Below, piece by piece: positions 1 through 64,000 of a stretch of DNA of 64,000 nt. The notes beneath the pieces were generated by a model. The model did not search any database. It was not told the DNA's origin and saw nothing but the letters and a program-made list of their open reading frames with translations. Both the position numbers and the translations under genes were made by a program. This DNA is from Bacillota bacterium (lineage in GTDB: Bacteria > Bacillota > Clostridia > Christensenellales > UMGS416), in contig JAEZSC010000186.1 of the NCBI GenBank assembly GCA_023422005.1, forward strand, positions 30,219-94,218, given 5' to 3'. How positions within the stretch are numbered: the first letter of the stretch is position 1; each line of letters starts with the position of its first letter.

Positions 1-543
1 GCCGCCCAGGGCCATGGCCTTCACGCAGGACACGCAGTAGACGCACACGTCGTCGGCGGGCATCTGGGAGGCGCGCTGGCGCATCTTCTCGTGGATCGCA
101 TCCACGGGCCAGGCGGGGTAGTAGCTGTCTCCGCAGCACGCCTGATTGGCGCCCGTGCGCTCGGCCTCAATGATGGTGATACGCATTCTCTGGAGCAGCG
201 CCCGCACGGCGGTGTGCAGATCTGGCCGCGTGCGGGTGGGGCAGGCGTCGTGCACCGACACGGCAAGGCCGCCGTAATCGGGCAGCGGGAATGCCGGCAG
301 GCCGGCCGCGACCTCCCACAGCGAAACGGTGGCTAAGCCCTCCCGGCGGCTGCGGTATCGCCGGTCGCACCCGGAGCACGTGTTGATGATCGTGGTGCCC
401 TCGGGCAGGCCGTCCTCATGATGGCAGCAGGTGCTGTGCAGCGGCATGGGGCCCAGCGCCGCGTTCAGAGCCTGCCAGATTCGATCGGCCAGTTCGGGTT
501 TGTAGAGCACCAGCGCGCAACCCGGCGCAAAAACATAACTCAT
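1..543 (-). CDS. (Fe-S)-binding CCG-domain protein (HdrB/GlpC-like); C-terminal part runs off the window
   Basis: Open frame from ATG at 543 to the window edge, absent from the ORF track because no stop lies inside. My translation: MSYVFAPGCALVLYKPELADRIW...TCSGCDRRY...ACCGDSYY...CVYCVSCVKA, with Cys clusters including CCG. Confidence 0.55.
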   Translation of the reverse strand, partial: MSYVFAPGCALVLYKPELADRIWQALNAALGPMPLHSTCCHHEDGLPEGTTIINTCSGCDRRYRSRREGLATVSLWEVAAGLPAFPLPDYGGLAVSVHDACPTRTRPDLHTAVRALLQRMRITIIEAERTGANQACCGDSYYPAWPVDAIHEKMRQRASQMPADDVCVYCVSCVKAMALGG

Positions 544-545
544 AT

Positions 546-1580
546 TTAGAATTCTCCCTGAATTTCCTGATACGTGACCCGGCCCTCCAGCGCCAATAGT
601 CGCCGTTTGACTTCCAGCCCGCCGGCATAGCCCACCAAGTCCCCGCTGGCCCCCACAACCCGGTGGCATGGTATGAAGATCGCGAGGGGGTTGCGGTTGT
701 TGGCCATGCCCACGGCGCGACTGGCGGTGGGCTGGCCGATGTGCGCGGCGATCTGCCCGTAGGTGCGCGTTTGCCCGTAGGGGATGGTCAGCAGGGCATC
801 CCACACCTTTCGTTGAAACCCGGTGCCCGCCGGCCGCAGCGGCACGGTGAAGGCCGTGCGCTGCCCGACCAAGTATTCCCACAGCTGCTGTGCCGCCTCA
901 TCGGTGATGGCGCTGCGCCGCAGTGTCGCGCCGGATGGGGGCGGGCCGAAGTCCAACCGGGTCAGGGCGCCTCCGTCGGCGCACAGCGTGACAGGGCCGA
1001 TGGCCGTGTCATAAGAAAAACAGGAATCCGCTGCCGCGGGTGCGCCACCGCGCCGGGCGCGGCCCGGCGTGCCGCCGGCGTGCTTGGCGTGGAAGGCGTA
1101 GAACGCCGACAGGCTGCCAAAGCCCAGCTCCTGGGCCACATCCAGCACCGTCGCGCCCTGGGCCAGCGCGTCGGCGGCGTGTTTCGCCCGCAGGCTGTCT
1201 ACATATTGGCCGGGCGTCATGCTATACGCCGCCCTAGACAGCTCGATGGCGCGGTTGGCCGAGATACCCAGCGCCCGCAGGGACCGCAGCGCCTTGGCCT
1301 TGTCGGCGAAGCCCGCTTCCAACGCGGCCTTCATCCTCTCGGCCAGCTCCCGGTCGGGCCGGTGGTCGGCCAAGTCCGGCCGGCAGCGCTTGCACGGGCG
1401 GTATCCCGCGTCCTGCGCCTGTTGGGGGGTATCAAAATAGGCGACGCCGCAGCGGTTGGGTGTCCGCGACGGGCAGGAGGGGCGGCAGAACACGCCGGTG
1501 GATTTCACCGCATAGTAGAACCGGCCGTCATAGGCGCTGTCGTTGTGTGCAACAGCGGTCAATTTTTCTTCTTCGGTCAT
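546..1580 (-). CDS. ada: Bifunctional Ada: methylphosphotriester-DNA methyltransferase / AraC-type regulator / O6-methylguanine-DNA methyltransferase
   Basis: ORF 546..1988 trimmed to the ATG at 1580 (MTEEEKL). N-terminal Ada Zn site (FCRPSCPSR...CKRC), AraC HTH in the middle, C-terminal MGMT active site IPCHRVV. Confidence 0.9.
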   Translation of the reverse strand: MTEEEKLTAVAHNDSAYDGRFYYAVKSTGVFCRPSCPSRTPNRCGVAYFDTPQQAQDAGYRPCKRCRPDLADHRPDRELAERMKAALEAGFADKAKALRSLRALGISANRAIELSRAAYSMTPGQYVDSLRAKHAADALAQGATVLDVAQELGFGSLSAFYAFHAKHAGGTPGRARRGGAPAAADSCFSYDTAIGPVTLCADGGALTRLDFGPPPSGATLRRSAITDEAAQQLWEYLVGQRTAFTVPLRPAGTGFQRKVWDALLTIPYGQTRTYGQIAAHIGQPTASRAVGMANNRNPLAIFIPCHRVVGASGDLVGYAGGLEVKRRLLALEGRVTYQEIQGEF

Positions 1581-1758
1581 GGTGTTTCCTTCTTCCGTGG
1601 GGCTGTGCGGCGGGCCATGAGACCATCGCTTTATCTGCATTATAACAGAAGATCGTTTTGCTTTCTTTCTGTTCGTCCCCCTGTAATCGCCGTCCGGTTG
1701 GACATTTGTCCACTCTTTTGCTATATTGTTGCAAAACAACCCCGGGAGGTGAGAACCG

Positions 1759-2457
1759 ATGGCGACCAAGAGCAAACCCGCCGAAACGGGGAAGAGGAGA
1801 AGACCGGTGCTGACAGCGTTTTTCTGGCTGCTGGGCGCGGCGGTGGCCGCCGGTTTGGCTGTGCTGGCGCTGGATCTGGTTGTGGTGGCCGGGGGCGGCC
1901 GCGGCATCGTGGCCCAGGCCGACGCGAAGCAGGCCCAGTGCATCATCGTGCCCGGCGCCATGGTGTGGGGGGAGACGCCCAGCTTCATGCTGCAGGACCG
2001 GCTGGACGTGGCGCGGGAGCTCTATGACGCCGGCGTGGCCCCCAAGATATTGGTCAGCGGCGACCACGGGCAGGAGGACTATGACGAAGTGAACACCATG
2101 CGCCGCTATCTGGAGGATCATGGCGTGCCCACCGAGGACATCTTTATGGACCATGCGGGGTTTGACACCTATTCCACGATGGCCCGCGCCAAGGCGGTTT
2201 TTCAGGTGGAGAGCGCCGTTGTCGTGACGCAAAGATACCATCTGTACCGCGCGCTGTTCCTGGCTGGCAACATGGGTATCCGGGCCCAGGGCGTGCCCTG
2301 CGACCGCTACCAATCGGCCCGTCAGTGGTATTACGACATTCGCGAGATCGCCGCCCGCGCCAAGGACTTCGTGACCGCCCGCATCACCCGGCCGAACCCC
2401 AAATATCTGGGCGACGTGATCCCCATCAGCGGCAGCGGCGTGGCCACCCACGACTAG
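1759..2457 (+). CDS. SanA/YdcF (DUF218) family membrane-anchored protein
   Basis: N-terminal TM helix, then IIVPGAMVWG...ILVSGDHGQEDYDEVNTMRRYL...DHAGFDTYST, typical of the SanA/DUF218 core. Confidence 0.75.
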   Translation: MATKSKPAETGKRRRPVLTAFFWLLGAAVAAGLAVLALDLVVVAGGGRGIVAQADAKQAQCIIVPGAMVWGETPSFMLQDRLDVARELYDAGVAPKILVSGDHGQEDYDEVNTMRRYLEDHGVPTEDIFMDHAGFDTYSTMARAKAVFQVESAVVVTQRYHLYRALFLAGNMGIRAQGVPCDRYQSARQWYYDIREIAARAKDFVTARITRPNPKYLGDVIPISGSGVATHD

Positions 2458-2487
2458 TGCAGGCAACGCGCTTGCGCGCTGCCCAGG

Positions 2488-2525
2488 TTGCATGGGCGAG
2501 CAGGGGGCACAGTCCCCGACCAGCC
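2488..2525. repeat. 38-nt conserved-flank/variable-hairpin module, copy 1
   Basis: ttgcatgggcgagca-GGGGG cacag TCCCC-gaccagcc. Same flanks as the copies at 29240, 51659 and 55482. Confidence 0.7.
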
Positions 2526-2573
2526 TGTCGCCGCTGAAAGCGGCGAGCAGCGCCATCCGCAAAGGAGAGTCAA

Positions 2574-2990
2574 GTGAAATCCTTCCGCAAAGAATTAACC
2601 TTCAGCATCCCCCAACGGCGTGCTTACGTGAACATCACCGGGCAGGTGCAGCGCTGCATCGATGAATCCGGCATCCGCGAGGGGCTGGTGTTGGTCAACG
2701 CCATGAACATCACCGCCAGCGTGTTCGTGAATGACGACGAGTCCGGCCTGCACCAGGATTTCGAACGCTGGCTGGAGACGCTGGCCCCAGAGAAACCCCA
2801 CAGCCAATACCGCCACAACGGCTTTGAGGACAACGCCGACGCCCACCTCAAGCGCCAGATCATGGGCCGCGAGGTTGTGGCCGCCGTGACGGCGGGCAAG
2901 CTGGATTTTGGCACCTGGGAGCAGATCTTCTATGGAGAATATGACGGCAAGCGCCCCAAGCGGGTGCTGGTCAAGATCATAGGGGAATAG
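2574..2990 (+). CDS. YjbQ/UPF0047 family protein (secondary thiamine-phosphate synthase-like)
   Basis: GTG start 5 nt after AAAGGAGAG. Sequence ...[23 protein letters not shown]...[12 protein letters not shown]..., characteristic of YjbQ. Confidence 0.8.
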
Positions 2991-3039
2991 GCTCATATGG
3001 CGGCTGAAAGCCGTTCACATGGACCACGGAGGTGTGACC

Positions 3040-3648
3040 ATGGACAGGCGCAAGCGCATGGGAATCGTGGCGGCTTTGCTGCTGGTCGCCGCTATGCTGG
3101 CATCCTGCGAGCCGCCCGCAAAGCCTATGCAAACGGTGGAGGCCCTTGCCGAGCCGGTGGAATATTCCGAATTCAACCGGCTGATCGACAGCTCGGACAT
3201 CGTTGTGGTGGGCCGCGTGGTCGGGCCTGGCCAATCGATGGATGCCTTCGCGTTGATGTCGCCCGAAGAAAAGAAAGAGCATGGCATCTCCGACGACAGG
3301 AATTCCCCGATTACCGTGTACGACGTTCAGGTGATGGACTGTTGGAAGGGCGGCTTCGCCAAGGGTGAACGCATCCAGATGTATCTGAGCGGGGGCACAT
3401 GGGACAACGTGTATTATACGGACAACACGATAAAGGACTTTCAGCCGGATCGTGACTATATGCTGTTCCTGGCCAGGCCGATCGTGAAGAGCCTGGGCTA
3501 TTACATGGTCAACTCTACGACCCAGGGCATCGTGGCGGTGGAAGGGGAACGCGTCAAGGACCGGCGAGGCAACCCATGGCTGTTGACCGGGCAAAGCCTG
3601 GACGAAGCCAAACAGGCCTTCCTGCGAGCGCAGGAGGAAGCCCCTTGA
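3040..3648 (+). CDS. Putative lipoprotein, unknown function
   Basis: ATG 3040 lies 7 nt after GGAGG. MDRRKRMGIVAALLLVAAMLASC gives a signal peptide plus lipobox (LASC). No recognisable domain. Confidence 0.55.
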   Translation: MDRRKRMGIVAALLLVAAMLASCEPPAKPMQTVEALAEPVEYSEFNRLIDSSDIVVVGRVVGPGQSMDAFALMSPEEKKEHGISDDRNSPITVYDVQVMDCWKGGFAKGERIQMYLSGGTWDNVYYTDNTIKDFQPDRDYMLFLARPIVKSLGYYMVNSTTQGIVAVEGERVKDRRGNPWLLTGQSLDEAKQAFLRAQEEAP

Positions 3649-3684
3649 ATCGATAGGATCCTATGCTTACAGGAGAATTTCAAC

Positions 3685-4209
3685 ATGGATACGAGCGCTT
3701 ATTTCCTGACCCGGCCCGACGCCGCCGACCGCGAGGACGCCCGGGCCTTCAAGCGGGAGTTCCTGAGCTGCGGGGAGTTCATACAGGGGAGCTGCCTGTG
3801 GCTGGAATATGAGGACTATGACCGCTGGCTCAAATGGCTGGCCGACAGCGAGGCCAGCCGGGTGCCCGAGGGGCGCATCGGTTCCACGACGCTGTTCACG
3901 TGCCGCCGCAGCGACGGGCGCATCGTTGGCATTGTAGACATCCGCCATTCCTTAAGCCCTTTTCTGCTGGAGCGCGGCGGCCACATCGGCTACAGCGTGC
4001 GCCCCAGCCAGCGCCGGCAGGGCGTGGCCACAGCCCAATTGGCGTTGGCGCTGCAGGAATGCCGCAAGCTGGGGATCGACCGCGCGCTGGTCACCTGTGA
4101 CAAGCACAACCTGGGCTCCGCCCGCACGATACAGAAGAACGGCGGCGTGCTGGAGAATGAGGTCGGGGAAGGGAATGAAGTGATACAGAGGTATTGGATA
4201 CAGCTGTAG
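3685..4209 (+). CDS. GNAT family N-acetyltransferase
   Basis: GNAT acetyl-CoA motif region GYSVRPSQRRQGVATAQLALAL and a C-terminal NLGSARTIQKNGG. Confidence 0.75.
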   Translation: MDTSAYFLTRPDAADREDARAFKREFLSCGEFIQGSCLWLEYEDYDRWLKWLADSEASRVPEGRIGSTTLFTCRRSDGRIVGIVDIRHSLSPFLLERGGHIGYSVRPSQRRQGVATAQLALALQECRKLGIDRALVTCDKHNLGSARTIQKNGGVLENEVGEGNEVIQRYWIQL

Positions 4210-4266
4210 AGGGATTGCTGCCGGCATAAGTGTCATACTGGCATAGGGAACAAAGTCGTATGATGG

Positions 4267-4890
4267 TTGGAGGATATAAGCATCGTGGATGGTATAAGCT
4301 CCTGTCTTTTCCTGGTGCCGGCGGTGATGGTTGTCTCGCTTCTTTGGTTCCTTTTCAGAAGAGCCCGGATTTCGAAGGCTGTTTTCCTGAACAATGTGCT
4401 GCTGATCCTTACTGTCGTTGTCATTATGGACAAAGTATTTTTTCCGCTCCCCTTGTCCGCCTCGGAAATTGAAAACATGAGGTTGGGGTCGGCCAATTTG
4501 CCTGGTTATAATCTCGTCCCCTTCCATACGATCGCCTCTCAGTTGGCCGGGAGCGTATCCGCAAGGTGGGCGTTCATACAGCTCGGCGGCAACATTGTGC
4601 TGTTTATTCCCTTAGGCTTTCTGATCACGTGGAAGCTGTTTCAGCGGAACAACAAGATAAACGCGCTCAAGACGATTGCCTTATGTGCGGTATCTTCAGC
4701 GTTCGTGGAAGCTGTTCAGCTTCTGTTGTCATTCGCTTATGGCTATGCATACAGGTTCGCCGACATCGATGATCTTTTTCTGAATACGTTTGGTGGGGCC
4801 TTGGGGGTTGCAGCCTTTGTTGTCTCGCTGCCGCTGGTCAAAGCGTGGTTGTATAAGTCGGGGAAACCCGTGGCGAGCAATCTCTCATAG
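4267..4890 (+). CDS. VanZ family membrane protein
   Basis: Multi-TM protein with NLVPFHTI and GNIVLFIPLGF motifs typical of VanZ-like proteins. Start uncertain (TTG 4267 or internal). AT-richer codon usage than its neighbours. Confidence 0.65.
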   Translation: MEDISIVDGISSCLFLVPAVMVVSLLWFLFRRARISKAVFLNNVLLILTVVVIMDKVFFPLPLSASEIENMRLGSANLPGYNLVPFHTIASQLAGSVSARWAFIQLGGNIVLFIPLGFLITWKLFQRNNKINALKTIALCAVSSAFVEAVQLLLSFAYGYAYRFADIDDLFLNTFGGALGVAAFVVSLPLVKAWLYKSGKPVASNLS

Positions 4891-4904
4891 AAGGGGTTAT
4901 TCAA

Positions 4905-5471
4905 GTGAAGGACCTTGTTGTAGGCGTATCGGCCAGGCATATCCACCTCAACCAAGAAACTTTTATGAGTTTGTTTGGAGAAGAGGCGACCCTGCACAAG
5001 CTCAAAGACCTGCGGCAGCCTGGGGCTTATTCGTGTGTGGAGACCGTACAGATTGGCAATGCCGCATATTCGTTTCAGAATGTGAGAGTGCTTGGGCCTT
5101 TCAAAACTGTAAATCAAATTGAGATATCCAGTTCGGATGCTTACTTATTGGGATTGAACGCACCCATCAACAAATCCGGTGATTTCAGCAATGCCGAGAC
5201 CCTTGATGTGACGGTGGGCGCCAGAACAATCCAGCTGGCAAAAGCGGTTATCATTCCGCAAAGACATATCCATATTTCATTTGCTGAAGCAAAAAGAAGA
5301 GGATGGAAAGAAGACCGAAAGGTATCTGTTCTCGCAGATGGCATTCGCGGCGGTATCATTCACAATGTCCACATTCGTACAGGCGACTACAAGCTTGAGT
5401 TGCATGTTGATCTGGACGATGGGAACGCATTTGGTATACATACAGGTGATAGAGCAGAAATCATACCATAA
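4905..5471 (+). CDS. pduL: Phosphate propanoyltransferase (PduL-like phosphotransacylase)
   Basis: Two PduL half-repeats: VGVSARHIHL...VRVLGPF...QIEISSSDAYLLG and IIPQRHIHISFAEA...ELHVDLDDGNAFG. Confidence 0.8.
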   Translation: MKDLVVGVSARHIHLNQETFMSLFGEEATLHKLKDLRQPGAYSCVETVQIGNAAYSFQNVRVLGPFKTVNQIEISSSDAYLLGLNAPINKSGDFSNAETLDVTVGARTIQLAKAVIIPQRHIHISFAEAKRRGWKEDRKVSVLADGIRGGIIHNVHIRTGDYKLELHVDLDDGNAFGIHTGDRAEIIP

Positions 5472-5572
5472 ACCGAATGGCTTAATCGAATTGTAAACAA
5501 GTTGGCATCATTTTGCACTTCCCCCTGTTTTCGGGTATACTCCTAGCATCCCAAAACGCCGGAGGCATCCAC

Positions 5573-7642
5573 TTGCCCTTTCTCCCCGTAACAAAAGAAG
5601 AAATGACCGCCCTGGGCTGGGACCGGCCGGATTTCGTGTACGTGTCCGGCGACGCCTATGTGGACCACCCGAGCTTCGGCCACGCCATCATCAGCCGCGT
5701 GCTGGAGAAGGCGGGCTTCCGCGTGGCCATGCTGCCCCAGCCGGATTATAAGAGCAAAGCCGACTTCCTGCGCTTCGGCCGGCCCAGGTTGGGCTTTCTG
5801 GTCAGCGCCGGGAACATCGATTCCATGGTCAACCACTACACCGCGGCCAAGAAACCGCGCAGTCAAGACTTTTATTCTCCGGGCGGTAAGGCCGGCGTCC
5901 GGCCGGACCGAGCCACCATCGTGTATTGCAACCGCATCCGCGAGGCCTACCGCAACATCCCCATCATCATCGGCGGCCTGGAGGCCAGCTTGCGCCGCTT
6001 TGCCCACTATGACTATTGGGACGACGCCGTGCGCCGCTCGATATTGACCGATTCCGGGGCCAACCTTTTGAGCTTCGGCATGGGTGAGCGCTCCATCGTA
6101 CAGATCGCAAAGCTTATGGACCGCGGCGTGCCTGTGACCAGCCTGCAAACCATACCCGGCACGTGCTGTGTGGTGGAAAGCCCCGAAGAGGTCGAGGGCA
6201 TCGTGCTGCCCGCGTGGGACACCGTGCGCCACGGCGGCATGGACTACGCCAGGACATTCAAAACGATCATCGAGCAGCAGGACGCCGTGCGGGGCAAGCG
6301 GCTCATCCAGCAGCAGGACCGCGCCTTTGTCGTGCAAAACCCACCCGCGGCCCCTTTGAGCCAGAAGGAGCTGGATGACGTCTATGAGTTGCCCTACATG
6401 CGCGCGGCGCACCCGATGTATGCCGCGGCAGGCGGCGTGCCGGCCCTGGCGGAGGTGGAGTTCTCGCTGACGTCCTCCCGGGGGTGCTACGGCGGCTGCT
6501 CCTTCTGCGCGCTGACCTATCACCAGGGCCGCGTGGTGCAGGCCCGCAGCCACGAAAGCCTGCTGCGGGAGGCGCGCATCCTGATCGCCCAGCCGGGCTT
6601 CAAGGGCTACATCCACGATGTGGGCGGGCCCACGGCCAACTTCCGCTCGACAGCATGCGAGCACCAGAAGGAGCACGGCGCCTGCGCCCACCGCCAGTGC
6701 CTGTTCCCCAAGCCCTGCGAGCGCCTGCAGGCCGACCACAGCGACTATCTGGCCCTGCTGCGGCAGCTTCGGGCGCTGCCCGGCGTCAAGAAGGTGTTCG
6801 TGCGCTCGGGGCTGCGGTATGATTATCTGCTGCACGACCCCCACGGCGACGCCTTTTTGCGGGAGCTGTGCGAGCACCACATCAGCGGGCAGCTCAAAGT
6901 AGCCCCGGAGCATGTCGCAGACCGGGTGCTGCGGGCCATGGGCAAGCCGGGGTTTGACGTGTACCGGCGCTTCCAGGAGCGCTACCGGGAGCACAACCGC
7001 CGCCTGGGTCGGGAGCAATACCTGGTGCCGTACTTCATCTCCTCGCACCCCGGCAGCACGCTGCAAGACGCCATCGAGATGGCCGAGGCCATGCGGGACC
7101 TGGGCATCCACCCCGAACAGGTGCAGGATTTCTACCCCACGCCGGCCACGGTCAGCACATGCATGTATTTCACGGGCATCGACCCACGCACGCTCAAGGC
7201 CGTGCACGTGCCCCGGGGGGAGGAGCGGCGCATGCAGCGGGCTCTGCTGCAATATGGCCGCCCGCAGAACCATGCCATGGTGCGCAAGGCATTGCAGACC
7301 GCCGGCCGCGAGGACCTGATCGGCTTTGGCCCCAAGTGCCTGGTACGCCCGCAGGCATTGCGGGATGGCACTGCCCCCGGCTTGCGCAATGTCGGCTATG
7401 CCGCAATGCCGGCCGCCGCAAAAAGCGGCGAGCGTCGCTGCGAAGCAGCGAAGGATGTCCCGCGCGCCCCGGGCAAGTCGGCTGCGCCCAAACCCTCAAA
7501 ACCCGGTAAGGGTAAACCGCCGAAAGGCGCAGCCTTGCCCAAACCCGGCAAGGGGAAAGCCGCACCCAAGGCAGGCAAGCCGGGCAAGGCCCAACTTGCC
7601 AAGGCCAAGCCCGGCGCGGCCCCCAAGAAGGGCAGACGGTAG
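5573..7642 (+). CDS. YgiQ family radical SAM protein (UPF0313) with Lys/Pro-rich C-terminal tail
   Basis: LPFLPVTKEEMTALGWDRPDFVYVSGDAYVDHPSFG matches the YgiQ N-terminus. Radical SAM motif CYGGCSFC. I prefer TTG 5573, 7-8 nt after GGAGG, over the track start at 5513. Confidence 0.85.
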   Translation: MPFLPVTKEEMTALGWDRPDFVYVSGDAYVDHPSFGHAIISRVLEKAGFRVAMLPQPDYKSKADFLRFGRPRLGFLVSAGNIDSMVNHYTAAKKPRSQDFYSPGGKAGVRPDRATIVYCNRIREAYRNIPIIIGGLEASLRRFAHYDYWDDAVRRSILTDSGANLLSFGMGERSIVQIAKLMDRGVPVTSLQTIPGTCCVVESPEEVEGIVLPAWDTVRHGGMDYARTFKTIIEQQDAVRGKRLIQQQDRAFVVQNPPAAPLSQKELDDVYELPYMRAAHPMYAAAGGVPALAEVEFSLTSSRGCYGGCSFCALTYHQGRVVQARSHESLLREARILIAQPGFKGYIHDVGGPTANFRSTACEHQKEHGACAHRQCLFPKPCERLQADHSDYLALLRQLRALPGVKKVFVRSGLRYDYLLHDPHGDAFLRELCEHHISGQLKVAPEHVADRVLRAMGKPGFDVYRRFQERYREHNRRLGREQYLVPYFISSHPGSTLQDAIEMAEAMRDLGIHPEQVQDFYPTPATVSTCMYFTGIDPRTLKAVHVPRGEERRMQRALLQYGRPQNHAMVRKALQTAGREDLIGFGPKCLVRPQALRDGTAPGLRNVGYAAMPAAAKSGERRCEAAKDVPRAPGKSAAPKPSKPGKGKPPKGAALPKPGKGKAAPKAGKPGKAQLAKAKPGAAPKKGRR

Positions 7643-7724
7643 GGCCGGCGGTGCCGCGTTGCGGCTCTATTTTCTTTCCATAAAAATGATATTGTGGTGT
7701 ATAATAACTCAGAGGTGATCGCGT

Positions 7725-8540
7725 TTGAACATTTGGCAGGCGCTGATATTGGGCGCCGTGCAGGGCTTTACGGAATTTTTGCCGGTGAGCAGCTCCGGGC
7801 ACTTGACGCTGCTGCAGAACGTTTTTGGCCTCAGCGGCAACATGCTGCTCTTCGACACGCTGCTGCACGTGGGCACGCTGGTGGCGGTCTTTGCGGTGCT
7901 GTGGAAGGATATCATCGAAATCTGCAAGAAACCCTTCAGCGCGCTGGTCGGCTATCTGATCATCGCGACGATCCCGGCGGTCATCGCCGCGCTGTTCTTC
8001 GACGACATCATCGAGGCCAGTTTTTCCAGCAATGCCGGCGTGCCGCTGGGCCTGGGCTTTTTGCTCACCTCGGTGTTGATGTTCATAACGCCGCGCTTTA
8101 AGCCGGGCAAGCTGCCCATGGAGAAGATGGGCGTGCTGCGCCCCTTTCTGATCGGCGTTGCCCAGGCGATTGCCATCTTCCCGGCCATCTCCCGCTCGGG
8201 TTCTACGATCTTCACCGGTCTGGCCGCCGGCGTCAAACGCGAGGATGTGGCGCGGTTCTCCTTCCTGATGAGCATACCGGCGATCCTGGGCAGCGTCGTG
8301 TTCCAGGCTAAGGACGTGGTGGGCATGGGTCTGCAGTCTTCGCTGATGGGCGCAAGCCCAGTGGCGGTGGTGCTGGGTATGCTCGTGGCCGCCATCACCG
8401 GCTATGTGGCGCTCAAACTCGTATATGACACTGTGCGCAACGGCAAACTGTGGGTGTTCGGCGTGTACACGACGGTGTTGGGCTTGCTTGTGATCTGTGA
8501 CGCCCTGTTCACGCACATCGTGTTCCGTACGGCTTTCTGA
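7725..8540 (+). CDS. uppP: Undecaprenyl-diphosphate phosphatase
   Basis: TTG start after AGAGGTGA. BacA/UppP signature GFTEFLPVSSSGHL and a polytopic membrane profile. Confidence 0.9.
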   Translation: MNIWQALILGAVQGFTEFLPVSSSGHLTLLQNVFGLSGNMLLFDTLLHVGTLVAVFAVLWKDIIEICKKPFSALVGYLIIATIPAVIAALFFDDIIEASFSSNAGVPLGLGFLLTSVLMFITPRFKPGKLPMEKMGVLRPFLIGVAQAIAIFPAISRSGSTIFTGLAAGVKREDVARFSFLMSIPAILGSVVFQAKDVVGMGLQSSLMGASPVAVVLGMLVAAITGYVALKLVYDTVRNGKLWVFGVYTTVLGLLVICDALFTHIVFRTAF

Positions 8541-8554
8541 TTGGGGGATTCCAT

Positions 8555-9229
8555 TTGGCCATCAAGGCATTGTTCATGGATTTTTATGGTACGCTGGTGC
8601 GGGAGAACGACGGCTTGATCCGCGACATCTGCCGTCGGGTGTGCGAAACCACGCCCCAGGTCGTGGCGCCCGGCGACGTGGCCCACTACTGGTGGGAGAC
8701 GATGAACGGGCTGTTCCGCGACCATCAGGGCGACGATTTCCTGCCCCAGCTGGAGCTGGAGGAGCGGGCGTTGCAAGAGGTGGCCGCGCGTTTTGATTCG
8801 CATCTGAGCATCTCCGACGCGCTTTCGGAGATCGTGACATCCTGGCAGAAGCCCGAGGCTTTCTCCGACGCCCGGTCGCTGTTCAGCCGCATACCGCTGC
8901 CGGTGTGCATCGTGGCCAACGGCGACCGCGAGCCCATGGCGGCGGCGGTCAACTACGCACAGATCCCCGTGACGGCCATGGTGACCAGCGAGGATGCCCG
9001 TGCTTACAAGCCCGGCGAGGCCATCTTCCTGCATGCGCTCAAGGTCATGGGCATCAAGCCCGCCGAGGCGCTCTTCGTGGGCGATTCCATCTATTATGAC
9101 ATGCAGCCGGCGCAGAAGACGGGGATGTACACCGCGTGGGTGAACCGCAACGGCCGCACGCTGGGCGGGCGCTGCCTGCCGGACGTCACCTGCGACAACC
9201 TGCAGCAGCTGCGCCAGATGATTCACTAA
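8555..9229 (+). CDS. HAD family hydrolase
   Basis: Motif I FMDFYGTLV (DxxGT), and a later GDSIYYDM motif IV-like region. Confidence 0.75.
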   Translation: MAIKALFMDFYGTLVRENDGLIRDICRRVCETTPQVVAPGDVAHYWWETMNGLFRDHQGDDFLPQLELEERALQEVAARFDSHLSISDALSEIVTSWQKPEAFSDARSLFSRIPLPVCIVANGDREPMAAAVNYAQIPVTAMVTSEDARAYKPGEAIFLHALKVMGIKPAEALFVGDSIYYDMQPAQKTGMYTAWVNRNGRTLGGRCLPDVTCDNLQQLRQMIH

Positions 9230-9256
9230 AGTTAAGCTCTTAGAACTGTTTCTGCG

Positions 9257-9477
9257 AAGAAGAGTAAGAGGCCGACCGCCGATTGATTCGGCGGGAGGAA
9301 ATGGGAATAAGCAGAACGAAAAAGTAAAAACCCGCTCGCAGGCGCTTGGCGACATGTCCGCAAGGGAATTCGATTGCGGATTGCCGGTCGGCCCACAGGA
9401 CGATGCAGCGGCGGGCGACCAGAGATGCCGGAACAGGGAGGCTAAATCGCCAAGGCGCCACAGCGCCGAAGGCGAAA
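9257..9477. repeat. Mosaic GC-rich intergenic repeat element (shares modules with 51486-51654)
   Basis: Modules gaagaa..gccgaccg, gcgggaggaaat...aaaaacccgc.c.caggcg and aatcgccaaggcgccacagcgcc recur in the same order at 51486-51654. Confidence 0.6.
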
Positions 9478-9486
9478 AGGAGATGT

Positions 9487-9702
9487 ATGGACCATAGATT
9501 TGGCTTGGGCGACCGCGTGATGATGAAGAAGGAGCACCCCTGCGGCAGCGGTACTTGGCAGGTCATCCGCATCGGCGCCGACATCAAGATCAAATGCGAG
9601 GGCTGCGGCCGCATCGTGATGCTGGATCGCGCCACCTTTGAAAAGAGGCTGAAAAAAGTTGTTGACAGAAAATCGGAGGACGCACAGGATGCCCAAAGCT
9701 AA
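9487..9702 (+). CDS. DUF951 family small protein
   Basis: ATG 9487 follows AAGGAG. MDHRFGLGDRVMMKKEHPCGSGTWQVIRIGADIKIKCEGCGRIVML is the conserved DUF951 pattern with a CxxC pair. Confidence 0.65.
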   Translation: MDHRFGLGDRVMMKKEHPCGSGTWQVIRIGADIKIKCEGCGRIVMLDRATFEKRLKKVVDRKSEDAQDAQS

Positions 9703-10252
9703 GGAAACCAGAAAGAACTCCGCTGGCCGCGAGGTGCTGGAGTGGGTGATCTCGCTGGCGGTGGCCGTGGGCCTGGCGCTGGCGGTGCATACGTGGGTGG
9801 GTCAGCTGGTCACCGTGGAGGGGCCCTCCATGAATCCGGGGCTGTGGTCCAACGAGCGCGTGCTGGTGGGCCGGGTGGAGTATTATTTCCGCCAGCCCCG
9901 CCTGGGAGACATCGTGCTCACCCGCTTCCCCAACAGCAGCGAGCATTACATCAAGCGCGTGATCGGCGTGGGCGGCGACCGCATCGCTGTGACCGAAGGC
10001 GTGCTCTATCTCAACGGCCAGCAGGTGCAGGAACCCTATCTGATGGATTCCAGCATGGATATGGATTTTGAGGAGCTGACCGTGCCCGAGGGCAGCGTGT
10101 TCGTCATGGGCGACAACCGCAACAACAGCGAGGATTCGCGCATCGTTGGCCCGCTGCCGCTTTCCAACATCGAGGGCCGCGCATACACCATCGTGTGGCC
10201 CTTGAGCAAGTGGAAGCAGATCACCACCTATGACGGCCGCGTGGGCGCCTGA
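9689..10252 (+). CDS. lepB: Signal peptidase I
   Basis: Boxes GPSMNPG (catalytic Ser), YIKRVIGVGGD (catalytic Lys) and GDNRNNSEDSR. I take ATG 9689 rather than the track start at 9659. Confidence 0.9.
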   Translation: MPKAKETRKNSAGREVLEWVISLAVAVGLALAVHTWVGQLVTVEGPSMNPGLWSNERVLVGRVEYYFRQPRLGDIVLTRFPNSSEHYIKRVIGVGGDRIAVTEGVLYLNGQQVQEPYLMDSSMDMDFEELTVPEGSVFVMGDNRNNSEDSRIVGPLPLSNIEGRAYTIVWPLSKWKQITTYDGRVGA

Positions 10253-10295
10253 TATCCTTGTAACGCCATCTGCAACAACATAGAAGGACGTGGGT

Positions 10296-11183
10296 ATGAG
10301 CAAGAACGGGCACACCAACACCGAGGTCCGGGAGACCCCCGGCAGCTGGTTGCTGCGCTTCATCAAGGGCGCCATCATCATCGCCGGGTTCCTGCTGCCG
10401 GGCATCAGCGGCGGCGTGCTGGCCGTGGTGCTGGGCATCTACGAGCCGCTGATGCGCATATTGGGCAACCCGAAAACCCTGTTTCAACGCGATACCCTTC
10501 GGTTCTTTCTGCCGGTCGTGCTGGGCGCGGGCGCGGGCATGATCCTGTTCGCGTGGCTGCTCTCTGCTCTGCTGGATCGCTACGCCGCCTTCGTGATGTG
10601 GTTTTTCATCGGCGGTATCGTCGGCACATTCCCTTCGCTGTACCGCACTGCCGGGCAGCGGGGCCGCACACCGGGCCAGTGGGTGCTGGCGGGGGTATTC
10701 GTCATCGTCACCGCCTGGGGGCTGCACCTGCTGAACCCCGGCGTTGAGGAAGCAGCTGCCGCCATCGCGCCGGTAATGCCCGTGAACAGCCTGTGGACAT
10801 GGCTGTTTGCCGGGGCTTTGATGGGCCTGGGCACGGTGCTGCCGGGCCTGAGCCCCTCCAACTTCCTGCTTTTCCTGGGATTGCTGACGCCGCTGATGGC
10901 CGGCATCAAGTCGTTGGATCCATTGGTCGTGCTTGGCGCGGCGGCGGGCTTTGTCGTATGCGCTCTGGCGCTTGCCAGGCTTATGAACTGGCTGTTTGAC
11001 CGTTTCCACGGTTGGATGTACCATGCGATACTGGGCATCGTCGTGGGTTCCACGCTGGTCATATTGCCCGGGGATTTCCTGACCGCGGTGTTGAGCGCGG
11101 GCATCTTTGTGCTGGGCCTGGCGGCTTCGCTATGGATGGGCGAGAAAGAATCGCTAAAGGACCAGGCATTGCAGGATAAATAA
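10296..11183 (+). CDS. DUF368 family membrane protein (candidate polyprenyl-phosphate translocase, PopT-like)
   Basis: Polytopic protein with the DUF368 signature LLPGISGGVLAVVLGIY, repeated later as VLPGLSPSNFLLFLG. ATG 10296 follows GAAGGA. Confidence 0.75.
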   Translation: MSKNGHTNTEVRETPGSWLLRFIKGAIIIAGFLLPGISGGVLAVVLGIYEPLMRILGNPKTLFQRDTLRFFLPVVLGAGAGMILFAWLLSALLDRYAAFVMWFFIGGIVGTFPSLYRTAGQRGRTPGQWVLAGVFVIVTAWGLHLLNPGVEEAAAAIAPVMPVNSLWTWLFAGALMGLGTVLPGLSPSNFLLFLGLLTPLMAGIKSLDPLVVLGAAAGFVVCALALARLMNWLFDRFHGWMYHAILGIVVGSTLVILPGDFLTAVLSAGIFVLGLAASLWMGEKESLKDQALQDK

Positions 11184-11444
11184 CAGGGCACTCGTCCTTC
11201 TGCCCGGAATTTATATAGAATTTCTGCAAGATTTTTTTCCCAAAGTGCCAGGCGTTCGAGCAATTGCCTGGCATTTTGCGCCTCTTCTTGTGGATAATGC
11301 AACTTTTTGCCGTGAAAGACACAACAGGTGCCACCCATCGCCAAAGTTGGCGAATATTGTAATACGCAAAAAAGAACTTGCAAATCGCACTTATTGGTGC
11401 TACTTTATATGCAAAGATGAGAACGGCTCAAAGCCTTGATCATC

Positions 11445-11527
11445 GACAAAGGTAAACCTGCTGAAAGGCAGCGACACAAAGCTACAGGGCCTACGGGCGA
11501 AAGCCTATGGCAGCCAGTTGCCGAAAG
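11445..11527 (+). promoter_or_regulatory. c-di-GMP-I (GEMM-I) riboswitch aptamer, copy 1
   Basis: aaaGGUAAACC-ugcuGAAAggcag-CGACACAAAGCuacaGGGcc...GAAA...ggCAGCCAGUUGCCGAAAG matches the GEMM-I consensus GGCAAACC..GNRA..GACGCAAAGC..CAGCCGGUUGCC. The G-C/U-A pairs replace Vc2 G21-C46/C22-G45. Confidence 0.8.
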
Positions 11528-11584
11528 ATAGGGGCGTCCCATGTGCGGGCGAGCCGCTTGGCTTGTCGCATCAAGGAGCGTGGC

Positions 11585-11618
11585 ACCCGTTTTCCGGCAA
11601 CGGAAAACGGGTTTTTTG
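11585..11618 (+). terminator. Intrinsic terminator after riboswitch copy 1
   Basis: acccgttttccg gcaa cggaaaacgggt: a 12-bp stem followed by TTTTTT. Confidence 0.75.
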
Positions 11619-11833
11619 TCGTTTCCCTCAAATCTTTACCTTCGTCTTTCCCCAGGAACCGACCGGGGGTTCACCCCCCGGGAGGAAACCAACACCGGAG
11701 TGGTCCCCGCTTTGCAGAACCCGCCCGCAGGCGGTCCCTCGTATCCTGAAAAACGGTTACGAGACGTAAAGTGAGCCGCAGCCTGGCGACAGTTATCGCC
11801 AGGCAAAAACGAAAAGACCGTCACAAGACGTCC

Positions 11834-11866
11834 AAATCGCCGAGGCGCCGCAGCGCCGAGGCGAAA
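11834..11866. repeat. Double mini-hairpin repeat core (CGCC-ga-GGCG x2)
   Basis: aaatcgccgaggcgccgcagcgccgaggcgaaag. Related copies at 9445-9477, 35071-35100, 46951-46986 (reverse complement) and 47484-47512. Confidence 0.6.
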
Positions 11867-11873
11867 GGGCACC

Positions 11874-11956
11874 GATAATAGTAAACCTGCCGAAAGGCAG
11901 CGACACAAAGCTACAGGGCCTACGGGCGAAAGCCTATGGCAGCCAGTTGCCGAAAG
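11874..11956 (+). promoter_or_regulatory. c-di-GMP-I (GEMM-I)-type riboswitch aptamer, copy 2 (A at the position-20 equivalent)
   Basis: 11881-11956 is 75/76 identical to 11452-11527. The single change, U to C, makes the P2 stem CUGCC-GAAA-GGCAG perfect. The 5' flank differs (aauaGUAAACC). Confidence 0.8.
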
Positions 11957-12018
11957 CCGCGCATCGTTCCACTCCCATGGGTGGGGTCTATTCCCCATTC
12001 GTTGTGAAAGGAACCTTC

Positions 12019-12055
12019 AGCCGCAGCCGGCAACGACCGGGCTGCGGCTTTTTTG
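12019..12055 (+). terminator. Intrinsic terminator after riboswitch copy 2, 22 nt upstream of the Tad operon start
   Basis: agccgcagccgg caacga ccgggctgcggct: a 12-bp stem with one bulge, followed by TTTTTT. Confidence 0.75.
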
Positions 12056-12076
12056 ATCGGAAAACAGGAGGGCTTC

Positions 12077-12745
12077 ATGGACCAGTGGATGATGACGATG
12101 ATGCTGTTGTTGGGCGCGGCTTCCGGCTGGGCACTGCTGCCCTACACGTCGTGGATCGTCACCTTGCGGTCAGGCGGCTCTCTGGCCATCCGCCGAGAGG
12201 CCCCAAGCGCGCTGCTCGCGGCCGCGCCTCTGGTCGGCGGCATCGGCTGGGCGCTGTGCTGGGCGCTGGCCCCCACGCCGCTGGAAGCCGTGGAGCTGGC
12301 GCTGCTGCTGACCGCGACGCTGGCGCTCACCGCCATCGACCTGCGCATCCGCGTGATCCCCAATGAGCTGGTGATGGCGCTGCTGCTCTTGAGCACAGCC
12401 TTCGCATTGATGGAGCATGGCATCGCAGCGCTGCCGCTGCGCTTGCTGGGCATGGCCGCGGCGCTGGTGCTCTTCCTGGGCACGGCCCTGCTGGGTGTCA
12501 GCAAAATTGGCGGCGGCGACATCAAGCTGGCCATGGCCATCGGCTTCGCCGCGGGCTGGCCCAACATACTGGTAGCCGTGGCGGCCATGGGCTTGGCGGC
12601 GCTGGCTTCCCGCCTGTGGGACAGCCAGCCCTGGAGCCTGCGCCTGAAGACCCAACTGCCCTTTGCGGGCTTCTTGATGATCGGCCTGCTGGCCGCGCTG
12701 GTTTTGGATAAGGCGCGCCTGCTGGCCCCCCTGCTGGGCTCGTGA
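12077..12745 (+). CDS. Prepilin peptidase, A24 family (TadV/CpaA-like)
   Basis: ATG 12077 follows GGAGGG. Polytopic, with the aspartyl-protease motif GGGDIKLAMAIG and an upstream IDLRIRVIPNE region. Confidence 0.85.
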   Translation: MDQWMMTMMLLLGAASGWALLPYTSWIVTLRSGGSLAIRREAPSALLAAAPLVGGIGWALCWALAPTPLEAVELALLLTATLALTAIDLRIRVIPNELVMALLLLSTAFALMEHGIAALPLRLLGMAAALVLFLGTALLGVSKIGGGDIKLAMAIGFAAGWPNILVAVAAMGLAALASRLWDSQPWSLRLKTQLPFAGFLMIGLLAALVLDKARLLAPLLGS

Positions 12746-12851
12746 GGTGGAGAGGGGGAAGGGGCGATGAGCCCATAAAGCGCGGTCGGAATAAACCCAT
12801 ACATATCATGGCACAAACACGAACCGAAAAGAAAACAGAAGGAGTGCAGTC

Positions 12852-13025
12852 ATGAAAAACGTCGTCAAGCTGTTCAAGAGCGAAGAAGGACAAGGCATGG
12901 TGGAGTACGGCCTGATCATCGCGCTGGTGGCCGTGGTGGCCATCGTGGGTCTGGCGCTGCTGGGCCCCAAGATCAAGGAAATGTTCACGAACATCGCCGG
13001 CAAACTGAACGCCAACCCGACCTGA
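12852..13025 (+). CDS. flp: Flp/Fap family type IVb pilin, copy 1 (57 aa)
   Basis: Below the ORF-track size cutoff. My translation: MKNVVKLFKSEEGQGMVEYGLIIALVAVVAIVGLALLGPKIKEMFTNIAGKLNANPT. Flp processing motif G/MVEYGLI; GAAGGAG RBS. Confidence 0.85.
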   Translation: MKNVVKLFKSEEGQGMVEYGLIIALVAVVAIVGLALLGPKIKEMFTNIAGKLNANPT

Positions 13026-13057
13026 CGCGGAAACCGCAGAAAAAGAAGGAGATTGTC

Positions 13058-13231
13058 ATGAAAAACATCGTTAAGCTGTTCAAGAGCGAAGAAGGCCAGG
13101 GCATGGTGGAATACGGCCTGATCATCGCGCTGGTGGCCGTGGTGGCCATCGTGGGTCTGGCGCTGCTGGGCCCGAAGATCAAGGATATGTTCACGAACAT
13201 CGCCGGCAAACTGAACGCCAACCCGACGTAA
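13058..13231 (+). CDS. flp: Flp/Fap family type IVb pilin, copy 2 (57 aa)
   Basis: MKNIVKLFKSEEGQGMVEYGLIIALVAVVAIVGLALLGPKIKDMFTNIAGKLNANPT. AAGGAGA RBS. Two substitutions relative to copy 1. Confidence 0.85.
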   Translation: MKNIVKLFKSEEGQGMVEYGLIIALVAVVAIVGLALLGPKIKDMFTNIAGKLNANPT

Positions 13232-13266
13232 GCCCAGAACACCGAATAAGCGAAGGAGAGACTGTT

Positions 13267-13440
13267 ATGAAAAACATCGTCAAGCTGTTCAAGAGCGAAG
13301 AAGGACAAGGCATGGTGGAATATGGCCTGATCATCGCGCTGGTGGCCGTGGTGGCCATCGTGGGTCTGGCGCTGTTGGGCCCGAAGATCAAGGAAATGTT
13401 CACCAACATCGCCGGCAAGCTGGACGCCAACCCGACCTGA
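13267..13440 (+). CDS. flp: Flp/Fap family type IVb pilin, copy 3 (57 aa)
   Basis: MKNIVKLFKSEEGQGMVEYGLIIALVAVVAIVGLALLGPKIKEMFTNIAGKLDANPT. AAGGAGAG RBS. Confidence 0.85.
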   Translation: MKNIVKLFKSEEGQGMVEYGLIIALVAVVAIVGLALLGPKIKEMFTNIAGKLDANPT

Positions 13441-13462
13441 CGCAGATTAGCGGGTTTGCTGC

Positions 13463-13509
13463 CTCCCGCGCGGTTCGTTCAGGGCGGGCCGCGCGGGAGC
13501 AGAGTTTTT
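13463..13509 (+). terminator. Hairpin plus U-tract after the pilin genes (probable attenuating terminator)
   Basis: ctcccgcgcgg...ccgcgcgggag: an 11-bp GC stem followed by cagagTTTTT. Confidence 0.55.
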
Positions 13510-13529
13510 AGAATCTGAAAGGTAGAACA

Positions 13530-13946
13530 ATGTCTCGATTTGCACGCGATCTGAAAAACAGAAAAGGGCAGTCGATGGTGGAGCTGGCTCTCGTGATGCC
13601 CATCCTGCTGCTGGTCGTGTGCGGAATTGTGGATTTTGGCTGGGTGTTCAGCAACAACATGATCACCAGCTACTCCAGCCGCGAGGGCGCCCGCATGGGC
13701 ACCATCGTGGCCGACCAGGCCGACGCCGCTGACCAGGTCACCGACCGCGTCATGGCCGTGACACCGGCCTTCGCCCACAGCGGCATCCAGGTTGCGACGG
13801 CATTCACCAATGCCGCGCAGCCCGAGGAGGGAGACGTCAAGGTAACGGTGCGCTATACGTTCCCGCTGCTGACGCCCTTTGCCCAGATCATCTTCGGCAG
13901 GACGACCTATACGACGGTGAGCACCTGCCAGATGAAGGCGGAATAA
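13530..13946 (+). CDS. tadE: TadE-like pseudopilin / pilus assembly protein
   Basis: N-terminus KGQSMVELALVMPILLLVVCGIVDFGWVF is the TadE-like hydrophobic segment. Confidence 0.8.
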   Translation: MSRFARDLKNRKGQSMVELALVMPILLLVVCGIVDFGWVFSNNMITSYSSREGARMGTIVADQADAADQVTDRVMAVTPAFAHSGIQVATAFTNAAQPEEGDVKVTVRYTFPLLTPFAQIIFGRTTYTTVSTCQMKAE

Positions 13947-13962
13947 GAAAGGAAGCATACCC

Positions 13963-15039
13963 ATGCCGGCCAAACTTCTGATCGACCTGTGGAAAAACAC
14001 CCGCGGCGCCACGATGATACTGGCGACCGTCGTCATGGTCGCGGCGCTGGGCTTCACCGCCGTTGTCGTGGATATCGGCACCGTGGCGCTGGAGAAGCAG
14101 CGCATGCAGAACGCCATCGACGCGGCTTCGCTGGCCGCCGCCCGCGACCTGCCCGATACGGCCAAGGCCGCGGCCACCGCCGTGGAATACATCGAAAAGA
14201 ACGGTTATCAGGCGAGCGATGTCAACATCGCCTTTACCGACGACGATACCGTGATCCGCATCAACGGCAGCAAGCGGGTGGATTACACCTTCGGCCGCGT
14301 GCTGGGGCTCTCGGGCACCACGATTACGCCCGAGGGCGCCGCGGGTTTGGGCCGCGCGGGAGGGGCCTTCGGTTATGCGATCTTCTCCGGCAGCACTTCG
14401 TCCACGCTGTCCCTCAACGGCAGCGAATATTACGTAAAGGGCAGCACCCATACCAACTACAAGTTTGTCGGAAACGGCTCTCGCCTGACCATCACCGGCG
14501 CCTGCGAAGCGGTCAAGACGGTCACCATCAACGGCTCCAAGATCGACGTGCCCACCCGCATCCCCAATGCGCCGTTTATCGAGATGCCGGACTTTTCCGA
14601 GGAGATCCGCCGGCAGGCTGAGGCTGCCGGCCAGCTCTTCAACGGCAACAAGACCTACAACGGCAGCTCCATCGATGTGTCCGCGCCAATCTATGTCAAC
14701 GGCAACGTCACCATCAACGGCAGCAAATTCCACGGTGTGGGTTGCATCTTCGCCACGGGCTCCATCACCTTCAACGGCAGCTCCCAGAAAGTGAGCACCG
14801 GCGACGCCATCTGCATCTACAGCAAGACCGGCAGTATCACCGTCAACGGCTCCGCCGCCACGATCGATGGCATCCTCTACGCACCCAACGGCAGCGTCAA
14901 CATGAACGGCTCCAGCCAGCAGGTCAATGGCCGTGTCATCGGCAATACCGTGAACCTCAACGGCAGCGCCATCCGCGTCATCAGCAGCGAAGAGGACCTC
15001 AGGAGCATTCCGATCACCTACGTGCGGCTGGTCCGCTAA
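13963..15039 (+). CDS. TadG-like (Tad N-terminal domain) protein with an NGS-repeat C-terminal region
   Basis: RGATMILATVVMVAALGFTAVVVDIGTVALEKQRMQNAIDAASLAAA matches the Tad/TadG N-terminal domain. It is followed by 11 N-G-S tripeptides in a periodic pattern. Confidence 0.7.
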   Translation: MPAKLLIDLWKNTRGATMILATVVMVAALGFTAVVVDIGTVALEKQRMQNAIDAASLAAARDLPDTAKAAATAVEYIEKNGYQASDVNIAFTDDDTVIRINGSKRVDYTFGRVLGLSGTTITPEGAAGLGRAGGAFGYAIFSGSTSSTLSLNGSEYYVKGSTHTNYKFVGNGSRLTITGACEAVKTVTINGSKIDVPTRIPNAPFIEMPDFSEEIRRQAEAAGQLFNGNKTYNGSSIDVSAPIYVNGNVTINGSKFHGVGCIFATGSITFNGSSQKVSTGDAICIYSKTGSITVNGSAATIDGILYAPNGSVNMNGSSQQVNGRVIGNTVNLNGSAIRVISSEEDLRSIPITYVRLVR

Positions 15040-15066
15040 CATCCGGCGTAACAGGGGAGTTTTTCT

Positions 15067-15858
15067 GTGAAGAAGATTAGGATCATCGCCGCAATAGCCG
15101 CGGTCGTACTTGCCATCAGCGTCTATGTGTATCTGGACAGCCTGAAAAAGCCGCCGGTGGAAGCGCCGCGTTCGCCGGTGGTTGTGGCCAAGGTGGCCAT
15201 TCACGCCGGCGACGTCATCGGTGAGGACATGGTTTCGATCATCAGCCTGCCCAGCGAGTCGGTGCTGACCGGCGCTGCCCGCACGACCGATGAGGTCGTC
15301 GGGCGCATCAGCGACCGCAACACCGAGGCCGGCGAACAGCTGCTGGTGTCGCGCTTTCTGCAGCCCGGCGAATCCAACGGCGGTTTGAGCTACGTCGTGC
15401 AGAGCGGCATGCGGGCTGTAACCATCCCCACCGACGCCATCAACGGCGTGGCTGGCATGATCAAGCCCCGCAACCGTGTGGATTTGCTGGTTTCGCTGGA
15501 CCTGGCTCTGGGTGTGGACAAGACCGCCGCACCGCGCCCCACGATGGACCCCGAAGCCGTCGTGGGCGGCAGCGCCGACGGTGAGCCGGCGCTGCCACCC
15601 ACCAAGCGCTACTCCATCGTCGCCATGCAGAACATACTGGTGCTGGCCGTTGGCCAGAGCATGGATACGGGCAGCGATGCCGGGCGGGACGCTGTGGCGG
15701 GGGCGGGCACCATCACGCTGCAGGTGACGCCGGAACAGGCGCAGAAGATCAACCTGGCGGCCTCCATGGCCGGCACGATCCGTCTGACGCTGCGTTCGCA
15801 GCTGGACACCGAGACCCAGGATTTGCCGCCCATGGACGAGACTGTATTTTACAAGTAA
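15067..15858 (+). CDS. cpaB: Flp pilus assembly protein CpaB/RcpC
   Basis: GTG start, N-terminal TM anchor, SAF-like segment VVVAKVAIHAGDVIGEDMV, and position within the tad operon. Confidence 0.8.
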   Translation: MKKIRIIAAIAAVVLAISVYVYLDSLKKPPVEAPRSPVVVAKVAIHAGDVIGEDMVSIISLPSESVLTGAARTTDEVVGRISDRNTEAGEQLLVSRFLQPGESNGGLSYVVQSGMRAVTIPTDAINGVAGMIKPRNRVDLLVSLDLALGVDKTAAPRPTMDPEAVVGGSADGEPALPPTKRYSIVAMQNILVLAVGQSMDTGSDAGRDAVAGAGTITLQVTPEQAQKINLAASMAGTIRLTLRSQLDTETQDLPPMDETVFYK

Positions 15859-15871
15859 GGCAGGAATCGCT

Positions 15872-17047
15872 TTGAAAACCAGCGTTTTACTGATAAGTCG
15901 CAGTGAGGAAAAGCGCCAGGCGCTGCACACCCTCATGGAGGCCGAAGAGTTCGGCGTCGTGGCCGGCGTGAAGGGCGGTCTGTCGGCACTGGAGAAGGTG
16001 GACAGCATGTCTCCGGACATCGTGGTGCTGGTACTTTCCGGCGCCGATCCGGACACCTTCACCGTTTGTGAGCGCATCTATCTGGGTAAGCCCAAGTGTA
16101 CGATCGTGCTGGTGGCCGATACGGTGGATGTGGACTCGGTACACCGGGCGCTGGAGGCGGGAGCCACCAGCCTGATCGGCTGGCCGGGCAGCCCGGCGGA
16201 GTTCACCGCGGCGTTGCGGGCCGCCCACAGCCGCAAGAACACCCATCTGGGCGCGCTGGGCGACCCGGACAAGCTGGGCAAGAGCAGCAAGGTCATCACG
16301 GTGTTCGGTACCAAGGGCGGCATCGGCAAGACCACCATCGCCGTGAACCTGGCGGTAAAGCTCTCGCAGATGGGCCAAAAGGTCGCCCTTCTGGATCTGG
16401 ACCTGCAGTTCGGTGACGTCAGCGTATTCCTGGACCTGGAAGCCAAGGACACGCTTTCGGAGCTGGTGCGCGACAAGCCGGATATGGACATCGACTCCAT
16501 CCGCAGCTACATGCTGCTGCACGCCTCCGGCGTGCATGTGCTGTGCGCTCCCAACAGCCCCGAACTGGCAGACACGATCACCAGCCGCCACATCGAAAAG
16601 CTGTTGGGGGCTGTTCGCGGCTATTATGACTACATCATCATCGACACTCCTGCCATGCTGGGCGAATGCACGCTGACGGCCATAGAGGGCAGCTCCCAGG
16701 TGCTGTTCGTGCTGGGGCTGGACATCTCCATCCTGCGCAACGCCCGCATCTGTCTGGGGCTGCTGGAAAGCCTGCAGCAGCGCGACAAGGTCATGCTGGT
16801 CGTCAACCGCGAGGTGGAGGGCTCTGTCACGATCCACGACGTGCAGCGCATCATGGACCGGCCCATTGTGGCGCGCTTCCCCACCGATTGGCGGCTGGCC
16901 GTGGGCGCCCTCAACCGCGGTATGCCCTTGGTGCAGAGCGCCCCCAATTCCGCGCTCAGCCGCGCCATCGCCGCCTTTGCCCAAAGCATGGTGCAGGGCG
17001 AGGCGCCGGCCCGCAAAAAGGGCCGCGCCGCCGGGCGCAAGGGGTAG
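15872..17047 (+). CDS. cpaE: TadZ/CpaE: degenerate receiver domain plus ParA/MinD-like ATPase
   Basis: Deviant Walker A GTKGGIGKTT. The N-terminal REC-like fold lacks the canonical acidic pocket and phospho-Asp (PDIVVLVLSG). Confidence 0.85.
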   Translation: MKTSVLLISRSEEKRQALHTLMEAEEFGVVAGVKGGLSALEKVDSMSPDIVVLVLSGADPDTFTVCERIYLGKPKCTIVLVADTVDVDSVHRALEAGATSLIGWPGSPAEFTAALRAAHSRKNTHLGALGDPDKLGKSSKVITVFGTKGGIGKTTIAVNLAVKLSQMGQKVALLDLDLQFGDVSVFLDLEAKDTLSELVRDKPDMDIDSIRSYMLLHASGVHVLCAPNSPELADTITSRHIEKLLGAVRGYYDYIIIDTPAMLGECTLTAIEGSSQVLFVLGLDISILRNARICLGLLESLQQRDKVMLVVNREVEGSVTIHDVQRIMDRPIVARFPTDWRLAVGALNRGMPLVQSAPNSALSRAIAAFAQSMVQGEAPARKKGRAAGRKG

Positions 17048-17050
17048 CCC

Positions 17051-18409
<1,359 letters not shown>

Positions 18410-18410
18410 C

Positions 18411-19331
18411 GTGGTTGGCCTCATTTCTTTGATCGCCGCGGTGCTGGCCTTCTGCCTGATCGTGTTGGTTTTGGCCTTTATGCAGAGGGACAAGCTGCGC
18501 ATTCGCGCCCGTTTGGAAGCCATGGCAGCGCCGGCCCAGGCTGCCCGGGAGCGCAAGGCCCGGCCCGGCCGGGAGCGCTCCTCCCGCGTGGGCGGCCAGC
18601 TGGCCGGCCAGCTGGAGAGCGCCGGCATTCTGCTGCGGGCCGACGAATTCGTATTGATCTGGGTGTGCGTCACGGTGGCGCCGGCGGGCCTGCTGCTGTT
18701 TTTCAAGGCAAATCCGGTAACGGCCTTCGCCGTGGCGGCTGCCGGCGCTGTGCTGCCGCCCATCCTGGTGTCCATGGCCCGGCGCAAGCGGCTGATGCTC
18801 TTTGACAAACAACTGGGCGACGCGCTGGGCATCATCGGCAACTCGCTGCGGGCGGGGTTCACATTCCAGCAGGCCATGGACAGCATCGCCTCGGAGATGC
18901 CCGACCCCATCGGCAAGGAATTCGCCAAGGCCCTGCGGGAGATGCGCCTGGGCGTGCCCGTGGAGACGGCGCTGGACAACATGGTGCGCCGCATGAACAA
19001 CCCGGACCTGGAGATGCTGGTGACCGCCGTGCTCATTCAGCGCCAGGTGGGCGGCAACCTGGCCGAGGTCATCGACAGCATCGCCGTCACGATCAAGGAC
19101 CGGCTCAAGATCAAGGGCGATGTACGGGTGCTCACGGCTTCCGGGCGCATGAGCGGTACCGTCATCGGCCTGCTGCCGGTGTTTATTTCGGCCATTCTGA
19201 TGGTCATGAACCCGGCCTATGTCATGACGTTCTTCAACACGACCATCGGCATCGTCATGCTGTGCGTCGCTGCCGTCATGGAGACCATCGGTTTTCTGAT
19301 CGTCACCAAGATCGTCAACATCAAGTATTGA
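18411..19331 (+). CDS. tadB: TadB (type II secretion system F family) platform protein
   Basis: GTG 18411 follows GGAGGGA, directly after the cpaF stop. T2SSF-domain membrane protein. The track ORF 18288 start overlaps cpaF and is rejected. Confidence 0.8.
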
Positions 19332-19338
19332 GGTCCTC

Positions 19339-20295
19339 ATGGAACTAGCTGTCCTGTGCACGTTCATACTGACGTTCTGCGTGGTCGTGATGGCGCTGGC
19401 CCCGCTGGGCCGGCGCGCCGACCACATGGTGCGCCGCGTGGGCCGTGTGGCCGACATCGGCAAGGCTGCCGCCATGGAGGCGGAGCTTGCCCGGCCCATC
19501 GGCGAACGCTTCTTCCGCCCGGCGCTGGACGCGCTGGTGCGAGCCTTAAGCCGCTCTCTGACCAAGGGCAAGAACGCCAAGCTGGAGGCCGCCCTCAAGA
19601 GCGCCGGCATCTCCTCGCGGCCCAGCGAATACCGCGCGCTGCAGCTGGTTGTCATGATGGGGCTGTCCATCGTCATGGGCGCTCTGGCCTTTGCCAACAT
19701 CTATTCGATCACCAACGCGCTGGGCATTGCCTATGACCCGCTGGTGGCAGTGGGCCTGACGCTGGCTCTGGCGCTGCTGGGCGGGTTGGTGGGCATGATC
19801 CTGATGACTTATCGCCTGCAGGTGCTCACGCGCACGCGAAAGACCAGCATTCAGCGCCAGCTGCCCGAGGTGCTGGACCTGCTGAGCGTCAGCGTGGAGG
19901 CCGGCCTGGGCTTTGACGCGGCACTGCTGCGGGTGACCGAACGAGCCCGCGGGCCGCTCATCGAGGAGCTCAAGACCGCCTACCGCGAGATCACGCTGGG
20001 CAGACCCCGATCCGAAGCGCTGCGGGCGCTGGAAGCCCGCACCGGTCTGGACGAGGTCAAGACCTTTGTAAGCGCCATCATACAGGCTGAGCAGTTGGGC
20101 ATCTCGCTGCGCAACGTGCTGCGCAGCCAGGCCACGCAGATGCGCCTGCTCAAGCGCCAGCGGGTGGAGGAACGGGCCATGAAGGCGCCGGTCAAGATCA
20201 TGATTCCCATGGCGCTGTTCATCTTTCCGGTGCTCTTCATACTGCTGATGGGGCCGGCGGTCGTCAACATCATCACTACATTTACGGGGGGCTGA
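19339..20295 (+). CDS. tadC: TadC (type II secretion system F family) platform protein
   Basis: Second T2SSF-type membrane protein (LPEVLDLLSVSVEAGLGFDAAL) immediately after tadB. Confidence 0.8.
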   Translation: MELAVLCTFILTFCVVVMALAPLGRRADHMVRRVGRVADIGKAAAMEAELARPIGERFFRPALDALVRALSRSLTKGKNAKLEAALKSAGISSRPSEYRALQLVVMMGLSIVMGALAFANIYSITNALGIAYDPLVAVGLTLALALLGGLVGMILMTYRLQVLTRTRKTSIQRQLPEVLDLLSVSVEAGLGFDAALLRVTERARGPLIEELKTAYREITLGRPRSEALRALEARTGLDEVKTFVSAIIQAEQLGISLRNVLRSQATQMRLLKRQRVEERAMKAPVKIMIPMALFIFPVLFILLMGPAVVNIITTFTGG

Positions 20296-20297
20296 CC

Positions 20298-20735
20298 ATG
20301 GCTATGATCTCGGTGAACGGGGTGCCGGTGGCGGCGTCAGTGGAGGTGGCCAACACCTTCCGGGCGCGATTTAAAGGGCTCATGCTGCGCAAACACCTGC
20401 CCGTGGGCGGCGGGATGCTTTTGACACCGTGCAACAGCGTGCACATGGCCTTCATGCGCATGAGCCTGGATATCGTGTATCTTGGCGCCGACTACACCGT
20501 GTTGGCTGTGGAGCCAAACCTGAAGCCCTGGCGTGTAGGCCGCCTGGTGCGCGGCTGCCGCCATGTATTGGAGCTGCCGGCGGGCCAGGCGGCGCTGGAG
20601 GGCATCGCCCCCGGTGTGAGGCTGGCCGTGCGCATGCCCATGGCGGGCAGCGGCAGGCTCATCAAACCCCGCAGCGCGGCGCAAAGCATCCCCTGCCACG
20701 CCCCGGCGGACCCCCCACTGATGGAAAGAAGGTAG
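20298..20735 (+). CDS. DUF192 domain protein
   Basis: Pattern NTFRARFKGLMLRKHLPVGGGMLLTPCNSVHMAFMRMSLDIVYL...VLELPAG, typical of DUF192 (COG1430). Starts 2 nt after the tadC stop. Confidence 0.7.
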   Translation: MAMISVNGVPVAASVEVANTFRARFKGLMLRKHLPVGGGMLLTPCNSVHMAFMRMSLDIVYLGADYTVLAVEPNLKPWRVGRLVRGCRHVLELPAGQAALEGIAPGVRLAVRMPMAGSGRLIKPRSAAQSIPCHAPADPPLMERR

Positions 20736-20740
20736 TGCAA

Positions 20741-22264
20741 ATGGAAGAAAACCTGCAGCCCCGCGAGGAATCCACCGGCGAACTGAAGCGCCTGCGCGAC
20801 AAGTCCGGCAAGGACGAGCTGGCCGGCGAGCTCAAGCGCTCGCTGCTGGGCGGTGTCAGCCGCGCCGATGTGCTGGCCTATGTGGACAAGCTCAAGGGCC
20901 AGTGGAGCAGCGCCGAGCAGACCTACAAGGCATACATTGCCGACCTGGCCCGGGAGAAGGAGGCGCTGCGCCTGGAGCGTGACGCGCTGGAGAGCCGGGC
21001 CAACGAGCAGCTGCTGCAACTGGAGCAAAGCCGCGCGGCCGCCGACCCGCTGAACCACCCGCAAGTGCTGGAGCTGTGCGAACAGGCTCGCGCCGCCGAG
21101 GCCGCGCTGCAGCAGGCCCAGGCACAGGCCGAGGCCGCCCACAGCCAAAACGCCCAACTTCAGGAGGAGCTGGAACGCCTGCTGCAGCAGGATCAGGAGC
21201 AGCAGCAGCACCTGCGGGAGCTGGCAGAACAGCGGGAGCAGGAGCAGGGCCGCGAAGCCCATGCCCGCTACCAGCAGCAGTCCGCCCAATATGAAGCCAC
21301 CATCGCCGAGCTCAACAGCCGCTTGAACGATCAGCTCTACGAGCTGTCCGACGCGTCGGCGCGCATAGAGGAGCTGGCACGGGAGGCCGAACACAAGGAA
21401 GCCGCCCTGCGCCAGCAGGCGCAGGCCCATGAGCGGGCGCTGTGCGAGGCGCGGGAAGAGATCCAGCGCCGCGCCGAACAGCGGGAAGCCACACTGATTG
21501 CCAACGCCAATGCCGAGACCGCCCAGCTGCGCGCTGCGCTGGAGCGCCGCCTGCAAGAGGTGGAGACCGCGCTGCACAATGCCCGTGCCCGCGCCGCGCA
21601 GCTGGAGCAGCAGGTCTATGAGCTGTCGCTGGAGGCCCAGCGCGCCGGCCGTGATCGCGACGATGCCCAAGCCGACGCCGAGACTGCCCGCGCTGTGGCG
21701 CAAGGGCAGATTCAGAAGTATGAAGAGGCTCATGAGCTCAACCTCCGCCTCAAGGAGACGCTGAGCAGCCTGCTGCTCAAGGCCGAGGCGCTGATCCGCG
21801 AGAACGAGCTGCTTGGCGGCCAGCTGCGCACCGAGCGGGAGCGCGCCGCGCAATACCAGGCCATCCACGAGCGCCTGGTGGATGTGATAGCCCGCGTGCG
21901 CATGGCCAACCAGCTGCTCAGCGAGCGCGTGGCCGACGTGGACCGGGCGCTGGGTTATGGCGGGCCCATACCCCGCAGCACGGGCATGCCCCCGCCGACC
22001 GCCGGCGCCCGCCGCCTGAGCATGGAACCGCTCAACCTGGACGGCGGCAGCTCTGCGCTCTTTGATATGATACAGGAGCTCAACAGCATACAGAGCTCGC
22101 TGACCCAACTGCAGGGGGTGCCTGCCTCGGAGGAGGATAAAAAGCCCAACATCCGTTACAGCATGGAAAAGCTGGAGATGGATTGCCCGCCCAAGAAGGA
22201 CGACGACCGGGATTCATTCCGGGTGATGGGCTTGGGGGATCATAACCAGAAGACCAGAACATAA
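20741..22264 (+). CDS. Long coiled-coil protein with a DivIVA-like N-terminal motif
   Basis: ATG 20741 (MEENLQPREE). LGGVSRADVLAYVDKL resembles the DivIVA G-[YV]-x3-[ED]-V-x2-[FY]-[LV] motif. About 350 aa are Q/E/A/R-rich with heptad character. The upstream part of track ORF 20429 overlaps the DUF192 gene. Confidence 0.6.
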   Translation: MEENLQPREESTGELKRLRDKSGKDELAGELKRSLLGGVSRADVLAYVDKLKGQWSSAEQTYKAYIADLAREKEALRLERDALESRANEQLLQLEQSRAAADPLNHPQVLELCEQARAAEAALQQAQAQAEAAHSQNAQLQEELERLLQQDQEQQQHLRELAEQREQEQGREAHARYQQQSAQYEATIAELNSRLNDQLYELSDASARIEELAREAEHKEAALRQQAQAHERALCEAREEIQRRAEQREATLIANANAETAQLRAALERRLQEVETALHNARARAAQLEQQVYELSLEAQRAGRDRDDAQADAETARAVAQGQIQKYEEAHELNLRLKETLSSLLLKAEALIRENELLGGQLRTERERAAQYQAIHERLVDVIARVRMANQLLSERVADVDRALGYGGPIPRSTGMPPPTAGARRLSMEPLNLDGGSSALFDMIQELNSIQSSLTQLQGVPASEEDKKPNIRYSMEKLEMDCPPKKDDDRDSFRVMGLGDHNQKTRT

Positions 22265-22293
22265 CTGTGGATAGGAGTCTGGTAATCATGGCG

Positions 22294-22326
22294 AAGGGGG
22301 AGGCATTGACGGCCTTCCCCCTTTGC
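22294..22326 (+). terminator. Possible terminator at the end of the Tad operon
   Basis: aaggggga...tccccctt: an 8-bp stem followed by only a short T run (ttt). Confidence 0.4.
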
Positions 22327-22518
22327 GCTTATAGCGGCTGCGTCTGGTTTGCGTCTTCCTAAACCGGTCATAGGCGTCCTCCATCGTTTCGCAAACCTCC
22401 TTTTGATGTAAAGAGGTCTTTTGTTAAGCTTGTAATTATTGACTGCTTACAGCAATACAGGAAATGTTTTGCAGTCTTCTTACGGTATACTGAAGCCAAC
22501 GCGCGCAGGAGAGGGGCC

Positions 22519-23826
22519 ATGCAGATACTCCAAATGATCAAATCCAGTCTGGACTACATCGAGCACAATCTCAAAACCGACATAACGGCTGAGGAACTGG
22601 CGAAGATGTCGAATTACTCGACATTCCATTTTTGCCGCCTGTTTTCATCGGTGATGGACTCGTCTGTTTCGGGCTATATACTCAAGCGTCGTCTTGATCA
22701 CGCCCTCAGCGAAATTGCCGATGGGAAAAAGGCCATTGATGTGGTGTCGGAATACGGGTTTGAAACATATGCGGGGTTCTATAAGGCTTTCACCAAAATG
22801 TATGGTTGCTCTCCGAAAAAGTATCTTTCGATCTATAGGCATCACAGACCCAAAAAACCGGAGGTGGCAGACATGTATACGGAGAAAGAATTGCGCAAAA
22901 TCCTTGAAAATTGGGACATTGAAAGCGGTATACCGATTGGCGGCATCCCTGTGATGGGAGGGGCGAAAGTATCCGGCAGCGTATGGATGGTTGGCAGCGA
23001 CTACATCCTGAAAACCGGCAGCCGCGAAAAGCTCATGAAAAATCTGAAAGTTGCGAAAGCTCTCGCAAAGCAGGGCTTTGCCGCTGCCCTGCCTGTACCG
23101 TTGAAAACGGGAGCCGAATATCTGGATGGCGAGCAGCTTTTTGTCTTGGCCCATGGTATCAAAGGCAGCCCGCTCCCCAGGTCCGATATGTTCGGGAGCA
23201 ACAGGGTTGGCTTCGGCATCGAATACGGGAAAAGCATTGCCCGGCTTCATAAGGCGCTGAGAGAAGTGGGAAGTGAAGTCTTGCCGGATGAGGTCAATCT
23301 GTACCAAACCATATCGGAGTGGGCGCTTCCGAATGTACGCCGGCAGAACGTGCAATGGAGCATGGGCCTGGATGAGGGATTCTTTAAGGACTATACCGAC
23401 ACCTTTGGGGAACTGTTTGATAAACTGCCAAAGCAGCTCATTCACCGGGACCCCAACCCTGGCAACATCTTATTTTGTGATGATGAGGTGAGCGGATTCG
23501 TGGATTTCGATCTAAGCGAGGTCAACGTCCGTTTGTGGGATGCTTGCTACTGCGCAACCGGAATACTTTCCGAAGCCGGTGAAGAGGCATATGAGCGTTG
23601 GTTTGATATTCTTGGCGGGATTCTGCATGGGTATGATAGCGAGAGCAGGCTGACACAGGAAGAGAAGCAGGCTGTGTTTTATGTGATTTGCTCCATTGAG
23701 ATGATCTGCGTCGCTTATTTTGATAGCCAGGAAGAATACAGGCAGCTTGCCAAAACCAGTCGTGGAATGCTCCTGTATATAGCGAACAACAAAGAAAAGA
23801 TCCAGCAAATCATTGAGCCGCAGTGA
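22519..23826 (+). CDS. AraC-type HTH (N-terminal) fused to an aminoglycoside/choline-kinase-like phosphotransferase domain
   Basis: N-terminal 100 aa carry a double HTH_18 (ITAEELAKMSNYSTFHFCRLF...YGFETYAGFYKAFTKMYGCSP). The C-terminal part has the catalytic loop LIHRDPNPGNILF and metal-binding FVDFDLS. Confidence 0.75.
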   Translation: MQILQMIKSSLDYIEHNLKTDITAEELAKMSNYSTFHFCRLFSSVMDSSVSGYILKRRLDHALSEIADGKKAIDVVSEYGFETYAGFYKAFTKMYGCSPKKYLSIYRHHRPKKPEVADMYTEKELRKILENWDIESGIPIGGIPVMGGAKVSGSVWMVGSDYILKTGSREKLMKNLKVAKALAKQGFAAALPVPLKTGAEYLDGEQLFVLAHGIKGSPLPRSDMFGSNRVGFGIEYGKSIARLHKALREVGSEVLPDEVNLYQTISEWALPNVRRQNVQWSMGLDEGFFKDYTDTFGELFDKLPKQLIHRDPNPGNILFCDDEVSGFVDFDLSEVNVRLWDACYCATGILSEAGEEAYERWFDILGGILHGYDSESRLTQEEKQAVFYVICSIEMICVAYFDSQEEYRQLAKTSRGMLLYIANNKEKIQQIIEPQ

Positions 23827-23831
23827 CGGCC

Positions 23832-24803
23832 CTAGCAGATTCTAGGCAGCCCTTCTCCGGCCAGCGGCCTTATGGTTCGTCTCCCCCCCAAGGCCGTGGC
23901 GATGGACGCGCCGCACCCCTGGGCCACGCGCCCGATGATCGCGGCGTTCTCGCCATAGGGAGAGGCCCGCAGCAGGCCCAGCGCCTTCTGCGCGTCCTCC
24001 CGCGCCACCAGGAATACCATCTTCCCCTCGTTGCCCATATACAACGGGTCCAGACCAAGGATCGAGCAGAAGCCCCGCACCGCCGGGCTCACCGGCAAGC
24101 TGGCGTCCAGCTCCAGCGCTACGTTGTACTGATGCGATAGCTCGTGCAGCACAGTGCCCAGGCCGCCGCGGGTGGCGTCGCGCATGGCGCGTATGGCCAC
24201 GCCCGCGTCCAGCAGCGAGCGCACCATAGAGTTGAGCGGTGCGCAGTCGCTGCGGATGTCATTTTCCACGCCCATACGGGCGGAAAGGATGGCCGCGTGG
24301 TGCTCGCCCAATGTGCCCGAGAGCAGTATGGCGTCGCCGTCTTGCGGCGGCAGCGGGCGGTGGCCGGGGTGCACCGCGCTGATGCCGGCGGTGTTGATGA
24401 TCAGGCCGCCGCGGCCTTCCACAACCTTGGTGTCGCCGGTCACGACGCTGACGCCGGCTTCGGCGGCGGCCCGGGCCATGGAATCCACGACGCGCTCCAG
24501 CGTCTCAATCTCCAGGCCCTCTTCCAGCACGAAGGCGGCGCTCAGGTATTGCGGGGTGGCCCCGGCGGTCAGCAGATCGTTGACGGTGCCGCACACGGCC
24601 AGTTCGCCGATGTCGCCGCCGGGGAAGAACAGCGGCTGCACGACGAAACTGTCGGTCGTGAAGGCCGTTGAGCCCGAGAGGTTCAGTATCGCGGCGTCGC
24701 CGCCCTGGCGCAGCAGAGGGTTGTCCAGGCGGCGCTTGAACACCGTATCGATGAGATCGGCCATCACCGAGCCGCCGCCACCGTGGGACATGTTGATCCG
24801 CAT
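23832..24803 (-). CDS. hypE: Hydrogenase maturation protein HypE
   Basis: ATG 24803 lies 7 nt after AAGGAGG (MRINMSHGGGG). AIR-synthase-like fold and the C-terminal PRIC motif. Confidence 0.9.
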   Translation of the reverse strand: MRINMSHGGGGSVMADLIDTVFKRRLDNPLLRQGGDAAILNLSGSTAFTTDSFVVQPLFFPGGDIGELAVCGTVNDLLTAGATPQYLSAAFVLEEGLEIETLERVVDSMARAAAEAGVSVVTGDTKVVEGRGGLIINTAGISAVHPGHRPLPPQDGDAILLSGTLGEHHAAILSARMGVENDIRSDCAPLNSMVRSLLDAGVAIRAMRDATRGGLGTVLHELSHQYNVALELDASLPVSPAVRGFCSILGLDPLYMGNEGKMVFLVAREDAQKALGLLRASPYGENAAIIGRVAQGCGASIATALGGRRTIRPLAGEGLPRIC

Positions 24804-24914
24804 AGATGGTCCTCCTTGCGAACTTCTGTAATACATCCAATCGCCGCCAACTGGCGGCGATGCTCGGCGTCTTCAGCGCCGACCGGCAATGCTATCACAT
24901 CGGCAAAGCCGACG

Positions 24915-25973
24915 TTACCGCATTGCCTGCGAGGCCTCCCGGTTGGAATACCATATTCCACACGCCCCCTCCTCGGACACCATGCACGCGCCCAGCGGAT
25001 TGCTGGGCGTGCAATGGCCGAACATCGGGCACGCGTCGGGGTGGATGCGCCCGCGCAGCACGTCGGCGCAGCGGCACGGAGTGGCGCTCTCGGCCTCGGC
25101 GATGTCGCGGGAACCGGCGTCCAGGGCCGCGAATTTGCCGCGCAGATAAAGCCCCGACTGCGGGATCACGCCCAAGCCCCGCCAGTGGGCGTCCCCCGGC
25201 TGCAATGCCTGGGCCAGCAGCGCCTGGGCGCGGGGGTTGCCGGCGGCGCTCACGGCCTCGGGGTACAGGTTCTGCACCCGGGCCTCGCCGCGTTGGCACT
25301 GGCGCACCAGCGCCAGCACCGCCATCACCAGGTGTTCGGGCTCAAAGCCCGCCACGGCCATGGGTTTGCGGCGGCTCTCGCACAACGGGCCATAAGCGTC
25401 TGCACCGAGGATTGTGCTGACGTGGCCGGGGCAGAGGAAGCCGTCGATGGCGTTTTCACTGTGGCACAGCGCGTCCATGGCCGGCAAAATGGCTTTCAGC
25501 GACGTCAGGAAGGTCAGGTTCCTCAGGTTTAATTTGAGCGCCTGCTGCGCGGCCAGCGCCCACGCCGGCGCCGTGGTTTCAAAGCCCACCGCCGCCGCCA
25601 CGAAGCGCGTGTCCGGCTGGTCCTTGGCCAGCTCCACGGCCTGGAAGGGCGAATAGATCATGCGGAAGGCCGCGCCGTCGCCCCGGCGGCTCATCAGCGA
25701 CCCGCGCCGCCCCGGCACCTTGAGCATGTCGCCGAAGCTCAGCACGCAGGTGTCGGGGGAGAGGGCGTAATCCAGCAGCCGGTCGATGACGCCCTCGGAC
25801 GTTACGCACACCGGGCAGCCGGGGCCGGACACCAGGCGGATGGCCGGGGGCAGCACATCTCGCAGGCCGCTGCGGAAGATGGCCGCCGTGTGGGTGCCGC
25901 ATACTTCCATGAAGGTCAGCGGCCGGCCGTCGTAGGCTTTTAGTTCCGCCAGTGAGCGTTCAAGGGCCGTCAT
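24915..25973 (-). CDS. hypD: Hydrogenase maturation protein HypD
   Basis: MTALERSLAELKAYDGRPLTFMEVCGTHT, GPGCPVCV and FLCPGHVS motifs. The start overlaps the hypC end by 14 nt. Confidence 0.9.
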   Translation of the reverse strand: MTALERSLAELKAYDGRPLTFMEVCGTHTAAIFRSGLRDVLPPAIRLVSGPGCPVCVTSEGVIDRLLDYALSPDTCVLSFGDMLKVPGRRGSLMSRRGDGAAFRMIYSPFQAVELAKDQPDTRFVAAAVGFETTAPAWALAAQQALKLNLRNLTFLTSLKAILPAMDALCHSENAIDGFLCPGHVSTILGADAYGPLCESRRKPMAVAGFEPEHLVMAVLALVRQCQRGEARVQNLYPEAVSAAGNPRAQALLAQALQPGDAHWRGLGVIPQSGLYLRGKFAALDAGSRDIAEAESATPCRCADVLRGRIHPDACPMFGHCTPSNPLGACMVSEEGACGIWYSNREASQAMR

Positions 25974-26187
25974 GCAGGGCCTCCTCGATGTCACGCAGCA
26001 GCTCGGCCAGCTCCCGCGCCCGCTCGGGGTGCAGCACCTCGATGGCCAGACCCGCGTGGGTCAGCACCCAGTCGCCCACTTTTGTGTCCAGCAAACCGAT
26101 GTTGGCACGGATGCGGTTGCCGTTTATATCCACGACGGCGGTGTCGTTCTCTATGCTGACAATCTGTCCGGGTGTTGCGACGCACAT
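25960..26187 (-). CDS. hypC: Hydrogenase maturation chaperone HypC
   Basis: MCVATPGQIV: the essential N-terminal Cys2, in a 75-aa OB-fold-size protein. Confidence 0.9.
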   Translation of the reverse strand: MCVATPGQIVSIENDTAVVDINGNRIRANIGLLDTKVGDWVLTHAGLAIEVLHPERARELAELLRDIEEALHDGP

Positions 26188-28452
26188 CTATAAACCTTCT
26201 TTCCTTCGTTCCGCTGCGACGAAGGCCTGGCCCAGGGCCAAGCCGCCGTCGTTGCACGGCACGGCGTTGTTGGTGTACACGCTGAAACCGTCCTGAACCA
26301 AAAGCACCCGAAGGGTGCGCAGCAGCAGCGCGTTCTGGAACACACCGCCGGTCAGCGCGACGGTGTTTACGCCCGTCTGCTCCCGCACGCGGCGGCACAC
26401 CCGGGCTGCGGCCCGCGCCAGCGCCCGGTGAAACCCGAGGGGCTTCGCCCCCTTTGGCCGTTTCTGTTGGGGTTGTGGATCGTTCAGCAGTTCCGCGATG
26501 ACTGGCCGGTGATCCAGCAACAGCAGGCCGTCCTGCTCCAGTATATCAAATTCCATTGGGGTTTCCGGTATCCCCAGCGACAATGCCTCTGCCGCGGCGG
26601 TTTCCAGCGCCACGGCGCACTGGCCCTCGTAGCCGTTGGTATCGCATAAGCCCAGCAGCATAGCCGACGCGTCAAACAGGCGGCCCAGGCCGCTGTAGCG
26701 GGCGGTGTTCACACGGTTGGCGATGGCTGCCCGCAGCAGATCGGCCCCCTCGAAGCTCAGCTTGTCGGGGGCTTCGCCCCTTCCTGCGGCATGTAAATAG
26801 GCAAGAGCAGCTTTTCTGGCGTCCCGCGCGGCGCTGTCGCCGCCGGCCAGCTCCACCGGCAGCGCGCTGCCCACGCGGCGGTATGCCGCGCCTTCACACA
26901 GCAGGAATTCCCCACCCCATATGGAGCCGTCGTCGCCGTAGCCGGTGCCGTCGAAGGCCAGGCCCAGCACCGGCCCGTGCAGGTGGTGCTCGGCCATCAC
27001 CGAGGCCACATGGGCATGGTGGTGCTGCACCTGCACAAGGGGAAGGCCGGTGCGCCGGGCAAAGGCGCTGGAGAGATAGCCCGGATGCAGATCGCACGCG
27101 CCCAACTCCGGACGGATGCCGAACAGCCGCTGCATGTGCTCATAATTGGCGGCGTAGGCATCGGCCACGGCCTCCACCTCGAAGTCGCCAAAGTAGGAGC
27201 TCAGATAGGCCGAGCGGCCCCGCAGCAGGCAGAAGGCCGACTTCAAGTCGCTGCCGAACCCCACAATGGGTGTGGGGGATGCCTGCTGAAGCTCGACCGG
27301 CAGCGGCGCGTAACCCCGGGCGCGGCGGCTGGGCTGCGGGCCCAGGGCGGTCACGCGGGCCACCGAATCGTCCAGCCGGGTTACGATGGGCCGGTCGTGA
27401 TGCAGCACTCCGTCCAATGGACCGTCCGTCGTCAGCCATGCCAGCATCTCGTCGTCCCGGTGGATCTCCGGTTGGCCGCTGCGGTTGGCGCTGGTCATCA
27501 CGAGCGCGCCGAGGGGTTCCAGAAGCAGCGCCTGCACCGGCGCGTAGGGCAGGAATGCCCCTGTCAAAGGTGTATCCCCTAGCGTCGGAGCGAAGGGCGC
27601 ACCCACGGTCTCCAATAATGCGATCGGCCGGGCGGGGGAGCGCAGCAGCGCTTCCTCGCCGTCGGAAGCCTCGCAATATTTCCTCAGAGTGTCCATGTCT
27701 CGGAACATCACGGCGAAGGGCTTCTGTTCTCTGTGCTTGAGCTCCCGCAGGCGGCGTATGGCCCTGTCGTCGAAGGGACTGCACGCCAGGTGATAGCCGC
27801 CGATGCCCTTGACCGCGACGATGCCGCCGGCCTGCAGCGCGGCGATGGCCCGCTGCAGCGCGTCCTCCCGCTTCCAGGTGAGCCCTTGCTGATCCGTGTA
27901 GCCCAGCACCGGCCCGCACACGGGGCACGCGATGGTCTGCGCGTGGAAGCGCCGGTCGGTTGGATCGTCGTATTCACGCTGGCATTCGGGGCACATGGGA
28001 AAGCTCGCCATGGACGTGGTCGCCCGGTCATAGGGCGCGCCGGTCAGTATGCTGTAGCGCGGGCCGCACACGGCGCAGCTGATGAAGGGGTGCCGGAAGC
28101 GCCGGTTGTGGGGGTCGAAGAGCTCCCTCTCGCAATCCGGGCACATGGGCAGGTCGGCGGACAGCAGGTCCACCGCGCCGCCGGCACTGGTTTGGATCGT
28201 AAAGGAAGATAAATCCTCATCGGGGATGACTTGCGTGGCGATGTGGGTGATGCGGGCCTGGGCCGGAGCCTCGGCGCGCAGTGCGGCCAAAAAGGCGTTC
28301 AAGGCGGCTTGGTCGGCGTTGAGCAGCAGTTCCACGTTGCTGCCCACGTTGCGCACCGTGCCGCCAAGCGCGAAGCGCGCCGCCAGGCGTGCCAGCAGCG
28401 GGCGCATGCCCACACCCTGTACAACGCCTTCGATGGAAACCCGGAAAGTCAT
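26188..28452 (-). CDS. hypF: Carbamoyltransferase HypF
   Basis: N-terminal acylphosphatase-like domain, two Zn-finger pairs (CPDCERE...CAVCGPRYS; CPECQREY...CPVCGP), and YrdC and Kae1-like regions. Confidence 0.9.
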   Translation of the reverse strand: MTFRVSIEGVVQGVGMRPLLARLAARFALGGTVRNVGSNVELLLNADQAALNAFLAALRAEAPAQARITHIATQVIPDEDLSSFTIQTSAGGAVDLLSADLPMCPDCERELFDPHNRRFRHPFISCAVCGPRYSILTGAPYDRATTSMASFPMCPECQREYDDPTDRRFHAQTIACPVCGPVLGYTDQQGLTWKREDALQRAIAALQAGGIVAVKGIGGYHLACSPFDDRAIRRLRELKHREQKPFAVMFRDMDTLRKYCEASDGEEALLRSPARPIALLETVGAPFAPTLGDTPLTGAFLPYAPVQALLLEPLGALVMTSANRSGQPEIHRDDEMLAWLTTDGPLDGVLHHDRPIVTRLDDSVARVTALGPQPSRRARGYAPLPVELQQASPTPIVGFGSDLKSAFCLLRGRSAYLSSYFGDFEVEAVADAYAANYEHMQRLFGIRPELGACDLHPGYLSSAFARRTGLPLVQVQHHHAHVASVMAEHHLHGPVLGLAFDGTGYGDDGSIWGGEFLLCEGAAYRRVGSALPVELAGGDSAARDARKAALAYLHAAGRGEAPDKLSFEGADLLRAAIANRVNTARYSGLGRLFDASAMLLGLCDTNGYEGQCAVALETAAAEALSLGIPETPMEFDILEQDGLLLLDHRPVIAELLNDPQPQQKRPKGAKPLGFHRALARAAARVCRRVREQTGVNTVALTGGVFQNALLLRTLRVLLVQDGFSVYTNNAVPCNDGGLALGQAFVAAERRKEGL

Positions 28453-29108
28453 TTTGCTCCCCGGCGGGCCAGCAGCCAGCGGACAACTGCGTCATAGCCT
28501 TCCTTGGTCTTGCCGCTGACCGGGAACAGCGGCGCCTGGGGGTTCACCGCCCGCAGGCCTTTGGTGAAGAAGTCCAGGTCGAAATCCACATAGGGGATCA
28601 GGTCGCACTTGTTGAGCAGGATCAGGTCGGCCTTCTCGAAGGCCAGCGGATATTTGTATGGTTTATCGCTGCCCTCGGTCACGGTCACGATCAGCAGCTT
28701 CAGGTGTTCGCCGATGTTAAACTCAGCGGGGCATACGAGGTTGCCCACGTTTTCCACAAAAAGCCAGCTGCCGTCGGCCAGCTTCAGCGAATCGGCGGCC
28801 TGCTCTATGACCCAGGCGTCCAGATGGCAGGCCCCCTGGGTGTTGATCTGCTGGGCGGACACGCCGTGTTCGTCCAGCTTCCGGGTGTCGATGTCGCTCT
28901 CGATGTCGCCCTCGATGACCGAGACATTACGGCTGCCCAACTGCTCGATCAGGTTCAGCAGGCTGGTGGTCTTGCCCACGCCCGGCGCGCCCAGCACGTT
29001 TACGGCGAAGATGTCGCGGCGGTCGAAGTCGGCGCGAAGGCGGTCGGACACGCGGTCATTCTCGGTGGCGATTTGTTCCATCACGGGAACCTTGATGACT
29101 TCTTTCAT
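28449..29108 (-). CDS. hypB: Hydrogenase nickel-incorporation GTPase HypB
   Basis: P-loop GAPGVGKTT, ENVGNLVCP and NKCDL G-motifs. 4-nt overlap with hypF. Confidence 0.9.
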   Translation of the reverse strand: MKEVIKVPVMEQIATENDRVSDRLRADFDRRDIFAVNVLGAPGVGKTTSLLNLIEQLGSRNVSVIEGDIESDIDTRKLDEHGVSAQQINTQGACHLDAWVIEQAADSLKLADGSWLFVENVGNLVCPAEFNIGEHLKLLIVTVTEGSDKPYKYPLAFEKADLILLNKCDLIPYVDFDLDFFTKGLRAVNPQAPLFPVSGKTKEGYDAVVRWLLARRGAK

Positions 29109-29239
29109 GGGTTTCTGGCTCCTGTCCAGATCATTTACAAATCTACTTTTAAGTTGGCTTCCCCTCGAGGGGAAGCTGTCACCGAAGGTGACTGATGAGG
29201 TGGCTTTTTCTCATCCGGTGTGATGCGCCATCTTCCAGG

Positions 29240-29277
29240 TTGCAGGGGCGAGTAGGATGTACAGCATCCGACCAGCC
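29240..29277. repeat. 38-nt conserved-flank/variable-hairpin module, copy 2 (inside the hypA-hypB spacer)
   Basis: ttgcaggggcgagta-GGATG tacag CATCC-gaccagcc. Confidence 0.7.
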
Positions 29278-29298
29278 CTCTTGAGCGGAAGGCAATGG

Positions 29299-29649
29299 CT
29301 ATGTTTCTTTCTCCACTTCTATCGATTCGATCAGCAGTTCGCGGCCCACGTCGGTGGGTTCGCCGTCCACGCCGCAGGCGGGGCAGTCGAAGCGGAAGAG
29401 CCGCCGCTCGAAGAGCTGCCCGCAACTGGGGCAGCGCAGCTTGGGCTTCACACGGCGGATGTCCAGACGAGCGCCGGCGCACAGCGTGTCGCCGGCGATC
29501 AGGTCGAAATACATCTGTATCGAGTCCGGCACGTAGCCACTCTGATCGCCCACGACCAGCGTGATGCGTCGCACCCTGGCGGCGCCGTTGGCCCGGGCGT
29601 GCTCCTCAGCTGTCTTTATGATCGCTTTCACCAGCGGGTACTCGTGCAC
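29299..29649 (-). CDS. hypA: Hydrogenase nickel-insertion protein HypA
   Basis: A GTG start at 29649 yields the canonical Ni-binding N-terminus M-H-E (MHEYPLV). Zn site CPSCG...CPACG. The track start at 29661 would add MCSP. Confidence 0.85.
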   Translation of the reverse strand: MHEYPLVKAIIKTAEEHARANGAARVRRITLVVGDQSGYVPDSIQMYFDLIAGDTLCAGARLDIRRVKPKLRCPSCGQLFERRLFRFDCPACGVDGEPTDVGRELLIESIEVEKET

Positions 29650-29974
29650 GGGTGAACACATCCTTTACCGGCTCGCTGGAGGGAGTCGTGTAGTCGGGTC
29701 GCATGGCCAGGCACTTCTTGGGGCATACCTCCACACAGGCGTTGCACTGCACGCAGCGCATGCGCTGGATGGACCACATAAGGTCGGCCTTTTGCACCTC
29801 GATGGCGTTGGCCGGGCAGCGCCTCTGGCAGATGCCGCAATGGATGCACGCGTCGATGTCGATCTCGATGTGGCCGCGAGTGCGCTCGTACACCTTGGGT
29901 TTCTCGGCGGGGTAGCGCACGGTGGCGGGCTTGCCCAGCAGGCTTTTGAACAGTGTTTTTCCGATCTTGAACAT
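29606..29974 (-). CDS. echF: Ech hydrogenase 2x[4Fe-4S] ferredoxin-like subunit (EchF/NuoI-like)
   Basis: Two CxxCxxCxxxCP motifs: CIHCGICQRRCP and CVQCNACVEVCP. Confidence 0.8.
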   Translation of the reverse strand: MFKIGKTLFKSLLGKPATVRYPAEKPKVYERTRGHIEIDIDACIHCGICQRRCPANAIEVQKADLMWSIQRMRCVQCNACVEVCPKKCLAMRPDYTTPSSEPVKDVFTRARVPAGESDHKDS

Positions 29975-29987
29975 TGCTTCTTTAACC

Positions 29988-31070
29988 TTATCTCTCAGTA
30001 CAGCTAATGCACGGGTCGATTGTCAGGATGAGCACCGGTACATCGGCCAGCTCGCAGCCCTGCAGCGTCTGTATCAGCGCCGGCAGGTTGGCGAAGGTGG
30101 GCGTGCGCACGCGCATGCGGTCCAGGAACTTGGTGCCGTTGGCCTTCACGTAGTAGATCACCTCGCCCCGGGGTTGTTCCAGGCGGGCGAAGTATTCGCC
30201 GTTGGGGTTGCCCTTGAACTTGGTTTCGATCTCGCCGCCGGGCATCATCGCGATGGCCTGCCGGATCAGATGGATGCTTTGGAACAGCTCGCCGATGCGC
30301 ACGGCGCAGCGGGCGTAGCAATCGCCATCGGTGCGGGTGACGGGCTCTAGATCCAGCTTGGAATAAGCGGCGTACCCCAGCTTGCGCATGTCCTGCGCCA
30401 CGCCGCTGGCCCGCAGCATGGGGCCTACAGCGCCCAGCTTGTAGGCCTGTTCCTTCGTAAGCACGCCCAGGCCGGTCAGGCGGTGGCGCACCGAGCGGTC
30501 CTCCAGAAAGACCTTGGTGATCTCGCGGTATTCCTTCTCGATGTCCATCAGCATGGCGTCGATGCGGTGAAGCATGTCGTCGGTGATGTCGCGGCGCACA
30601 CCGCCGATTTTGCAAACCGAGAAGATCACGCGGCCGCCGGTGGTCTCTTCGAAGATGTCCAGAATTTTTTCGCGGATGCGCCAGCTGTGCATGAACAGGC
30701 TTTCAAAACCGAAGGCGTCGGCCAGCAGACCCATCCACAGCGTGTGGCTGTGCATGCGGGAAAGCTCGCACCACACCGTGCGCAGGAACAGCGCCCGGTC
30801 AGGCACCGCGATGTCCATAATGCCTTCGACGGCCTGGCAATAGCCCAGCCCGTGCATGAAGCTGCAGATGCCGCAGATGCGCTCGGCCACATACACATAA
30901 TCCACGAAGTCGCGCTTCTCCACGAGCTTTTCCAGCCCGCGGTGCACAAAGCCGATGGAAGGGATGGCCTCCACGACGCGCTCATCTTCCAGCACCAGAT
31001 CCAGATGGATGGGCTCGGGCAGCACCGGGTGCTGCGGCCCGAAGGGAATGATCGTGCGCTTGCCGCTCAT
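29988..31070 (-). CDS. echE: Group 4 [NiFe] hydrogenase large subunit (EchE/NuoD-like)
   Basis: N-terminal Ni-Fe ligands RICGICSFMH and C-terminal DPCISCTER. The protein terminates right after the motif, with no C-terminal extension. Confidence 0.9.
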   Translation of the reverse strand: MSGKRTIIPFGPQHPVLPEPIHLDLVLEDERVVEAIPSIGFVHRGLEKLVEKRDFVDYVYVAERICGICSFMHGLGYCQAVEGIMDIAVPDRALFLRTVWCELSRMHSHTLWMGLLADAFGFESLFMHSWRIREKILDIFEETTGGRVIFSVCKIGGVRRDITDDMLHRIDAMLMDIEKEYREITKVFLEDRSVRHRLTGLGVLTKEQAYKLGAVGPMLRASGVAQDMRKLGYAAYSKLDLEPVTRTDGDCYARCAVRIGELFQSIHLIRQAIAMMPGGEIETKFKGNPNGEYFARLEQPRGEVIYYVKANGTKFLDRMRVRTPTFANLPALIQTLQGCELADVPVLILTIDPCISCTER

Positions 31071-31501
31071 CGGGGTTCCTCCTTCTGCGCCACGCTCTCG
31101 ACGGTCTTCACTTCCAGCGGGGAGCCTACAGCGGCTTCGCCGCTTTCACGCGTTGCCTGCGGAGCGAAGGGCGTCTTGACCGGCAGCTTGTAGAAGTTGC
31201 CCTCGTAGTCCAGCGAAATGTGCTTGATCTTCACACCGAAGAGGTCCTTAAGCTCGTTCTCATAGATGAACGCGCACGGATAGACGCCGGAGATGCTGGT
31301 GATCTCGACATCCGGCGGAATCTCCAGGCGCAACGTCACGAAATCGTATTCGCGGTCAAAGGAATAGGAGATCTCGAACCCAACCGCGGTCTTGGTGCAC
31401 GTGATGGCGACCAGCCGGTAGCTGTCGCGCTCCATGTCGTACACGGTGCGGATGCGGTTTGTCAGGTCCACGGCGATCAGCTTGTGTGTTTCGTATTTCA
31501 T
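31067..31501 (-). CDS. echD: Ech hydrogenase subunit D (NuoC-like)
   Basis: ATG 31501 (MKYETHKLIAV...). NuoC-like core FDREYDFVTLRLEIPPD...YPCAFIYENELKDLFG. Translationally coupled on both sides by 4-nt overlaps. Confidence 0.75.
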   Translation of the reverse strand: MKYETHKLIAVDLTNRIRTVYDMERDSYRLVAITCTKTAVGFEISYSFDREYDFVTLRLEIPPDVEITSISGVYPCAFIYENELKDLFGVKIKHISLDYEGNFYKLPVKTPFAPQATRESGEAAVGSPLEVKTVESVAQKEEPR

Positions 31502-31941
31502 TGCTTGGAGCCTCCGAGCTTCAGCGCCTTGCGCTTTTCCTCCAGGATGCCCAGCGACTTGACCACGCCGTCGATGATGGCGGTGGGCCGCGCCGCGCAG
31601 CCGGGCACATACACGTCCACCGGCACCACCGAGGATGCGCCGCCTTTCACGTTGTAGCATTCGGCGAACACGCCGCCGCTGTTGGCGCAGATGCCCACGG
31701 CCACGACGACCTTGGGCTCGGCCATCTGGTCATAGATTTGCTTGACGACGTCCTTGCACTGCTCGTTGATGCAGCCGGTCAGCAGCAGGATGTCGGCGTG
31801 CTTGGGGTTGCCGGTGTTTATGATGCCCAGGCGCTCCACATCGTAGAGCGGCGTCAGGCAGGCCAAAACTTCGATGTCGCAGCCGTTGCAGCTGGCGCCG
31901 TCGTAATGGATGAGCCACGGGGATTTCGTGGTAAAGGACAT
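31498..31941 (-). CDS. echC: Group 4 [NiFe] hydrogenase small subunit (EchC/NuoB-like)
   Basis: Proximal-cluster cysteines CNGCDIE, GICANSGG and PGCAARP. Confidence 0.9.
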   Translation of the reverse strand: MSFTTKSPWLIHYDGASCNGCDIEVLACLTPLYDVERLGIINTGNPKHADILLLTGCINEQCKDVVKQIYDQMAEPKVVVAVGICANSGGVFAECYNVKGGASSVVPVDVYVPGCAARPTAIIDGVVKSLGILEEKRKALKLGGSKQ

Positions 31942-31957
31942 TTTTCTTCTCCGTCTG

Positions 31958-32821
31958 TCAGTAAAGTAGGATGAACAAGTTGAGGAACCCCGCAGCCAGC
32001 GCCACGATCCACGACGATGCCAGCGTCAGCTGCCAGCGGAAGCGCGCATAGCTGTTGTCGATGAGAATTTCCAGGAAATAGGCGACGACGCAAGCCAGCA
32101 CGCCGACCAGGGGGCTCCAGATATTGTCCCACGAAAAGAACAGATATACAAACCCCAGCAGGAAGATGTTTTCATACCAGTGGGCGATCTCGATGACGGC
32201 CAGGCCCCGGCCGGAATATTCGGTCGTGATGCCCTTGACGATCTCCTGGTGGCCGTGGTGGCTCGTGGAAAGATCGAAGGGCGATTTGCGCAGCTTGATC
32301 GTGAGCACATAGAGGTAGCCCACGAACAGCAGCGGCAGATAGACGACCGGCGGCAGGCTGCCGTCCAGTATTTCGCTCACGAAGAACGTCTTGCTCATGG
32401 CGTAGAAGCCGATGGCAGAGAAAAGCACCATGGGCTCATAGGCCATCATCTGCAGAATTTCGCGCTGTGCGCCGATCTGGCTGTAGGGCGAGTTTGTGGA
32501 ATAGCCGCCCACGATGAAGAAGATGTTGGCCAGTGTCAGCGCGAAGATCACCAGCAGCAGGTCGCCGCCGCTGAAGAACAGAGCGCCGGCCATGATAGCA
32601 AACACCAGGAAACAATATACATAGAGGTTCTGCAGCCGGTTGACCGTCATAGACTGCTTCTGCAGCAGCTTGAACACATCGTAGAAAGGCTGCAGCAGCG
32701 GCGGCCCCACGCGGCCCTGCATGCGGGCGGAAACGATGCGGTCCACGCCGCTGAGCAGGCCGCCCAGCGCCGGCGCCAGCACAATATAACCGATCATCGA
32801 CCAAATGCCAGTACCCATCAT
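31958..32821 (-). CDS. echB: Ech hydrogenase membrane subunit B (NuoH/HycD-like)
   Basis: 8-TM NuoH-like protein (RIVSARMQGRVGPPLLQPFYDVFKLL). Confidence 0.85.
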   Translation of the reverse strand: MMGTGIWSMIGYIVLAPALGGLLSGVDRIVSARMQGRVGPPLLQPFYDVFKLLQKQSMTVNRLQNLYVYCFLVFAIMAGALFFSGGDLLLVIFALTLANIFFIVGGYSTNSPYSQIGAQREILQMMAYEPMVLFSAIGFYAMSKTFFVSEILDGSLPPVVYLPLLFVGYLYVLTIKLRKSPFDLSTSHHGHQEIVKGITTEYSGRGLAVIEIAHWYENIFLLGFVYLFFSWDNIWSPLVGVLACVVAYFLEILIDNSYARFRWQLTLASSWIVALAAGFLNLFILLY

Positions 32822-34725
32822 ATCACCTTCGTCATCAGGATTGCGAACATCACGACGATGAAGGCTGCCGTGGCCACGGTGCCGGCAAGGTTTAGCCGCT
32901 GCTCGCCCAGATAATTGCCCATGTACCAGTTGGAGAGCTGCACCTCCCGGTCGCGCCCCAGCGAGGCGTGGTAGGACATGTTATCGCCGGTGTTTTCGCC
33001 GGCCATGTACACATCCACGCGCCGGGAGCGGTCGCCGCCGGTCAGGATGAAGGACAGCGGCAGCACCAGAATCATGCCCAGCATCAGCAGCATCGTCAAC
33101 ACGTCGTTGCGGCGCAGAATCTCGAAGCTCTCGTGGAAGATCGTCTGCAGATAGGGCGCCAGAATATGGGAGGAGACCAGAGGAAACAACGTGCACACGG
33201 CGATCGTCAGCACCGCGTGCAGGCCGATGGCGAACCACTCGTCGGGGCTGGGGTACTTGTGCTTTTTCTTCACGGCGGGCACGGTCATGATGCTGCCCAG
33301 CCACTTGGTCCAATAGAACAGCGTCGCGGAGCTGCCGAACACCAGCATGATCAGCAGCATCACCTGGTTGGAATCCACAAAGGCCTTCATGGCCGCCCAC
33401 TTGGAGATCAGCATGCCGAAGGGGGCCAGGAACATGCCCGCGATGCCCACGACCATCAGAATGCTGACGCGGGGCATGTGCACGATCAGGCCCTTCATGT
33501 CCTCGATATCGCGGCTGCCCATGGTGTGCTCCACGGTGCCCACCGACAGGAACATCAGAGACTTGGCCACGGCGTGGAACAGAATCAGCAGGATGGCCAC
33601 CCAAACGGCCTCATAGTTGCCCAGGCCCGCGCAGGTCACGATCAGGCCCAGGTTGGCGATCGTGGAGTAGGCCAGTATCTTCTTGCCATCGCTCTGGCTG
33701 ATGGCCGCCAAAGACGCGAGCAGGAACGTCAATCCCCCGATGTATGTGGCCAGGATGCCGGGAATCGTGTCGCCCAAACCGGGGGCCAGACGGATGATCA
33801 GATAGACGCCGGCCTTGACCATCGTGGAGGAGTGCAGCAGGGCGCTGGTGGGCGTTGGGGCCACCATGGCGCCCAGCAGCCACGAGGAGAAGGGCATCTG
33901 CGCGGCCTTGACCATGCCTGCCAGGCACAGCAGCAGCACCGGCAGCAGCATGGCCTGCTGGCTTAAGCCCATGGCCAGCAGGTTGGCCAGATCTACCGTC
34001 TGGAACCGGTCGGCCAAATAGATCAGCGCGCCGGTGAAGGCCACGCCGCCCAACAGGTTCAGGTTCAGCGCGCGGAAGGAGTTCTTGATGGCCACGGGCT
34101 CCTTTGTGTAGCCGATGAGCAGGAAGGAACACAGCGTCGTGATCTCCCAGAAGAAGTACAGCCACAGCAAACTATTGGAGAATATAATGCCGAACATTGC
34201 CGACAGAAAGACGAACAGCAGAAAAAAGAAGAACGGCCTTCTGTCCCTGACAGTATGGCCGTGCTCGTGATAGTGTTTCATATAGCCCAGAGCGTAAACG
34301 CAGATAAGGCTGCCGATGATGCCGATGACCAGTGCCATCAGTATGCTTAGGCGGTCTACAAAGAGGGCGTTTTGCACCTCGAAGGTGGTTTCGTGGGTCA
34401 GCTCGTACCAGATGAGCGCCGGCGCCTGCACCAGCGTGAGCACGATGGACATCCAGTTGCGCCGGCGTGCGCCCATATAGACGATGAACAGCGCCAAAGC
34501 CGCCTCCACGGTCAGCATGGCGTAGCCGGGCAGCGGGCTTTCCACCGCGAAGAATGTGGCGTCGGAGCTTAGAAACTCCACCGCCAGAGACACGCTGGCC
34601 GCAGCGATGAGCGCCGCAGCGCCGCGCACCAGAACCTTGCGCACGCCGTCATGCTTTGTCAGCAGCAGCGCCAGCCCCACCAATAGGGGAAAGAAGATGA
34701 GAAACAGTATTTGCACCAAGAACAT
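32818..34725 (-). CDS. echA: Ech hydrogenase membrane subunit A (NuoL/HyfB-like antiporter-type subunit)
   Basis: Large polytopic Mrp/NuoL-type protein. The longest ORF starts at 34761, but that ATG is only 14 nt below a consensus -10. ATG 34725 or TTG 34719 is more plausible. Start uncertain. Confidence 0.8.
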   Translation of the reverse strand: MFLVQILFLIFFPLLVGLALLLTKHDGVRKVLVRGAAALIAAASVSLAVEFLSSDATFFAVESPLPGYAMLTVEAALALFIVYMGARRRNWMSIVLTLVQAPALIWYELTHETTFEVQNALFVDRLSILMALVIGIIGSLICVYALGYMKHYHEHGHTVRDRRPFFFFLLFVFLSAMFGIIFSNSLLWLYFFWEITTLCSFLLIGYTKEPVAIKNSFRALNLNLLGGVAFTGALIYLADRFQTVDLANLLAMGLSQQAMLLPVLLLCLAGMVKAAQMPFSSWLLGAMVAPTPTSALLHSSTMVKAGVYLIIRLAPGLGDTIPGILATYIGGLTFLLASLAAISQSDGKKILAYSTIANLGLIVTCAGLGNYEAVWVAILLILFHAVAKSLMFLSVGTVEHTMGSRDIEDMKGLIVHMPRVSILMVVGIAGMFLAPFGMLISKWAAMKAFVDSNQVMLLIMLVFGSSATLFYWTKWLGSIMTVPAVKKKHKYPSPDEWFAIGLHAVLTIAVCTLFPLVSSHILAPYLQTIFHESFEILRRNDVLTMLLMLGMILVLPLSFILTGGDRSRRVDVYMAGENTGDNMSYHASLGRDREVQLSNWYMGNYLGEQRLNLAGTVATAAFIVVMFAILMTKVI

Positions 34726-34774
34726 CACCTGGTTTCCGGGAGACCTTTCCCTTTGCTTCATTTATAGCCTGTGT

Positions 34775-34803
34775 ATTATAGTATGGTTGTGTTGCGATTT
34801 CAA
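34775..34803 (-). promoter_or_regulatory. Near-consensus sigma-70-type promoter for the ech-hyp operon
   Basis: Minus strand reads TTGAAA - 17 nt - TATAAT (-35 at 34803..34798, -10 at 34780..34775). Confidence 0.55.
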
Positions 34804-35112
34804 CAAGTTCGGACGGGGATATACAAATTTTCCAGATCTTCCATGGGCGTTTGTCAAGTTCCTTTTTTGCGAGGGACGTTACATATTTGCGATCCCGCGG
34901 GACGATTTTCGCCCAGACGCGCTGTCCCACTTGGTTTCGCATAAAATGTGGTTTTCTGGTACAATAAAGGCTGTGCAATATGGGTCGCGCCCAGAAGCGC
35001 GGTTTGCACTTTTGTGGATAAATTGTGATTATTTATAAAAGATCGGTGGCATGTAGAGAGCACCGAACAACAAGGCGCATCAGCGCCGAAAGCGAAGCGC
35101 AAGCGAGAGCAA

Positions 35113-35871
35113 ATGGTTAAGAATGTTTTGACAGCGGACGTTACCATGCAGGCCGATTTTCTGGTCGCCAAAGCCTGCGCGCTATACCATGCCGTGGCGC
35201 TGCGCAACTTGGCTGTGCCCGACGTGCTGGGTGATGAGGACATGGACAAGCACGCAGCCCGCGCGCGCTTTGACGCTTTGGTGTGCGACCAGGGCGGGCA
35301 GCCGCTGTTTGCCGTGGACATCGGCGCCAAGCCCAAGGGTGACAAGGCCAAGCTGCGGGCTCGCGCCAAGCGCCGTCTGTGCCGCAAACTGGGTTTTCCG
35401 CTGATCACTGTGCGCTCGGCCTATTTGGAGGAGCCCCGCATACGTTCGGTGGTGCTGGCCTGGTGCATCGAGCTGTGGTTCACCCATGGCAAGGATGTCC
35501 CGCAGAGCATCTTCCCCTCAGATTTCTTCCAGACCATCGACGACGAGCTGGACAAGCTAAAGCGCCTGGCCGGTTATCGCAGTTTCCGCCTTTCGCTGCT
35601 GCTGGGCGAAGGGCGCGGCGAGGTCAAAGCGCTGGGCAGCGTTGTCGTGAACCAAAGCTTCGGGTGGCTTTCCAAGGGTTCGGTGGCCAGCACGCAGCCG
35701 ACGGGCTTTGAAACGGACATGCTCAAGGTCATCGTCGTGAAGGACGTATATAGTAAGTATTTAACGTGTATGGCGCGCAACAAGTATCTGAGCAGGAAGA
35801 AGGTCAAGAAGAAGACCAAGAAGTTCCGCAAGAGCGTGCAGGAGACCGGGTGCGGGTCGTTTGGGTGGTAG
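35113..35871 (+). CDS. Hypothetical protein with a DUF2726-like (PD-(D/E)xK nuclease-fold-like) N-terminal region and a Lys-rich tail
   Basis: RFDALVCDQGGQPLFAVDIG...RRLCRKLGFPLITV resembles the DUF2726 pattern (hDFvlcD...aIElD...aGiPllRv). C-terminal tail SRKKVKKKTKKFRK. Confidence 0.45.
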   Translation: MVKNVLTADVTMQADFLVAKACALYHAVALRNLAVPDVLGDEDMDKHAARARFDALVCDQGGQPLFAVDIGAKPKGDKAKLRARAKRRLCRKLGFPLITVRSAYLEEPRIRSVVLAWCIELWFTHGKDVPQSIFPSDFFQTIDDELDKLKRLAGYRSFRLSLLLGEGRGEVKALGSVVVNQSFGWLSKGSVASTQPTGFETDMLKVIVVKDVYSKYLTCMARNKYLSRKKVKKKTKKFRKSVQETGCGSFGW

Positions 35872-35923
35872 TTTGATAATTAAATTTTTTTGGGCGGCCT
35901 GCGGGCCGCTCTTTTTGTTGCGG

Positions 35924-36577
35924 CTATGCACCGATCCGCTTCATTTGTGATTTGTCTATCCTATGGATATCGCCGATATAAACAATCGATTCCCCTCTGA
36001 CGATGATTGCGCTGCCGTCGCACATCGCATAAATTGGGTGCTGCTGCGAGATGAGATCCAACTCGGCAATCAGTTCCCAGTTGTCTAGCGTAAAATGGGG
36101 CTCTATCGTTACGTCGGCAACGCCGATGCCTTCATACATAACGGTTTTTGGGGTGTACTTGTCTTTCGTGCAAAGGGATGTTTTCGCCATGTTGATGGCG
36201 CCGGCACTGATGCCCATCACGACGGCCCGCGAGTTCCGGATTGCGCTCAGGAATCCGTTGTCCTTGATGTAGGTGATCTGCGCCAGCGTATCGCCCCCCA
36301 TCAGAAAGATGCACGACGCTCGGTGAACCCAGTCTAAGGCCTGGGCCGCGTCAGCGCGGTCGTCCAGCAAGCGGTGTACAGCAAAACAGATACCGGCTTG
36401 CTCAAACCACCTTATGGTCCCCGCCATGTGCTTATCCGACTTTTCGTGCCCGAAGGGCGAGGAGGAAATAAACAACAGCATATCGCGGTTCACGATATCC
36501 TTATGGAGGTTGTCGGAAACTTCGGAGGGAAAGCCAGCAACAGGGTCGAAGCCGCTGAAGAAGTAGGCGGTTCTCAT
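35924..36577 (-). CDS. Peptidase S51 (dipeptidase E-like) / type 1 glutamine amidotransferase-like protein
   Basis: IFLMGGDTLAQ and VVMGISAGAINM (nucleophile Ser) motifs. AT-richer than the flanks. Confidence 0.7.
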   Translation of the reverse strand: MRTAYFFSGFDPVAGFPSEVSDNLHKDIVNRDMLLFISSSPFGHEKSDKHMAGTIRWFEQAGICFAVHRLLDDRADAAQALDWVHRASCIFLMGGDTLAQITYIKDNGFLSAIRNSRAVVMGISAGAINMAKTSLCTKDKYTPKTVMYEGIGVADVTIEPHFTLDNWELIAELDLISQQHPIYAMCDGSAIIVRGESIVYIGDIHRIDKSQMKRIGA

Positions 36578-36664
36578 GGTGCGAAGCCCTCCGCTTGTGT
36601 GTTTTGGTGATTATATCATATAACTTACTGCGGTGCTGGCCGCTGGGACGCGGCTTCCGCTAGG

Positions 36665-36928
36665 ACCCTCTCCTCAGACCCCCTTGCCCCGGTCGGGGGA
36701 AAATTGATTAGAGTCCGCAGGCCTGACGGAGGGTTTTGCCTCCGACCCGGCGAAAACGAACCCCCACCGGCCTGTGGACATAGCCCCCTTGTTAAGGGGG
36801 CTATGAGAGTGGCTTGACGCAGGCTAGGCAATGAGGCCATTGCCATATTTTTGCCGCATTGGAACGATGCGGCAAGCTGACCTAAATACCCCTCGCCCCA
36901 TGAGGGGAGAGGGGTCTGGGGAGAGGGT
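36665..36928. repeat. 264-nt hairpin-rich element bounded by 19-nt imperfect terminal inverted repeats (MITE-like)
   Basis: The left arm accctctcctcagaccccc matches the reverse complement of the right arm, accctctccccagacccct, at 17/19. Internal perfect hairpins include catagccccctt/aagggggctatg and ttgccgcat/atgcggcaa. Confidence 0.6.
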
Positions 36929-37212
36929 TCTTGCGGCCTGGGGCCGCATCCAGCAACGCCAATCGATAGACAGGGGGATTCTTCGCTGCGCTCTGAATGA
37001 CAGCACGAAGTGCGATGCGACACCCGGCCTTGTCATTCAGAGGCCGCGTGGCGGCCGAAGAATCTCCCATTGTGAATGCTGACATTGCTTAATAAGGAGA
37101 TTGCTCGCGGAGTTAATGCTGAGCGAAGCCGAAAGGTTCGTAAAGACACAAAGAACCATCTGTAGCACTTCGCTTTTCTGTTAAGAGCTTATTCAACTCT
37201 GAGAAAGAAGAC

Positions 37213-38415
37213 TTAGTTCGCAAACATCTCCCCCAACACCAGCGCCGCCCCCTTGTCTCCGCCCAGCGCCTGCTCCAGCCGGGTGGGCTCCAGCGTTTGC
37301 CAGGGCAGCGGCACGCGGGCGCGGGGCATCTGGCTCCACAGGTATTTCTCCACGTCGCTGTCCGGCAGGCGCTCGGTGGCGTTGGGGATCACCGCCAGGC
37401 ACGCGGAGTTCTCCGCGATGGATTTCTGCACCGGCTGGCTTAAGAGCGCGGCGATAAAGGCCGTGGCCGAAGCGTCGCGGGATTCGTCGCCGGAGGCGCA
37501 CACGGCGGCGTACTGTATGTTCAGCGTGGGCCGGACATCGCCCGGCAGCGGCAGCACGGAGTACTCAAAGGCCTTGCCCTTGGCGGCCAGGCGCTCCATC
37601 AGCGCGGCTTCCCACTGGGTGCCCAGCAGCACGGCGCAGCGGCCGGCGGCAAAGGGCTCCCGCGCGCCGTCGATGCTCTGGGAGAATACCTTGTCGGGCA
37701 ACAGCGATTGCTCCTGAAGTTCCTTGACGTTGGCGGCCTGCATGGCCAGCGGCAGCCAGTTGGCCTGCGCGCCGGACAGGGCCAGCACGTTCTTCTTGCG
37801 CCGGCTGGTGGAAGCCTGACGGCTGAAGTCCAGCAGCGCCTGCAGGTTCCAGGATTTGTCCGCCATAGGCGGCTCCACGCCCACCGAGCGGCACAACGCG
37901 TTGTTCACCAGCACCAACTGGCTGCCGGCCATCCACGGCACGGCCCGGGGCTCCCGCTGGAATGCCCCTGCGAAGGGCTGTGCCAGCGCCGGCAGCGCGC
38001 CTGCGTCCAGCGTGAGAAAAAGCTCCGCGTCCATGCCCGACCAGTTGTCCGGGAACAGCAGCACGTCGGGCAGCCGGCCCTCGGTCAGCCGCTGGCGAAG
38101 CATCTCTTCGGTCACGCTGTCCAACTCCACATATACGCCGACGTTGCGCGTCTCAAAGCGGCGGGCGGCGGCCTGCACCACGGCGGTGCGGCTGCCCCGG
38201 CCCACGCGCCATGTGTTCACCTGCCACACGTGCAGCACGCCCTGCCACGCCGGCGGCTTGGGCCGCAGCACATTGGCAAGGCTGATGCCCTGCAGCTTGC
38301 CGGGCAGTAGGAACACGCCCAGCACGATGAGCGCCGCCAGCGCCGCCGTGAACAGCGTGGAGCGTGCGAAGGCCTTGGCACCGGCCTTGTCTGCTTTGAT
38401 CCATGGAATTCTCAT
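37213..38415 (-). CDS. Extracellular solute-binding protein (family 1-like), membrane-anchored, with no cognate permease genes nearby
   Basis: N-terminal TM anchor (STLFTAALAALIVLGVFLL) and an SBP-like body (VYVELDSVTEEMLRQRL..GRLPDVLLFPDNW). No clear SD. Confidence 0.55.
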   Translation of the reverse strand: MRIPWIKADKAGAKAFARSTLFTAALAALIVLGVFLLPGKLQGISLANVLRPKPPAWQGVLHVWQVNTWRVGRGSRTAVVQAAARRFETRNVGVYVELDSVTEEMLRQRLTEGRLPDVLLFPDNWSGMDAELFLTLDAGALPALAQPFAGAFQREPRAVPWMAGSQLVLVNNALCRSVGVEPPMADKSWNLQALLDFSRQASTSRRKKNVLALSGAQANWLPLAMQAANVKELQEQSLLPDKVFSQSIDGAREPFAAGRCAVLLGTQWEAALMERLAAKGKAFEYSVLPLPGDVRPTLNIQYAAVCASGDESRDASATAFIAALLSQPVQKSIAENSACLAVIPNATERLPDSDVEKYLWSQMPRARVPLPWQTLEPTRLEQALGGDKGAALVLGEMFAN

Positions 38416-38531
38416 GTTTATTTATATGTGAAAAACACTAGTTCATTCGGTAAGTGTCTTGGTTATCAGGTGTATGTATTGGCGGGCATTCTGCCCGCAC
38501 TCATTCGTAATCACTTCATGAAAAGGGCAGC

Positions 38532-39047
38532 TTATTCACGGCAGTCTTTTTCGTTTAGCTCTTCAAGGACTTCCCCGCAAACCCTGCGGCAGATTTTGCA
38601 GCACCGTTCCCGGCATTCTTCGCGGCATTCTTCTTCGCGTTCTTCCTCTCCCAGGCTGATCGTCTCCAGGAGCTCTACGCAAAATTCCTGACAGAATTGT
38701 CTGCAGAAGTCCCGGCAGAACCCTTCACAGAAGTCTTCGTCATTCCTGTGCTCGCCACAGGCCTCCTGGCAGACCCTGCTGCAAATGTCCCGGCACCCTT
38801 CCCGGCATTCCCGCTCGCGGTCAGAACGGATTCTCCTAAAGCAACCGCAACGGCGATTCTCCTCGAACACTTCGCAGAACTCGCAGCAGAACTTGCGGCA
38901 GAACCTGGGGCAGAACTCTTCGCAGTCCACCGATTCAACCTCTTCGCATCTTCTGCCCAGGCCGTTGGCGTTTTGGAAGGCCGAGCGGCCGGATTCCGTG
39001 TCGAACCTGGCACCGTTTACCCAGCGCCCATCTTTCTGATATTGCAT
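38532..39047 (-). CDS. Cysteine-ladder protein: four (Cx3)4C blocks, 26 Cys in 171 aa, function unknown
   Basis: ATG 39047 is preceded by AAGGAGGTGA. Cys at 42/46/50/54/58, 81/85/89/93/97, 107/111/115/119/123 and 141/145/149/153/157. Confidence 0.7.
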   Translation of the reverse strand: MQYQKDGRWVNGARFDTESGRSAFQNANGLGRRCEEVESVDCEEFCPRFCRKFCCEFCEVFEENRRCGCFRRIRSDRERECREGCRDICSRVCQEACGEHRNDEDFCEGFCRDFCRQFCQEFCVELLETISLGEEEREEECREECRERCCKICRRVCGEVLEELNEKDCRE

Positions 39048-39211
39048 GGTATCACCTCCTTTCGCTCTTGCAATATATCATACGGTATATCTCCAAATAA
39101 GGTGAAATGGCACTTTCACGTATTTTTCACAATACATACATCTGTTCTCCCTAATCTAACTTTATGATTGCGTCATCGATACATAGACGATCCGCAAGGG
39201 AGGCAACGCAT

Positions 39212-39820
39212 ATGAAGGCATGGCAGCGCAGTGCGCTGGCCGCAGTGCTGATCACGGCGCTGGGGCTCACCGGGTGCCAGAGCAAGACCGACAGCCCGGC
39301 TCAAGGGAGCCAGGGACAGCCGGCGGCCATGGAGGGCACCATGGGCATCGTGACCGCCGTCAGCGATACATCCATTGCTGTCGCCGTGATGCCCGCGGGC
39401 CAGGGCGGCTTGGGCGGGCTCCGGGGTTCTGCCCGGCCGGACCGCGCCCGCGGCTCCGGCCGGCCCGACCCTTCGGCAAGGCCCAACGGGCAGGGCGAGG
39501 GCTTTGCGCCGGGCGGCCAGGTGGATACATCCGGCTGGGAGCAGAAGACATTTGCCATAGATAACAAGACAAAAATCACCCGGATGACCCGCGGCAACGG
39601 CAAGGACAACTCTGCCGGCGCCCAGGCGCTGACAACCGCGGACTTGAAGGCCGGCGACAGCGTGCGCATCACCGAGCGCAGCGGCAGCGCCGGCACTGCC
39701 GACACCATCTCCGTGATGGGCGGCTTCGGTGAGGGTGGCCCACCGGATGGCTCACCCGGCGACCAGGGTCCCGACGCCCGCAGCGGCGCCACGCCAGACA
39801 CAACATCGACCAAAGTGTAA
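39212..39820 (+). CDS. Lipoprotein (Gly/Pro-rich linker, beta-rich repeats), first gene of the efflux operon
   Basis: ATG 39212 follows GGGAGG. MKAWQRSALAAVLITALGLTGC gives a lipobox. The track start at 39164 is less likely. Confidence 0.65.
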   Translation: MKAWQRSALAAVLITALGLTGCQSKTDSPAQGSQGQPAAMEGTMGIVTAVSDTSIAVAVMPAGQGGLGGLRGSARPDRARGSGRPDPSARPNGQGEGFAPGGQVDTSGWEQKTFAIDNKTKITRMTRGNGKDNSAGAQALTTADLKAGDSVRITERSGSAGTADTISVMGGFGEGGPPDGSPGDQGPDARSGATPDTTSTKV

Positions 39821-39841
39821 AGATATAGGAGGCTACAACAT

Positions 39842-41470
39842 ATGAAACGCAAAAAGATCATTACATGGATCGTCGTGGGCGTGCTGGCGCTGGGCGTGGC
39901 CGGCGCTGGCGTGGCCTACAGCCAAGGCTTGTTTGGCAGCAGCGAGGCCAGCGCCGCAACCACCTATTCCGTGGTTCGGCTGACCACCGGCAACCTGGAG
40001 AAATCCGTGACCGGCACAGGCGCGCTGACCTCCGGCGGTACCGTCAACGAGACCGCGCCGCTGGATGTGACGCTGGACAAGGTTTCCGTGGCCGTGGGCC
40101 AGAGCGTGAAGGCCGGCGACACGCTGGCCACCGTGGACGCCGACAGCGTGACCACGCTGATCTCCACGCTGCAGACGCAGATTGACGGCATCGACACCCA
40201 GTTGGCCCAGATGACGGCGTCGCAGGCCAGCGTTTCCACGCTGACGGCGTCGGTGGGCGGCCGCGTGAAGGCCGTATACGCCGCCGTGGGCGATTCCGTG
40301 GACGCCGTGGTGGCCAAGAACGGCGGCGTGCTGCTGCTGTCCACCGACGGCAAGATGAAGCTGGACTTCGCGATCTCCGACGCAAGCCTCGTGGCCATCG
40401 GCGACAGCGTGAAGGTCAAGATCGGCTCCAAGAAGTATACCGGCCTCGTGGAGACGCTGGATGCCGCCGCCAAGACCTGCACCGTGACGCTGAGCGACAA
40501 CGGCCCGGCGCTGGATGCCGAGGCCATTGCCTATACCGGCGACGGCGACGAGCTGGGCGCGGGCAAACTGGCCATCAACCGGCCCTATCTGGTGACGGCC
40601 AGCGGCGGTTCGGTCAGCAAGGTGTATGTGGACGAGGGCGACAAGGTGAGCCAGCGTACCAAGCTGTTTTACATCGTGGGTGTGCCGCTGGGCAGCAGCT
40701 ATGACGACCTGTTGGCCACCCGCGCCGACACGTTGGATGCGCTCAACACAGCCAAGGCGCTGCTGGAAAGCGGCAAGATTACCGCCACACAGGATGGCGT
40801 CGTGAGCGCCGTAAACGTTGCCAACGGCCAGGCTGTGAAGGCTGGCGATCCTCTGGCGGCGCTGATGACCGGCGGCGCGGCCAAACTGGTCGTAACCGTG
40901 GACGAGTTGGACATCAACTCCGTGTCCGTGGGCCAGAGCGCCAAGGTGGCCGTGGACGCTTTCACCGGCGAGGCGTTCACCGGCACTGTGGAAAGCATCT
41001 CCGACATCGGCGCCACGACCAGCGGCGTCACGACCTATAAGGTCACCATTCGGATGGACGCCAGTGACAAGCTGAAGATCGGCATGAACGCCACGGCCAC
41101 CATCGTCATCGAGAAGCACGAGGGCGCGCTGCTGCTGCCCATGACGGCGCTCAACACATCCCGCGGCGCCAGCTACGTGTGGCTGTACACCGGCACGCTG
41201 CCCACCGACACCAGCCAGGACCCCGGCGTGCGTACCGAAGTAAAGACCGGCATGTCCAACGCCAACTACGTGGAGATCACCGAGGGTTTGACCGCCGATG
41301 ACCAGGTCGTCGTGGTGCGCACCCGGTCCGCTAACTCCACGACCAACGCCCGCCGGGGCAACATGGAGTTCCCGGGTATGGGCGGCGGATTCACCGGCGG
41401 TATGGGTGACGGCGGCCAGATGCCTCCGGGCGGCATGGGCGGCGGCGGGTTCGGCGGCGGCCGCAACTAA
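39842..41470 (+). CDS. Efflux transporter periplasmic adaptor (HlyD/MacA family) with a Gly-rich tail
   Basis: N-terminal TM anchor, lipoyl/barrel-sandwich segments (VKAGDTLATVD, VKAGDPLAALM), coiled-coil hairpin, and tail GMGGGFTGGMGDGG...GGGGFGGG. Confidence 0.85.
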   Translation: MKRKKIITWIVVGVLALGVAGAGVAYSQGLFGSSEASAATTYSVVRLTTGNLEKSVTGTGALTSGGTVNETAPLDVTLDKVSVAVGQSVKAGDTLATVDADSVTTLISTLQTQIDGIDTQLAQMTASQASVSTLTASVGGRVKAVYAAVGDSVDAVVAKNGGVLLLSTDGKMKLDFAISDASLVAIGDSVKVKIGSKKYTGLVETLDAAAKTCTVTLSDNGPALDAEAIAYTGDGDELGAGKLAINRPYLVTASGGSVSKVYVDEGDKVSQRTKLFYIVGVPLGSSYDDLLATRADTLDALNTAKALLESGKITATQDGVVSAVNVANGQAVKAGDPLAALMTGGAAKLVVTVDELDINSVSVGQSAKVAVDAFTGEAFTGTVESISDIGATTSGVTTYKVTIRMDASDKLKIGMNATATIVIEKHEGALLLPMTALNTSRGASYVWLYTGTLPTDTSQDPGVRTEVKTGMSNANYVEITEGLTADDQVVVVRTRSANSTTNARRGNMEFPGMGGGFTGGMGDGGQMPPGGMGGGGFGGGRN

Positions 41471-41483
41471 GAAGGGGATAGCT

Positions 41484-42158
41484 ATGATCATCATGAACGA
41501 CGTCATCAAACGCTATAAGATGGGCAACGAGGTCGTCTCCGCTTTGGACGGTGTGAGCCTGCGGGTGGACGCCGGCGAGTTTGTGGCCATCATCGGCCCC
41601 AGCGGCAGCGGCAAATCCACGCTGATGAACATCATCGGCTGCCTGGATGTGGCCGACGCCGGTGAATACGAGCTGGACGGCAAGCCCATCGGCCGCTACA
41701 ACGAGCGGGCGCTGGCCCGCGTGCGCAGCGAGAAGATCGGCTTCGTGTTCCAGGGCTTCAACCTGCTGCCCAAGCTGAACGCGCTGGAGAACGTGGAGCT
41801 GCCGCTGGTGTACCAGAATGTGGCCCACGCCGAGCGCCGACGCCGGGCGCTGCAGGCGCTGGAGCAGGTGGGCCTGCAGGACCGGCTGCGCCACCGCCCC
41901 AGCGAACTTTCCGGCGGCCAGCAGCAGCGCGTGGCCGTGGCCCGGGCGCTGTGCGGCAGCCCTTCGCTGATCCTGGCCGACGAGCCCACCGGCAATCTGG
42001 ATTCCCGCACCGGCCGTGAGATCATCGAGCTCTTCTGCAAGCTCAACCAGCAGGGCAACACGATACTGCTGATCACCCACGACAGCAACGTGGCCTCCCA
42101 GGCCGCCCGGCAGATTCGCATAGAGGATGGCCGCATCATAGGAGGGATGACCGCATGA
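41484..42158 (+). CDS. ABC transporter ATP-binding protein (MacB/LolD-type)
   Basis: Walker A GPSGSGKST, signature LSGGQQQR, Walker B ILADEPT. ATG 41484 follows GAAGGGGA. Confidence 0.9.
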   Translation: MIIMNDVIKRYKMGNEVVSALDGVSLRVDAGEFVAIIGPSGSGKSTLMNIIGCLDVADAGEYELDGKPIGRYNERALARVRSEKIGFVFQGFNLLPKLNALENVELPLVYQNVAHAERRRRALQALEQVGLQDRLRHRPSELSGGQQQRVAVARALCGSPSLILADEPTGNLDSRTGREIIELFCKLNQQGNTILLITHDSNVASQAARQIRIEDGRIIGGMTA

Positions 42159-43360
42159 TTCTGCAATCCATTCGCATGGCCTTCAAGGCCATCGCCGGAA
42201 ACAAGATGCGCTCCTTCCTGACGGTGCTGGGCGTGGTCATCGGCGTCATCGCCGTGGTTGTGCTGATTGCCATCGCCCAGGGCACCACGTCCAGCGTCAC
42301 CAGTTCCATCGAATCGCTGGGGACCAACCTGCTGACCGTGAACATCCGCGTGTTCCGCAGTTCCAACGCCACGGTGACGATGCCCGACCTGCAGAAGCTG
42401 GCGGAGGACCCGACCATCGGCGGCATCGCGCCGGTGATCTCCCAGTCGGCCAGCGCCAAGGCCGGCACTGTGACCTATGACGAGGCCACCGTGGAGGGCA
42501 CCGTGCCCGGTTATGACACGATACGCAACCTGCCGGTGGACAACGGCCGTTTTCTGACCCAGCCGGACCTGAACAACCGCAGCTTTGTGGCCGTGGTGGG
42601 CGTGGACGTGGCCGATGAGCTCTACGGCACCCGCAACGTGCTGGGAGAAACCTTCAACATGCAGGGCTATGAGTTTACGATCGTCGGCGTGCTGCAGGAG
42701 AAGGGCACCACATCCAGCGGCTCCAGCGACAGCCGCATCATCATCCCCTTCACGCTGGCCGAGCGCATCCTGTTCTCCCCGGGCATCCGCACGTTCTACG
42801 CTTCGGCGGCCTCCAGTGCCCAGGTGGACGCCGCCCAGGCCGTGCTGGAGGACTATCTGAACGGCATCTTCCCGACGACGGTCACCGTGGGCACCTCCGG
42901 CGTCACCAACAGCTCTTACTCCGTCTACAATCAGAGCGAGGCCCTGAGCACCATCAGCGACACGACGCAGACGCTCACGCTGATGTTGGGCGGCATCGCG
43001 GGTATTTCCTTGCTGGTGGGCGGCATCGGCATCATGAACATCATGCTGGTGAGCGTGTCCGAGCGTACCCGGGAGATCGGCATTCGCAAGGCCATCGGCG
43101 CCGCTCGCGGCAACATCCTGATGCAGTTCCTCATAGAGGCGCTGGTCGTGAGCGGGCTGGGTGGCCTGCTGGGCCTGCTGATCGCCCTGGGGCTCATGGG
43201 CGTGCTGAGCCAGGCGCTGGGCATGACGCTGGCCATGGGCTCGGGGGTGGCCGAGCTGGCCATTGGGTTCTCGCTGCTCATCGGCGTGGTGTTCGGCATG
43301 TACCCGGCCAACAAGGCCTCCAAGCTGAGGCCGATCGATGCATTGAGATACGATGGATGA
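42155..43360 (+). CDS. ABC transporter permease (MacB/FtsX-type)
   Basis: MacB_PCD-like periplasmic domain between TM1 and TM2. C-terminal FtsX region SERTREIGIRKAIGA. 4-nt overlap with the ATPase gene. Confidence 0.9.
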   Translation: MILQSIRMAFKAIAGNKMRSFLTVLGVVIGVIAVVVLIAIAQGTTSSVTSSIESLGTNLLTVNIRVFRSSNATVTMPDLQKLAEDPTIGGIAPVISQSASAKAGTVTYDEATVEGTVPGYDTIRNLPVDNGRFLTQPDLNNRSFVAVVGVDVADELYGTRNVLGETFNMQGYEFTIVGVLQEKGTTSSGSSDSRIIIPFTLAERILFSPGIRTFYASAASSAQVDAAQAVLEDYLNGIFPTTVTVGTSGVTNSSYSVYNQSEALSTISDTTQTLTLMLGGIAGISLLVGGIGIMNIMLVSVSERTREIGIRKAIGAARGNILMQFLIEALVVSGLGGLLGLLIALGLMGVLSQALGMTLAMGSGVAELAIGFSLLIGVVFGMYPANKASKLRPIDALRYDG

Positions 43361-43568
43361 TGGATAGGATAGACCGGCGCGGAGATGAGGGGTTCGGACC
43401 CCTCATCTCCATGGCTGGGTTTCGCGCCAGCGGGCGCGACCAAAGGGCTTTCCGGTCGCCCTTTGAAAACCTTCGGCCCCATCATGTAAATGGCGCGGCA
43501 TCCATGCAATGTGCATCGCTAAATTGCTGAGCCTTGCGGTATAATGAATCTGTCATAGAGGTGAAACC

Positions 43569-44246
43569 ATGCACATCCTTGTGGCCGACGACGAGGCCCG
43601 CATCCGCGAAGCCATCCGCGAATACGCCGAGTTCGAGGGCTGGCAGGTGACCGAGGCCAGCGACGGCATGCAGGCCGTGGAGCTGGCCCGCCAGCAGCGC
43701 TTCGACGTGGCGGTGCTGGACATCATGATGCCCCGGCTGGACGGCTTTTCCGCGTGCAAGGAAATCCGAAAGAAGAGCGATATGCCGGTGCTGATGCTCT
43801 CCGCCCGCGGCGAGGAATACGACAAGCTCTTCGGCTTCGAGCTGGGGATCGACGATTACGTCGTAAAGCCCTTCAGCGGCAAGGAGCTCATGGCGCGCCT
43901 GCGGGCCATCGTGGCCCGCAGCCAAGCCAGAGAGGCCCAGAGCGAGACCCGGTTGGAAACACTGCGCTTTGAGGGGCTGGAGGTGGACTTCCAGGGCCGC
44001 CGGGTGCTGGTGGACGGCCAGCCCGTGCCCATGACGCCCAAGGAATACGACCTGCTTTTCTTCCTGGTGCGCAACCGCAACATCGCATTCTCGCGCGAGC
44101 AGCTCTTGAGCTCCGTGTGGGGCTATGAGTATTTCGGTGAAGACCGCACCGTGGACGCCCATATCAAGATGGTGCGGGCAAGCCTGGGGCCCTACCGCAA
44201 GTTCATCGTCACGCTGCGCGCCATGGGGTATAAATTTGAAGCTTAA
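43569..44246 (+). CDS. OmpR/PhoB family response regulator
   Basis: REC domain with DVAVLDIMMP (phospho-Asp) and a winged-helix output (LTPKEYDLLFFL...GYKF). A perfect TATAAT lies at 43540-43545. Confidence 0.9.
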   Translation: MHILVADDEARIREAIREYAEFEGWQVTEASDGMQAVELARQQRFDVAVLDIMMPRLDGFSACKEIRKKSDMPVLMLSARGEEYDKLFGFELGIDDYVVKPFSGKELMARLRAIVARSQAREAQSETRLETLRFEGLEVDFQGRRVLVDGQPVPMTPKEYDLLFFLVRNRNIAFSREQLLSSVWGYEYFGEDRTVDAHIKMVRASLGPYRKFIVTLRAMGYKFEA

Positions 44247-45726
44247 ACCGGACGTCAAAAGCATAGGGTTCCGTGTGTGGATCTATATGATGCTCTTTTC
44301 GCTGGCTGTTTTGGCCATGCTGTGGCTCATGCAGGTCGTCTTCATTAACGGGTTCTACCAGAGCATGAAGACCCAAGGCATCAAGACTGCCGCCGGCAAG
44401 ATCGCCACGCTTTACACCCAGGTGCAGGGGCAGGCGTTCGAAGTAGGGTTGGACGCCATCGCCAACCAACGGGATCTGTTCGTCATCATCATGGATCGCG
44501 AGGGCAGGTCTGTTCTGTATGCCAAGAACCCCGAGAACCGGGACTATCGAACGCCGCTGGAGAGGCTGGACCGGCCGCCGGGCTTGCCGGGGCCGCAGAA
44601 CCTGCGCGGCAGCATCTTTGAGCAGTTTGCATCGGTGGTGCGCGCCGCGGGCAGTGCCGAGGTCACGCACAGCTTTGAGGACCGCCGGGGCAGCGCCATG
44701 CTGCTGTACGGCAACCTGATTGCCGACAGCGCGGGCAACCAGGCGCTGCTGGTCATCAGCTCTCCGCTGCAGCCGCTGGACGACACCGTGCGCATCCTGC
44801 GCGCGCAACTGGTCTATGTGACGCTGGCGGTGCTGGCACTGGCGCTGGTCGTGTCGGTGGTCATCGCTCTGCGGGTCAGCCGGCCGCTCACCCGCATCAC
44901 CGGCAAGGCGGTGCTGCTGGCCCGCGGCCGCTATGACATGGCCTTTGACCGCGGCGGCTATACCGAGGTGGACCAGCTGGCCGACACGCTCAACTACGTT
45001 ACGGCGGAGCTGGGCCAGGTGGAGAGTCTGCGCCGAGAGCTCATCGCTAATGTGAGCCACGACCTGCGCACGCCGCTCACGATGATCAAGCTCTATGCCG
45101 AAATGATCCGCGACCTCAACGGCGACAATCGCACCAAGCGCGAGCAGAACGTGGCCGTCATCATAGAGGAGAGCGACCGGCTGACGGCGCTGGTGCAGAA
45201 CCTGCTGGACCTTTCCCGCCTGCAAAGCGGAGCCCTGCCCTTCCACGCGGAGGCTTTCGACTTGGTTGAGCTCGTGGAGAGCATCCTGACCCGCTATGAC
45301 GCGCTGGTACAGCAGCAGGGTTATCGCTTCCTCTTCGAGCACCCGGACCAGCTGTGGGTGCGCGCCGACCGGGCCCGCATCGAGCAGGTGCTTTATAACC
45401 TGATCAACAACGCCGTGAACCACGCCGGTGCGGACAAGCAGGTTGCGCTCAAGGCCGCGGGATACCGCGACAGCGTGCTGCTCAGCGTGACCGACAACGG
45501 CGAGGGCATCGCTCAGGAGGATCTGGAGCGCATCTGGGACCGCTACTACAAGGTGGACAGGGAACACCGCCGCGATGTGGCCGGCACCGGCCTGGGGCTG
45601 TCCATCGTGAAATCCATACTGGACCAGCACCACGCCAAATATGGCGTGCGCAGCCAAAAGGGCGCGGGGGCCACGTTCTGGTTCGAGCTGCAGCGGGATG
45701 CAAGCGACGACATAGGGCAGGATTGA
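44236..45726 (+). CDS. Sensor histidine kinase (two TM, HAMP, HisKA, HATPase_c)
   Basis: H-box SHDLRTPLT, N-box NLINNAVNH, G-boxes DNGEGI and GTGLGLSIV. The TTG 44236 start overlaps the RR gene by 11 nt. ATG 44287 is an alternative. Confidence 0.85.
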   Translation: MKLKPDVKSIGFRVWIYMMLFSLAVLAMLWLMQVVFINGFYQSMKTQGIKTAAGKIATLYTQVQGQAFEVGLDAIANQRDLFVIIMDREGRSVLYAKNPENRDYRTPLERLDRPPGLPGPQNLRGSIFEQFASVVRAAGSAEVTHSFEDRRGSAMLLYGNLIADSAGNQALLVISSPLQPLDDTVRILRAQLVYVTLAVLALALVVSVVIALRVSRPLTRITGKAVLLARGRYDMAFDRGGYTEVDQLADTLNYVTAELGQVESLRRELIANVSHDLRTPLTMIKLYAEMIRDLNGDNRTKREQNVAVIIEESDRLTALVQNLLDLSRLQSGALPFHAEAFDLVELVESILTRYDALVQQQGYRFLFEHPDQLWVRADRARIEQVLYNLINNAVNHAGADKQVALKAAGYRDSVLLSVTDNGEGIAQEDLERIWDRYYKVDREHRRDVAGTGLGLSIVKSILDQHHAKYGVRSQKGAGATFWFELQRDASDDIGQD

Positions 45727-45747
45727 TTATTAAATGGGAGGCTGCTC

Positions 45748-46524
45748 ATGAATTATGGGATCACGGGCAAGAACGCACTGATCAACGGCGGGTCTTCGGG
45801 CATCGGCCTGGGCATCGCCAGGGCATTGGCGGCGGAGGGTGTGCATGTGGCGCTGTGCGCCCGTGACGAAGGCAAGCTGCGACAGGCGGCCGGCGGCATC
45901 GCCGCGGAATTCGGCGTGCGCGCCGTGCCCATCGCCGCCGACGTATCCGCGCCTGAAGCGGCGGAGGATGCCGTGGCGCGGGCGGTGGCGGACTTGGGGG
46001 GGCTGGATATCCTCGTGAACAACTCCGGCGGCCCTGCCGCCGGCGTCTTCGAGGAGCTCTCCGACCAGCAATGGGAGGAAGCCGCCCAACTGTTGCTGAT
46101 GAGTGCGGTGCGCTTCTCCCGGGCGGCGCTGCCACACATGAAGGCCCAGGGGTGGGGGCGCATCCTCAACCTGTGCTCCACATCGGTGCGGGAGCCCATC
46201 GCCGGGCTCATGCTGTCCAACGCGCTGCGCGCGGCGGTCATCGGCCTTTCCAAGACGCTGTCGCAGGAGGCCGGCCCCTACGGGGTCACCGTGAACAGCA
46301 TCCTGCCCGGCCGCATACACACCGGCAGGCTGGAGGCGCTGGCCGACCGCCAGGGCCGCCCCCGGGATCAGGTGTTTGCCGACTGGATCGCGGAGATCCC
46401 CTTGCGACGCCTGGGCAAGCCTGCGGATGTAGGCGCGCTTGCGGCCTTCCTGGCTTCGGAGCCGGCGGGGTATCTGACCGGGTTATCCATCCCTGTCGAT
46501 GGTGGCATGCTAAAGTCTGTATAA
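45748..46524 (+). CDS. SDR family oxidoreductase
   Basis: Rossmann motif NGGSSGIGLGIA, NNSGG, and short-chain dehydrogenase length (258 aa). Confidence 0.85.
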   Translation: MNYGITGKNALINGGSSGIGLGIARALAAEGVHVALCARDEGKLRQAAGGIAAEFGVRAVPIAADVSAPEAAEDAVARAVADLGGLDILVNNSGGPAAGVFEELSDQQWEEAAQLLLMSAVRFSRAALPHMKAQGWGRILNLCSTSVREPIAGLMLSNALRAAVIGLSKTLSQEAGPYGVTVNSILPGRIHTGRLEALADRQGRPRDQVFADWIAEIPLRRLGKPADVGALAAFLASEPAGYLTGLSIPVDGGMLKSV

Positions 46525-46596
46525 CCGTGCGGATATCGCAGAAAGAGGTGCCGCGGCATAGGATGTAGGGAAAATACTCGCAAAGGAGTGATCCCT

Positions 46597-46935
46597 ATGC
46601 CTCCTACCGCGTTTTTTGGCGTCGTCAACTACACCATCGTAGCCGGCGACACGCTTTATAGCATTGCCCGGCGCTACAACACGACCGTCCGCCTCATCAT
46701 GCTTTTCAACCCCGGCGTGGACCCCAACTCCCTGCGCGTGGGGCAGATGATTTTGATCCCGCTTTCACCGCCGGAATCCATGATCTACACCGTGCGCGCC
46801 GGCGACACGCTCTATTCCATCGCCCGCCGCCATGGCACCACGGCGGAATTGCTGGCCCGGTTCAACTATATCGGGCCGCCCTACACGATTTATCCGGGGT
46901 GGCAGCTCGTCGTTCCCGCTTCGCTCAGAGGCTAA
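46597..46935 (+). CDS. Protein with two LysM domains
   Basis: Two LysM repeats (YTIVAGDTLYSIARRYNTTV...; YTVRAGDTLYSIARRHGTTA...). ATG 46597 follows AAAGGAG. Confidence 0.8.
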   Translation: MPPTAFFGVVNYTIVAGDTLYSIARRYNTTVRLIMLFNPGVDPNSLRVGQMILIPLSPPESMIYTVRAGDTLYSIARRHGTTAELLARFNYIGPPYTIYPGWQLVVPASLRG

Positions 46936-47176
46936 AGCCTCTTTCGCTGCGCTTTCGCCTTCGGCGCTGTTGCGCCTTGGCGATTCAGAAGACTTGCATG
47001 TTGTCTGGTTTCCCGCCTGTCGATAACCGTCGGCAGGCGGGCTTTTTGCTGTTTTGGCCCATTCTCCGGGAAAGGAAAACGGGGACCGCTGAGGCGGGGA
47101 TTTAGTGTGCGGTTCTGTCTGGTTGCTCGTTACCTTGGCCGGTTAAACCGGCCGGCAAAAGGTATGCGTCATTGCA

Positions 47177-47266
47177 AGCCCTCTCTCCCAACCTCTCCCC
47201 CAGAGGGGGAGAGGTAAAGTTACATAAAAGTCCCTCCCCCTCCGGGGGAGGGTGCGGGAGAGGGCT
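47177..47266. repeat. 90-nt nested-palindrome element (GGGAGAGGG family), copy 1
   Basis: The outer arms agccctctctcc and gggagagggct enclose hairpins cctctccccc-aga-gggggagagg and ccctccccc-tcc-gggggaggg. Confidence 0.7.
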
Positions 47267-47613
47267 TGAGAGGCGGAAAGGATGAGTAAAGGTTCACCAA
47301 GGAGAATGGTGTTTTTGGCCTGTAAATGAAGAGGCTACTCCATAGGTCACATACTGGCATAAACTTTCAAAGATAGTGCCGAAGGTTTCCAAAGGGCGAC
47401 CGGAGACCTTTGGTCGCGCCCGATGGCACTGCCCCGGCTTGCGGCAACGTCGGCTCTGCCGATGTGAGAGCAAGCCGATAGTTGCGCAAGGCGCAACGAA
47501 GGTCGCGAAATCCTTTTGCATATTTATTGTTGCTCCCTACAGATGGAGCGTGATAAGATTCGATAAACTATAGCGCAAATCCATGTAGGCTAGGCATAGA
47601 CGAGGGATTCACT

Positions 47614-48063
47614 TTGAACCAGAAGGAACAACTCAACGACATCAAGCGCAAACTCCGGGAGCTGAAAGCCCTGGAGATCAAGCTGCGGTTCGGCGGCAAA
47701 AGGCCGGAGGGCTCCGCGTTGGTTTGGGATGACTTTTTCGATCTGCGGGAAGCAGGCAAGGGCAAGGCAAAATACCCATTGGCGATGTTGGCGGCCATGG
47801 ACCACGAGGCGTTTGGGAATGCCGTTGATCAATATTGGGCGTTTGTTTATAATCGGTATTATAAAGAGAATGGCATCCAGGATGCCGAGGTGTTTGACGC
47901 GGCAGAGCTTGACAAGCTGGATCTGCCCTTTGACGCCGATGAGAGCGAGATCAAGAGGCGGTTTCGCCAACTGGCGAAGATCCATCATCCCGATGCCGGC
48001 GGAGATGCCGGGAAGTTCATTGAGTTGATGGAGTTGTATCGGAAACTGATCAACAAAGCATGA
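47614..48063 (+). CDS. Stand-alone J-domain (DnaJ-like) protein
   Basis: C-terminal J domain with ESEIKRRFRQLAKIHHPDAGGD (HPD motif). TTG start. AT-richer islet. Confidence 0.65.
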   Translation: MNQKEQLNDIKRKLRELKALEIKLRFGGKRPEGSALVWDDFFDLREAGKGKAKYPLAMLAAMDHEAFGNAVDQYWAFVYNRYYKENGIQDAEVFDAAELDKLDLPFDADESEIKRRFRQLAKIHHPDAGGDAGKFIELMELYRKLINKA

Positions 48064-48081
48064 CGCTTAGGTTTTTATGGC

Positions 48082-48720
48082 TCAGCCGCAACAAATCGCC
48101 GCAGCCGTTTTCTGCAAAAGTAGAGTTTCTTCCTCTGTGAGCTTCATGGAGATGGCGTCTGTTTCGATTGTGGAGGGTAGGCCAAGTGGATCAATATTGA
48201 AAATCGTCTGAGCCAAAACACATGCGTTCAGATATGCGCCTCTCGCGTTTTGGTGCTCACCGTCATCGGCATATAGATCCACTGTGCCGCGAAGGCTGTG
48301 CCACGCGGGTCCGCATTTGGCTATCCGGCTTCCTGGACATAAAGCATGGAGCGCCGCAAAAGCATCGTCTATTTTCTTCTGACCGTCAGGATTGTTTTTC
48401 TCCGACCAAGTGTTCATGAAGACGGCAGTCGCGTTGGCATCTGAGATCGCTTTGAACAGGTCCAACCCCTGTTCATAAAAAGCTTCGGTTCCATCAAAAG
48501 GATGTGACCTCTGCTGGATGACGACATAGTCATAGCCGCCGTAACGGATGTTCGGCAACGCGCAACCCGATGAAAGATGCCAGCTCCAATCACAGCCCGG
48601 ATATGTAAGCATGGTGGCATGGGCGTCCCTACCCGCCTGTTTGCATACAGCGGTAAATAACCACGGTAGGTTTTCAACATAGGTGTGGCTGTTGCCGATA
48701 AACAGTACATGGGTACTCAT
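48082..48720 (-). CDS. SGNH/GDSL-like hydrolase
   Basis: Block I VLFIGNSHT and block V DDGEHQN (DxxH). Confidence 0.65.
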   Translation of the reverse strand: MSTHVLFIGNSHTYVENLPWLFTAVCKQAGRDAHATMLTYPGCDWSWHLSSGCALPNIRYGGYDYVVIQQRSHPFDGTEAFYEQGLDLFKAISDANATAVFMNTWSEKNNPDGQKKIDDAFAALHALCPGSRIAKCGPAWHSLRGTVDLYADDGEHQNARGAYLNACVLAQTIFNIDPLGLPSTIETDAISMKLTEEETLLLQKTAAAICCG

Positions 48721-49191
48721 CTATTGACTCCCTTCAAAATCCAGCAACCCTTACGCAGGCGACTCTATTTGATCCACTGATATATTACCCCCAGGCGGGC
48801 GTCCTCCCGGCTTTCCACCAGGCCCAGACGGACCATTCTGGAGGCGATGGAGCCGCTGCTTCTGCCCAGTCTCTTGGCATTTTAGCAGTGATATTTGCAT
48901 TTGCCAATGGGTTTGCAAAACAACCCTCCGTCAGGCTGTTGCCTGCCACCTTTCATGCTAAGGGAGACAGGGCGGATGATGTATCCTGTTCGCCTATACG
49001 ACCTGAGGGAGGTCATTTCTCCCCTTTTAAAGGAGAGGCTGGGGGAGAGGGGCTGCCTTCAGAAGAAATGTACATCTTGTGCACAAAACCGAATGAATTG
49101 ATTGTTTTAAAGGAAAGACATATAATGCTTATAATGCGCAGTTGGCTGGTGTGGATTAAGCCTTTTATATTTATTTTGAAGGTGAAGACAT

Positions 49192-49464
49192 TTGGTTATT
49201 CTTTTAGTTGTCTTAGGGATTGTTTTTATCATAGCAGGTATGCTTTGGCTATTTGTCTTCAATATCAGGAAACGAGACATAATTGAGAGGTATGCAAATA
49301 GCAGTCTGTTAGAATATAGAGACGAAGATATTATACCTGAAGAAGTTGCTAAAAAGTTCATTTTGGATGGTATCAGAACTATATTTAGCAAGATTTTATT
49401 ACCATCCATTGTTATTTTGTGTGGAATGTTAGCAATTGTAATTGCGTCATACTTTGGGAAATGA
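49192..49464 (+). CDS. Small two-TM membrane protein, hypothetical
   Basis: 90-aa ORF in a very AT-rich stretch, with two hydrophobic helices. No RBS checked. Weak call. Confidence 0.35.
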   Translation: MVILLVVLGIVFIIAGMLWLFVFNIRKRDIIERYANSSLLEYRDEDIIPEEVAKKFILDGIRTIFSKILLPSIVILCGMLAIVIASYFGK

Positions 49465-49602
49465 GTATTACTAAGCATAACGCGAGGCTGACATTTTCCA
49501 ACTTCTGCGTGAGATTATGAGCATCAGCTGACAGAAATCTAAAAGGCAAGCCCGCTGATTGCTCAGCAGGCTTGCTTCGTTATAAGTTCTCTGTCACCCG
49601 TG

Positions 49603-51375
49603 TTATGCCGGCGGCGCCGACCTTACCTCGTGCTGCGGCGCAGCTTCCTGCGCTCCGCCCCTCTCTACTCTGTAGAAGCTGAACTGACCGGGGAAGACCA
49701 GCAGCTCGAACACCGCGGTCTCTCCGCGGGTGTACAGCGGCTGTATCGCCGGTCGGGTGCTGCCCAGCGGATGCAGCGCTGCGGCATTGCGTGCCAGCAT
49801 GTGCACGCGGTGGGGCTGTGCGCCGTCGGCCACGAAGGGGTAGAGGGCGAACACATCGTTGTCGTAGGCGAAAAGGCCGATCTGCGCCGGGGCGTCCAGC
49901 ACCAGGTCGCCGTAGAAGGCCTGGCGGATGCGCGTGAGCACCGGCTGGGGCAGGCGCTTGAGCTCGGCGAAGTTGTCTGGCACGACCAGCGTGGTCATGG
50001 AGCCTTGGCCGTAGGTGTCTCGCATCAGCAGGCCGAAGTTCTCGTCGCCGGCGATGGCCTTGACTTGGCACCACGTCGTGTTGTTGCGGTATTCCAGCAC
50101 CGGCAGCGTCACGGGTTGGATGCCGTGCTCAATCGTCATCATCCACCCGCCCACAGGCTCGACCATATAATCTACAGCTGTCACGCGGCGGCCGCGGTCC
50201 CGCATGCTGGTCATGCGCGCAAGGCCTTTGTCCAGCGTGGCCCGCACAAAGCCGGAACTGACGACGGCCCGGCCGCCGGCTGTCACATAAGCCTCCAGCT
50301 TTTCCACGATGTCCGCGTCACAGGCGGCGCTGGCCGTCAGGAACACTGCCGGCGCGCTCGCGGGGAAGGCGGGCACAGGCTCAAAGGGGATACCCAGCAT
50401 GCCCAGGTAGTCCTCCAGATGGTCCTCGCCCTGGGAATTGGCCGGGTGATAGACCGGAATGCCCACCGGCTGGCCGGCGTGGTCCATCAGTTCATCCAGC
50501 TTGTGCAGCTGGAAGCCCAGCGGCGGCACGAACACCGTGTCATACAGGCTGTGCCAGCAGAACAGCATAACCTCCCGGGGGCGGCTGAATACGGTCAGAT
50601 AGGCCTGCTCCAGATAGGTGTCCAGCGGGTAGCACCCGTAGGGGTCCAGCCAGCCGCCGCCGTTGCGGCCGGGGGCCAGGTTCTCCATCCAGCGCATCAA
50701 AGAGAAGGATAGATAGCGCGGCAGGTGCTGGTGGGTGTGCACCGGGTGGCGGGTCTCGGTGCCGGTGTAGATCATGTCGAACTGGTCTTTCTGCACGCCG
50801 GGGTTGTAGCCGGCCTCCTGGAAGCTCTCGACCCAGTTGGGGTATTTGATCGTGACGCGGCAGTTGGGGTTCACGGCCTTGGCGGGCTTGAGCACCAGAT
50901 TTTCGCTGACTTCGGCCATCAGGTCCAGGCGGAACCGCTCCCAACTGCGCTCGCCGCGCTGGGCGCGGCAGCTGTCGCATGTGCAGTTTGTGAAATAGAA
51001 ATCATCGATGATGAACTCGTCGAACGCCGCCGCCGTGTGCTCCACGATTTCTTTCATCCGTGCGCGCATGGCCGGGTCGGTGTAGCAGAAGGTGTTGAAG
51101 ATGCGCTGCTTGGGCTGGGCAGGGTTCTGGTCGGCGATGGTCGTCGTGATGCCGCCGGCGGTCTCGATGCCGTGGCGGGCGAAAACGGCGCGCACCATGG
51201 CCAGCTGCTCGCGGCTCACCAGCACGTTGTCGCGGTAGCTCTCCACGTACACCTTGTCCGGCTGCACATGGCGCTGGAAGAAGGCGATCTGCTGCTCCAG
51301 CGAGGCTTCTGTGGCCTTGGCCAGCGAGTCTGCCACGCAATAGATGACCAGCTTGAAATTGCGGTAATTGCCCAT
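49603..51375 (-). CDS. Hypothetical 590-aa protein, possibly a glycoside-hydrolase-like TIM barrel plus a GATase1-like C-terminal half
   Basis: Long ORF with native codon bias. Segments FIIDDFYFTNCTCDSC and KYPNWVESFQEAGYNP resemble GH-like TIM-barrel families. The functional call is a guess. Confidence 0.55.
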   Translation of the reverse strand: MGNYRNFKLVIYCVADSLAKATEASLEQQIAFFQRHVQPDKVYVESYRDNVLVSREQLAMVRAVFARHGIETAGGITTTIADQNPAQPKQRIFNTFCYTDPAMRARMKEIVEHTAAAFDEFIIDDFYFTNCTCDSCRAQRGERSWERFRLDLMAEVSENLVLKPAKAVNPNCRVTIKYPNWVESFQEAGYNPGVQKDQFDMIYTGTETRHPVHTHQHLPRYLSFSLMRWMENLAPGRNGGGWLDPYGCYPLDTYLEQAYLTVFSRPREVMLFCWHSLYDTVFVPPLGFQLHKLDELMDHAGQPVGIPVYHPANSQGEDHLEDYLGMLGIPFEPVPAFPASAPAVFLTASAACDADIVEKLEAYVTAGGRAVVSSGFVRATLDKGLARMTSMRDRGRRVTAVDYMVEPVGGWMMTIEHGIQPVTLPVLEYRNNTTWCQVKAIAGDENFGLLMRDTYGQGSMTTLVVPDNFAELKRLPQPVLTRIRQAFYGDLVLDAPAQIGLFAYDNDVFALYPFVADGAQPHRVHMLARNAAALHPLGSTRPAIQPLYTRGETAVFELLVFPGQFSFYRVERGGAQEAAPQHEVRSAPPA

Positions 51376-51646
51376 GGCGAATCCCTCCTGTGCGAGTCTG
51401 GGAATAGTATACCGTACATGGAAACGTTATTACATGATGATCTGGTATTATCTAGACAATCGGCTTGCCCAAGAACTCCTTATGTGAAGAATAGCAGGAA
51501 GCCGACCGACGGTTTATCCCTGTCAGGAAATGCGCTTGCGCATTTCCGGTCGCCCGCAGGCGAGACGCGGGAGGAAATAGAAAACGAGCAATGGATGGAT
51601 ACAAAAACCGCCCACAGGCGAAAAACGTTTGAATCGCCAAGGTGCT

Positions 51647-51704
51647 ACAGCGCCCAGGATGCAGGGGCGAGCAGGGGCCGAAGGCCCCGACCAGCCGCAG
51701 GCGA
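51647..51704. repeat. 58-bp repeat, left copy of a perfect inverted pair (contains hairpin module copy 3)
   Basis: acagcgcccaggatgcaggggcgagcaggggccgaaggccccgaccagccgcaggcga. Its exact reverse complement lies at 55474-55531. Confidence 0.9.
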
Positions 51705-51710
51705 AGGGCG

Positions 51711-52157
51711 TTAGCCCTCCAGGGCGCCGCCGTGGAAGGCACACTCGTACACCGCCACACCGTCGCGCTCGATGATCTCGTAGCCATAGAACCAATCGAT
51801 ATCACCTTTGGTGCTGCAGCGGTAATGCAATGTGCCTTGCGCAAATTCGGCGGGACCCCGCCACGGCGCTTCCGGCGTGCCCAGCAGCAGCGCGGCCTTC
51901 AGGAAGTCGCCGTCAAAACCATCCGCCAGCACACGGCCCAGGTAGTTCATGGCCCACACCGGCCGGCCTGCGACATAAAGGGCTTCCTCGCCGGCAAAGC
52001 GCGCGCCGCCCAGATAGGTATCCAGGTAACTCAGATCTCCTTCGGAATAGGCCAAGTCGTGGGATTGGGGGCGGGAGGGCTGGGTTTGCGGCCCCTTGCC
52101 GGCGTAGGTGGCTCGCTTGGCGCGCAGCAAAAAGTCGATGTGGTCACGGGTCAGCAT
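51711..52157 (-). CDS. DUF5680 domain protein
   Basis: ATG 52157 (MLTRDHIDFLLRAKRATYAG...YLDTYLGG..FAGEE...PVWAMNY.GRVL...CAFHGG) matches the DUF5680 pattern as I recall it. Confidence 0.6.
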   Translation of the reverse strand: MLTRDHIDFLLRAKRATYAGKGPQTQPSRPQSHDLAYSEGDLSYLDTYLGGARFAGEEALYVAGRPVWAMNYLGRVLADGFDGDFLKAALLLGTPEAPWRGPAEFAQGTLHYRCSTKGDIDWFYGYEIIERDGVAVYECAFHGGALEG

Positions 52158-52245
52158 GGCGAAATCCCCTTTCTCAGGCGTTGCTTGTTCTTTGGTCTGT
52201 CCGTCATTATAATGATTGCGTTCCATCAACAATCCGGGAGGCGTT

Positions 52246-53697
52246 ATGCTGAGCATCCGTTCCCGCACGCTGACGGCGCTGACGCTGGGCTATCTGGCCC
52301 TGCCGGTGGCGCTGTTCCTGTGCGGCTGGCTCAAGATATGGCTGGGCATACCTGTGGCGGCGCTGCTGGCGCTGGCCGTGGTTTGGCATGTGCGCGGCGA
52401 GGACGCCGGCGACGCCGTGGAGCTGGGCCGTTGGCCGGCGGCGTTGGCGATGCTGGCGGCGCTGGCGCTGTGGGTGTTCCTGAGCGGCCAGGGTGGCTAC
52501 TTCTACCAGAGCTACGACCACCACTGGCGCAATGCGATTTTCCATGATCTGATCGACCAGCCGTGGCCGGTGCGCTATGAGCAGACCGGCGCGGCGCTGG
52601 TCTATTATCTGGTCTACTGGCTGCCGGCGGCGGCGGTGGGCAAGGCCTTTGGCTGGGCGGCGGCCAACGCGGCGCTATACCTGTGGAGCCTGCTGGGCGT
52701 GGGCCTGTGCGCGCTGCTGCTGCTGCGGGAGCTGCAAGCCCGCACCTTGGGCGAGCGTCTGCTCATCGTGGCGGCGCTGGCGCTGTTCAGCGGCCTGGAT
52801 GTGCTGGGCATGGCCATGCAGCAGATGTCCACTGGCCGGGCCAACTGGCAGCACCTGGAGTGGTGGGCGGGGTATTACCAGTTCTCCAGCAATTCCACGC
52901 AGCTGTTCTGGGTGTACAACCAGACCGTGGCGCCGTGGCTGGCTACGGTGCTGCTGCTGCGGCAGCGCCGGGCTGGCGGCATGGCGCTGCTGTGCGCGCT
53001 GACTCTGCCCTATGCGCCGATGCCCTTCGTGGGCCTGCTGCCGCTGGCGTTGGCCCAGGTTGTGCGGGCGCTGCGGGGCAGGGCGCGGGACTTTTGGCCC
53101 TGGCTGCGGGGCGCGCTGGAGCCGCAGACCGCTGCGGCGCTGGCCATCGGCATCGTGTTCGCGCTGTACTTCTCCAGCAACGCCGCCGCCGGGTCCGGGC
53201 GCAGCCCGTGGTTCTGGGCAAGCGCGCAGCCGCTGTGGGCGGCGGTCTCGATGTACGGGTTCTTCCTTCTGCTGGAGGTCGGCGTGCCGCTGCTGGTGTT
53301 GTGGCACTGCGACCACCGGCAGCCCATGCTGCGGGCTGTGGCGGCAACGCTGGCTTTGTGCCCGCTGTTTGCCGTGGGCCAGGCATCGGATTTTTGCATG
53401 CGCGCCAGCATACCGGCGCTGATGGTGCTGATGGTGCTGTGCCTGCGGGCGCTGCTGGACGCCCGGCGTGTTCGCAGGTTCCGGCCGGCCATCGTGGCGC
53501 TGGCGCTGTGCCTGCTGTTGGGCGCAGCCACGCCGCTCACGGAAATCAAGCGCGGCGCGCTGGCCGTGGCGCAGGCGGGGCGGTTGGGCCTGGTGGCCGA
53601 CGACATCGGCACCCTGAGGGATAAGGTCGACGATTTCGACAACTTCCTTGCCTTCAACGCCCGGGAGCGTCCATTTTTTCGCTACCTTGCACGGTGA
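52246..53697 (+). CDS. Polytopic membrane protein, unknown (possibly glycosyltransferase/polymerase-like)
   Basis: ATG 52246 follows GGGAGG. At least 12 predicted hydrophobic helices. Conserved-looking loop GGYFYQSYDHHWRNAIFHDLI. Confidence 0.55.
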   Translation: MLSIRSRTLTALTLGYLALPVALFLCGWLKIWLGIPVAALLALAVVWHVRGEDAGDAVELGRWPAALAMLAALALWVFLSGQGGYFYQSYDHHWRNAIFHDLIDQPWPVRYEQTGAALVYYLVYWLPAAAVGKAFGWAAANAALYLWSLLGVGLCALLLLRELQARTLGERLLIVAALALFSGLDVLGMAMQQMSTGRANWQHLEWWAGYYQFSSNSTQLFWVYNQTVAPWLATVLLLRQRRAGGMALLCALTLPYAPMPFVGLLPLALAQVVRALRGRARDFWPWLRGALEPQTAAALAIGIVFALYFSSNAAAGSGRSPWFWASAQPLWAAVSMYGFFLLLEVGVPLLVLWHCDHRQPMLRAVAATLALCPLFAVGQASDFCMRASIPALMVLMVLCLRALLDARRVRRFRPAIVALALCLLLGAATPLTEIKRGALAVAQAGRLGLVADDIGTLRDKVDDFDNFLAFNARERPFFRYLAR

Positions 53698-54853
53698 GGG
53701 CGCCCAGATAGACGCTGAAGTCCTTCAGTGCCCGGCGGCAGGCGGCCAGTGTGGCCCGGTCGGGCTGCACGTCTGGCTCCCACCACCAGTTCAATATGCT
53801 TAGCTCTTTGGTTTTCCTGTTGAAGCGCGGCTCCATGCGCGCCACGAAGCGCTCTCCGCATAGCACCGGCAGCACATAGTAGCCATATTGACGCTGCTGC
53901 GCAGGCTTGTAGACCTCCCACGTGTAGTCGAAACCGAACAGCTCCCGGATCAGCTTGCGGTCCCACAGCAGGTTGTCCAGCGGCGCCAGAAAGGCAGCTT
54001 CGGCCCTGACGGCCTCGGGCTGTTCCAGCGCTGCCCGCAGCGTCGGCTGGTCCTGGGCGCGCACATAGCACGGCGCGGGGATGCCCTCCACGTCCACAGA
54101 CAGCAGGCGGCCCTCGCCGGTCAGCCGTTCGAAGGCCGCCGAACGCGCGCCGGCTTTCAGGCCCCCGTGGATGCCCAGCCACGCGTCGGAGGCCCGGTTG
54201 GCCAGCAGGCCCACGGAGCCCACCCGCCGGTGCACGTGCCAGGCGTAGTAGTCGTCCTCGCTTGTGTTCGGGTCCGGCGCGGCCAGCAGGTCCGCGGGCA
54301 GGTGCCGGCAGGCCAGGTCGTAGAACTTGCGCGTGCCGGCCTTATGGTGCACGACCAGCTCGCCCCAAAAATACAGGCTCTCCAGGCACGCGCGGGAGGC
54401 GTTGGTCGACCCCCACGGCCAGTTCACCTTTTCTCCGGGTTCCAGGTCGCCGGAGCACAGCGGGCCCCGGGTCGCCACCTCGGCGCGCACGTCGTCCAGC
54501 ATGGGCACGTGGGCGCGGCCCTCGTGGCCGTACCACTGCCGGGCGTCCTCCCGGTACCGCGCGAAACATGGCCAGTCTTCGACCGGGTAAATTGCGAGAT
54601 TCTTGTCAAAGGCGTCCACCAGCGCGCGGTCCCGGTAGAGAAGCTCATCCAGCAGCGCCGCCCGGTAGCCCTTCATGCGGCTCTGCAGCACCAGGTGGGG
54701 GTTGGGGCCCACCATGTCCAGCGGGTCGAACTGTATGCAGCCGACCTTGCGCACGAAATCCAGCGCTCCCGCCTTGCCCCGCAGCGCGCGGGGCGGCAGC
54801 AGGTTCTGGTGCCGCAGCAGGAAGCGTCGGGCTTGCACCTTTGTGAGAACCAT
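53654..54853 (-). CDS. YcaQ/AlkZ-like winged-helix DNA glycosylase (DUF1006)
   Basis: ATG 54853. MVLTKVQARRFLLRHQNLL...ALDFVRKVGCIQFDPLDMVGPNPHLVLQSR is the characteristic YcaQ N-terminus. Confidence 0.8.
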   Translation of the reverse strand: MVLTKVQARRFLLRHQNLLPPRALRGKAGALDFVRKVGCIQFDPLDMVGPNPHLVLQSRMKGYRAALLDELLYRDRALVDAFDKNLAIYPVEDWPCFARYREDARQWYGHEGRAHVPMLDDVRAEVATRGPLCSGDLEPGEKVNWPWGSTNASRACLESLYFWGELVVHHKAGTRKFYDLACRHLPADLLAAPDPNTSEDDYYAWHVHRRVGSVGLLANRASDAWLGIHGGLKAGARSAAFERLTGEGRLLSVDVEGIPAPCYVRAQDQPTLRAALEQPEAVRAEAAFLAPLDNLLWDRKLIRELFGFDYTWEVYKPAQQRQYGYYVLPVLCGERFVARMEPRFNRKTKELSILNWWWEPDVQPDRATLAACRRALKDFSVYLGALTVQGSEKMDAPGR

Positions 54854-55005
54854 GTTCGCATTCCTCGTACAATTGATTGCCCCATTATAGTGTATATACG
54901 ACCCTTTGTCAAAGCGGTTACATGGCGGTATAATGAACCCGGCGCGGCGCCGGCCGCTGCTGCACAACCTCAACAGTTGCTCACGCACAAAAAGGAGGAA
55001 CCGCC

Positions 55006-55413
55006 ATGCTGACCCATCTGGCCCACATCGCTTTGGGCGTCTCCGACATGGAAAAATCCCTGGATTTCTACTGTGGCCTGCTGGGCCTGACCAAGGCCTT
55101 CGAGCTGCATGACGACAACGACCAGCCGTGGATCATCTACCTGAAGATCAGCGACGGCCAGTTCATCGAGCTGTTCTACAACGCCAAAGGCCCCGTGGAG
55201 CCCTATTGGGGCAAGGCCGGCTACCAGCACTTCTGCTTCGGTGTGGACGACATCTGGGCCTTCACCGAGCGCCTGCACAGCCGCGGCCTCTATCTGGACA
55301 AGAACCCGACCATGGGCAAGGATACCAACTATCAGATCTGGGTGAAAGATCCCGATGGCGTGGACATCGAAATAATGCAGCTGGAGCCTACGTCTCCTCA
55401 GGCAAAAGCATAA
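55006..55413 (+). CDS. VOC family protein (glyoxalase I-like)
   Basis: LAHIALGVSDMEKSLDFYCGLLGL...HFCFGVDD...DPDGVDIEIMQ: the paired beta-alpha-beta-beta-beta VOC pattern. Confidence 0.85.
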   Translation: MLTHLAHIALGVSDMEKSLDFYCGLLGLTKAFELHDDNDQPWIIYLKISDGQFIELFYNAKGPVEPYWGKAGYQHFCFGVDDIWAFTERLHSRGLYLDKNPTMGKDTNYQIWVKDPDGVDIEIMQLEPTSPQAKA

Positions 55414-55473
55414 AACACTGCAAACGGGATGCTGCGGCATCCCGTTCATCGTGTCGACAAAGACGCCACGCTG

Positions 55474-55531
55474 TCGCCTGCGGCTGGTCGGGGCCTTCGG
55501 CCCCTGCTCGCCCCTGCATCCTGGGCGCTGT
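55474..55531. repeat. 58-bp repeat, right copy of the perfect inverted pair (hairpin module copy 4)
   Basis: tcgcctgcggctggtcggggccttcggcccctgctcgcccctgcatcctgggcgctgt is the exact reverse complement of 51647-51704. Confidence 0.9.
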
Positions 55532-55948
55532 TGCGCTTTGGCCCCTCGTGTTTTCAAGCAATGGAATGAATGTTTGCTTTCAAAAATTGATCTGGAAGCT
55601 TGTGGTAGATTTTGGGGAGATGCCGTACAAAACCAGCGAGGCTCTTTCTCTGTTTTGTACAAAATTTGCAAGTAAATGCCTTTTCGCTTGCATAATTGGT
55701 GCTGATATGGTATAAAATAAACACAGCGAGGCGGGCACCTCCGCTCCGAAAGTGGGTAACGATGACGTTCTTCTCCCCGCCAAGGGAGTCGAGCGTCTTT
55801 TGTTTCCCGAGTGCATAGCTACCCCTTTTCTCCTGTATAGGCCCCGGCGGTTTATTCCTTTCCGCCGGGGCCAAACTTTATTTCGCCACGGCCATTGTTA
55901 TGCCCGCCGCGATGAACCGGCTGTCGGTAATCGCATTCGTTCGCTTTA

Positions 55949-56038
55949 AGCCCTCTCTCCAGACCTCTCCCCCGAATGGGGGAGAGGCTTATTTTAGTAA
56001 ATAGTCCCTCCCCCTTTGGGGGAGGGTGCGGGAGAGGG
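55949..56038. repeat. 90-nt nested-palindrome element (GGGAGAGGG family), copy 2
   Basis: agccctctctccagacctctccccc-gaat-gggggagagg...tccctccccc-ttt-gggggagggtgcgggagaggg. Same stems as 47177-47266 with different loops and linker. Confidence 0.7.
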
Positions 56039-56076
56039 TTTTAGGATGCTGATGGTAGGACATACTTCCACCCCGC

Positions 56077-57006
56077 TCAGGCAATTTGCTCGCGTATGGC
56101 CAGGGCCAGGCGGGCGCTGGCCAGCGCGTGGCGGGCGTCCAGCTCTGAGGGCAGGCCGTCGGCGCAGCGGCTCACCACATGGTCGATGGCCGCCTGATAG
56201 GGGTGGACCTGCGGCAGACCCAGCGCTGTGCCGCCGTCGGCGGTATAGAGCGTGGTGTGCTTGATGGGCTCCCCGTCGGGGAACTGCCCGCGGAATTCCA
56301 CCGCGGCCCGCTGGAACACCGCGTTAAAGCCTGTGCTGAAGGGGTAGCTTGCCGGCATCATGGAATCGGCGCATACCGAAACCAGCGCCTGCCCGCAGCG
56401 CGCGCTCGCCTGCACATGGCACTCTGCTGTGTTCTTGCGCACGGCCACAGCCTCGGGCCGCGGCGCTTCGCCGCACAGCCAGCTCACGAAGTCCAGCTCG
56501 TGGATCATCAGGTTGGAGGCGATGGTATCAGCGCCCAGAGGGCCCCAGATGGCCGGCGTTTTGCGCCACAGCTGCAGGCTCATCAACTCGCCGTATGTTC
56601 CGGACTCCACTGCCTGCTGCACATAACGGTATTCGGGGAAGAACTTGATGAACTGGTCGACGAACACCCGGCGGTCGCTGCGATCCAGGATGCGCTGGAT
56701 GGCTTGGGCGTCGGCGGCGGTGTCGCACAGCGGGGTCTCGCAGAACACGTGCTTGCCGTGGGCCACCGCCCGGCCAATGTACTCCGCGTGCAGGCGGTTG
56801 GGCAGACAGATGTCCACGAGATCGATGGCGTCATCGCCGAGGGCCAACTCCAGGTCGGTCGTCACGGACACACCCAGGGTATCCTTCAGTTCCTGAAGTT
56901 TGGCGGAGTTTCTGCCCCACAGCGTGATTCCCTTCACGGCGGGGTTGTTCCTGTACAGCTCTGCGTGGAAAGCGCCGAACCCGGTGCCCAGTATCAGTAC
57001 GTTCAT
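56077..57006 (-). CDS. Gfo/Idh/MocA family oxidoreductase
   Basis: Rossmann N-terminus MNVLILGTGFGAFHAELY and EKP-like FCETPL. ATG 57006 lies 8 nt after GGAAGGAG. ATG 57012 is an alternative. Confidence 0.85.
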   Translation of the reverse strand: MNVLILGTGFGAFHAELYRNNPAVKGITLWGRNSAKLQELKDTLGVSVTTDLELALGDDAIDLVDICLPNRLHAEYIGRAVAHGKHVFCETPLCDTAADAQAIQRILDRSDRRVFVDQFIKFFPEYRYVQQAVESGTYGELMSLQLWRKTPAIWGPLGADTIASNLMIHELDFVSWLCGEAPRPEAVAVRKNTAECHVQASARCGQALVSVCADSMMPASYPFSTGFNAVFQRAAVEFRGQFPDGEPIKHTTLYTADGGTALGLPQVHPYQAAIDHVVSRCADGLPSELDARHALASARLALAIREQIA

Positions 57007-57106
57007 GTTCATTGCTCCTTCCGTGCCCTTTATGGCAAGAGTATACCAACCTATTCTTGACATCTGATTGTCATAAAACTAAGATCATGGAAAGAAAGCT
57101 GAGGGG

Positions 57107-58072
57107 GTGATCCGCACGCGCCTGCACCGTTTGATCGCCATCCTGCTGCTGCTGGAATCCCGAGGGCAGATCAAGGCCGCGGAGCTGGCCGCGGCGCTGG
57201 AGACGTCGCCGCGCACGATCTACCGCGACGTGGACGCGCTGTGCCAGGCCGGCGTGCCGCTCACGGCGACCACCGGGCCCAACGGCGGCATCCGCTTCAT
57301 GCCGGGCTATCACACGGCGCTGAGCTACCTCAAGGGCGAGGACGCGGTGAACCTGTATCTTTCGGGCATCGGCCGGGAGGATGGCACGGCGGCGCCCGGC
57401 CTGCGCCAGGCGCTGGACCAGCTGGAAAACCTGCTCCCCGGCGAATACGCGCGGGACATCCGTGCGGCCAGGGAGCGTTTCTATTTTGACGACACCCCCT
57501 GGTGGGGCGACCATCGGGCACCGCCGCATCTGCCCCAGGTGCGCCAGGCTGTGCTGCGGGGGCGCAAGCTGCGCGTGGCCTATGCCCGCCCGGGCGGGCA
57601 GGCCGTTGACCGCGTGCTGCTGCCCTATGGTCTGGCGGTCAAGGTCATGCAATGGTATCTGGTGGCCGCCAGCGAGGGCAGCGAGGAGCCACGCACTTAC
57701 AAGGTGGAGCGCATAACCGACGCCCAGGTGCTGCCGGAAACCTTCGAGCGGCCGCCGGGGTTCGATTTGGAGGTCCATTGGAAGCGCAGCGTGCAAGCCT
57801 TCCGCGCCGAGCGGCGGGCAGCGGAGCAGTACCCCGTGGGGCTGCGGCTGCGGCGGGAGCACGAGGCGCGGCTGCAGCGCCTGGAGGTTTATACGGTGCA
57901 GCGGCTTGGCGACTGGGTGATGGCGGAGGTCAACATGCACAGCTTTGAGCTGGCCCACTGCGAGGCGCTGGAGGCGGCCTGGTGGGCGGAGGTTCTCTCG
58001 CCGGAGGAACTGCGCGCCCATGTGGGCCAACAGCTGCTGGCCTTAGCCGGCGTCTATCGGGTTTGCCCATAA
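57107..58072 (+). CDS. YafY-family transcriptional regulator (HTH plus WYL domain)
   Basis: N-terminal wHTH RLIAILLLLESRGQIKAAELAAALETSPRTIYRDVDAL. WYL motif VMQWYLVAAS. GTG start. Confidence 0.8.
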   Translation: MIRTRLHRLIAILLLLESRGQIKAAELAAALETSPRTIYRDVDALCQAGVPLTATTGPNGGIRFMPGYHTALSYLKGEDAVNLYLSGIGREDGTAAPGLRQALDQLENLLPGEYARDIRAARERFYFDDTPWWGDHRAPPHLPQVRQAVLRGRKLRVAYARPGGQAVDRVLLPYGLAVKVMQWYLVAASEGSEEPRTYKVERITDAQVLPETFERPPGFDLEVHWKRSVQAFRAERRAAEQYPVGLRLRREHEARLQRLEVYTVQRLGDWVMAEVNMHSFELAHCEALEAAWWAEVLSPEELRAHVGQQLLALAGVYRVCP

Positions 58073-58221
58073 AGCCGGCCCGCTTTCTGTTGCGAGTCCC
58101 TGTTGGCCGCCCGTCTTCTTCACATTGCATAAAATCCCCCCCGGTGCTAAAATTGACTTTAAAACGCGCGGGTGGCTACCGCCGTCGGCGCGGCTGAAAC
58201 CATGGAAAGAGCGGTGGTTCC

Positions 58222-59127
58222 ATGCCAACCATTGTAGAGCAAATACAGGAACTCAAAAAGCAGCGCAACGCTGTAATTCTGGCCCACTATTACCAGCAGC
58301 CCGAGGTGCAGGACATCGCCGATTTCGTCGGTGATTCCTTCGATCTTTCCCGTCGCGCCAGCACCGTGCAGGCCGACGTCATCGTGTTCTGCGGCGTGTT
58401 CTTTATGGCCGAGAGCGCCAAGATATTAAACCCCACGCGCACGGTGCTGCTGCCGGTGCTGGCCGCCGGCTGCCCCATGGCCGATATGGTGACGCCCGAG
58501 GACGTGCTGGAGCTGCGCAGGAAATACCCCGACGCCGCCGTCGTGTGCTATGTGAACTCCTCCGCCGCCGTGAAGGCCGAGTGCGACGTGTGCTGCACGA
58601 GCTCCAACGCCGTGAAGATCGTCAAGAGCCTGCCCCAGCGTCGCATCTTGTTCGTGCCGGACCGCAACCTGGGCCACTATGTGTCGCGCTTTGTTCCCGA
58701 GAAGGAGATCATACCCTTCGCGGGCTTCTGCCCCACCCACGAGCGCGTGACCGCCGAGGACGTGGCCGCCGCCCGGGCCGCCCGCCCCGGCGCGCAGGTG
58801 CTGGTGCACCCCGAGTGCCCGCCGGCGGTTGTGGACGCCGCGGATTTTGCCGGCAGCACCGCGCAGATCCTGCAATACGCGACGCAATCCGCCGCCACAG
58901 AATTCATCATAGGCACCGAGCAGGGCATCCTGCACCGCCTGCAGGGGCAAAACCCGGACAAGAAGTTCTATCTGCTGAGCCCCCGGCTGTTCTGCGTCAA
59001 CATGAAGAAGACGGGACTGCAGGACGTGCTGGCGGCGCTGCAGACCAACACCAACCAAATCGAGCTGGACGAGGCCGTGGCCGGCCGCGCCCGTGGCTGC
59101 CTGCAGCGCATGCTGGAGTTGGCCTGA
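58222..59127 (+). CDS. nadA: Quinolinate synthase
   Basis: ILAHYYQQPEVQDIADFVGDS, and cluster ligands in the VNSSA, FCPTH and HPECP regions. 301-aa type. Confidence 0.95.
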   Translation: MPTIVEQIQELKKQRNAVILAHYYQQPEVQDIADFVGDSFDLSRRASTVQADVIVFCGVFFMAESAKILNPTRTVLLPVLAAGCPMADMVTPEDVLELRRKYPDAAVVCYVNSSAAVKAECDVCCTSSNAVKIVKSLPQRRILFVPDRNLGHYVSRFVPEKEIIPFAGFCPTHERVTAEDVAAARAARPGAQVLVHPECPPAVVDAADFAGSTAQILQYATQSAATEFIIGTEQGILHRLQGQNPDKKFYLLSPRLFCVNMKKTGLQDVLAALQTNTNQIELDEAVAGRARGCLQRMLELA

Positions 59128-59140
59128 TGGGAGTTTTTTT

Positions 59141-60691
59141 GTGAGAAGATATGCCTATGAAGGGGATCTTTCCGAACTGCCCCGGGAGGAGTTCGACGTC
59201 GTCATAGAGGGCTGCGGCATCGCCGGTATGTACGCCGCGCTGAACCTGGATGAGAGGCTGAAGGTCGCGCTGCTCAACAAGTCCGGCATGGAGATCAGCA
59301 ATTCCATGTATGCCCAGGGCGGCATCGCCGCGGTGATCAATGCCGACGACAACGCCGACAACCACTTTGCCGACACGCTGGAAGCCGGCGCGCACCTGTG
59401 CGACCCGGCGGCGGTGCGGGTGCTGGTGGAAGAAGGCCCCGGGGACATCCGTTCGCTGGTGGCCATGGGCGTGCCCTTCGACCGGGAAGAGGACGGCACG
59501 CTGCACACGACCCGCGAGGGCGCCCACCACCACAACCGCATCGTGCATTGCGGCGGCGACGCCACTGGCTTCGGCGTGAGCTCCCGGCTGGCGCAGCTGG
59601 TGCAGAGCCGGCCCAACATAGCCGTGCGCAACCACGCGTGCCTGGCCGATGTGCTCACCGGTGACGACGGCGCCGTGGCCGGCGCGCTGGTGCTGGAAGG
59701 CGGTGCTCTCAGGGTGTATGCCGCTGCGGCGGTCATCGTCGCTTCCGGCGGCATCGGCCGCGTGTATCGCAACAGCACCAACGCTCGCAGCGCCACCGGC
59801 GACGGCATCGCCGCGAGCCTGCGGGCCGGCGCGGTCCTCAAAGACATGGAGTTTGTGCAGTTCCACCCCACAGCGCTGATCCACCCCGACGACACCGGGC
59901 GGTTCTTTTTGATCTCCGAAGCGCTGCGGGGCGAGGGAGCCGTGCTGCGCAACCGGCGATGGGAGCGTTTCATGCAGGGTGTGCACCCGCTGGCCGACCT
60001 GGCCCCCCGCGACATTGTGACCCGCGCCATCATCGCCGAGATGCGCCGTTATGACCTGCCCCATGTGTATCTGGACATCACGGCGCGTCCCCGCTCGTTC
60101 CTGAGCGCCCGCTTCCCGACAATCTACGAGGAATGCATGCGCCGCGGCATCGACATCGCCAAGGACTGGATTCCCGTAATCCCCGTGCAGCACTACACCA
60201 TGGGCGGCATCCGCACCGATACCGATGGCTGCACCAACGTGCCCGGCCTGTATGCCTGCGGCGAGGCCGCCTGCACCGGTGTGCACGGCGCCAATCGGCT
60301 GGCCAGCAACTCGCTGTTGGAATGCCTGGTGTTCAGCCGGAGGGCGGCCCAGCACATAGGCAGCGCCCCTTGGCGCGCCCCGCGGGTGCCCGAGCGCACC
60401 GGCGATGCCCCGGCGCGCTCCACCGCCCAGGATCTGGACGCAGTGCGCACCGAAATACGCGGCCTTATGACCCGCAAGGGCGGCATCCTGCGCAACCGTG
60501 CCGGCTTGACCGAAGCGCTCGCCCGCATCGAGGATCTGCTGGGTATGCTGGGCGAGGCCTCAATGGGTACCGTAAAGAGCCTGGAGACCTGGAACATGGC
60601 GCTGTGCGCCCGCGAGGTGCTGGTGGCCGCGCTGGCCAGGCCCAAGAGCGTGGGAGCTCATTATAGAGACGACGAGGAGGAGCAGTCATGA
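59141..60691 (+). CDS. nadB: L-aspartate oxidase
   Basis: FAD motif DVVIEGCGIAGMYAAL, and HCGGDATG, RGEGAVL, GANRLASNSLLE. GTG 59141; the track start at 59093 overlaps nadA. Confidence 0.9.
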   Translation: MRRYAYEGDLSELPREEFDVVIEGCGIAGMYAALNLDERLKVALLNKSGMEISNSMYAQGGIAAVINADDNADNHFADTLEAGAHLCDPAAVRVLVEEGPGDIRSLVAMGVPFDREEDGTLHTTREGAHHHNRIVHCGGDATGFGVSSRLAQLVQSRPNIAVRNHACLADVLTGDDGAVAGALVLEGGALRVYAAAAVIVASGGIGRVYRNSTNARSATGDGIAASLRAGAVLKDMEFVQFHPTALIHPDDTGRFFLISEALRGEGAVLRNRRWERFMQGVHPLADLAPRDIVTRAIIAEMRRYDLPHVYLDITARPRSFLSARFPTIYEECMRRGIDIAKDWIPVIPVQHYTMGGIRTDTDGCTNVPGLYACGEAACTGVHGANRLASNSLLECLVFSRRAAQHIGSAPWRAPRVPERTGDAPARSTAQDLDAVRTEIRGLMTRKGGILRNRAGLTEALARIEDLLGMLGEASMGTVKSLETWNMALCAREVLVAALARPKSVGAHYRDDEEEQS

Positions 60692-61536
60692 TCGACAACC
60701 TGGCCCTGGATGAACTGATCGACCGGGCGCTGGCAGAGGATTGGGGCACCGGCGACATCACAACGCTGTGCACCGTGGCCGCCGGCCGCGAGATTTCCGG
60801 GCGCTTTTTGGCCAAGGAGTCCGGCGTCGTGTGTGGCCTTTCGGTCGTGGAGCGCGTGTTCCGCAAGCTGGACGCCACCGTGGTCTTCGCGCCCCAGACC
60901 CGCGACGGGCAGGCGGTGGAAAAGGGGACCGTGCTGGCCCACATCAGCGGCGATGCCCGCGCCATCCTCGTGGGCGAACGCACGGCTCTCAACTTCCTGC
61001 AGCGCCTAAGCGGTATCGCCACGCGTACGGCCCATGCCGTGGCTGCTGTGGCCGGCACCCATGCCCGCATCACCGACACCCGCAAGACCACGCCCGGCCT
61101 GCGGGTGCTGGAGAAATACGCCGTGCGCTGCGGCGGCGGCTCCAACCACCGCTTCAACCTGTCCGACGGCGTGCTCATTAAGGACAACCACATCGCCGCC
61201 GCCGGCGGCATCACCGCCGCGGTGCGTGCCGCCCGCGCCCAGGCCCCCCACACGCTCAAGATAGAGGTGGAGGTTGAGGACTTCGCCATGCTGGACGAAG
61301 CCCTGGCCGCCGGTGCGGACATCATCATGCTGGACAACATGGATCTGGAGACCATGGCCCAGGCCGTGGCCCGCGTGGCCGGCCGCGCTCTGGTGGAGGC
61401 CAGCGGCAACATGGGCGACAAGGACGAGAGCGCCCTGCGGGCCGTGGCCGAAACCGGCGTGGATCTGATTTCCATCGGCGCGCTCACGCACACGGTCAAA
61501 GCCATGGACATCAGCCTGCGGTTTGATAAGGTTTAG
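60688..61536 (+). CDS. nadC: Nicotinate-nucleotide diphosphorylase (carboxylating)
   Basis: [47 protein letters not shown]. Confidence 0.95.
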
Positions 61537-61581
61537 CCGGTTCCCCAAAGTGCTCTCCGCAATGATTTGGAGGTGCTTATT

Positions 61582-62202
61582 ATGAAGAACATCATCATTG
61601 CCGGCCCGAGTAGGGCCGGCAAATCAACACTAGCGAGAAAACTTAACGAAGAACTGAACTGTTTCGTCATCAGCCTCGACAAACTTGTCGCCACGTTTCA
61701 AGGGGCATATCCACAACTGGATATTCGGCTTAATTGGGATAGAGAGAAGACCACAGACAATTTAGCGCCGTTCCTTGGCCATTTTCTTGGTATGTTTGCC
61801 TCGGCCGATGGGCGCGGACTGCTGCCGTACAGCCATGGCGCTGTAAAAGGAAACAGGTTTGTGATGGAAGGGGGGTACTTTGATTTTGAGCAAATATCGA
61901 CTATTCTGAAAACGTATGGAATGCAAGATTTAAAAGACAATTTTTTGCTTATTGGATTGGTGCAAAACAAAAAAACCGTTGATGAGTTCGTAAGCGATTT
62001 CAGGAAATACGATACGGTAGAGGATTGGACATACAATTTTAGCGAGGATGATCTACGAGCTGTTGCTGAAGATGCCATTTCATTCAGCCGATCCATGACC
62101 GATCATCTGGTGAAATACGGCTTTGCGATTTATGATACGTCCACGGACCGTGCGCGGGTTTTGGAACAGATACTAGAAGACATCCAATCGGAATTGGCAT
62201 AA
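61582..62202 (+). CDS. P-loop NTPase (AAA/kinase-like), unknown function
   Basis: ATG 61582 follows GGAGGTG. Walker A IIIAGPSRAGKST. AT-richer islet. Confidence 0.6.
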   Translation: MKNIIIAGPSRAGKSTLARKLNEELNCFVISLDKLVATFQGAYPQLDIRLNWDREKTTDNLAPFLGHFLGMFASADGRGLLPYSHGAVKGNRFVMEGGYFDFEQISTILKTYGMQDLKDNFLLIGLVQNKKTVDEFVSDFRKYDTVEDWTYNFSEDDLRAVAEDAISFSRSMTDHLVKYGFAIYDTSTDRARVLEQILEDIQSELA

Positions 62203-62264
62203 CACAGCCTTGGCGCAGCTGCCGCAGCCAACTGCCTTAGGGCTTCTCTGCCATACATGCCGCC

Positions 62265-63089
62265 TTACCTCTTCGCCTGGCATTTGGGGCAGAACGCGAT
62301 AACGCCTCCGACGGATACCTTCTCCAAAGGATCGCCGCAAACCGGACAGGGCTGACCAATGTGCTTGCGTTCGGACATCGCCCGATAGCCGCCCGGTTGG
62401 CCGTACAGGTCATATTCCGAAGATCGCCCGCCGGCTTCGCAAGCTCTGGCTAACACGTCACGCATGGCACTAAAAACCCTTTCATGCGCGCCATCGTCCA
62501 GTTTACCGATGTGGGTGGAAGGATGCATTCCCGCGTGCAGCAGGATTTCTCCCGCGAATGTGCTCATGATCCCCGCTATGCTTTTGGTAAGATAGATTTT
62601 GACAGCCTGTTTCGGGTCCTCCATGTGGCCCTTCACAAAAGCCAGATACTCCTGGAACGAACCGCCCATCGGCTGAAAGCGCATCGCATCCGTGTTTCGC
62701 GTGAGCATGTCCCACGCCGCGTGGTCAATCACATCCACGCCATACGACCATAGCATAACGGAATAGGTCAGGCTGCTTCCATCCGAAAAGGTGAAACGGA
62801 AGTTGTATTTGTCGGGCCGTTGGACGGCGCTGTCCTGATAGAGTATTTTACCCCCGCCCTGCCGAAAGAGGATTCCATGCCCGTTGTCCAGCACGATGAA
62901 AATGTCCGGCGCGTGATATACGATATCCGTGACGGTTCCTCCAACCGACCGGGGATAGCGCTCCACAGCGCCTTCCGGGTTGAAGATGTTCGCGTTTGGA
63001 TTGACATATTCGCCGCCGGTGACCGATTTCCCAAGAATGGATTCCTTCAACTGCCGTGCGATTGTATAGGATTCGGGATATTCGAGCAT
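62265..63089 (-). CDS. Fpg/Nei-family-like protein (H2TH plus C-terminal zinc finger) with a non-canonical N-terminus
   Basis: ATG 63089 follows GAGGAGGG. C-terminal CPVCG...FCPKCQ zinc finger. The N-terminus MLEYPES replaces the canonical MPELPEV. Confidence 0.65.
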   Translation of the reverse strand: MLEYPESYTIARQLKESILGKSVTGGEYVNPNANIFNPEGAVERYPRSVGGTVTDIVYHAPDIFIVLDNGHGILFRQGGGKILYQDSAVQRPDKYNFRFTFSDGSSLTYSVMLWSYGVDVIDHAAWDMLTRNTDAMRFQPMGGSFQEYLAFVKGHMEDPKQAVKIYLTKSIAGIMSTFAGEILLHAGMHPSTHIGKLDDGAHERVFSAMRDVLARACEAGGRSSEYDLYGQPGGYRAMSERKHIGQPCPVCGDPLEKVSVGGVIAFCPKCQAKR

Positions 63090-63294
63090 AGGAAGTCCCT
63101 CCTCTGTGTGATGGAACCATCTTATCACTTGACGTTGCGGCAGAGTCAAGGGCATATTTCGGCTTTTGGGCCTGACCTGCCCCGCGGGGAGCAAACCAAC
63201 GGCTCCATCTGGCCGATGGATATGATAAAATGAAAGCTGGATACAGTCTGTTGTATGATGGCCGGCTGCCGTTCTTCCTGGGAGGGATGCAGAG

Positions 63295-63729
63295 GTGGAA
63301 CATGAAATCATCTATCAAATGAGTTCGCTGGATAATTTGCGCACCATTGAAACGGCGAATGTCCGCTGGTTGGAGTATCACGAAGATTATAATTTGTTTT
63401 GCCGCCATTTGCAGGCTTGCGATCAGAAACCTGTCACAGAGGAACAATGGCGTTCATTTCGGGATGAAGGCACCACCTATTGCGGGCTGATCCTGGAGGG
63501 CGAAATGGTGGCCAGAGCCGCGGTGGAGAGGTATAGCGATACTGCTTGGGAGACCGCGGATGTCCGGGTCGTCAGGAGCGAAAGAAACAAAGGGCATGCC
63601 AAGCAAGTGGTTTGCTTTGTGACGAAGTACATCTTGCTGAATGGCCGCATGGCCACCTGCCGCACGTTGGAAAGCAATCTCGCCATGAAGAAAGTCATTC
63701 AATCCACCGGATTCACCTTGAAACAATAG
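63295..63729 (+). CDS. GNAT family N-acetyltransferase
   Basis: VRVVRSERNKGHAKQVVCFVTKYIL is a GNAT motif A-like segment. Start uncertain (GTG 63295 or ATG 63319). Confidence 0.65.
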   Translation: MEHEIIYQMSSLDNLRTIETANVRWLEYHEDYNLFCRHLQACDQKPVTEEQWRSFRDEGTTYCGLILEGEMVARAAVERYSDTAWETADVRVVRSERNKGHAKQVVCFVTKYILLNGRMATCRTLESNLAMKKVIQSTGFTLKQ

Positions 63730-63758
63730 GCAGAGACATTAGGAGAGGGGAGACTGCC

Positions 63759-64000
63759 ATGAAGATCACCATCGAAAAGAACCTTGTGACCCTACGCCCG
63801 GAGGGCGACGAAGAGCGCGCCAAGACCGAACTGCTGTGGAAGATCCTCATCGACTGCGTGAACCAGACCCGCAAACTGGCCCCGGTGGGCGAATATGCGC
63901 CGGCCAAGGGCAAGCTGGAGGCAGCCTTTGCCATAGAGGGCTACGACGGCAACCCCCAGCCCTACCTGGAGGTGCGGGCCCCCCGCGACTGCCGCGTCTA
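63759..64000 (+). CDS. Hypothetical protein, 5' part only (runs off the window)
   Basis: ATG 63759 follows AGGAGAGGGGAG. MKITIEKNLVTLRPEGDEERAKTELLWKILIDCVNQ..., open to the window end with native GC3 bias. Confidence 0.4.
   Translation, partial: MKITIEKNLVTLRPEGDEERAKTELLWKILIDCVNQTRKLAPVGEYAPAKGKLEAAFAIEGYDGNPQPYLEVRAPRDCRV

Follow-up and report, generated by a model that had tools for sequence, protein, structure and literature searches.

The motif that occurs four times in the window (the whole 64-kb stretch of DNA that was analysed) probably represents a new family of mobile palindromic DNA elements that are non-autonomous and very small. Judged from sequence comparisons, REP-like, a term already used in the original prediction, is the best label available for these elements, and their tail and their cross-phylum core set the family apart from the REP superfamilies described so far.

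Copies of the Element in the Window

A 38-nt module with invariant flanks and a variable hairpin had been predicted to occur in four copies. A search with the pattern TGCADGGGCGAGYA-N15-GACCAGCC yielded exactly four matches in the window (2489-2525, 29241-29277 and 51660-51696 on the plus strand; 55482-55518 on the minus strand), against 0.03 expected, and none of 100 shuffled sequences gave four. The same four copies scored 55-63 bits (E of ~1e-14 to 1e-16) with a covariance model built from 63 copies outside the window, and the next-best match in the window scored 12 bits. The number of copies was thereby confirmed; the 38-nt boundaries proved slightly short, the inserted unit being 42 nt. 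The copies and the features associated with them are listed below.

2484-2525, plus strand: copy 1 (42 nt), CAGGT-TGCATG-GGCGAGCA-GGGGGCACAGTCCCC-GACCAGCC, 62.6 bits with the covariance model; between a DUF218 gene (1759-2457, plus) and a YjbQ/UPF0047 gene (2574-2990, plus)
29236-29277, plus strand: copy 2 (42 nt), hairpin GGATGTACAGCATCC, core variant GAGTA; in the 190-nt spacer from hypA (29299-29661, minus) to hypB (28449-29108, minus)
51655-51696, plus strand: copy 3 (42 nt), hairpin GGGGCCGAAGGCCCC, located behind ...ACAGCGCC in a second small palindromic repeat that it interrupts; 15 nt past the stop codon of a minus-strand DUF5680 gene (51711-52268)
55482-55523, minus strand: copy 4 (42 nt), identical in sequence to copy 3
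9402-9422, plus strand: possible hairpin-deleted remnant GATGCAGCGGCGGGCGACCAG, uncertain
9447-9475, plus strand: intact ("empty") second small repeat TCGCCAAGGCGCCACAGCGCCGAAGGCGA; two pattern matches in the window, 0 expected
46955-46983, minus strand: the other intact copy of the second small repeat
55448-55550, no strand assigned: strain-polymorphic 103-nt block with copy 4 and the interrupted second repeat

Copy 4 and its flanks form a 69-nt inverted repeat with positions 51636-51704 (96% complementary, 3769 nt apart), and copies 1 and 2 have only 45 nt in common. Three of the four copies follow closely on the 3' end of a gene, and at these it is the better-pairing reverse strand that is transcribed. 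The location of copy 2 in the hypA-hypB spacer was as predicted; since hypA and hypB are read from the minus strand, their transcript contains the motif in reverse-complement form relative to the way it was first written. A "hairpin-less relative" reported at 9391-9422 was not confirmed: it was not detected by the covariance model at E ≤ 10, and a pattern drawn up for it after the fact occurred in 3 of 100 shuffles. The sequence may be a hairpin-deleted remnant or a chance resemblance.

Unit, Fold and Covariation

The inserted unit reads C-NGGW + TGCAKG + GGCGAGCA + hairpin + GACCAGCC, in which TGCA(T/G)G contains a variant position, and measures 42 nt when the hairpin measures 15 nt. Conservation of the 5' flank beyond the 38 nt, noted earlier, extends to CCNGGW. 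In copies without a neighbouring copy, C was present at -6 in 86% and at -5 in 91%, and G at -3 in 97% and at -2 in 99%, while the flank logo showed a pyrimidine at -7 in 78%.

The hairpins first described in the window each have one further closing pair, which results in 6 bp and a triloop (ACA, ACA and GAA); across copies, the variable hairpin usually consists of 6 bp and a G-N-A triloop. On the reverse strand, the conserved flanks pair together in a lower stem that includes two G.U pairs and two pyrimidine mismatches, and the complete sequence folds into a single long imperfect hairpin. The fixed lower stem, GGC-U-GGU-C...U-GCU-C-GCC, is composed of GGC/GCC, a U.C mismatch, G.U-G-C-U.G and a C.U mismatch. 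In all, the element comprises a 14-bp imperfect hairpin and an 11-12-nt single-stranded tail (CCNGGW-TGCAT).

The two compensatory pairs that distinguish copy 1 from copy 2 are real, and covariation was also found among outside copies. Among 63 and 135 distinct copies from other genomes, each of the four central upper-stem pairs showed 24-67 double changes. The upper stem contained 117 double-change cells versus 31 in shuffles, 97% of its cells were paired, and none of 500 shuffles reached the observed covariation. In diverged copies, compensatory changes from GC to CG, UA and AU were found in the two outer lower-stem pairs. Folding energies of single copies were ordinary relative to shuffles (z of +1.3 to -2.4), so the evidence for structure is the covariation and not the stability. 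The description of the motif as a non-coding repeat with a structure of its own, in which a covarying hairpin is set between fixed flanks, was supported, as opposed to decayed coding sequence.

Loops on the forward strand were mostly G-N-A or G-N-N-A (GAA 23, GCA 8, GGA 7, GTA 6, GTCA 7), which are classic stable DNA mini-hairpin loops; only 6 of 18 G-N-N-A tetraloops were of the RNA-favoured GNRA type. The best lower stem, with its G.U or G.T pairs, is formed on the reverse strand and the G-N-A loops on the forward strand. Two further candidate structures were rejected: a CsrA-binding GGA motif, since GGA is replaced by GGT or GGC in roughly half of the copies, and a P1 helix of CCNGGW with CCAGCC, in which the W and N positions showed no covariation with their partners.

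At the gathering threshold, no Rfam 15 family overlapped a copy in the window and 26 other loci, and at E ≤ 10 no match was obtained in three array-bearing loci. The only match at E ≤ 5, of a miRNA precursor to an inverted pair near locus L021, was spurious. Rfam families found in the window were two c-di-GMP-I riboswitches apart from the element, and those in other loci (T-box, tmRNA, group II introns and similar) did not overlap it either. A tRNA-like origin was dismissed, the window containing no tRNAs. A match to a known IS terminal sequence, which had been named beforehand as evidence against the prediction, was not obtained as far as this was testable. Literature searches with the element sequence in both orientations retrieved no papers, and concept searches retrieved general REP/RAYT literature only.

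Distribution Across Genomes and Arrays

Among the matches listed, the 22-nt core was present in more than 118 loci outside the window, with many Bacillota metagenome-assembled genomes (MAGs), at least ten Spirochaetota MAGs and one Geobacteraceae bin as hosts. It was also present in five Paenibacillaceae isolates (Cohnella and Paenibacillus), one of which is represented by a complete Cohnella chromosome. The family spans at least two phyla, Bacillota and Spirochaetota. A BLAST search of plasmids and phages with a synthetic three-unit array as query gave no match, and only 8 contigs were found in IMG/VR.

The element is found either alone or in tandem arrays, which have 2-7 units with a period of 41-47 nt and stereotyped 4-6-nt linkers, (CC)NGGW, and neighbouring units may have different hairpins (L070, L036 and L091). 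Inverted close pairs are present (L021, L056 and L095) but are outnumbered by solo units and direct tandem arrays. Contig L138 breaks off at both of its inverted copies. In Cohnella, the element is found within another conserved composite, and in the OH_ and Oscillospiraceae MAGs it occupies a constant position in a ~250-nt repeat.

Filled and Empty Sites and Strain Turnover

The second small repeat that hosts copies 3 and 4 reads ...CAGCGCC|GAAGGCGA in its intact form, so that the window itself provides a filled/empty comparison, in which CAGCGCC^GAAGG gains 42 nt. Among paralogous copies of the ~250-nt repeat, TCC^CGCC gains 42 nt and TCCCGCC^TCG gains 46 nt; the empty counterparts of these two neighbouring sites were found in another MAG and elsewhere in one of the same genomes. 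CATTACC^TCAGC is a third such site. Insertion 3' of YC/CC fitted four of six filled/empty comparisons, those at L007 and L052 not fitting cleanly. All junctions are ambiguous by 1-3 nt owing to the shared CC run, and a 2-nt CC target duplication is possible. In these comparisons, an insertion adds one discrete unit of 42 nt (or 46 nt), in most cases apparently directly 3' of YC/CC.

The 103-nt block with copy 4 separates the stem of the terminator-like hairpin of a glyoxalase gene from the T-run, and is missing from strain contig L137 (GCA_023434065.1), which reads ...GGGATGCTGCGGCATCCCGTTT|TTTCCAAGC. Between the window and L134, 7 differences were counted in the 103 nt of the block versus 3 in 203 nt of flank (p = 0.034). 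Copy 1 in strain contigs L119 and L121 showed 4 substitutions in 44 nt versus 1 in 107 nt of flank (p = 0.026). In the relatives L130-L132, whose HypA is 92% identical, hypA and hypB overlap, leaving no spacer and no element, and L133 has a different, 85-nt hypA-hypB spacer without the element. HypA relatives carried the name Anaerovoracaceae. Individual copies are gained and lost, and between close strains they decay faster than their flanks.

Insertions in Genes and Structured RNAs

A naive longest-ORF call placed 70 copies "inside ORFs", most of which reflected over-extension to an upstream start codon; the copies retained as intragenic are those flanked on each side by domains or homologues. 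In a group IIC intron reverse transcriptase (RT), judged against PDB 6ar1 and 7uim, one element encodes a 14-residue insert, LVRNFVSCSAMHPC, between YVRG and WMNYY. A YyaL-like protein has a 28-residue insert that corresponds to two elements (84 nt), and PDB 7tkv aligns contiguously across the gap. Forward-orientation, in-frame copies were also found in a tubulin-like ORF and a DUF5717 ORF. Copies inside ORFs occur in both orientations, always in frame and in multiples of 3 nt, with about 14-16 residues added to the host protein per unit; an RNA-level "mini-intron" was ruled out by these orientations and lengths. A diverged copy occupies the apical loop of a c-di-GMP-I-GGC riboswitch, which still scores 63 bits. 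Insertions survive where they are tolerated, in spacers, at gene 3' ends, in loops of structured RNAs, in other repeats and in frame in proteins.

Alternative Explanations

Several observations would suit a structured, strand-specific RNA under selection at each locus, whether as a stabiliser of mRNAs, as an RNase processing site or as a signal in translation or termination. The G.U pairs of the reverse strand are mismatches on the other strand, the better-pairing strand is the transcribed one at the three window copies downstream of genes, and some 20 outside copies in reverse orientation precede a start codon by 7-50 nt, their CCNGG leading into the Shine-Dalgarno sequence. However, 22 copies were oriented opposite to, and 18 in the same direction as, flanking co-directional genes. 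Local forward-strand GC skew was positive at 50 loci and negative at 59 (8-kb pieces, a weak test), and no replication-strand bias of the IS608 kind was detectable by this measure. Orientation is therefore random with respect to both transcription and GC skew, which makes a strand-specific RNA role unlikely. Moreover, intragenic copies in either orientation are always in frame and translated through, copies come and go between strains and mutate faster than their flanks, the tetraloops are mostly neither GNRA nor UNCG, and the element matches no Rfam family. Selection as an RNA at each locus is accordingly very improbable, and the RNA stability or processing signal offered in the original prediction was not supported as a primary role, in view of the 22:18 orientation, the two orientations inside ORFs, the presence or absence between strains and the fast decay.

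A host-domesticated DNA site, with copy number kept for the host and the core bound by a nucleoid-associated, gyrase/IHF-like (as in BIMEs) or recombinase protein, would agree with the identity of the 22-nt core across phyla and with its palindromic words, CCNGG and, in about half of the copies, ATGCAT. Secondary roles of this type are reported for REPs of E. coli (PMC5581495), a further point in favour of such a site. Core invariance is, however, partly built in, since the database scan demanded the exact core, and diverged (decayed) copies exist; the insertions in ORFs, introns and riboswitch loops look like selfish spread, and the copies show no positional regularity relative to genes. Domestication is, on balance, improbable. 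Some copies do travel inside larger repeats, namely the 103-nt block of the window, the ~250-nt repeat of the OH_ MAGs and the Cohnella composite, and this raises the question whether the 42-nt unit moves only as a module or terminal part of larger MITE/IS-like elements. The polymorphism of copy 4 within the 103-nt block, the 69 nt common to copies 3 and 4 and the fixed place in the ~250-nt repeat (OH_ and Oscillospiraceae MAGs) point in that direction. In contrast, precise gains of 42 or 46 nt, and nothing else, were seen in the RT, in the YyaL-like gene and at two ~250-nt-repeat sites, and the sequence common to copies 1 and 2 is limited to 45 nt. A unit immobile on its own is very improbable.

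Neighbouring Genes and Proposed Mechanism

An all-against-all BLAST of 538 nearby ORFs revealed no recurrent neighbour family, the neighbours being unrelated housekeeping genes, and Pfam analysis of the 148 nearest ORFs showed no enriched mobile-element, transposase or toxin family among the top 25 families. A crude regular expression for HUH...Y-motif ORFs gave no matches in ~1.1 Mb of flanks (139 loci and the window), and no transposase of any kind, neither TnpA/TnpB nor a parent IS, was found near the copies. A RAYT gene would, by expectation, adjoin only about 1% of copies.

In the proposed mechanism for a REP-like mobile element, the fixed lower stem, its mismatches and the tail would be what a trans-acting enzyme recognises when it acts on the folded single strand; this enzyme would most likely be an HUH/Y1-type nuclease-ligase similar to RAYT or to the TnpA of IS200/IS605. 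Since the element ends in ...GCC, a new copy can land directly behind a resident one, which would generate tandem arrays with 4-6-nt linkers and mixed hairpins. Either the enzyme or the elements would have been exchanged between anaerobic Bacillota and Spirochaetota, and effects on mRNA, such as might arise in the hypA-hypB spacer, would be by-products. Speaking against this mobile reading are the empty transposase searches near copies, the even distribution by GC skew, the location of the best lower stem and of the G-N-A loops on opposite strands, the two junctions (L007 and L052) with a poor fit, the ambiguity of all junctions and the copies carried inside larger repeats. A bolder proposal, to which we give slightly less than an even chance, is that of a hitherto undescribed superfamily of 42-nt mobile hairpins in Bacillota, Spirochaetota and possibly Desulfuromonadota, with its own recognition code (the mismatched lower stem and CCNGGW-TGCAKG) and a dedicated trans-acting enzyme, maybe a non-RAYT hairpin-specific nuclease-ligase or recombinase. 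Inserts of 14 residues in proteins and extra hairpins in introns and riboswitches would then be side effects.

With its distinct tag, cross-phylum core, filled and empty sites and tolerated insertions, the family offers a tractable handle on three questions: how, and by which enzyme, mini-elements move; how they are exchanged between phyla in anaerobic communities; and how large their share is in protein and RNA indel variation. Copies also break metagenome assemblies (e.g., contig L138), arrays can create spurious ORFs, as seen in the ORF listing, and unmasked copies could pass for regulatory RNAs. The covariance model from this analysis can be used for masking or for a census of copies.

Comparison With Known Systems

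A CRISPR array was rejected on the basis of the short, stereotyped linkers, which are not unique spacers of ~25-50 nt, and a type III toxin-antitoxin ToxI-like array, in which 34-46-nt repeats precede a conserved toxin gene, on the basis of unrelated flanking genes, the lack of an enriched toxin family and the predominance of solo copies. Integron attC sites, which recombine as folded single strands, share with the element an imperfectly palindromic design in which the outer parts are fixed, the centre varies and unpaired bases are conserved, but the element is without R''/R' sites (RYYYAAC/GTTRRRY), cassette ORFs and integrase context. In comparison with MITEs, which derive from DDE transposons and have terminal inverted repeats, a target-site duplication of fixed length and a related autonomous IS, the lower stem could be taken as 8-nt terminal repeats, but the 11-nt 5' tail has no 3' counterpart. 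Rickettsia palindromic elements (RPEs) are likewise palindromic selfish DNA whose in-frame insertions add peptides to conserved proteins; they measure about 100-150 nt, are confined to Rickettsia and are unrelated in sequence to the element, which adds only 14-16 residues per unit. With IS200/IS605 and PATE elements, the family may have in common insertion by a short specific sequence (here probably 3' of YC/CC) with no clear target duplication, and the need for a hairpin with adjacent single-stranded bases. It differs from them in its single hairpin, where they have separate hairpins at the left and right ends, in its size of 42 nt as against hundreds, in showing no detectable bias to one replication strand, and in that no TnpA or TnpB was found nearby.

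The closest resemblance is to the REP/BIME elements and REPINs of Proteobacteria, which are mobilised by RAYT (TnpA_REP) tyrosine transposases. To our knowledge, REP-type elements are understood almost only from Proteobacteria, in GTAG-tagged, RAYT-linked families. REP families are typically confined to one species or genus, whereas the core of the element is common to at least two phyla; furthermore, its copies are mainly solo or in direct tandem and not in the inverted doublets of REPINs, and no RAYT was found next to a copy at the loci examined. The GTAG or CGTC tag of REP palindromes defines two described superfamilies, in a survey that mentions no Firmicutes or Clostridia (PMC3733652). 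In the element, the corresponding tail is CCNGGW-TGCAKG, and the consensus contains neither tag on either strand. Shared features are a 35-45-nt imperfect palindrome whose lower stem is fixed and whose mismatches are conserved, a short conserved tail at the 5' foot of the hairpin, as well as numerous, mostly intergenic and strain-variable copies that occur solo, in arrays or as inverted doublets and occasionally inside genes. The 14-bp imperfect hairpin, present in 4 copies per 64 kb and at more than 118 loci elsewhere, corresponds to the short palindromes of REP/REPIN-RAYT systems. By analogy, the element and REPs probably work alike, through a folded single strand that is recognised by a trans-acting enzyme.

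Copies of the Element in the Window

The 42-nt palindromic element was located at four positions:

2484-2525 (+), copy 1
29236-29277 (+), copy 2, in the hypA-hypB spacer
51655-51696 (+), copy 3, inside a second small palindromic repeat
55482-55523 (-), copy 4, inside the same second small repeat

These are the sites named in the original prediction, and a degenerate pattern gave four matches in the window versus 0.03 expected from dinucleotide-preserving shuffles. A covariance model (R1), trained on copies from other genomes only and with the window copies left out, recovered the same four at 55–63 bits, with the next best match at 12 bits; the 64 kb thus contain exactly four copies. A "hairpin-less relative" proposed at 9391-9422 found statistical support neither in the R1 search nor in the comparison of the pattern with shuffles. 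With respect to transcription, copy 1 lies in forward sense (the motif as originally written) and copies 2–4 in reverse.

Copies 3 and 4 are identical and, with their flanks, form a 69-nt inverted repeat whose arms are 3.8 kb apart. A metagenome-assembled genome (MAG) contig of 3512 bp (JAEZLQ010000213.1) covers almost exactly the interval between them, and such repeats appear to break short-read assemblies.

Structure and Covariation

The forward-strand consensus was (Y)C / C-NGGW-TGCATG-GGCGAGCA-(13–21-nt hairpin)-GACCAGCC. In a flank logo restricted to copies without a neighbouring copy, C occupied positions -6 (86%) and -5 (91%), G positions -3 (97%) and -2 (99%), and A or T position -1; conservation ended at +2. 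The predicted variable hairpin with compensatory changes was borne out, and folding showed the supposedly invariant flanks to be paired with each other. The core seems more invariant than it truly is because the scan demanded an exact core. The reverse-strand sequence of the lower stem is GGC-U-GGU-C...U-GCU-C-GCC; in order, this gives three G-C pairs, a U.C mismatch, the pairs G.U, G-C and U.G, and a C.U mismatch, beyond which the variable upper stem begins.

When 63 distinct copies were aligned without gaps, 97.4% of cells were paired and 117 cells carried double-sided changes, versus 31 ± 7 in shuffles, a level that no shuffle and no slid register approached. Among 135 distinct copies, diverged ones included, the outermost two lower-stem pairs showed compensatory changes from GC to CG, UA, and AU, and the lower-stem G.U pair became G-C in some copies. 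Since the folding stability of single copies was unremarkable relative to shuffles, the case for structure rests on this covariation.

Distribution and Arrangement

The core pattern, scanned over species-representative genomes, matched at least 118 loci; both the taxonomic range and the copy numbers are minimum values from a biased sample. Host genomes were mostly MAGs, and genes were called by simple ORF rules. The matches listed included many Clostridia MAGs (Oscillospiraceae, Ruminiclostridium, Acetivibrionales, Hungateiclostridiaceae, Lachnospiraceae, Defluviitaleaceae, Vallitaleaceae), at least five isolates of Paenibacillaceae (among them Cohnella sp. WGS1546, with a complete chromosome, NZ_CP171108.1), and at least ten Spirochaetota MAGs, as well as one 2-kb contig that binning assigned to Geobacteraceae, possibly in error. 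The element is also carried by the Vallitaleaceae chromosome OY782500.1 and by long contigs of Salinispira and Oceanispirochaeta. The family is large and crosses phyla. The window itself derives from a population of GC-rich Bacillota, with identical proteins in LEMO22 metagenome scaffolds and in MAGs GCA_023435775.1, GCA_023427805.1, and GCA_023434065.1.

Copies occur singly or in head-to-tail arrays of 2–7 units with a period of 41–47 nt. Units within one array can differ in their hairpin (loci L070, L036, and L091), which is explained better by repeated insertion beside a copy already present than by simple duplication.

Copies from Cohnella and Paenibacillus carry a near-fixed hairpin, GTTCGCCGTCAGGCGAAC (loci L015, L022, L037, L041, L045, L059, L063, L065, L074, L081, L096, and L115), and are embedded in a conserved composite found in different species, ...TTCATCCAACCTTCC (element) TYGGTGCTGAAAACCGGACTTTTTG...; in L059, 63 nt separate the element from a T-box leader upstream of it.

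Insertion Into Repeats, Structured RNAs and Proteins

Filled and empty versions of the same sequence were compared at the following sites:

~250-nt repeat of several Clostridia MAGs, first site: empty CATATC-TCCCGCC-TCGTTGAAAC (L101; L035:7138-7165); 42 nt added after TCC (L021, L035)
~250-nt repeat, second site, 3 nt downstream: same empty sequence; 46 nt added after TCCCGCC (L109 twice, L067)
~250-nt repeat, third site: empty CATTACC^TCAGC; filled in L021
Second small repeat of the window: intact at 9447-9475 (+) and 46955-46983 (-), ...CAGCGCC^GAAGGCGA; 42 nt added in copies 3 and 4

The ~250-nt repeat of L091 holds two element units. Several such repeats occur per genome in Clostridia MAGs (L021:1150-1450; L035:2300-2560 and 7050-7250; L067; L089; L091; L101:5770-6090; L108; L109, two copies; L012), with elements inserted preferentially at two or three places inside the repeat. 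The repeat begins and ends with TATAACGAGGC...CGTTATAA, and within it AACGAGGC and GCCTCGTT are complementary over a long range. No Rfam family matched this repeat, which may be a MITE or a structured RNA of unrecognised type. The second small repeat of the window, TCGCCAAGGCGCNACAGCGCCGAAGGCGA, has an outer stem TCGCC/GGCGA and an inner hairpin GGCGC-NACA-GCGCC; its interruption at 51636-51704 and 55474-55542 gives a BIME-like mosaic of nested mini-repeats.

Of six filled/empty comparisons, four fitted a unit C-NGGW...GACCAGCC inserted directly 3' of YC/CC; junctions in L007 (a Spirochaetaceae contig) and L052 (a Hungateiclostridiaceae contig) gave no clean fit. The CC at the end of the unit would explain the commonest array linker of 5 nt (C-NGGW) and the period of 42. 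Each junction is ambiguous by 1–3 nt through a shared C run, so that insertion of 40 nt with duplication of a 2-nt CC would fit equally well.

Two insertions were resolved against solved protein structures. The group IIC intron reverse transcriptase (RT) of L007 aligned end to end with GsI-IIC RT (6ar1, E = 1e-120) and with 7uim, except that 14 residues, LVRNFVSCSAMHPC, are inserted between YVRG and WMNYY; the 42 coding nt of this insert are one element. In the YyaL-like protein of L052, residues 7–359 and 387–713 matched residues 8–350 and 350–668 of the 7tkv chain, and the intervening 28 residues are two tandem elements (GLVADGVNCSPMHP, twice). Further in-frame, forward-orientation copies lie in a tubulin-like ORF (L116) and a DUF5717 ORF (L040). 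Intragenic copies occur in either orientation and always have lengths that are multiples of three, indicating that they are read through rather than removed.

A second copy in the L007 intron lies in domain IV. In that intron (about 1786-3709, +), the domain IV copy is upstream of the RT start and the in-frame copy is in the maturase domain. Group II introns adjoin or surround copies in L007 and in L002 (1877-1952, -), and mobile introns could carry the element from one genome to another. Locus L080 contains tandem c-di-GMP-I-type riboswitches at 3527-3667 and 3755-3852 (-); in the first (c-di-GMP-I-GGC), a diverged element fills the apical loop of the second hairpin, and the aptamer still scored 63 bits, above threshold.

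Differences Between Strains and Other Repeats of the Window

Window positions 55448-55550, a 103-nt block that holds copy 4, are missing from a strain contig (GCA_023434065.1); in the window the block lies between a terminator-like stem and the T-run belonging to that stem. In relatives with 92% identical HypA, hypA and hypB overlap and no element is present there. Between strains, copy 1 differed at 4/44 positions versus 1/107 in its flanks (p = 0.026), and the 103-nt block at 7/103 versus 3/203 (p = 0.034).

Besides the element, the hypA-hypB spacer (29109-29298) contains three hairpins, GATGAGAAAAAGCCACCTCATC, GTCACCTTCGGTGAC, and GCTTCCCCTCGAGGGGAAGC, which are missing from the relatives with overlapping genes; HypA in the window is 18 residues shorter than in those relatives. 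Other repeats and riboswitches were:

11441-11525 and 11870-11954 (+), tandem c-di-GMP-I riboswitch aptamers, 75 and 73 bits, mutually 94% identical
12849-13446, after the riboswitches, three tandem 183-nt repeats, spacing 206–209 nt, 92–95% identity
47193-47270 and 55967-56044, also 47175-47268, 78-nt repeat (73% identity) of two G/C-rich hairpins (CTCTCCCCCAGAGGGGGAGAG ... TCCCTCCCCCTCCGGGGGAGGG), another dispersed hairpin family of this genome
43451-43490 / 47365-47404, inverted pair, 40 nt, 85%
24890-24922 / 47440-47472, inverted pair, 33 nt, 91%

The intergenic region at 46.9–47.5 kb, where the inverted pairs converge, looks like a repeat-rich hotspot.

Nature of the Element and Comparison With Known Systems

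Across the genomes compared, sequence evidence showed discrete insertion near YC/CC, survival filtered by tolerance, strain turnover, and a conserved mismatched stem with tail. On this evidence the element is very probably a mobile REP-like palindrome. The original prediction had left a structured RNA or a DNA element as alternatives; REP-like DNA was upheld, and a signal for RNA stability or processing was not, because among co-directional genes the forward strand was sense in 18 cases and antisense in 22. A strand-specific RNA element is improbable on the same count; 13 copies lay between divergent and 9 between convergent genes, and the element had no match in Rfam. Linkers of 4–6 nt ruled out a CRISPR array, and a ToxI-like array was excluded since no neighbouring gene is conserved. 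Derivation from the end of a known IS, which the original prediction had named among the objections to its own reading, is unlikely, as no IS or transposase adjoins the copies. A search of plasmids and phages with the element gave no match.

For a mobile REP-like palindrome, the conserved part would be what a trans-acting enzyme recognises on the folded single strand. As a working model, REP/RAYT or IS200/IS605 TnpA comes closest; there, a tetranucleotide at the hairpin's 5' foot directs cleavage (PMC3733652; PMC5581495). A similar process is favoured by the asymmetry of the 5' tail, by the G-N-A / G-N-N-A loops of the forward strand, and by the absence of a clear target duplication. Loops of this kind typify stable DNA mini-hairpins rather than RNA tetraloops. 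Against it, no such enzyme gene was found among ORFs near the copies, an orientation bias relative to GC skew was absent, and the better lower stem lies on the strand opposite to the G-N-A loops. Movement by an HUH/Y1-type enzyme is, by this analogy, a tentative proposal, with the odds somewhat against it.

The element is no attC site. Like the Rickettsia RPEs it survives in frame, but it is three times smaller and unrelated to them. It probably works like a REP, yet lacks the defining GTAG/CGTC tag, and it lacks the doublet arrangement of REPINs. We therefore assign it to a new family or superfamily among REP-like elements, outside the RAYT-REP families.

Follow-up and report, generated by a model that had tools for sequence, protein, structure and literature searches.

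Two near-identical GEMM-I aptamers with separate terminators, differing at the ligand-specificity base, precede a Tad/Flp pilus operon in an uncultured Bacillota

Here we describe a riboswitch leader found in a 64,000-nucleotide stretch of DNA from an uncultured Bacillota bacterium (the whole of which is hereafter termed the window). Ahead of a Tad/Flp pilus operon, the leader carries a series of two c-di-GMP-I (GEMM-I) aptamers, and to each belong a separate intrinsic terminator and a complementary antiterminator strand. With a probability of roughly two in three, we judge it to comprise two complete, independently acting GEMM-I OFF riboswitches on one transcript, with c-di-GMP as the main input of both. 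A preliminary description had put forward the pair of aptamers, their separate terminators and the operon behind them, and this headline stands in every part; the direction of switching was absent from it. The elements of the leader and operon are as follows.

11246-11278, + strand: terminator-like hairpin (UGCCAGGC...GCCUGGCA) followed by UUUU, read from the sequence
11378-11406, + strand: candidate leader promoter, with -35 TTGCAA (11378-11383), a 17-nt spacer and a TG-extended -10, TGcTACTTT (hexamer 11401-11406)
11441-11525, + strand: aptamer 1, c-di-GMP-I (GEMM-I); cmscan RF01051, 75.1 bits, E 6e-13
11518-11536, + strand: predicted antiterminator strand of unit 1, aptamer 3' strand plus tail (UUGCCGAAAGAUAGGGGCG); predicted partner without ligand, 11581-11600
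11585-11617, + strand: terminator 1, ACCCGUUUUCCG-GCAA-CGGAAAACGGGU then U6; hairpin ΔG -21.2 kcal/mol
11618-11869, + strand: structured spacer, 252 nt, with hairpins at 11663-11681, 11781-11804 and 11838-11863
11870-11954, + strand: aptamer 2, GEMM-I fold; cmscan RF01051, 73.4 bits, E 2e-12
11946-11960, + strand: predicted antiterminator strand of unit 2 (GUUGCCG plus tail); predicted partner 12020-12034, including CGGCAAC at 12028-12034
11966-12014, + strand: intervening hairpin of platform 2 (GUUCC...GGAAC); closing pairs kept in L007, L008 and L014
12019-12054, + strand: terminator 2, AGCCGCAGCCGG-CAACGA-CCGGGCUGCGGCU then U6; ΔG -23.2 kcal/mol
12066-12745, + strand: ribosome-binding site AGGAGGG (12066-12072) and prepilin peptidase gene (Peptidase_A24, Pfam; ATG at 12077)
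12852-20735, + strand: rest of the Tad/Flp operon (Pfam)

Exactly two matches were returned by cmscan at gathering thresholds in the 64-kb window, both to RF01051 (c-di-GMP-I). This search had been proposed in the preliminary description, which named two GEMM-I aptamers in series; both scores lie far above the RF01051 gathering score of 35 bits, and both matches span the model in full (positions 1-87), neither being truncated. In the cmscan alignments both aptamers display the GAAA tetraloop, the CCUAcG/UAUGG receptor, ACAAAGC and GCCGAA, and the equivalent of C92 of Vc2 is the C at 11520 in aptamer 1 and at 11949 in aptamer 2. A GNRA tetraloop on the first hairpin, its receptor in the second, an A-rich linker and a ligand-pairing C are features described for GEMM-I (PMC1950547, PMC6140456). 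Blastn and alignment reproduced the identity already noted between 11452-11527 and 11881-11956 (75 of 76 nt), and outside this repeat the sequences of the two units differ at once on both sides. The repeat boundary had, however, been drawn one base too late, and the most informative difference was missed: a G at 11451 in unit 1 against an A at 11880 in unit 2, at Rfam model position 11. This position adjoins the 5' end of the repeat by one base and is a ligand contact, equivalent to G20 of Vc2. Besides it, aptamer 2 differs from aptamer 1 at a single base (C 11891 versus U 11462), located in P2.

The Tad/Flp operon reported downstream is present and complete, running from 12077 (Pfam). The prepilin peptidase gene is the first gene of the operon predicted to be regulated, and is followed by three Flp pilin genes (12852-13440), TadE, a TadG-like protein and RcpC/CpaB; the distal part encodes a REC-ParA protein (TadZ/CpaE-like), the CpaF/TadA T2SSE ATPase, two T2SSF proteins (TadB and TadC) and a DUF192 protein ending at 20735. 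No secretin was found in the operon by Pfam, and we take a secretin-free Tad/Flp operon to be of the Gram-positive type. The U-tract of terminator 2 ends 11 nt before the ribosome-binding site and 22 nt before the ATG, the latter distance having been assigned earlier to the ribosome-binding site.

Upstream, the hairpin at 11246-11278 ends a VCA0040-like gene (10290-11183) and parts it from the riboswitch leader; it is retained in L002/L005 amid a diverged intergenic stretch. Transcription from the candidate promoter would start at ~11413-11415, ~26 nt 5' of aptamer 1. A promoter-like island is conserved at this place (TTGCAA-17-TGaTATGTT in L002/L005/L014), within surroundings that are ~75-80% identical. 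The candidate matches the sigma-70 consensus poorly, and because its score falls under the threshold of the scan tool, we infer this promoter rather than call it. A scan of the window, L014, L010 and L011 found no sigma-70-like promoter between the units.

In the window, terminator 1 is separated from aptamer 2 by the 252-nt structured spacer, which is present in clade W (window, L014 and L008) and absent in L010-L012 and L075. Compensatory changes occur in its hairpins at 11781-11804 and 11838-11863, among three sequences only. That no gene follows unit 1 agrees with the preliminary description: no conserved open reading frame was found in the spacer, and its alignment with relatives contains frame-breaking indels. 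The spacer could conceal a start site of a type outside the model used for the scan. We also considered whether it might be a degenerate third aptamer or belong to a known RNA, and this was discarded after a permissive Rfam scan of 11180-12080, in which the two RF01051 matches were accompanied only by weak, chance matches overlapping terminator 2. A dispersed CGCC-GGCG repeat had been proposed here, for which the enrichment is weak, with 31 occurrences of the 10-mer (one mismatch) versus 18 expected; the hairpin-forming double copy at 11838-11863 has no second instance in the window.

Both terminators are strong, with a stem at 11585-11612, a GCAA loop and a U6 tract at 11612-11617 for the first, and a stem at 12019-12049, a CAACGA loop and a U6 tract at 12049-12054 for the second. 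They had been described as unrelated, which is not wholly so. Both apices carry CCGGCAAC, complementary to the aptamer 3' strand; in terminator 1, the apex CGGCAA (11595-11600) is complementary to UUGCCG of the aptamer. In addition, the terminators of unit 2 in clade X (CCGCAGCCGGCAAC...CUGCGG) are homologues of terminator 2. Complementarity between the aptamer 3' strand, (A)GUUGCCG(A), and the terminator top was seen in all 21 units examined, and is accompanied by compensatory changes in L076_u1 (aptamer GCUGCCG with terminator CGGCAGU) and in L013_b (aptamer CUACCGAA with terminator UUCGGGUA).

Antiterminator formation was assessed from the minimum free energy (MFE) structure of the transcript ending before the terminator 3' strand, with shuffles of the terminator 5' strand (100 each) as the control. 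Across units, 8-14 pairs were predicted between the aptamer 3' strand and the terminator 5' strand, against shuffle means of 1-4 pairs (with the exception of L013_b, 8.1); for 14 of 21 units, the observed count was equalled by no more than 6 of the 100 shuffles. Unit 1 of the window forms 14-17 such pairs (shuffle mean 2.6; count reached by 1 in 100), and at the decision point its free and aptamer-enforced folds are nearly isoenergetic (ΔΔG -0.3 kcal/mol). In unit 2 of the window, the full-length MFE structure (-71.9 kcal/mol) contains the antiterminator, compared with -67.4 kcal/mol when the aptamer is enforced; the antiterminator is likewise present in the full-length MFE of L014_u2, L013_a and L015. 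The full-length MFE of most units retains the terminator without any constraint. When the aptamer pairs are enforced, the terminator 1 hairpin folds, and a terminator still forms in 14 of the 14 units tested. In platform 2, the intervening hairpin is predicted to juxtapose the aptamer 3' strand and the terminator 5' strand. A layout of the Cd1 type (a separate, aptamer-compatible terminator and an antiterminator made of the aptamer 3' strand and the terminator 5' strand) is predicted in 21 of 21 units.

This layout suggests how each unit (aptamer, ~60-nt intervening hairpin, intrinsic terminator) might operate. Without ligand, the terminator would be blocked because its 5' strand and apex (...CGGCAAC) are paired to (A)GUUGCCG(A) and its tail, and polymerase would read on. 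With ligand, the aptamer 3' strand would be held in P3, the C92-ligand pair and P1, leaving the terminator free to fold and stop transcription. Ligand-induced termination is predicted at both units because the layout matches the OFF switch Cd1 of C. difficile, where the aptamer and the terminator can be present together and the antiterminator arises ~50 nt past the aptamer (PMC9262584). Read-through without ligand and termination with it would thus make both units Cd1-type OFF switches. Polymerase would then have to pass two checkpoints to reach the operon, with read-through being their product and repression at high cyclic dinucleotide being tighter and steeper. Unit 1, with a G at the G20 position, would be specific for c-di-GMP, and unit 2, with an A, would admit 3',3'-cGAMP and retain a weaker affinity for c-di-GMP; c-di-GMP would be the main input at both units, and unit 2 might take cGAMP as a second one. 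Repression of a pilus of the adhesion type by c-di-GMP runs against the usual expectation, c-di-GMP being generally a promoter of pili and of attachment or adhesion.

The comparison with related genomes that had been suggested at the outset was run on a set of 12 related metagenomic loci. Both units are conserved in 8 loci (window, L014, L010, L011, L012, L075, L076 and L077), and a single unit is present in L078 and L079; all precede the same peptidase-Flp-TadE operon. The tandem-bearing loci form two divergent clades, with peptidases that are 42-48% identical. In L010-L012 and L075 the aptamer starts lie ~200 nt apart and terminator 1 is only ~35-40 nt from aptamer 2, leaving no room for a promoter. 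Of the readings first offered, these data (8 loci in two clades, the short gap, no promoter found) favour a true tandem, in which both units would lie on a single transcript. Within a genome the aptamer cores have been homogenised, paralogues differing at 1-3 positions and orthologues at 5-8, and the near-identity of the two cores is better explained by gene conversion than by a recent duplication relic. As judged from these alignments, the leader is conserved and not a relic.

Two other lines of comparison were set aside. L002/L005 are 100% identical to the window over 11480-12900, which at first appeared to be evidence of selection on the leader; because every synonymous site of the peptidase gene is identical too, and the flanks outside this interval differ from the window by 5-25%, the identity reflects a recombination mosaic and not purifying selection. 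Global identity of the expression platforms is uninformative as a measure because its baseline is ~0.6 for unrelated sequences. Searches of JGI metagenomes gave no match for a 30-mer, and the 18-mer CCGAYAATAGTAAAMCTG matched 59 loci, by chance only save for L064, which is an unrelated A-type GEMM-I.

The G20-type feature is present in unit 1 (11451) and absent in unit 2 (11880); because of its A, unit 2 lies within the fold family but outside the strict c-di-GMP-specific type, and it alone combines the GEMM-I fold with an A at the G20 equivalent, the sequence signature of GEMM-Ib. An A at this position is a known determinant admitting 3',3'-cGAMP (PMC9481103, PMC6140456). Wild-type Vc2 has a picomolar Kd for c-di-GMP and a Kd of 10 µM for cGAMP, compared with 53 nM and 120 nM for Vc2 G20A, and with 30 nM and 463 nM for Cbe 1-2, a natural clostridial A-variant (PMC6140456); specificity is shifted likewise between near-identical G and A aptamers of Desulfobacca (PMC9481103). 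Selectivity differs among A-variants, those of Geobacter favouring cGAMP by ~1200-1600-fold (PMC6456294, PMC8835794) and Cbe 1-2 and Vc2 G20A being bispecific (PMC6140456). On its own, therefore, the A at position 20 does not tell a cGAMP-selective aptamer from a bispecific one or a weaker c-di-GMP binder, any of which it would fit. Among the loci readable at model position 11, the gene-proximal or only unit has an A in 11 of 11, including the single-unit loci L078-L079, and unit 1 has a G in 5 of the 8 tandems, the G-then-A order spanning both clades. An invariant G-then-A order, which held for the first five tandems, was overturned by L075-L077 (3 of 8), which are A/A, and by the single A of L078-L079.

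This pattern raises the possibility of a two-signal NOR gate, in which unit 1 would sense c-di-GMP and unit 2, as a GEMM-Ib, 3',3'-cGAMP, and the operon would be on only when both are low. The G/A difference is almost the sole one between the two aptamers, it recurs, in the same order, in five tandems from two clades whose peptidases share only 42-46% identity, and position 11 stays different although the cores around it are homogenised within genomes. Moreover, GEMM-I aptamers preceding other genes in related metagenome-assembled genomes carry a G (L013 and L015), in contrast to the A of the gene-proximal or only unit on Tad leaders, and the A is the established cGAMP determinant. Gene conversion might then keep the aptamers identical while selection holds the specificity base apart, and, judging by the peptidase tree, each of the two clades may have acquired the G/A pair on its own. 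Against this, natural A-variants outside Geobacter have proved bispecific where studied, and Cbe 1-2 prefers c-di-GMP; the G/A pair is not required, because three tandems are A/A; and because position 11 adjoins the homogenised tract from just outside, its difference may only mark the end of a conversion tract. In addition, a motif search of the open reading frames of at least 120 aa in the 64-kb window found no GGDEF motif, as would be present in a Hypr GGDEF. We therefore regard the NOR gate as possible but unlikely, and conversion coupled to selection on the specificity base as similarly doubtful, and retain c-di-GMP as the main input of both units.

The opposite direction of switching, with a cyclic dinucleotide preventing termination and inducing the pilus, would accord with the usual promotion of pili and adhesion by c-di-GMP and with the terminators seen in the unconstrained full-length MFE of most units. 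Precedents for ON switching are the Bc3-5 tandem of Bacillus thuringiensis, GEMM-Ib of Geobacter and the class-II switch of C. difficile pilA1. Many GEMM-I riboswitches are indeed ON switches, but in these the terminator 5' strand overlaps the aptamer 3' strand (PMC1950547, PMC4759541), whereas here the terminator is separate, lies ~60 nt downstream and has a 5' strand of its own. Since that strand is complementary to the aptamer 3' strand, ligand binding would free the terminator, and we found no segment able to serve as a ligand-released antiterminator; the ON reading thus appears quite unlikely. Still less probable is a division of labour in which unit 1 would yield a terminated small RNA of ~200 nt and the operon would start in the spacer under the control of unit 2 alone. 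The structured spacer of the window and L014, with its conserved hairpins, could be taken in its favour. Terminated riboswitch transcripts that act in trans are also known from other systems. However, the scan found no promoter-like site in the spacer, and because L010-L012 and L075 lack the spacer and join terminator 1 to aptamer 2 by the short gap described above, it is a one-clade addition and not part of the basic design; nothing supports reading the terminated unit-1 transcript as a stand-alone small RNA. Near-identical cores within unrelated flanks would also suit a recent duplication that left one unit non-functional, as was initially suggested. We reject this, and consider it extremely improbable, because neither unit has lost its full aptamer, its terminator or the antiterminator that matches it. 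The pair also holds its position in both of the divergent clades; among the five G/A loci, 5' flanks cluster according to unit (u1 with u1, u2 with u2), and the terminators of unit 2 in different clades are homologous. A genuine relic looks different, as in L078, where aptamer 2 is reduced to its final 17 nt.

A tandem of c-di-GMP-I aptamers on a pilus operon is in itself ordinary, and the locus is a clean, well-conserved example from an uncultured Bacillota. Its unusual detail is that the two sensors of one leader differ at the base deciding the signal molecule. With aptamers identical save for the specificity base and one P2 base, it comes close to a natural single-nucleotide experiment, and provides a simple system for asking whether two messengers, or two affinities for one messenger, are integrated on one leader. 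Across the loci, the aptamers of a tandem also evolve in concert and the specificity position changes repeatedly; G/A and A/A pairs occur beside single units and a decayed one, and together they illustrate the rise, homogenisation and decay of tandems. Should the predicted OFF direction be true, high cyclic dinucleotide would repress a Tad pilus, against the common rule. Were the NOR gate true, it would mean cGAMP signalling, or control of the GEMM-Ib type, on Tad pili in uncultured Bacillota, far from Geobacter, and a ligand pair new to the published table of tandem riboswitch logic gates.

The arrangement had been suspected to be new. However, no riboswitch class is found in tandem more often than c-di-GMP-I, for which 347 doublets and 12 triplets are catalogued (PMC9481103); the tandem arrangement of GEMM was noted in 2007, in the same paper that lists GEMM 5' of the Tad prepilin peptidase gene cpaA (Weinberg et al., Table 2; PMC1950547). 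Since tandem GEMM-I and GEMM-I before cpaA are both published, a tandem on a Tad operon is a known arrangement. As in Weinberg et al., GEMM-I stands here directly before a Tad/Cpa prepilin peptidase gene; that work gives the gene association alone, and the present lineage, heterotypic pair and OFF-type platform were not described in it. Tandem GEMM-I systems such as Bc3-5 share with our leader the presence of same-class riboswitches in one 5' UTR (a single transcript being presumed here), a terminator for every unit, highly similar aptamers, a Firmicute host and cell-surface genes. The Bc3-5 triple tandem of B. thuringiensis gives more digital control (PMC4759541); unlike our predicted OFF units with separate terminators, its units are ON switches whose terminator overlaps the aptamer 3' strand. 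Unit 2 resembles Geobacter GEMM-Ib and Cbe 1-2 of Clostridium beijerinckii in being a GEMM-I fold with an A for G20. Tandem copies, and positions upstream of pilus assembly genes, are also seen for GEMM-Ib of Geobacter (PMC6456294), but there it switches ON and is paired with a known Hypr-GGDEF cGAMP synthase, whereas here OFF switching is predicted. In Desulfobacca acetoxidans, unlike here, the G and A aptamers belong to different clusters, each with an AdoCbl riboswitch, and the G/A pairing of our leader is missing from the tandem logic gates listed in the same work (PMC9481103). For the switching itself the counterpart is Cd1, on the flagellar operon of Clostridioides difficile. Both use an antiterminator made of the aptamer 3' strand and the terminator 5' strand, as predicted here; Cd1 differs in being a single, experimentally characterised unit with a G at position 20 that controls flagella and not a Tad pilus, whereas our leader is predicted to place two such OFF units in series.

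Scanning the whole 64-kb window with Rfam cmscan at curated thresholds returned only two matches, both full-length c-di-GMP-I (GEMM-I) aptamers scoring well over the RF01051 gathering score of 35 bits. Each is followed by its own intrinsic terminator (T1 in the upstream unit 1, T2 in the gene-proximal unit 2). Downstream of this leader lies a complete Tad/Flp operon of Gram-positive type, in which the prepilin peptidase gene is followed by genes for three Flp pilins, TadE, a TadG-like protein, CpaB, a TadZ-type REC-ParA protein, the CpaF ATPase, TadB, TadC and DUF192.

Features of the leader and the first operon gene (window coordinates)
11441-11525, + strand: aptamer 1, c-di-GMP-I (RF01051, 75.1 bits)
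11585-11612: stem of T1, with U6 at 11612-11617 (ΔG -21.2 kcal/mol)
11663-11681: spacer hairpin
11781-11804: spacer hairpin
11838-11863: spacer hairpin
11870-11954, + strand: aptamer 2, c-di-GMP-I (RF01051, 73.4 bits)
12019-12049: stem of T2, with U6 at 12049-12054 (ΔG -23.2 kcal/mol)
12077-12745: A24 prepilin peptidase, first operon gene

The preliminary description, made by a model from the sequence alone, is thus borne out on the two aptamers, their separate terminators and the pilus operon after unit 2; alignment also confirms its 75/76 identity between 11452-11527 and 11881-11956, a core with unrelated flanks, and its overall observation and main reading of a true tandem riboswitch are supported. 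The terminators, which it called unrelated, are not wholly so, because the apex element CCGGCAAC tops both. The 22 nt that it placed between the end of unit 2 and the RBS is the distance from T2 to the ATG (T2 to RBS is 11 nt), and its dispersed CGCC-GGCG repeat is weak.

It also overlooked a difference one base 5' of the repeated core, where Rfam model position 11 is G in unit 1 (11451) and A in unit 2 (11880). This position corresponds to G20 in the Vc2 structure, where it contacts one base of the ligand. Wild-type Vc2 binds c-di-GMP with picomolar Kd and 3',3'-cGAMP (cGAMP) at 10 µM; Vc2 G20A binds both (53 nM and 120 nM, respectively), as does the natural clostridial A-variant Cbe 1-2 (30 nM and 463 nM) (PMC6140456). 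Geobacter A-variants show strong cGAMP selectivity (PMC6456294; PMC8835794), and Sherlock et al. showed for near-identical Desulfobacca aptamers that a difference at this base goes with a shift from c-di-GMP towards c-AMP-GMP (PMC9481103). An 18-mer scan also matched by chance an unrelated A-type (A20) GEMM-I aptamer on a JGI metagenome contig (L064, ~4620-4703, - strand), which has a GUAA loop and lacks the tetraloop receptor.

The direction of switching was addressed with 21 terminators, among them some with unrelated stems and those of three GEMM-I units that precede other genes. In all 21 units, (C)GGCAA(C) or a compensated variant stands atop the terminator 5' strand and is complementary to the aptamer 3' strand (A)GUUGCCG(A), which spans the P3 end, the ligand-pairing C and the P1 start. 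Enforcing the Rfam aptamer pairs allowed the terminator to form (14 of 14 units so tested). In transcripts cut just 5' of the terminator 3' strand, the unconstrained MFE always held an antiterminator between the aptamer 3' strand and the terminator 5' strand, closing over the intervening hairpin with 8-14 pairs by a stricter count and 11-20 by another; the full-length MFE holds it in four units. When the terminator 5' strand was shuffled, such pairs averaged 1-4 in 20 units and 8.1 in the remaining one, L013_b (a unit before another gene); for 14 of the 21, no more than 6 of 100 shuffles reached the observed pair number. Compensatory changes in two units also support the helix: GCUGCCG with CGGCAGU in L076_u1, an upstream unit of a related locus, and CUACCGAA with UUCGGGUA in L013_b.

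The source organism is uncultured, and identical or near-identical contigs occur in several metagenomes. Two of them (L002, L005) match the window at 100% over 11480-12900, all synonymous peptidase sites included, with diverged flanks; over 9400-15600, 100%-identity tracts (10800-11100, 11480-12900) alternate with 5-25%-divergent ones. This pattern is a recombination mosaic, which makes both contigs uninformative on selection acting on the leader, and it suggests that homologous recombination is frequent in the neighbourhood of the pilus genes. The tandem Flp copies of the window (12852-13440) are ~91-94% identical as DNA, and copy number differs among near-identical strains: three in L003 (3776-4364), two in L002 (3776-4324) and one in L001 (3776-4220), in which a ~900-nt deletion (window 13167-14074) removed two Flp copies and TadE and truncated the 5' end of the TadG-like gene. 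Just 3' of the operon, an ORF (22519-23826, + strand) encodes an unusual fusion of an AraC-type HTH and an APH-type, kinase-like phosphotransferase.

Distant relatives came from a genome-collection scan with an aptamer 30-mer, from peptidase homologues and from the contigs of these homologues, and their aptamers were confirmed by Rfam. A tandem pair precedes the same peptidase-Flp-TadE operon in the window, L014, L010, L011, L012, L075, L076 and L077; L008 has at least the gene-proximal unit, L079 a single unit, and L078 one unit with a second, decayed one. The latter (1380-1500) keeps only the last 17 aptamer nt (GGCAGCCAGUUGCCGAA, the antiterminator strand), ahead of a complete platform with its terminator; if the OFF model holds, such a remnant would hold terminator 2 in the antiterminated state at all times. 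In the short contigs L007 and L009, the first base falls within aptamer 2. De Bruijn assemblers break contigs at repeated sequence, and these starts indirectly suggest that the aptamer is duplicated there too.

A peptidase tree separates clade W (window, L014, L007, L008) from clade X (the remaining loci), with ~38-54% identity between them (42-48% among tandem-carrying loci). Aptamer cores (positions 12-85) are 1-3 nt apart within a genome and 5-8 nt apart between the clades' orthologous units, the 5' flank (positions 1-11) clusters by unit position, and unit-2 terminators are homologous across both clades, which indicates an old duplication with cores homogenised by gene conversion. Position 11 is A in the gene-proximal or only unit of 11/11 readable loci. 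Unit 1 varies: five tandems (window, L014, L010-L012) have G, and the other three (L075-L077) have A together with a unit-2-like GAUAAUA flank in that unit. On the peptidase tree, G/A pairs occupy clade W and one tip group of clade X, a distribution that calls for G to have been gained twice or converted to A at least three times. Related Oscillospiraceae MAGs carry G-type units before homologous small secreted proteins (~126-133 aa):

L013, 7549-7465, - strand: GEMM-I, G at the specificity position, same 3' 30-mer
L015, 4316-4232, - strand: GEMM-I, G at the specificity position, same 3' 30-mer

From this tally, and with G in the units before other genes, A is the state that characterises this Tad leader, and heterotypic pairs are common without being obligatory.

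The account that best joins these data (probability about 0.68) is two Cd1-type OFF riboswitches in series in a single leader: unit 1 would be c-di-GMP-specific, unit 2, an A-variant, would probably have a weaker affinity for c-di-GMP and could accept cGAMP, and the operon would be transcribed only at low cyclic dinucleotide. The predicted layout is that of the experimentally studied Clostridioides difficile switch Cd1 (PMC9262584), whereas in the ON design the terminator overlaps the aptamer (PMC1950547; PMC4759541), which is not so here; on these grounds we predict that ligand binding leads to termination at both units, and consider an ON direction for both distinctly unlikely. A true c-di-GMP/cGAMP NOR gate would suit the G/A pattern, but bispecific A-variants are known, A/A tandems exist and no cGAMP synthase is known for this organism; it is a possible reading, though a rather doubtful one.

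The remaining alternatives concern whether the units belong together. A separate terminator-like hairpin (11246-11278) closes the gene upstream, and a conserved promoter-like island lies 5' of unit 1 (window: TTGCAA at 11378-11383, a 17-nt spacer, TGcTACTTT), at whose place clade X has a different conserved block. No sigma-70-like site was found between the units in the four loci scanned (window, L014, L010, L011), and T1 and aptamer 2 are only ~35-40 nt apart in L010-L012 and L075. We infer a single leader transcript, probably starting near 11413-11415; a stand-alone sRNA from unit 1 beside a separate operon leader seems highly improbable, and a duplication relic, set beside the tandems of both clades, barely credible. 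The 252-nt spacer of the window (11618-11869) is confined to clade W and does not belong to the basic design. It contains no ORF conserved in frame, in agreement with the preliminary description, and no Rfam family; its hairpins show a few compensatory changes in L014 and L008, and that at 11838-11863, with tandem G-A mismatches, ends 6 nt 5' of the Rfam start of aptamer 2 and 17 nt 5' of its first paired base.

Table 2 of PMC9481103 does not list direct pairing of c-di-GMP-type and cGAMP-type aptamers in one leader. We found no description of this pairing, of an OFF-type platform on a Tad operon or of concerted evolution of the pair in a literature scope that leaves aside the two founding cGAMP riboswitch papers, where any of these may be mentioned. 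The basic arrangement, a tandem c-di-GMP-I leader on a Tad operon, belongs to known kinds and is not new, because tandem GEMM and GEMM association with cpaA were both reported in 2007 (PMC1950547), no other riboswitch class occurs in tandem as often as c-di-GMP-I (PMC9481103), three highly similar units in series have been characterised in B. thuringiensis (PMC4759541), and A-variants have been well studied, their specificity included (PMC6456294; PMC6140456). The main value of the present pair is a near-perfect natural single-nucleotide contrast for probing two-messenger or two-affinity control.

Follow-up and report, generated by a model that had tools for sequence, protein, structure and literature searches.

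The 64-kb window analysed here, a stretch of 64,000 nucleotides from an uncultured Bacillota bacterium, contains a Tad/Flp pilus operon preceded by two c-di-GMP-I aptamers. According to the original prediction, these aptamers differ at the base that aligns to position 20 of the Vc2 aptamer, and the operon-proximal copy could hence sense a different or broader dinucleotide than the distal one, which would place pilus expression under a two-signal gate. In our best explanation, in which we have moderate confidence as a whole, two complete, independently terminating c-di-GMP-I riboswitches are arranged in series in the single 5' leader of the pilus operon.

The aptamer pair and the base at position 20

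The two aptamers and the bases in question are located as follows.

11441..11525, + strand: aptamer 1, operon-distal, c-di-GMP-I fold (RF01051 and our own covariance model R1)
11451, + strand: G at the Vc2-G20 equivalent of aptamer 1 (cmscan alignment and raw sequence)
11870..11954, + strand: aptamer 2, operon-proximal, c-di-GMP-I fold (RF01051 and R1)
11880, + strand: A at the Vc2-G20 equivalent of aptamer 2 (cmscan alignment and raw sequence)

Using cmscan, we found that RF01051 (c-di-GMP-I) matches both aptamers over its entire length (model 1-87 of 87), with 75.1 bits and E = 6.3e-13 at 11441-11525 and 73.4 bits and E = 1.6e-12 at 11870-11954. The gathering score of this family is 35 bits and the E-values were computed for 64 kb; both matches are far above chance. 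Model R1 gave 100 bits for aptamer 1 and 100.9 bits for aptamer 2. A search of 11200-12200 against Rfam at permissive E-values returned the two RF01051 matches and otherwise sub-threshold noise over terminator 2, and no clan member outscored RF01051 in this region. The match of BcKCsr2 over terminator 2 was rejected, as its 25.3 bits lie below the gathering score of 40. The fold itself is supported by covariation among 32 distinct related aptamers, in which 95.9% of cells are paired and 13 of 20 pairs have changed on both sides; the covariation score was reached by none of 500 shuffles, and slid controls paired in at most 44%.

The assignment of position 20 depends on the register of the alignment. 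Model position 11 of RF01051 is unpaired and immediately precedes the G12-C13 helix; this helix corresponds to Vc2 G21-C46 and C22-G45, so that model position 11 is the equivalent of Vc2 G20. This helix consists of a G-C and a U-A pair in both copies (G11452/U11453 with A11476/C11477, and G11881/U11882 with A11905/C11906). The exchange of C-G for U-A had been put forward as a compensatory change supporting the register, and rightly so: the second pair is C-G in 24 and U-A in 8 of the 32 related aptamers and unpaired in none, and the covariation of these flanking pairs fixes the register. The structure-aware RF01051 alignment and the raw sequence therefore bear out the assignment of G11451 and A11880 to Vc2 position 20.

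The base at this position contacts G-alpha of the ligand (PMC6140456, PMC3764141, which also describe the roles of the other pocket bases). Among the required pocket bases (G20, A47/A48, C92 and the GNRA tetraloop), aptamer 1 has all, including the A47 equivalent at 11478 (A11478-11480), the C92 equivalent C11521 and a GAAA loop at 11463-11466. Aptamer 2, with its A47 and C92 equivalents at 11907 and 11950, has all except G20. The A at Vc2 position 20 that characterises GEMM-Ib is accordingly present in unit 2 and absent in unit 1. Both units resemble Vc2 of V. cholerae, the type example of RF01051, in the GAAA tetraloop hairpin, the G21-C46/C22-G45-type helix, the AAA junction and the C92 equivalent, and unit 1 also in G20; they differ from it in the U-A instead of C-G second helix pair, and unit 2 differs in A20. 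Moreover, Vc2 is described as a translational switch (PMC9262584), whereas the units here have intrinsic terminators.

Of the 32 distinct pilus-associated aptamers in our sample, 21 have G, 10 have A and one has C at position 20, and a mixed G/A pair is by itself not an unlikely combination. We looked among these relatives for sequence features that track with A20 and found no second signature. In the window and in two related loci (L007 and L145), the A20 unit has U at position 19, but many relatives with G20 have a U there too.

Expression platforms and switch polarity

Each aptamer has its own intrinsic terminator. The remaining features of the leader and the operon are listed below.

11378..11411, + strand: candidate promoter of the leader (TTGCAA, 17-nt spacer, TACTTT), identified by eye with low confidence
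11585..11618, + strand: terminator 1, a 12-bp stem ACCCGUUUUCCG / CGGAAAACGGGU with a GCAA loop, followed by U6 (terminator scan)
11619..11869, + strand: spacer of ~250 nt, rich in GC hairpins (no Rfam match at E up to 10)
12020..12054, + strand: terminator 2, GCCGCAGCCGG / CCGGGCUGCGGC with one bulge, followed by U6 (hairpin folding)
12077..12745, + strand: A24 prepilin (Flp) peptidase, first gene of the operon (PF01478, E = 1e-13)
12852-13025, 13058-13231 and 13267-13440, + strand: three tandem 57-aa Flp pilin genes (PF04964 in each, E about 1e-11)
13530..20735, + strand: rest of the Tad locus, with TadE, TadG-like, CpaB/RcpC, TadZ (REC + ParA-type ATPase), CpaF ATPase, TadB, TadC and DUF192 (Pfam)

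The candidate promoter lies within a block that is conserved between two strain haplotypes (alignment columns about 188-240); a consensus promoter scan did not report it on the + strand. The terminator hairpins have folding energies of -20.6 (terminator 1) and -21.0 kcal/mol (terminator 2) and lie 59 and 65 nt past their aptamers; the simple terminator scan missed terminator 2 because of its bulge. Since the two units of L007 are only ~25 nt apart, the spacer is not part of the conserved design. For the same reason, we rejected the idea that it harbours a small gene or a second promoter. The ORFs that overlap with the leader (11507-11749 on the + strand and 11636-11998 on the - strand) and the spacer gave no Pfam match.

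The polarity of the switches had not been addressed in the original prediction. In all seven units from four genomes, the 5' strand and loop of the terminator carry a YCGGCAAC-like sequence, complementary to the invariant 3' end of the aptamer, GUUGCCGAA. In the window, the 5' strand and loop of terminator 1 (11585-11600) double as antiterminator partner for the 3' end of aptamer 1, and those of terminator 2, GCAGCCGGCAAC, are complementary to the 3' end of aptamer 2. Over the six units tested, the duplexes with the aptamer 3' end reached -14.5 to -19.9 kcal/mol against shuffle means of -6 to -11 (z = -2.2 to -4.7), with values of -19.5 for unit 1 (shuffle mean -10.5, z = -3.7) and -18.2 for unit 2 (shuffle mean -10.7, z = -2.6).

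We judged polarity from truncated and constrained folds, that is, from secondary-structure folding without tertiary contacts, P1 or ligand. The MFE structures of transcripts cut just before the terminator 3' strand had 7-10 bases from the terminator's 5' strand and loop paired into the aptamer. In the truncated transcript of unit 1, 14 of the 16 bases of the terminator 5' strand and loop paired with aptamer positions 78-93, and in that of unit 2 the terminator 5' strand paired with positions 77-91. Enforcing the bound aptamer fold cost 10-15 kcal/mol (26 in unit 1 of the related locus L009), which on these model energies would be on the scale of pM-nM ligand binding. The full-length MFE contained the terminator with or without the aptamer enforced, so the switch would have to be kinetic, as reported for Cd1. 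Without constraints, the full-length MFE did not reproduce the aptamer and was uninformative on polarity.

Cd1, the c-di-GMP-I OFF switch of a flagellar operon in C. difficile, has a comparable layout, as judged from its description in PMC9262584. Shared are the long platform and a self-contained terminator able to coexist with the aptamer, as well as an antiterminator composed of the terminator 5' strand and the aptamer 3' end with the GC of the binding pocket; in Cd1, the antiterminator pairs are G147-C87 and C148-G86 (PMC9262584). Our folds show the same features in the units here, with an antiterminator that would exclude the binding-competent fold. Unlike the present leader, Cd1 consists of one unit only, has G at the equivalent position and controls flagella, not Tad pili. 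From the complementarity in seven of seven units together with the Cd1 layout, we infer two OFF switches in series. Each unit would work like Cd1: without ligand, the aptamer 3' end AGUUGCCGAAAG (the C92 equivalent plus the P1 3' strand) would pair with the 5' strand and loop of a terminator situated 47-68 nt downstream of the aptamer, blocking the terminator so that transcription continues, while with ligand the aptamer would keep its 3' end, the terminator would form and transcription would stop. Full-length pilus mRNA would thus be expected only when both units are unliganded.

If ligand prevented termination instead, the two ON switches would form an AND-type gate, and the pilus would be expressed at high levels of cyclic dinucleotide. 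Such a polarity would agree with the usual role of c-di-GMP in promoting adhesion structures and with the presence of the terminator in every full-length MFE, as expected of an apo-state terminator. We nevertheless consider it unlikely, because the terminators are self-contained, are separated from the aptamers and can coexist with them in the folded state, and because the sole conserved upstream partner of the terminator 5' strand is the aptamer 3' end, which is sequestered upon ligand binding. In addition, no segment that could serve as a ligand-dependent antiterminator was found, and the layout is that of Cd1 (OFF) and not that of the ON switch pilM, in which the terminator overlaps the aptamer (PMC9262584). 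If the OFF polarity is correct, these bacteria use c-di-GMP to repress rather than induce a Tad pilus. For an adhesive pilus, this is contrary to what would be expected from the usual role of c-di-GMP in promoting attachment.

Conservation and homogenisation of the two copies

A CpaF-based genome scan yielded at least 600 stretches; the window species itself was not among the matches listed. Among these listed matches, a full-scoring GEMM-I aptamer was present at 5 of 80 CpaF loci, all from Bacillota, and two planctomycete CpaF loci had weak aptamer matches of 46-49 bits. Likewise among the matches listed, the order of a G20 unit with terminator, an A20 unit with terminator and the A24 peptidase recurs in L007, a Bacillota MAG with a CpaF 76% identical to that of the window (G unit at 2253-2337, A unit at 2452-2536), and in L009, a Clostridiaceae MAG with a CpaF 64% identical (G unit at 3280-3373, A unit at 3518-3604). 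A protein homologue search added four relatives on contigs of ~1 kb, of which only that of L145 (peptidase 72% identical) reached the proximal aptamer; this unit keeps A20 despite compensatory changes in the tetraloop hairpin. The two strain haplotypes of the window species have also retained G and A. Lineages that share the copy-specific states have almost completely diverged in their expression platforms and spacers. These three or four lineages may all stem from a single ancestral event. A peptidase-based metagenome scan yielded only distant relatives, at most 42% identical, which served for position-20 frequencies and not for orthology. At position 20, L087 has the combination A,A and L015 has A,A,G, and a single A20 aptamer is the only sensor before the related pilus operons of L088 and L114.

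We then compared the two copies with each other. The identity between them had been said to end exactly at position 20, which is only partly the case: in the 3' direction it does run to 11527/11956, apart from U11462 versus C11891 in the pair closing the GAAA tetraloop, but 7 of the 11 bases upstream are identical as well. The copies of the aptamer core differ by one base in the window and by one base in L007, in the same column, whereas the core of the window differs from that of L007 in six columns, which are the same six in both copies. Thus, the cores were homogenised within each of the two genomes, while the G/A difference survived. Copy-specific in both the window and L007 are G/A in column 11, U/C in column 22 and purine/U in column 10, and the first shared species-specific change is in column 32. 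Retention of G and A could be explained without selection if gene-conversion tracts begin 3' of column 22.

Such a tract boundary is part of another account of the leader, namely a plain tandem of two ordinary c-di-GMP switches that gives a more digital response and in which the G/A difference is neutral, A20 being tolerated since it still binds c-di-GMP and being kept only by lying outside the tract. Precedents are plentiful: c-di-GMP-I doublets are the most numerous of any riboswitch class, with 347 known (plus 12 triplets; Bc3-5 of Bacillus thuringiensis are an example), and they share with the present leader several complete units with their own platforms in one 5' UTR, which sharpen the response, although they are described as same-ligand devices (PMC9481103). 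The frequency of A20 in the clade and the A,A and A,A,G sets also fit neutrality. However, the states at columns 10, 11 and 22 have persisted through the almost complete divergence of platforms and spacers, and measured G-to-A changes shift c-di-GMP affinity by orders of magnitude, in Vc2 from pM to 53 nM (PMC6140456), which makes a functionally silent difference unlikely. We therefore regard neutrality as a rather doubtful explanation.

Predicted ligands of the two units

Under our preferred reading of two serial OFF switches with unequal aptamers, unit 1 (G20) would be a tight, c-di-GMP-specific sensor. For unit 2, the summary of the literature in the original prediction was accurate: A20 is required for cGAMP recognition yet insufficient for selectivity, and Vc2 G20A is bispecific, with a KD of 53 nM for c-di-GMP and 120 nM for cGAMP compared to 10 uM for cGAMP in the wild type (PMC6140456). 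The only characterised clostridial A20 aptamer, Cbe 1-2 of Clostridium beijerinckii, is a natural bispecific Firmicutes c-di-GMP-I aptamer that prefers c-di-GMP (30 nM versus 463 nM for cGAMP) and binds it through a protonated adenine (PMC6140456). It shares A20 and the c-di-GMP-I class with unit 2 and is the best available predictor for this unit. In Desulfobacca acetoxidans, highly similar c-di-GMP-I aptamers of one genome differ at position 20, and the near-identical A20 aptamer gained cGAMP binding with c-di-GMP affinity roughly kept (Sherlock et al. 2022, PMC9481103). There, however, the G and A aptamers are in separate clusters, each with an AdoCbl riboswitch, and are predicted to be ON, whereas here they are in series in one leader.

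By analogy with these three A20 aptamers, unit 2 is likely a looser sensor, which would bind c-di-GMP more weakly via a protonated adenine and may also accept 3'3'-cGAMP. Of the "different or broader" ligand originally proposed for this unit, Cbe 1-2 and D. acetoxidans thus favour "broader" over "different". The most likely physiology would be a two-threshold, deeper and steeper shut-off of the pilus as c-di-GMP rises, with a cGAMP input only if the cell ever makes cGAMP.

The alternative is a true two-signal gate, in which unit 2 is a cGAMP-selective, GEMM-Ib-type sensor and unit 1 reads c-di-GMP. A20 pairs with A-alpha of cGAMP (PMC6140456), and the Geobacter aptamer Gm0970, in which A20 gives about 1600-fold cGAMP selectivity and A20G flips the preference to c-di-GMP, shows that context matters, so that unit 2 could be cGAMP-selective. 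As the two cores hardly differ elsewhere, it is mainly at position 20 that the ligand pockets differ, and the conserved order in L007 and L009 and the A20 of L145 would suit a gate. Unit 2 shares its A with Geobacter GEMM-Ib riboswitches (Gs1761, where it is A14, Gm0970 and pilM), among which tandem arrangements and pilus-related genes also occur; those units are ON, unlike the OFF-type layout here, and their hosts are deltaproteobacteria and not Bacillota.

Against selectivity, A20 by itself is bispecific in all three aptamers described above, and the lone A20 sensors of L088 and L114 fit ordinary c-di-GMP control. Between Gm0970 and the c-di-GMP-preferring Cbe 1-2, A20 aptamers span a range within which sequence alone would not place unit 2. 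The 64-kb window encodes no cGAMP synthase: reading frames of at least 100 codons all lack a GG[DE]EF-type motif, and none of the 47 ORFs scanned matched GGDEF, SMODS or CD-NTase in Pfam. Hypr GGDEFs have been described as forming a lineage of the deltaproteobacteria (PMC6456294). For these last two reasons, a two-signal gate on pilus expression is possible but unproven. On the whole, we consider a cGAMP-selective unit 2 decidedly unlikely. Any gate would be NOR-like, with either signal repressing, and not activating, since the expression platforms indicate OFF switches. A two-input NOR gate with c-di-GMP as the input of unit 1 and 3'3'-cGAMP as that of unit 2 is, in our estimate, improbable. 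If it existed, cGAMP would serve some Bacillota as a housekeeping second messenger in surface behaviour and would be made by an enzyme that either lies outside the known Hypr-GGDEF lineage or is taken from a CD-NTase; selection would keep G and A distinct at this one position although gene conversion acts repeatedly between the copies.

Both building blocks of the arrangement are already known. A conserved heterotypic G20/A20 pair is absent from the Boolean gates of the PMC9481103 survey, and we found none in the searchable literature. If the A20 unit responds to cGAMP in vivo, this leader would be the first cyclic-dinucleotide/cyclic-dinucleotide logic gate to be found there and would point to cGAMP signalling in Firmicutes; if it is a weaker c-di-GMP sensor, a tandem riboswitch would set two thresholds by one point change. 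Units 1 and 2 form a natural matched pair whose cores differ at the ligand-contacting base, its 5' neighbour and one tetraloop-closing pair. Because the same pairing recurs in sister species, a handful of constructs could be enough to measure the effect of position 20 on affinity and selectivity in a native setting outside Geobacter.

Two riboswitch units in the pilus-operon leader

The 890-nt leader that separates a VCA0040-like membrane-protein gene from the A24 prepilin peptidase gene contains two matches to the c-di-GMP-I riboswitch family (RF01051), and no other Rfam family reached threshold in the whole 64 kb. Both aptamers have an intrinsic terminator of their own downstream, and we therefore describe two complete riboswitches in series (unit 1, operon-distal; unit 2, proximal) rather than aptamers with a common platform.

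Features of the leader and its flanks
10290-11183, VCA0040-like membrane-protein gene, upstream of the leader
11441-11525, + strand, aptamer 1, c-di-GMP-I (RF01051), Rfam 75.1 bits, E = 6.3e-13, whole model
11585-11612, then U6, + strand, terminator 1, 12-bp stem, hairpin energy -20.6 kcal/mol
11870-11954, + strand, aptamer 2, c-di-GMP-I (RF01051), Rfam 73.4 bits, E = 1.6e-12, whole model
12020-12048, then U6, + strand, terminator 2, one bulge, energy -21.0 kcal/mol
12077-12745, + strand, A24 prepilin peptidase gene, first gene after the leader

Because of its bulge, terminator 2 was overlooked by a simple terminator scan. A sub-threshold match to the Burkholderia sRNA BcKCsr2 over the platform and terminator of unit 2 (11936-12055; 25.3 bits against a gathering score of 40, E = 0.002) is most likely a terminator-driven chance match. 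The spacer between terminator 1 and aptamer 2 (11619-11869), which gave no Rfam or Pfam signal, is dense in GC-rich hairpins and in part conserved in L145, a short contig from a relative. It measures ~250 nt here versus ~25 nt in the nearest relative (L007, a Bacillota MAG), which therefore has no space for a separate promoter.

The role of position 20, the ligand-contacting base equivalent to Vc2 G20, is textbook knowledge for this family. The original prediction, that this base is G in copy 1 and A in copy 2, is borne out by a structure-aware cmscan alignment to RF01051: model positions 12-13 pair with 36-37, corresponding to Vc2 G21-C46 and C22-G45, and the unpaired model position 11 just 5' of this helix, equivalent to Vc2 G20, is occupied by G11451 in copy 1 and by A11880 in copy 2. 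The compensatory C-G to U-A change cited in favor of this register was also read correctly, as the second helix pair is C-G in 24 and U-A in 8 of 32 distinct related aptamers and unpaired in none. Across these 32, 95.9% of cells are paired in the fold and 13 of 20 pairs show changes on both sides; the covariation score was reached by 0 of 500 shuffles, and slid controls were at most 44% paired. Both copies also have the remaining pocket bases known from the literature (A47/A48, C92 and the GNRA tetraloop). The identity between the copies had been proposed to end exactly at position 20. In the pairwise alignment, the block indeed starts at the next base 3' (11452/11881 to 11527/11956), but 7 of the 11 bases upstream match as well, and U11462 versus C11891 is its sole interruption.

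The G-then-A order among relatives

We scanned 80 CpaF loci from species-representative genomes, among the matches listed, with Rfam and with R1, our own covariance model of the aptamers. Within these matches, the closest species-level genome is a "Bacillota bacterium" MAG (CpaF 76% identical), followed by Clostridiales, Clostridiaceae and Syntrophomonadaceae MAGs (~60%). Full-scoring aptamers (at least 68 bits) precede the pilus operon at only five of the 80 listed loci, all from Bacillota, and two planctomycete loci among them carry weak matches of 46-49 bits.

Base at position 20 in relatives' loci
L007 (Bacillota MAG): G at 2253-2337, then A at 2452-2536
L009 (Clostridiaceae MAG): G at 3280-3373, then A at 3518-3604
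L015 (Syntrophomonadaceae MAG): A, A, then G; aptamers 1 and 2 back to back with one terminator in common
L008: G; contig end 185 nt upstream, a further upstream unit possible
L011: single G

The window shares its layout with L007 and L009: G unit, terminator, A unit, terminator, peptidase start codon. L145 (peptidase 72% identical) covers the proximal unit alone, where position 20 is again A in an unchanged GAUAAU-A-GU context, with compensatory changes in the tetraloop hairpin. In a wider and more distant sample of metagenome loci reached via the peptidase, A20 is carried by single aptamers (L088, L114) and by both members of a tandem (L087); overall, the 32 distinct aptamers carry G in 21 cases, A in 10 and C in one. 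An apparent C stands in the position-20 column of an aptamer in L120 (1964-2049, +), where the alignment could be one base off; 300 nt away, on the other strand, a G20 aptamer (1573-1658, -) forms a divergent pair with it. The L015 triple (2819-3557), with two A20 aptamers 26 nt apart, their common terminator, a small ORF and a G20 aptamer right before a flp gene, is another wiring of the same parts.

Within the aptamer core (alignment columns 12-106), a single base distinguishes the two copies in the window and likewise in L007, in both cases at column 22. The window and L007 cores differ at six bases (columns 32, 34, 45, 54, 55 and 86), alike in both copies; homogenisation of the cores has therefore taken place within each genome after the two species separated. 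Three columns kept their copy-specific bases, which explains why identity stops at position 20.

Copy-specific columns kept in the window and L007 (unit 1 / unit 2)
Column 10: purine / U
Column 11 (position 20): G / A
Column 22: U / C

This retention could reflect selection for the difference or conversion tracts starting 3' of column 22; that the G/A difference is neutral within an ordinary homotypic tandem appears rather unlikely to us. The L009 copies differ at 33 positions yet keep the G-then-A order, suggesting an old origin of the heterotypic pair. The G-then-A order also holds in both haplotypes of the window species, which differ strongly upstream of a breakpoint within aptamer 1. In the same-species contigs L002 and L005 (2108-2420), differences from the window (11184-11500) are heavy from the upstream gene into aptamer 1 (to about alignment column 313) and absent beyond, and this boundary resembles a recombination breakpoint within the riboswitch. 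In that haplotype, aptamer 1 carries C for U at the tetraloop-closing pair and AACGG for ACGGG in P3.

Predicted polarity of the two units

In 7/7 units (both of the window, L007 and L009, and the one in L145), a YCGGCAAC-like segment in the 5' strand and loop of the terminator is complementary to GUUGCCGAA, the invariant 3' end of the aptamer. Between species, neither the remainder of the terminators nor the 47-68 nt separating these from the aptamers show any relation. The duplex energies of -14.5 to -19.9 kcal/mol compare with averages of -6 to -11 for shuffled partners (z = -2.2 to -4.7 in the six units tested). In minimum-free-energy folds of transcripts ending just 5' of the terminator 3' strand, the 5' strand and loop contribute 7-10 bases to pairing with the aptamer proper, opening the P2 3' strand and the C92 equivalent. 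The energetic penalty for enforcing the bound fold on the aptamer is 10-15 kcal/mol (26 for unit 1 of L009), comparable in scale to pM-nM ligand binding. Once the terminator 3' strand is included, the terminator is thermodynamically favored in either state, and the decision must therefore be kinetic.

This folding resembles the Cd1 OFF switch of C. difficile, in which aptamer and terminator can coexist across a long platform and a transient antiterminator forms (G147-C87/C148-G86) (PMC9262584). It is unlike the Geobacter pilM ON switch, in which the terminator overlaps the aptamer (PMC9262584), and ON polarity, a matter independent of the ligand question, is unlikely for the window units. Rather, the folding models indicate that both units are probably ligand-induced terminators, in which case full-length operon mRNA would need both to be empty. 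More distant pilus-associated relatives, with other sequences, appear to follow the same switch logic; judged by eye, the terminator 3' strand has a look-alike in the tail that follows P1 in the L087/L088/L093/L097 and L011/L098 groups.

Predicted ligand range of unit 2 and the downstream operon

In GEMM-Ib riboswitches, A20 pairs isosterically with A-alpha of cGAMP, and A20 RNAs bind c-di-GMP via a stably protonated adenine (PMC6140456). Wild-type Vc2 has pM-range affinity for c-di-GMP but binds cGAMP at 10 μM, and its G20A mutant is bispecific (53 and 120 nM); Cbe 1-2, a natural clostridial A20 aptamer, prefers c-di-GMP (30 versus 463 nM) (PMC6140456). [quoted passage not shown] Among highly similar D. 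acetoxidans aptamers differing at position 20, the A form acquires affinity for cGAMP, with that for c-di-GMP roughly maintained (PMC9481103). Taken together, A20 predicts looser and broader recognition, not necessarily a different ligand. Of the earlier proposal that unit 2 senses a different or broader dinucleotide, the broader part thus agrees with Vc2 G20A, Cbe 1-2 and D. acetoxidans, and the different part does not necessarily follow from A20.

No GG[DE]EF-type motif was found in any window reading frame of at least 100 codons, nor any GGDEF, SMODS or CD-NTase Pfam match among 47 ORFs; the lack of a cGAMP-synthase match in the visible 64 kb of the genome is weak negative evidence. Hypr GGDEFs are described as originating in ancestral deltaproteobacteria (PMC6456294). 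We consider the genuine c-di-GMP/cGAMP two-signal gate on pilus expression suggested earlier improbable. The best-supported reading, which we favor by a modest degree, is a pair of Cd1-like OFF switches in series, in which unit 1 would be a tight c-di-GMP sensor and unit 2 a weaker one also admitting cGAMP; with rising c-di-GMP, the two together would shut off Tad pilus transcription more deeply and at two thresholds.

Tandem c-di-GMP-I riboswitches are the commonest tandem class, with 347 doublets and 12 triplets (PMC9481103). Since tandems, the role of position 20 and OFF-type switches such as Cd1 are all known, every component is known. A conserved heterotypic G20/A20 pair in one leader is without description in the searchable literature, and the Boolean gates tabulated in the tandem-riboswitch survey do not include one (PMC9481103), though some of the 347 doublets may be of this type. 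Nor did the literature searched describe Tad/Flp operons of Firmicutes under c-di-GMP-I control. It is for the concerted-evolution pattern and the matched-pair design that a bench test appears worthwhile.

The downstream Tad/Flp locus is complete by Pfam: A24 peptidase, three tandem Flp pilins, TadE, TadG-like, CpaB, TadZ with a receiver domain, CpaF, TadB, TadC and DUF192. The peptidase of this uncultured organism has an identical copy on metagenome contigs (ENA ERZ28599564 and others). The three pilin genes (12852-13440) are near-identical, at 57 aa each, and same-species contigs (L001, L002, L003) carry one, two or three, so that copy number is polymorphic between strains. The receiver domain lies at the N-terminus of the TadZ/CpaE-like ATPase (15872-17047) and may thus provide a second, protein-level signaling input to the pilus machinery. 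At the end of the locus, a 611-aa ORF without Pfam match (20429-22264) overlaps the DUF192 ORF (20298-20735) by ~300 nt; one of their starts is probably mis-set. Farther on, a minus-strand cluster (23832-34761) encodes HypE-like, HypD, HypF and HypB/CobW-type maturation proteins and complex-I-like [NiFe] subunits (49-kDa/NiFeSe, NADHdh, Proton_antipo_M), resembling an Ech/Mbh-type membrane hydrogenase.
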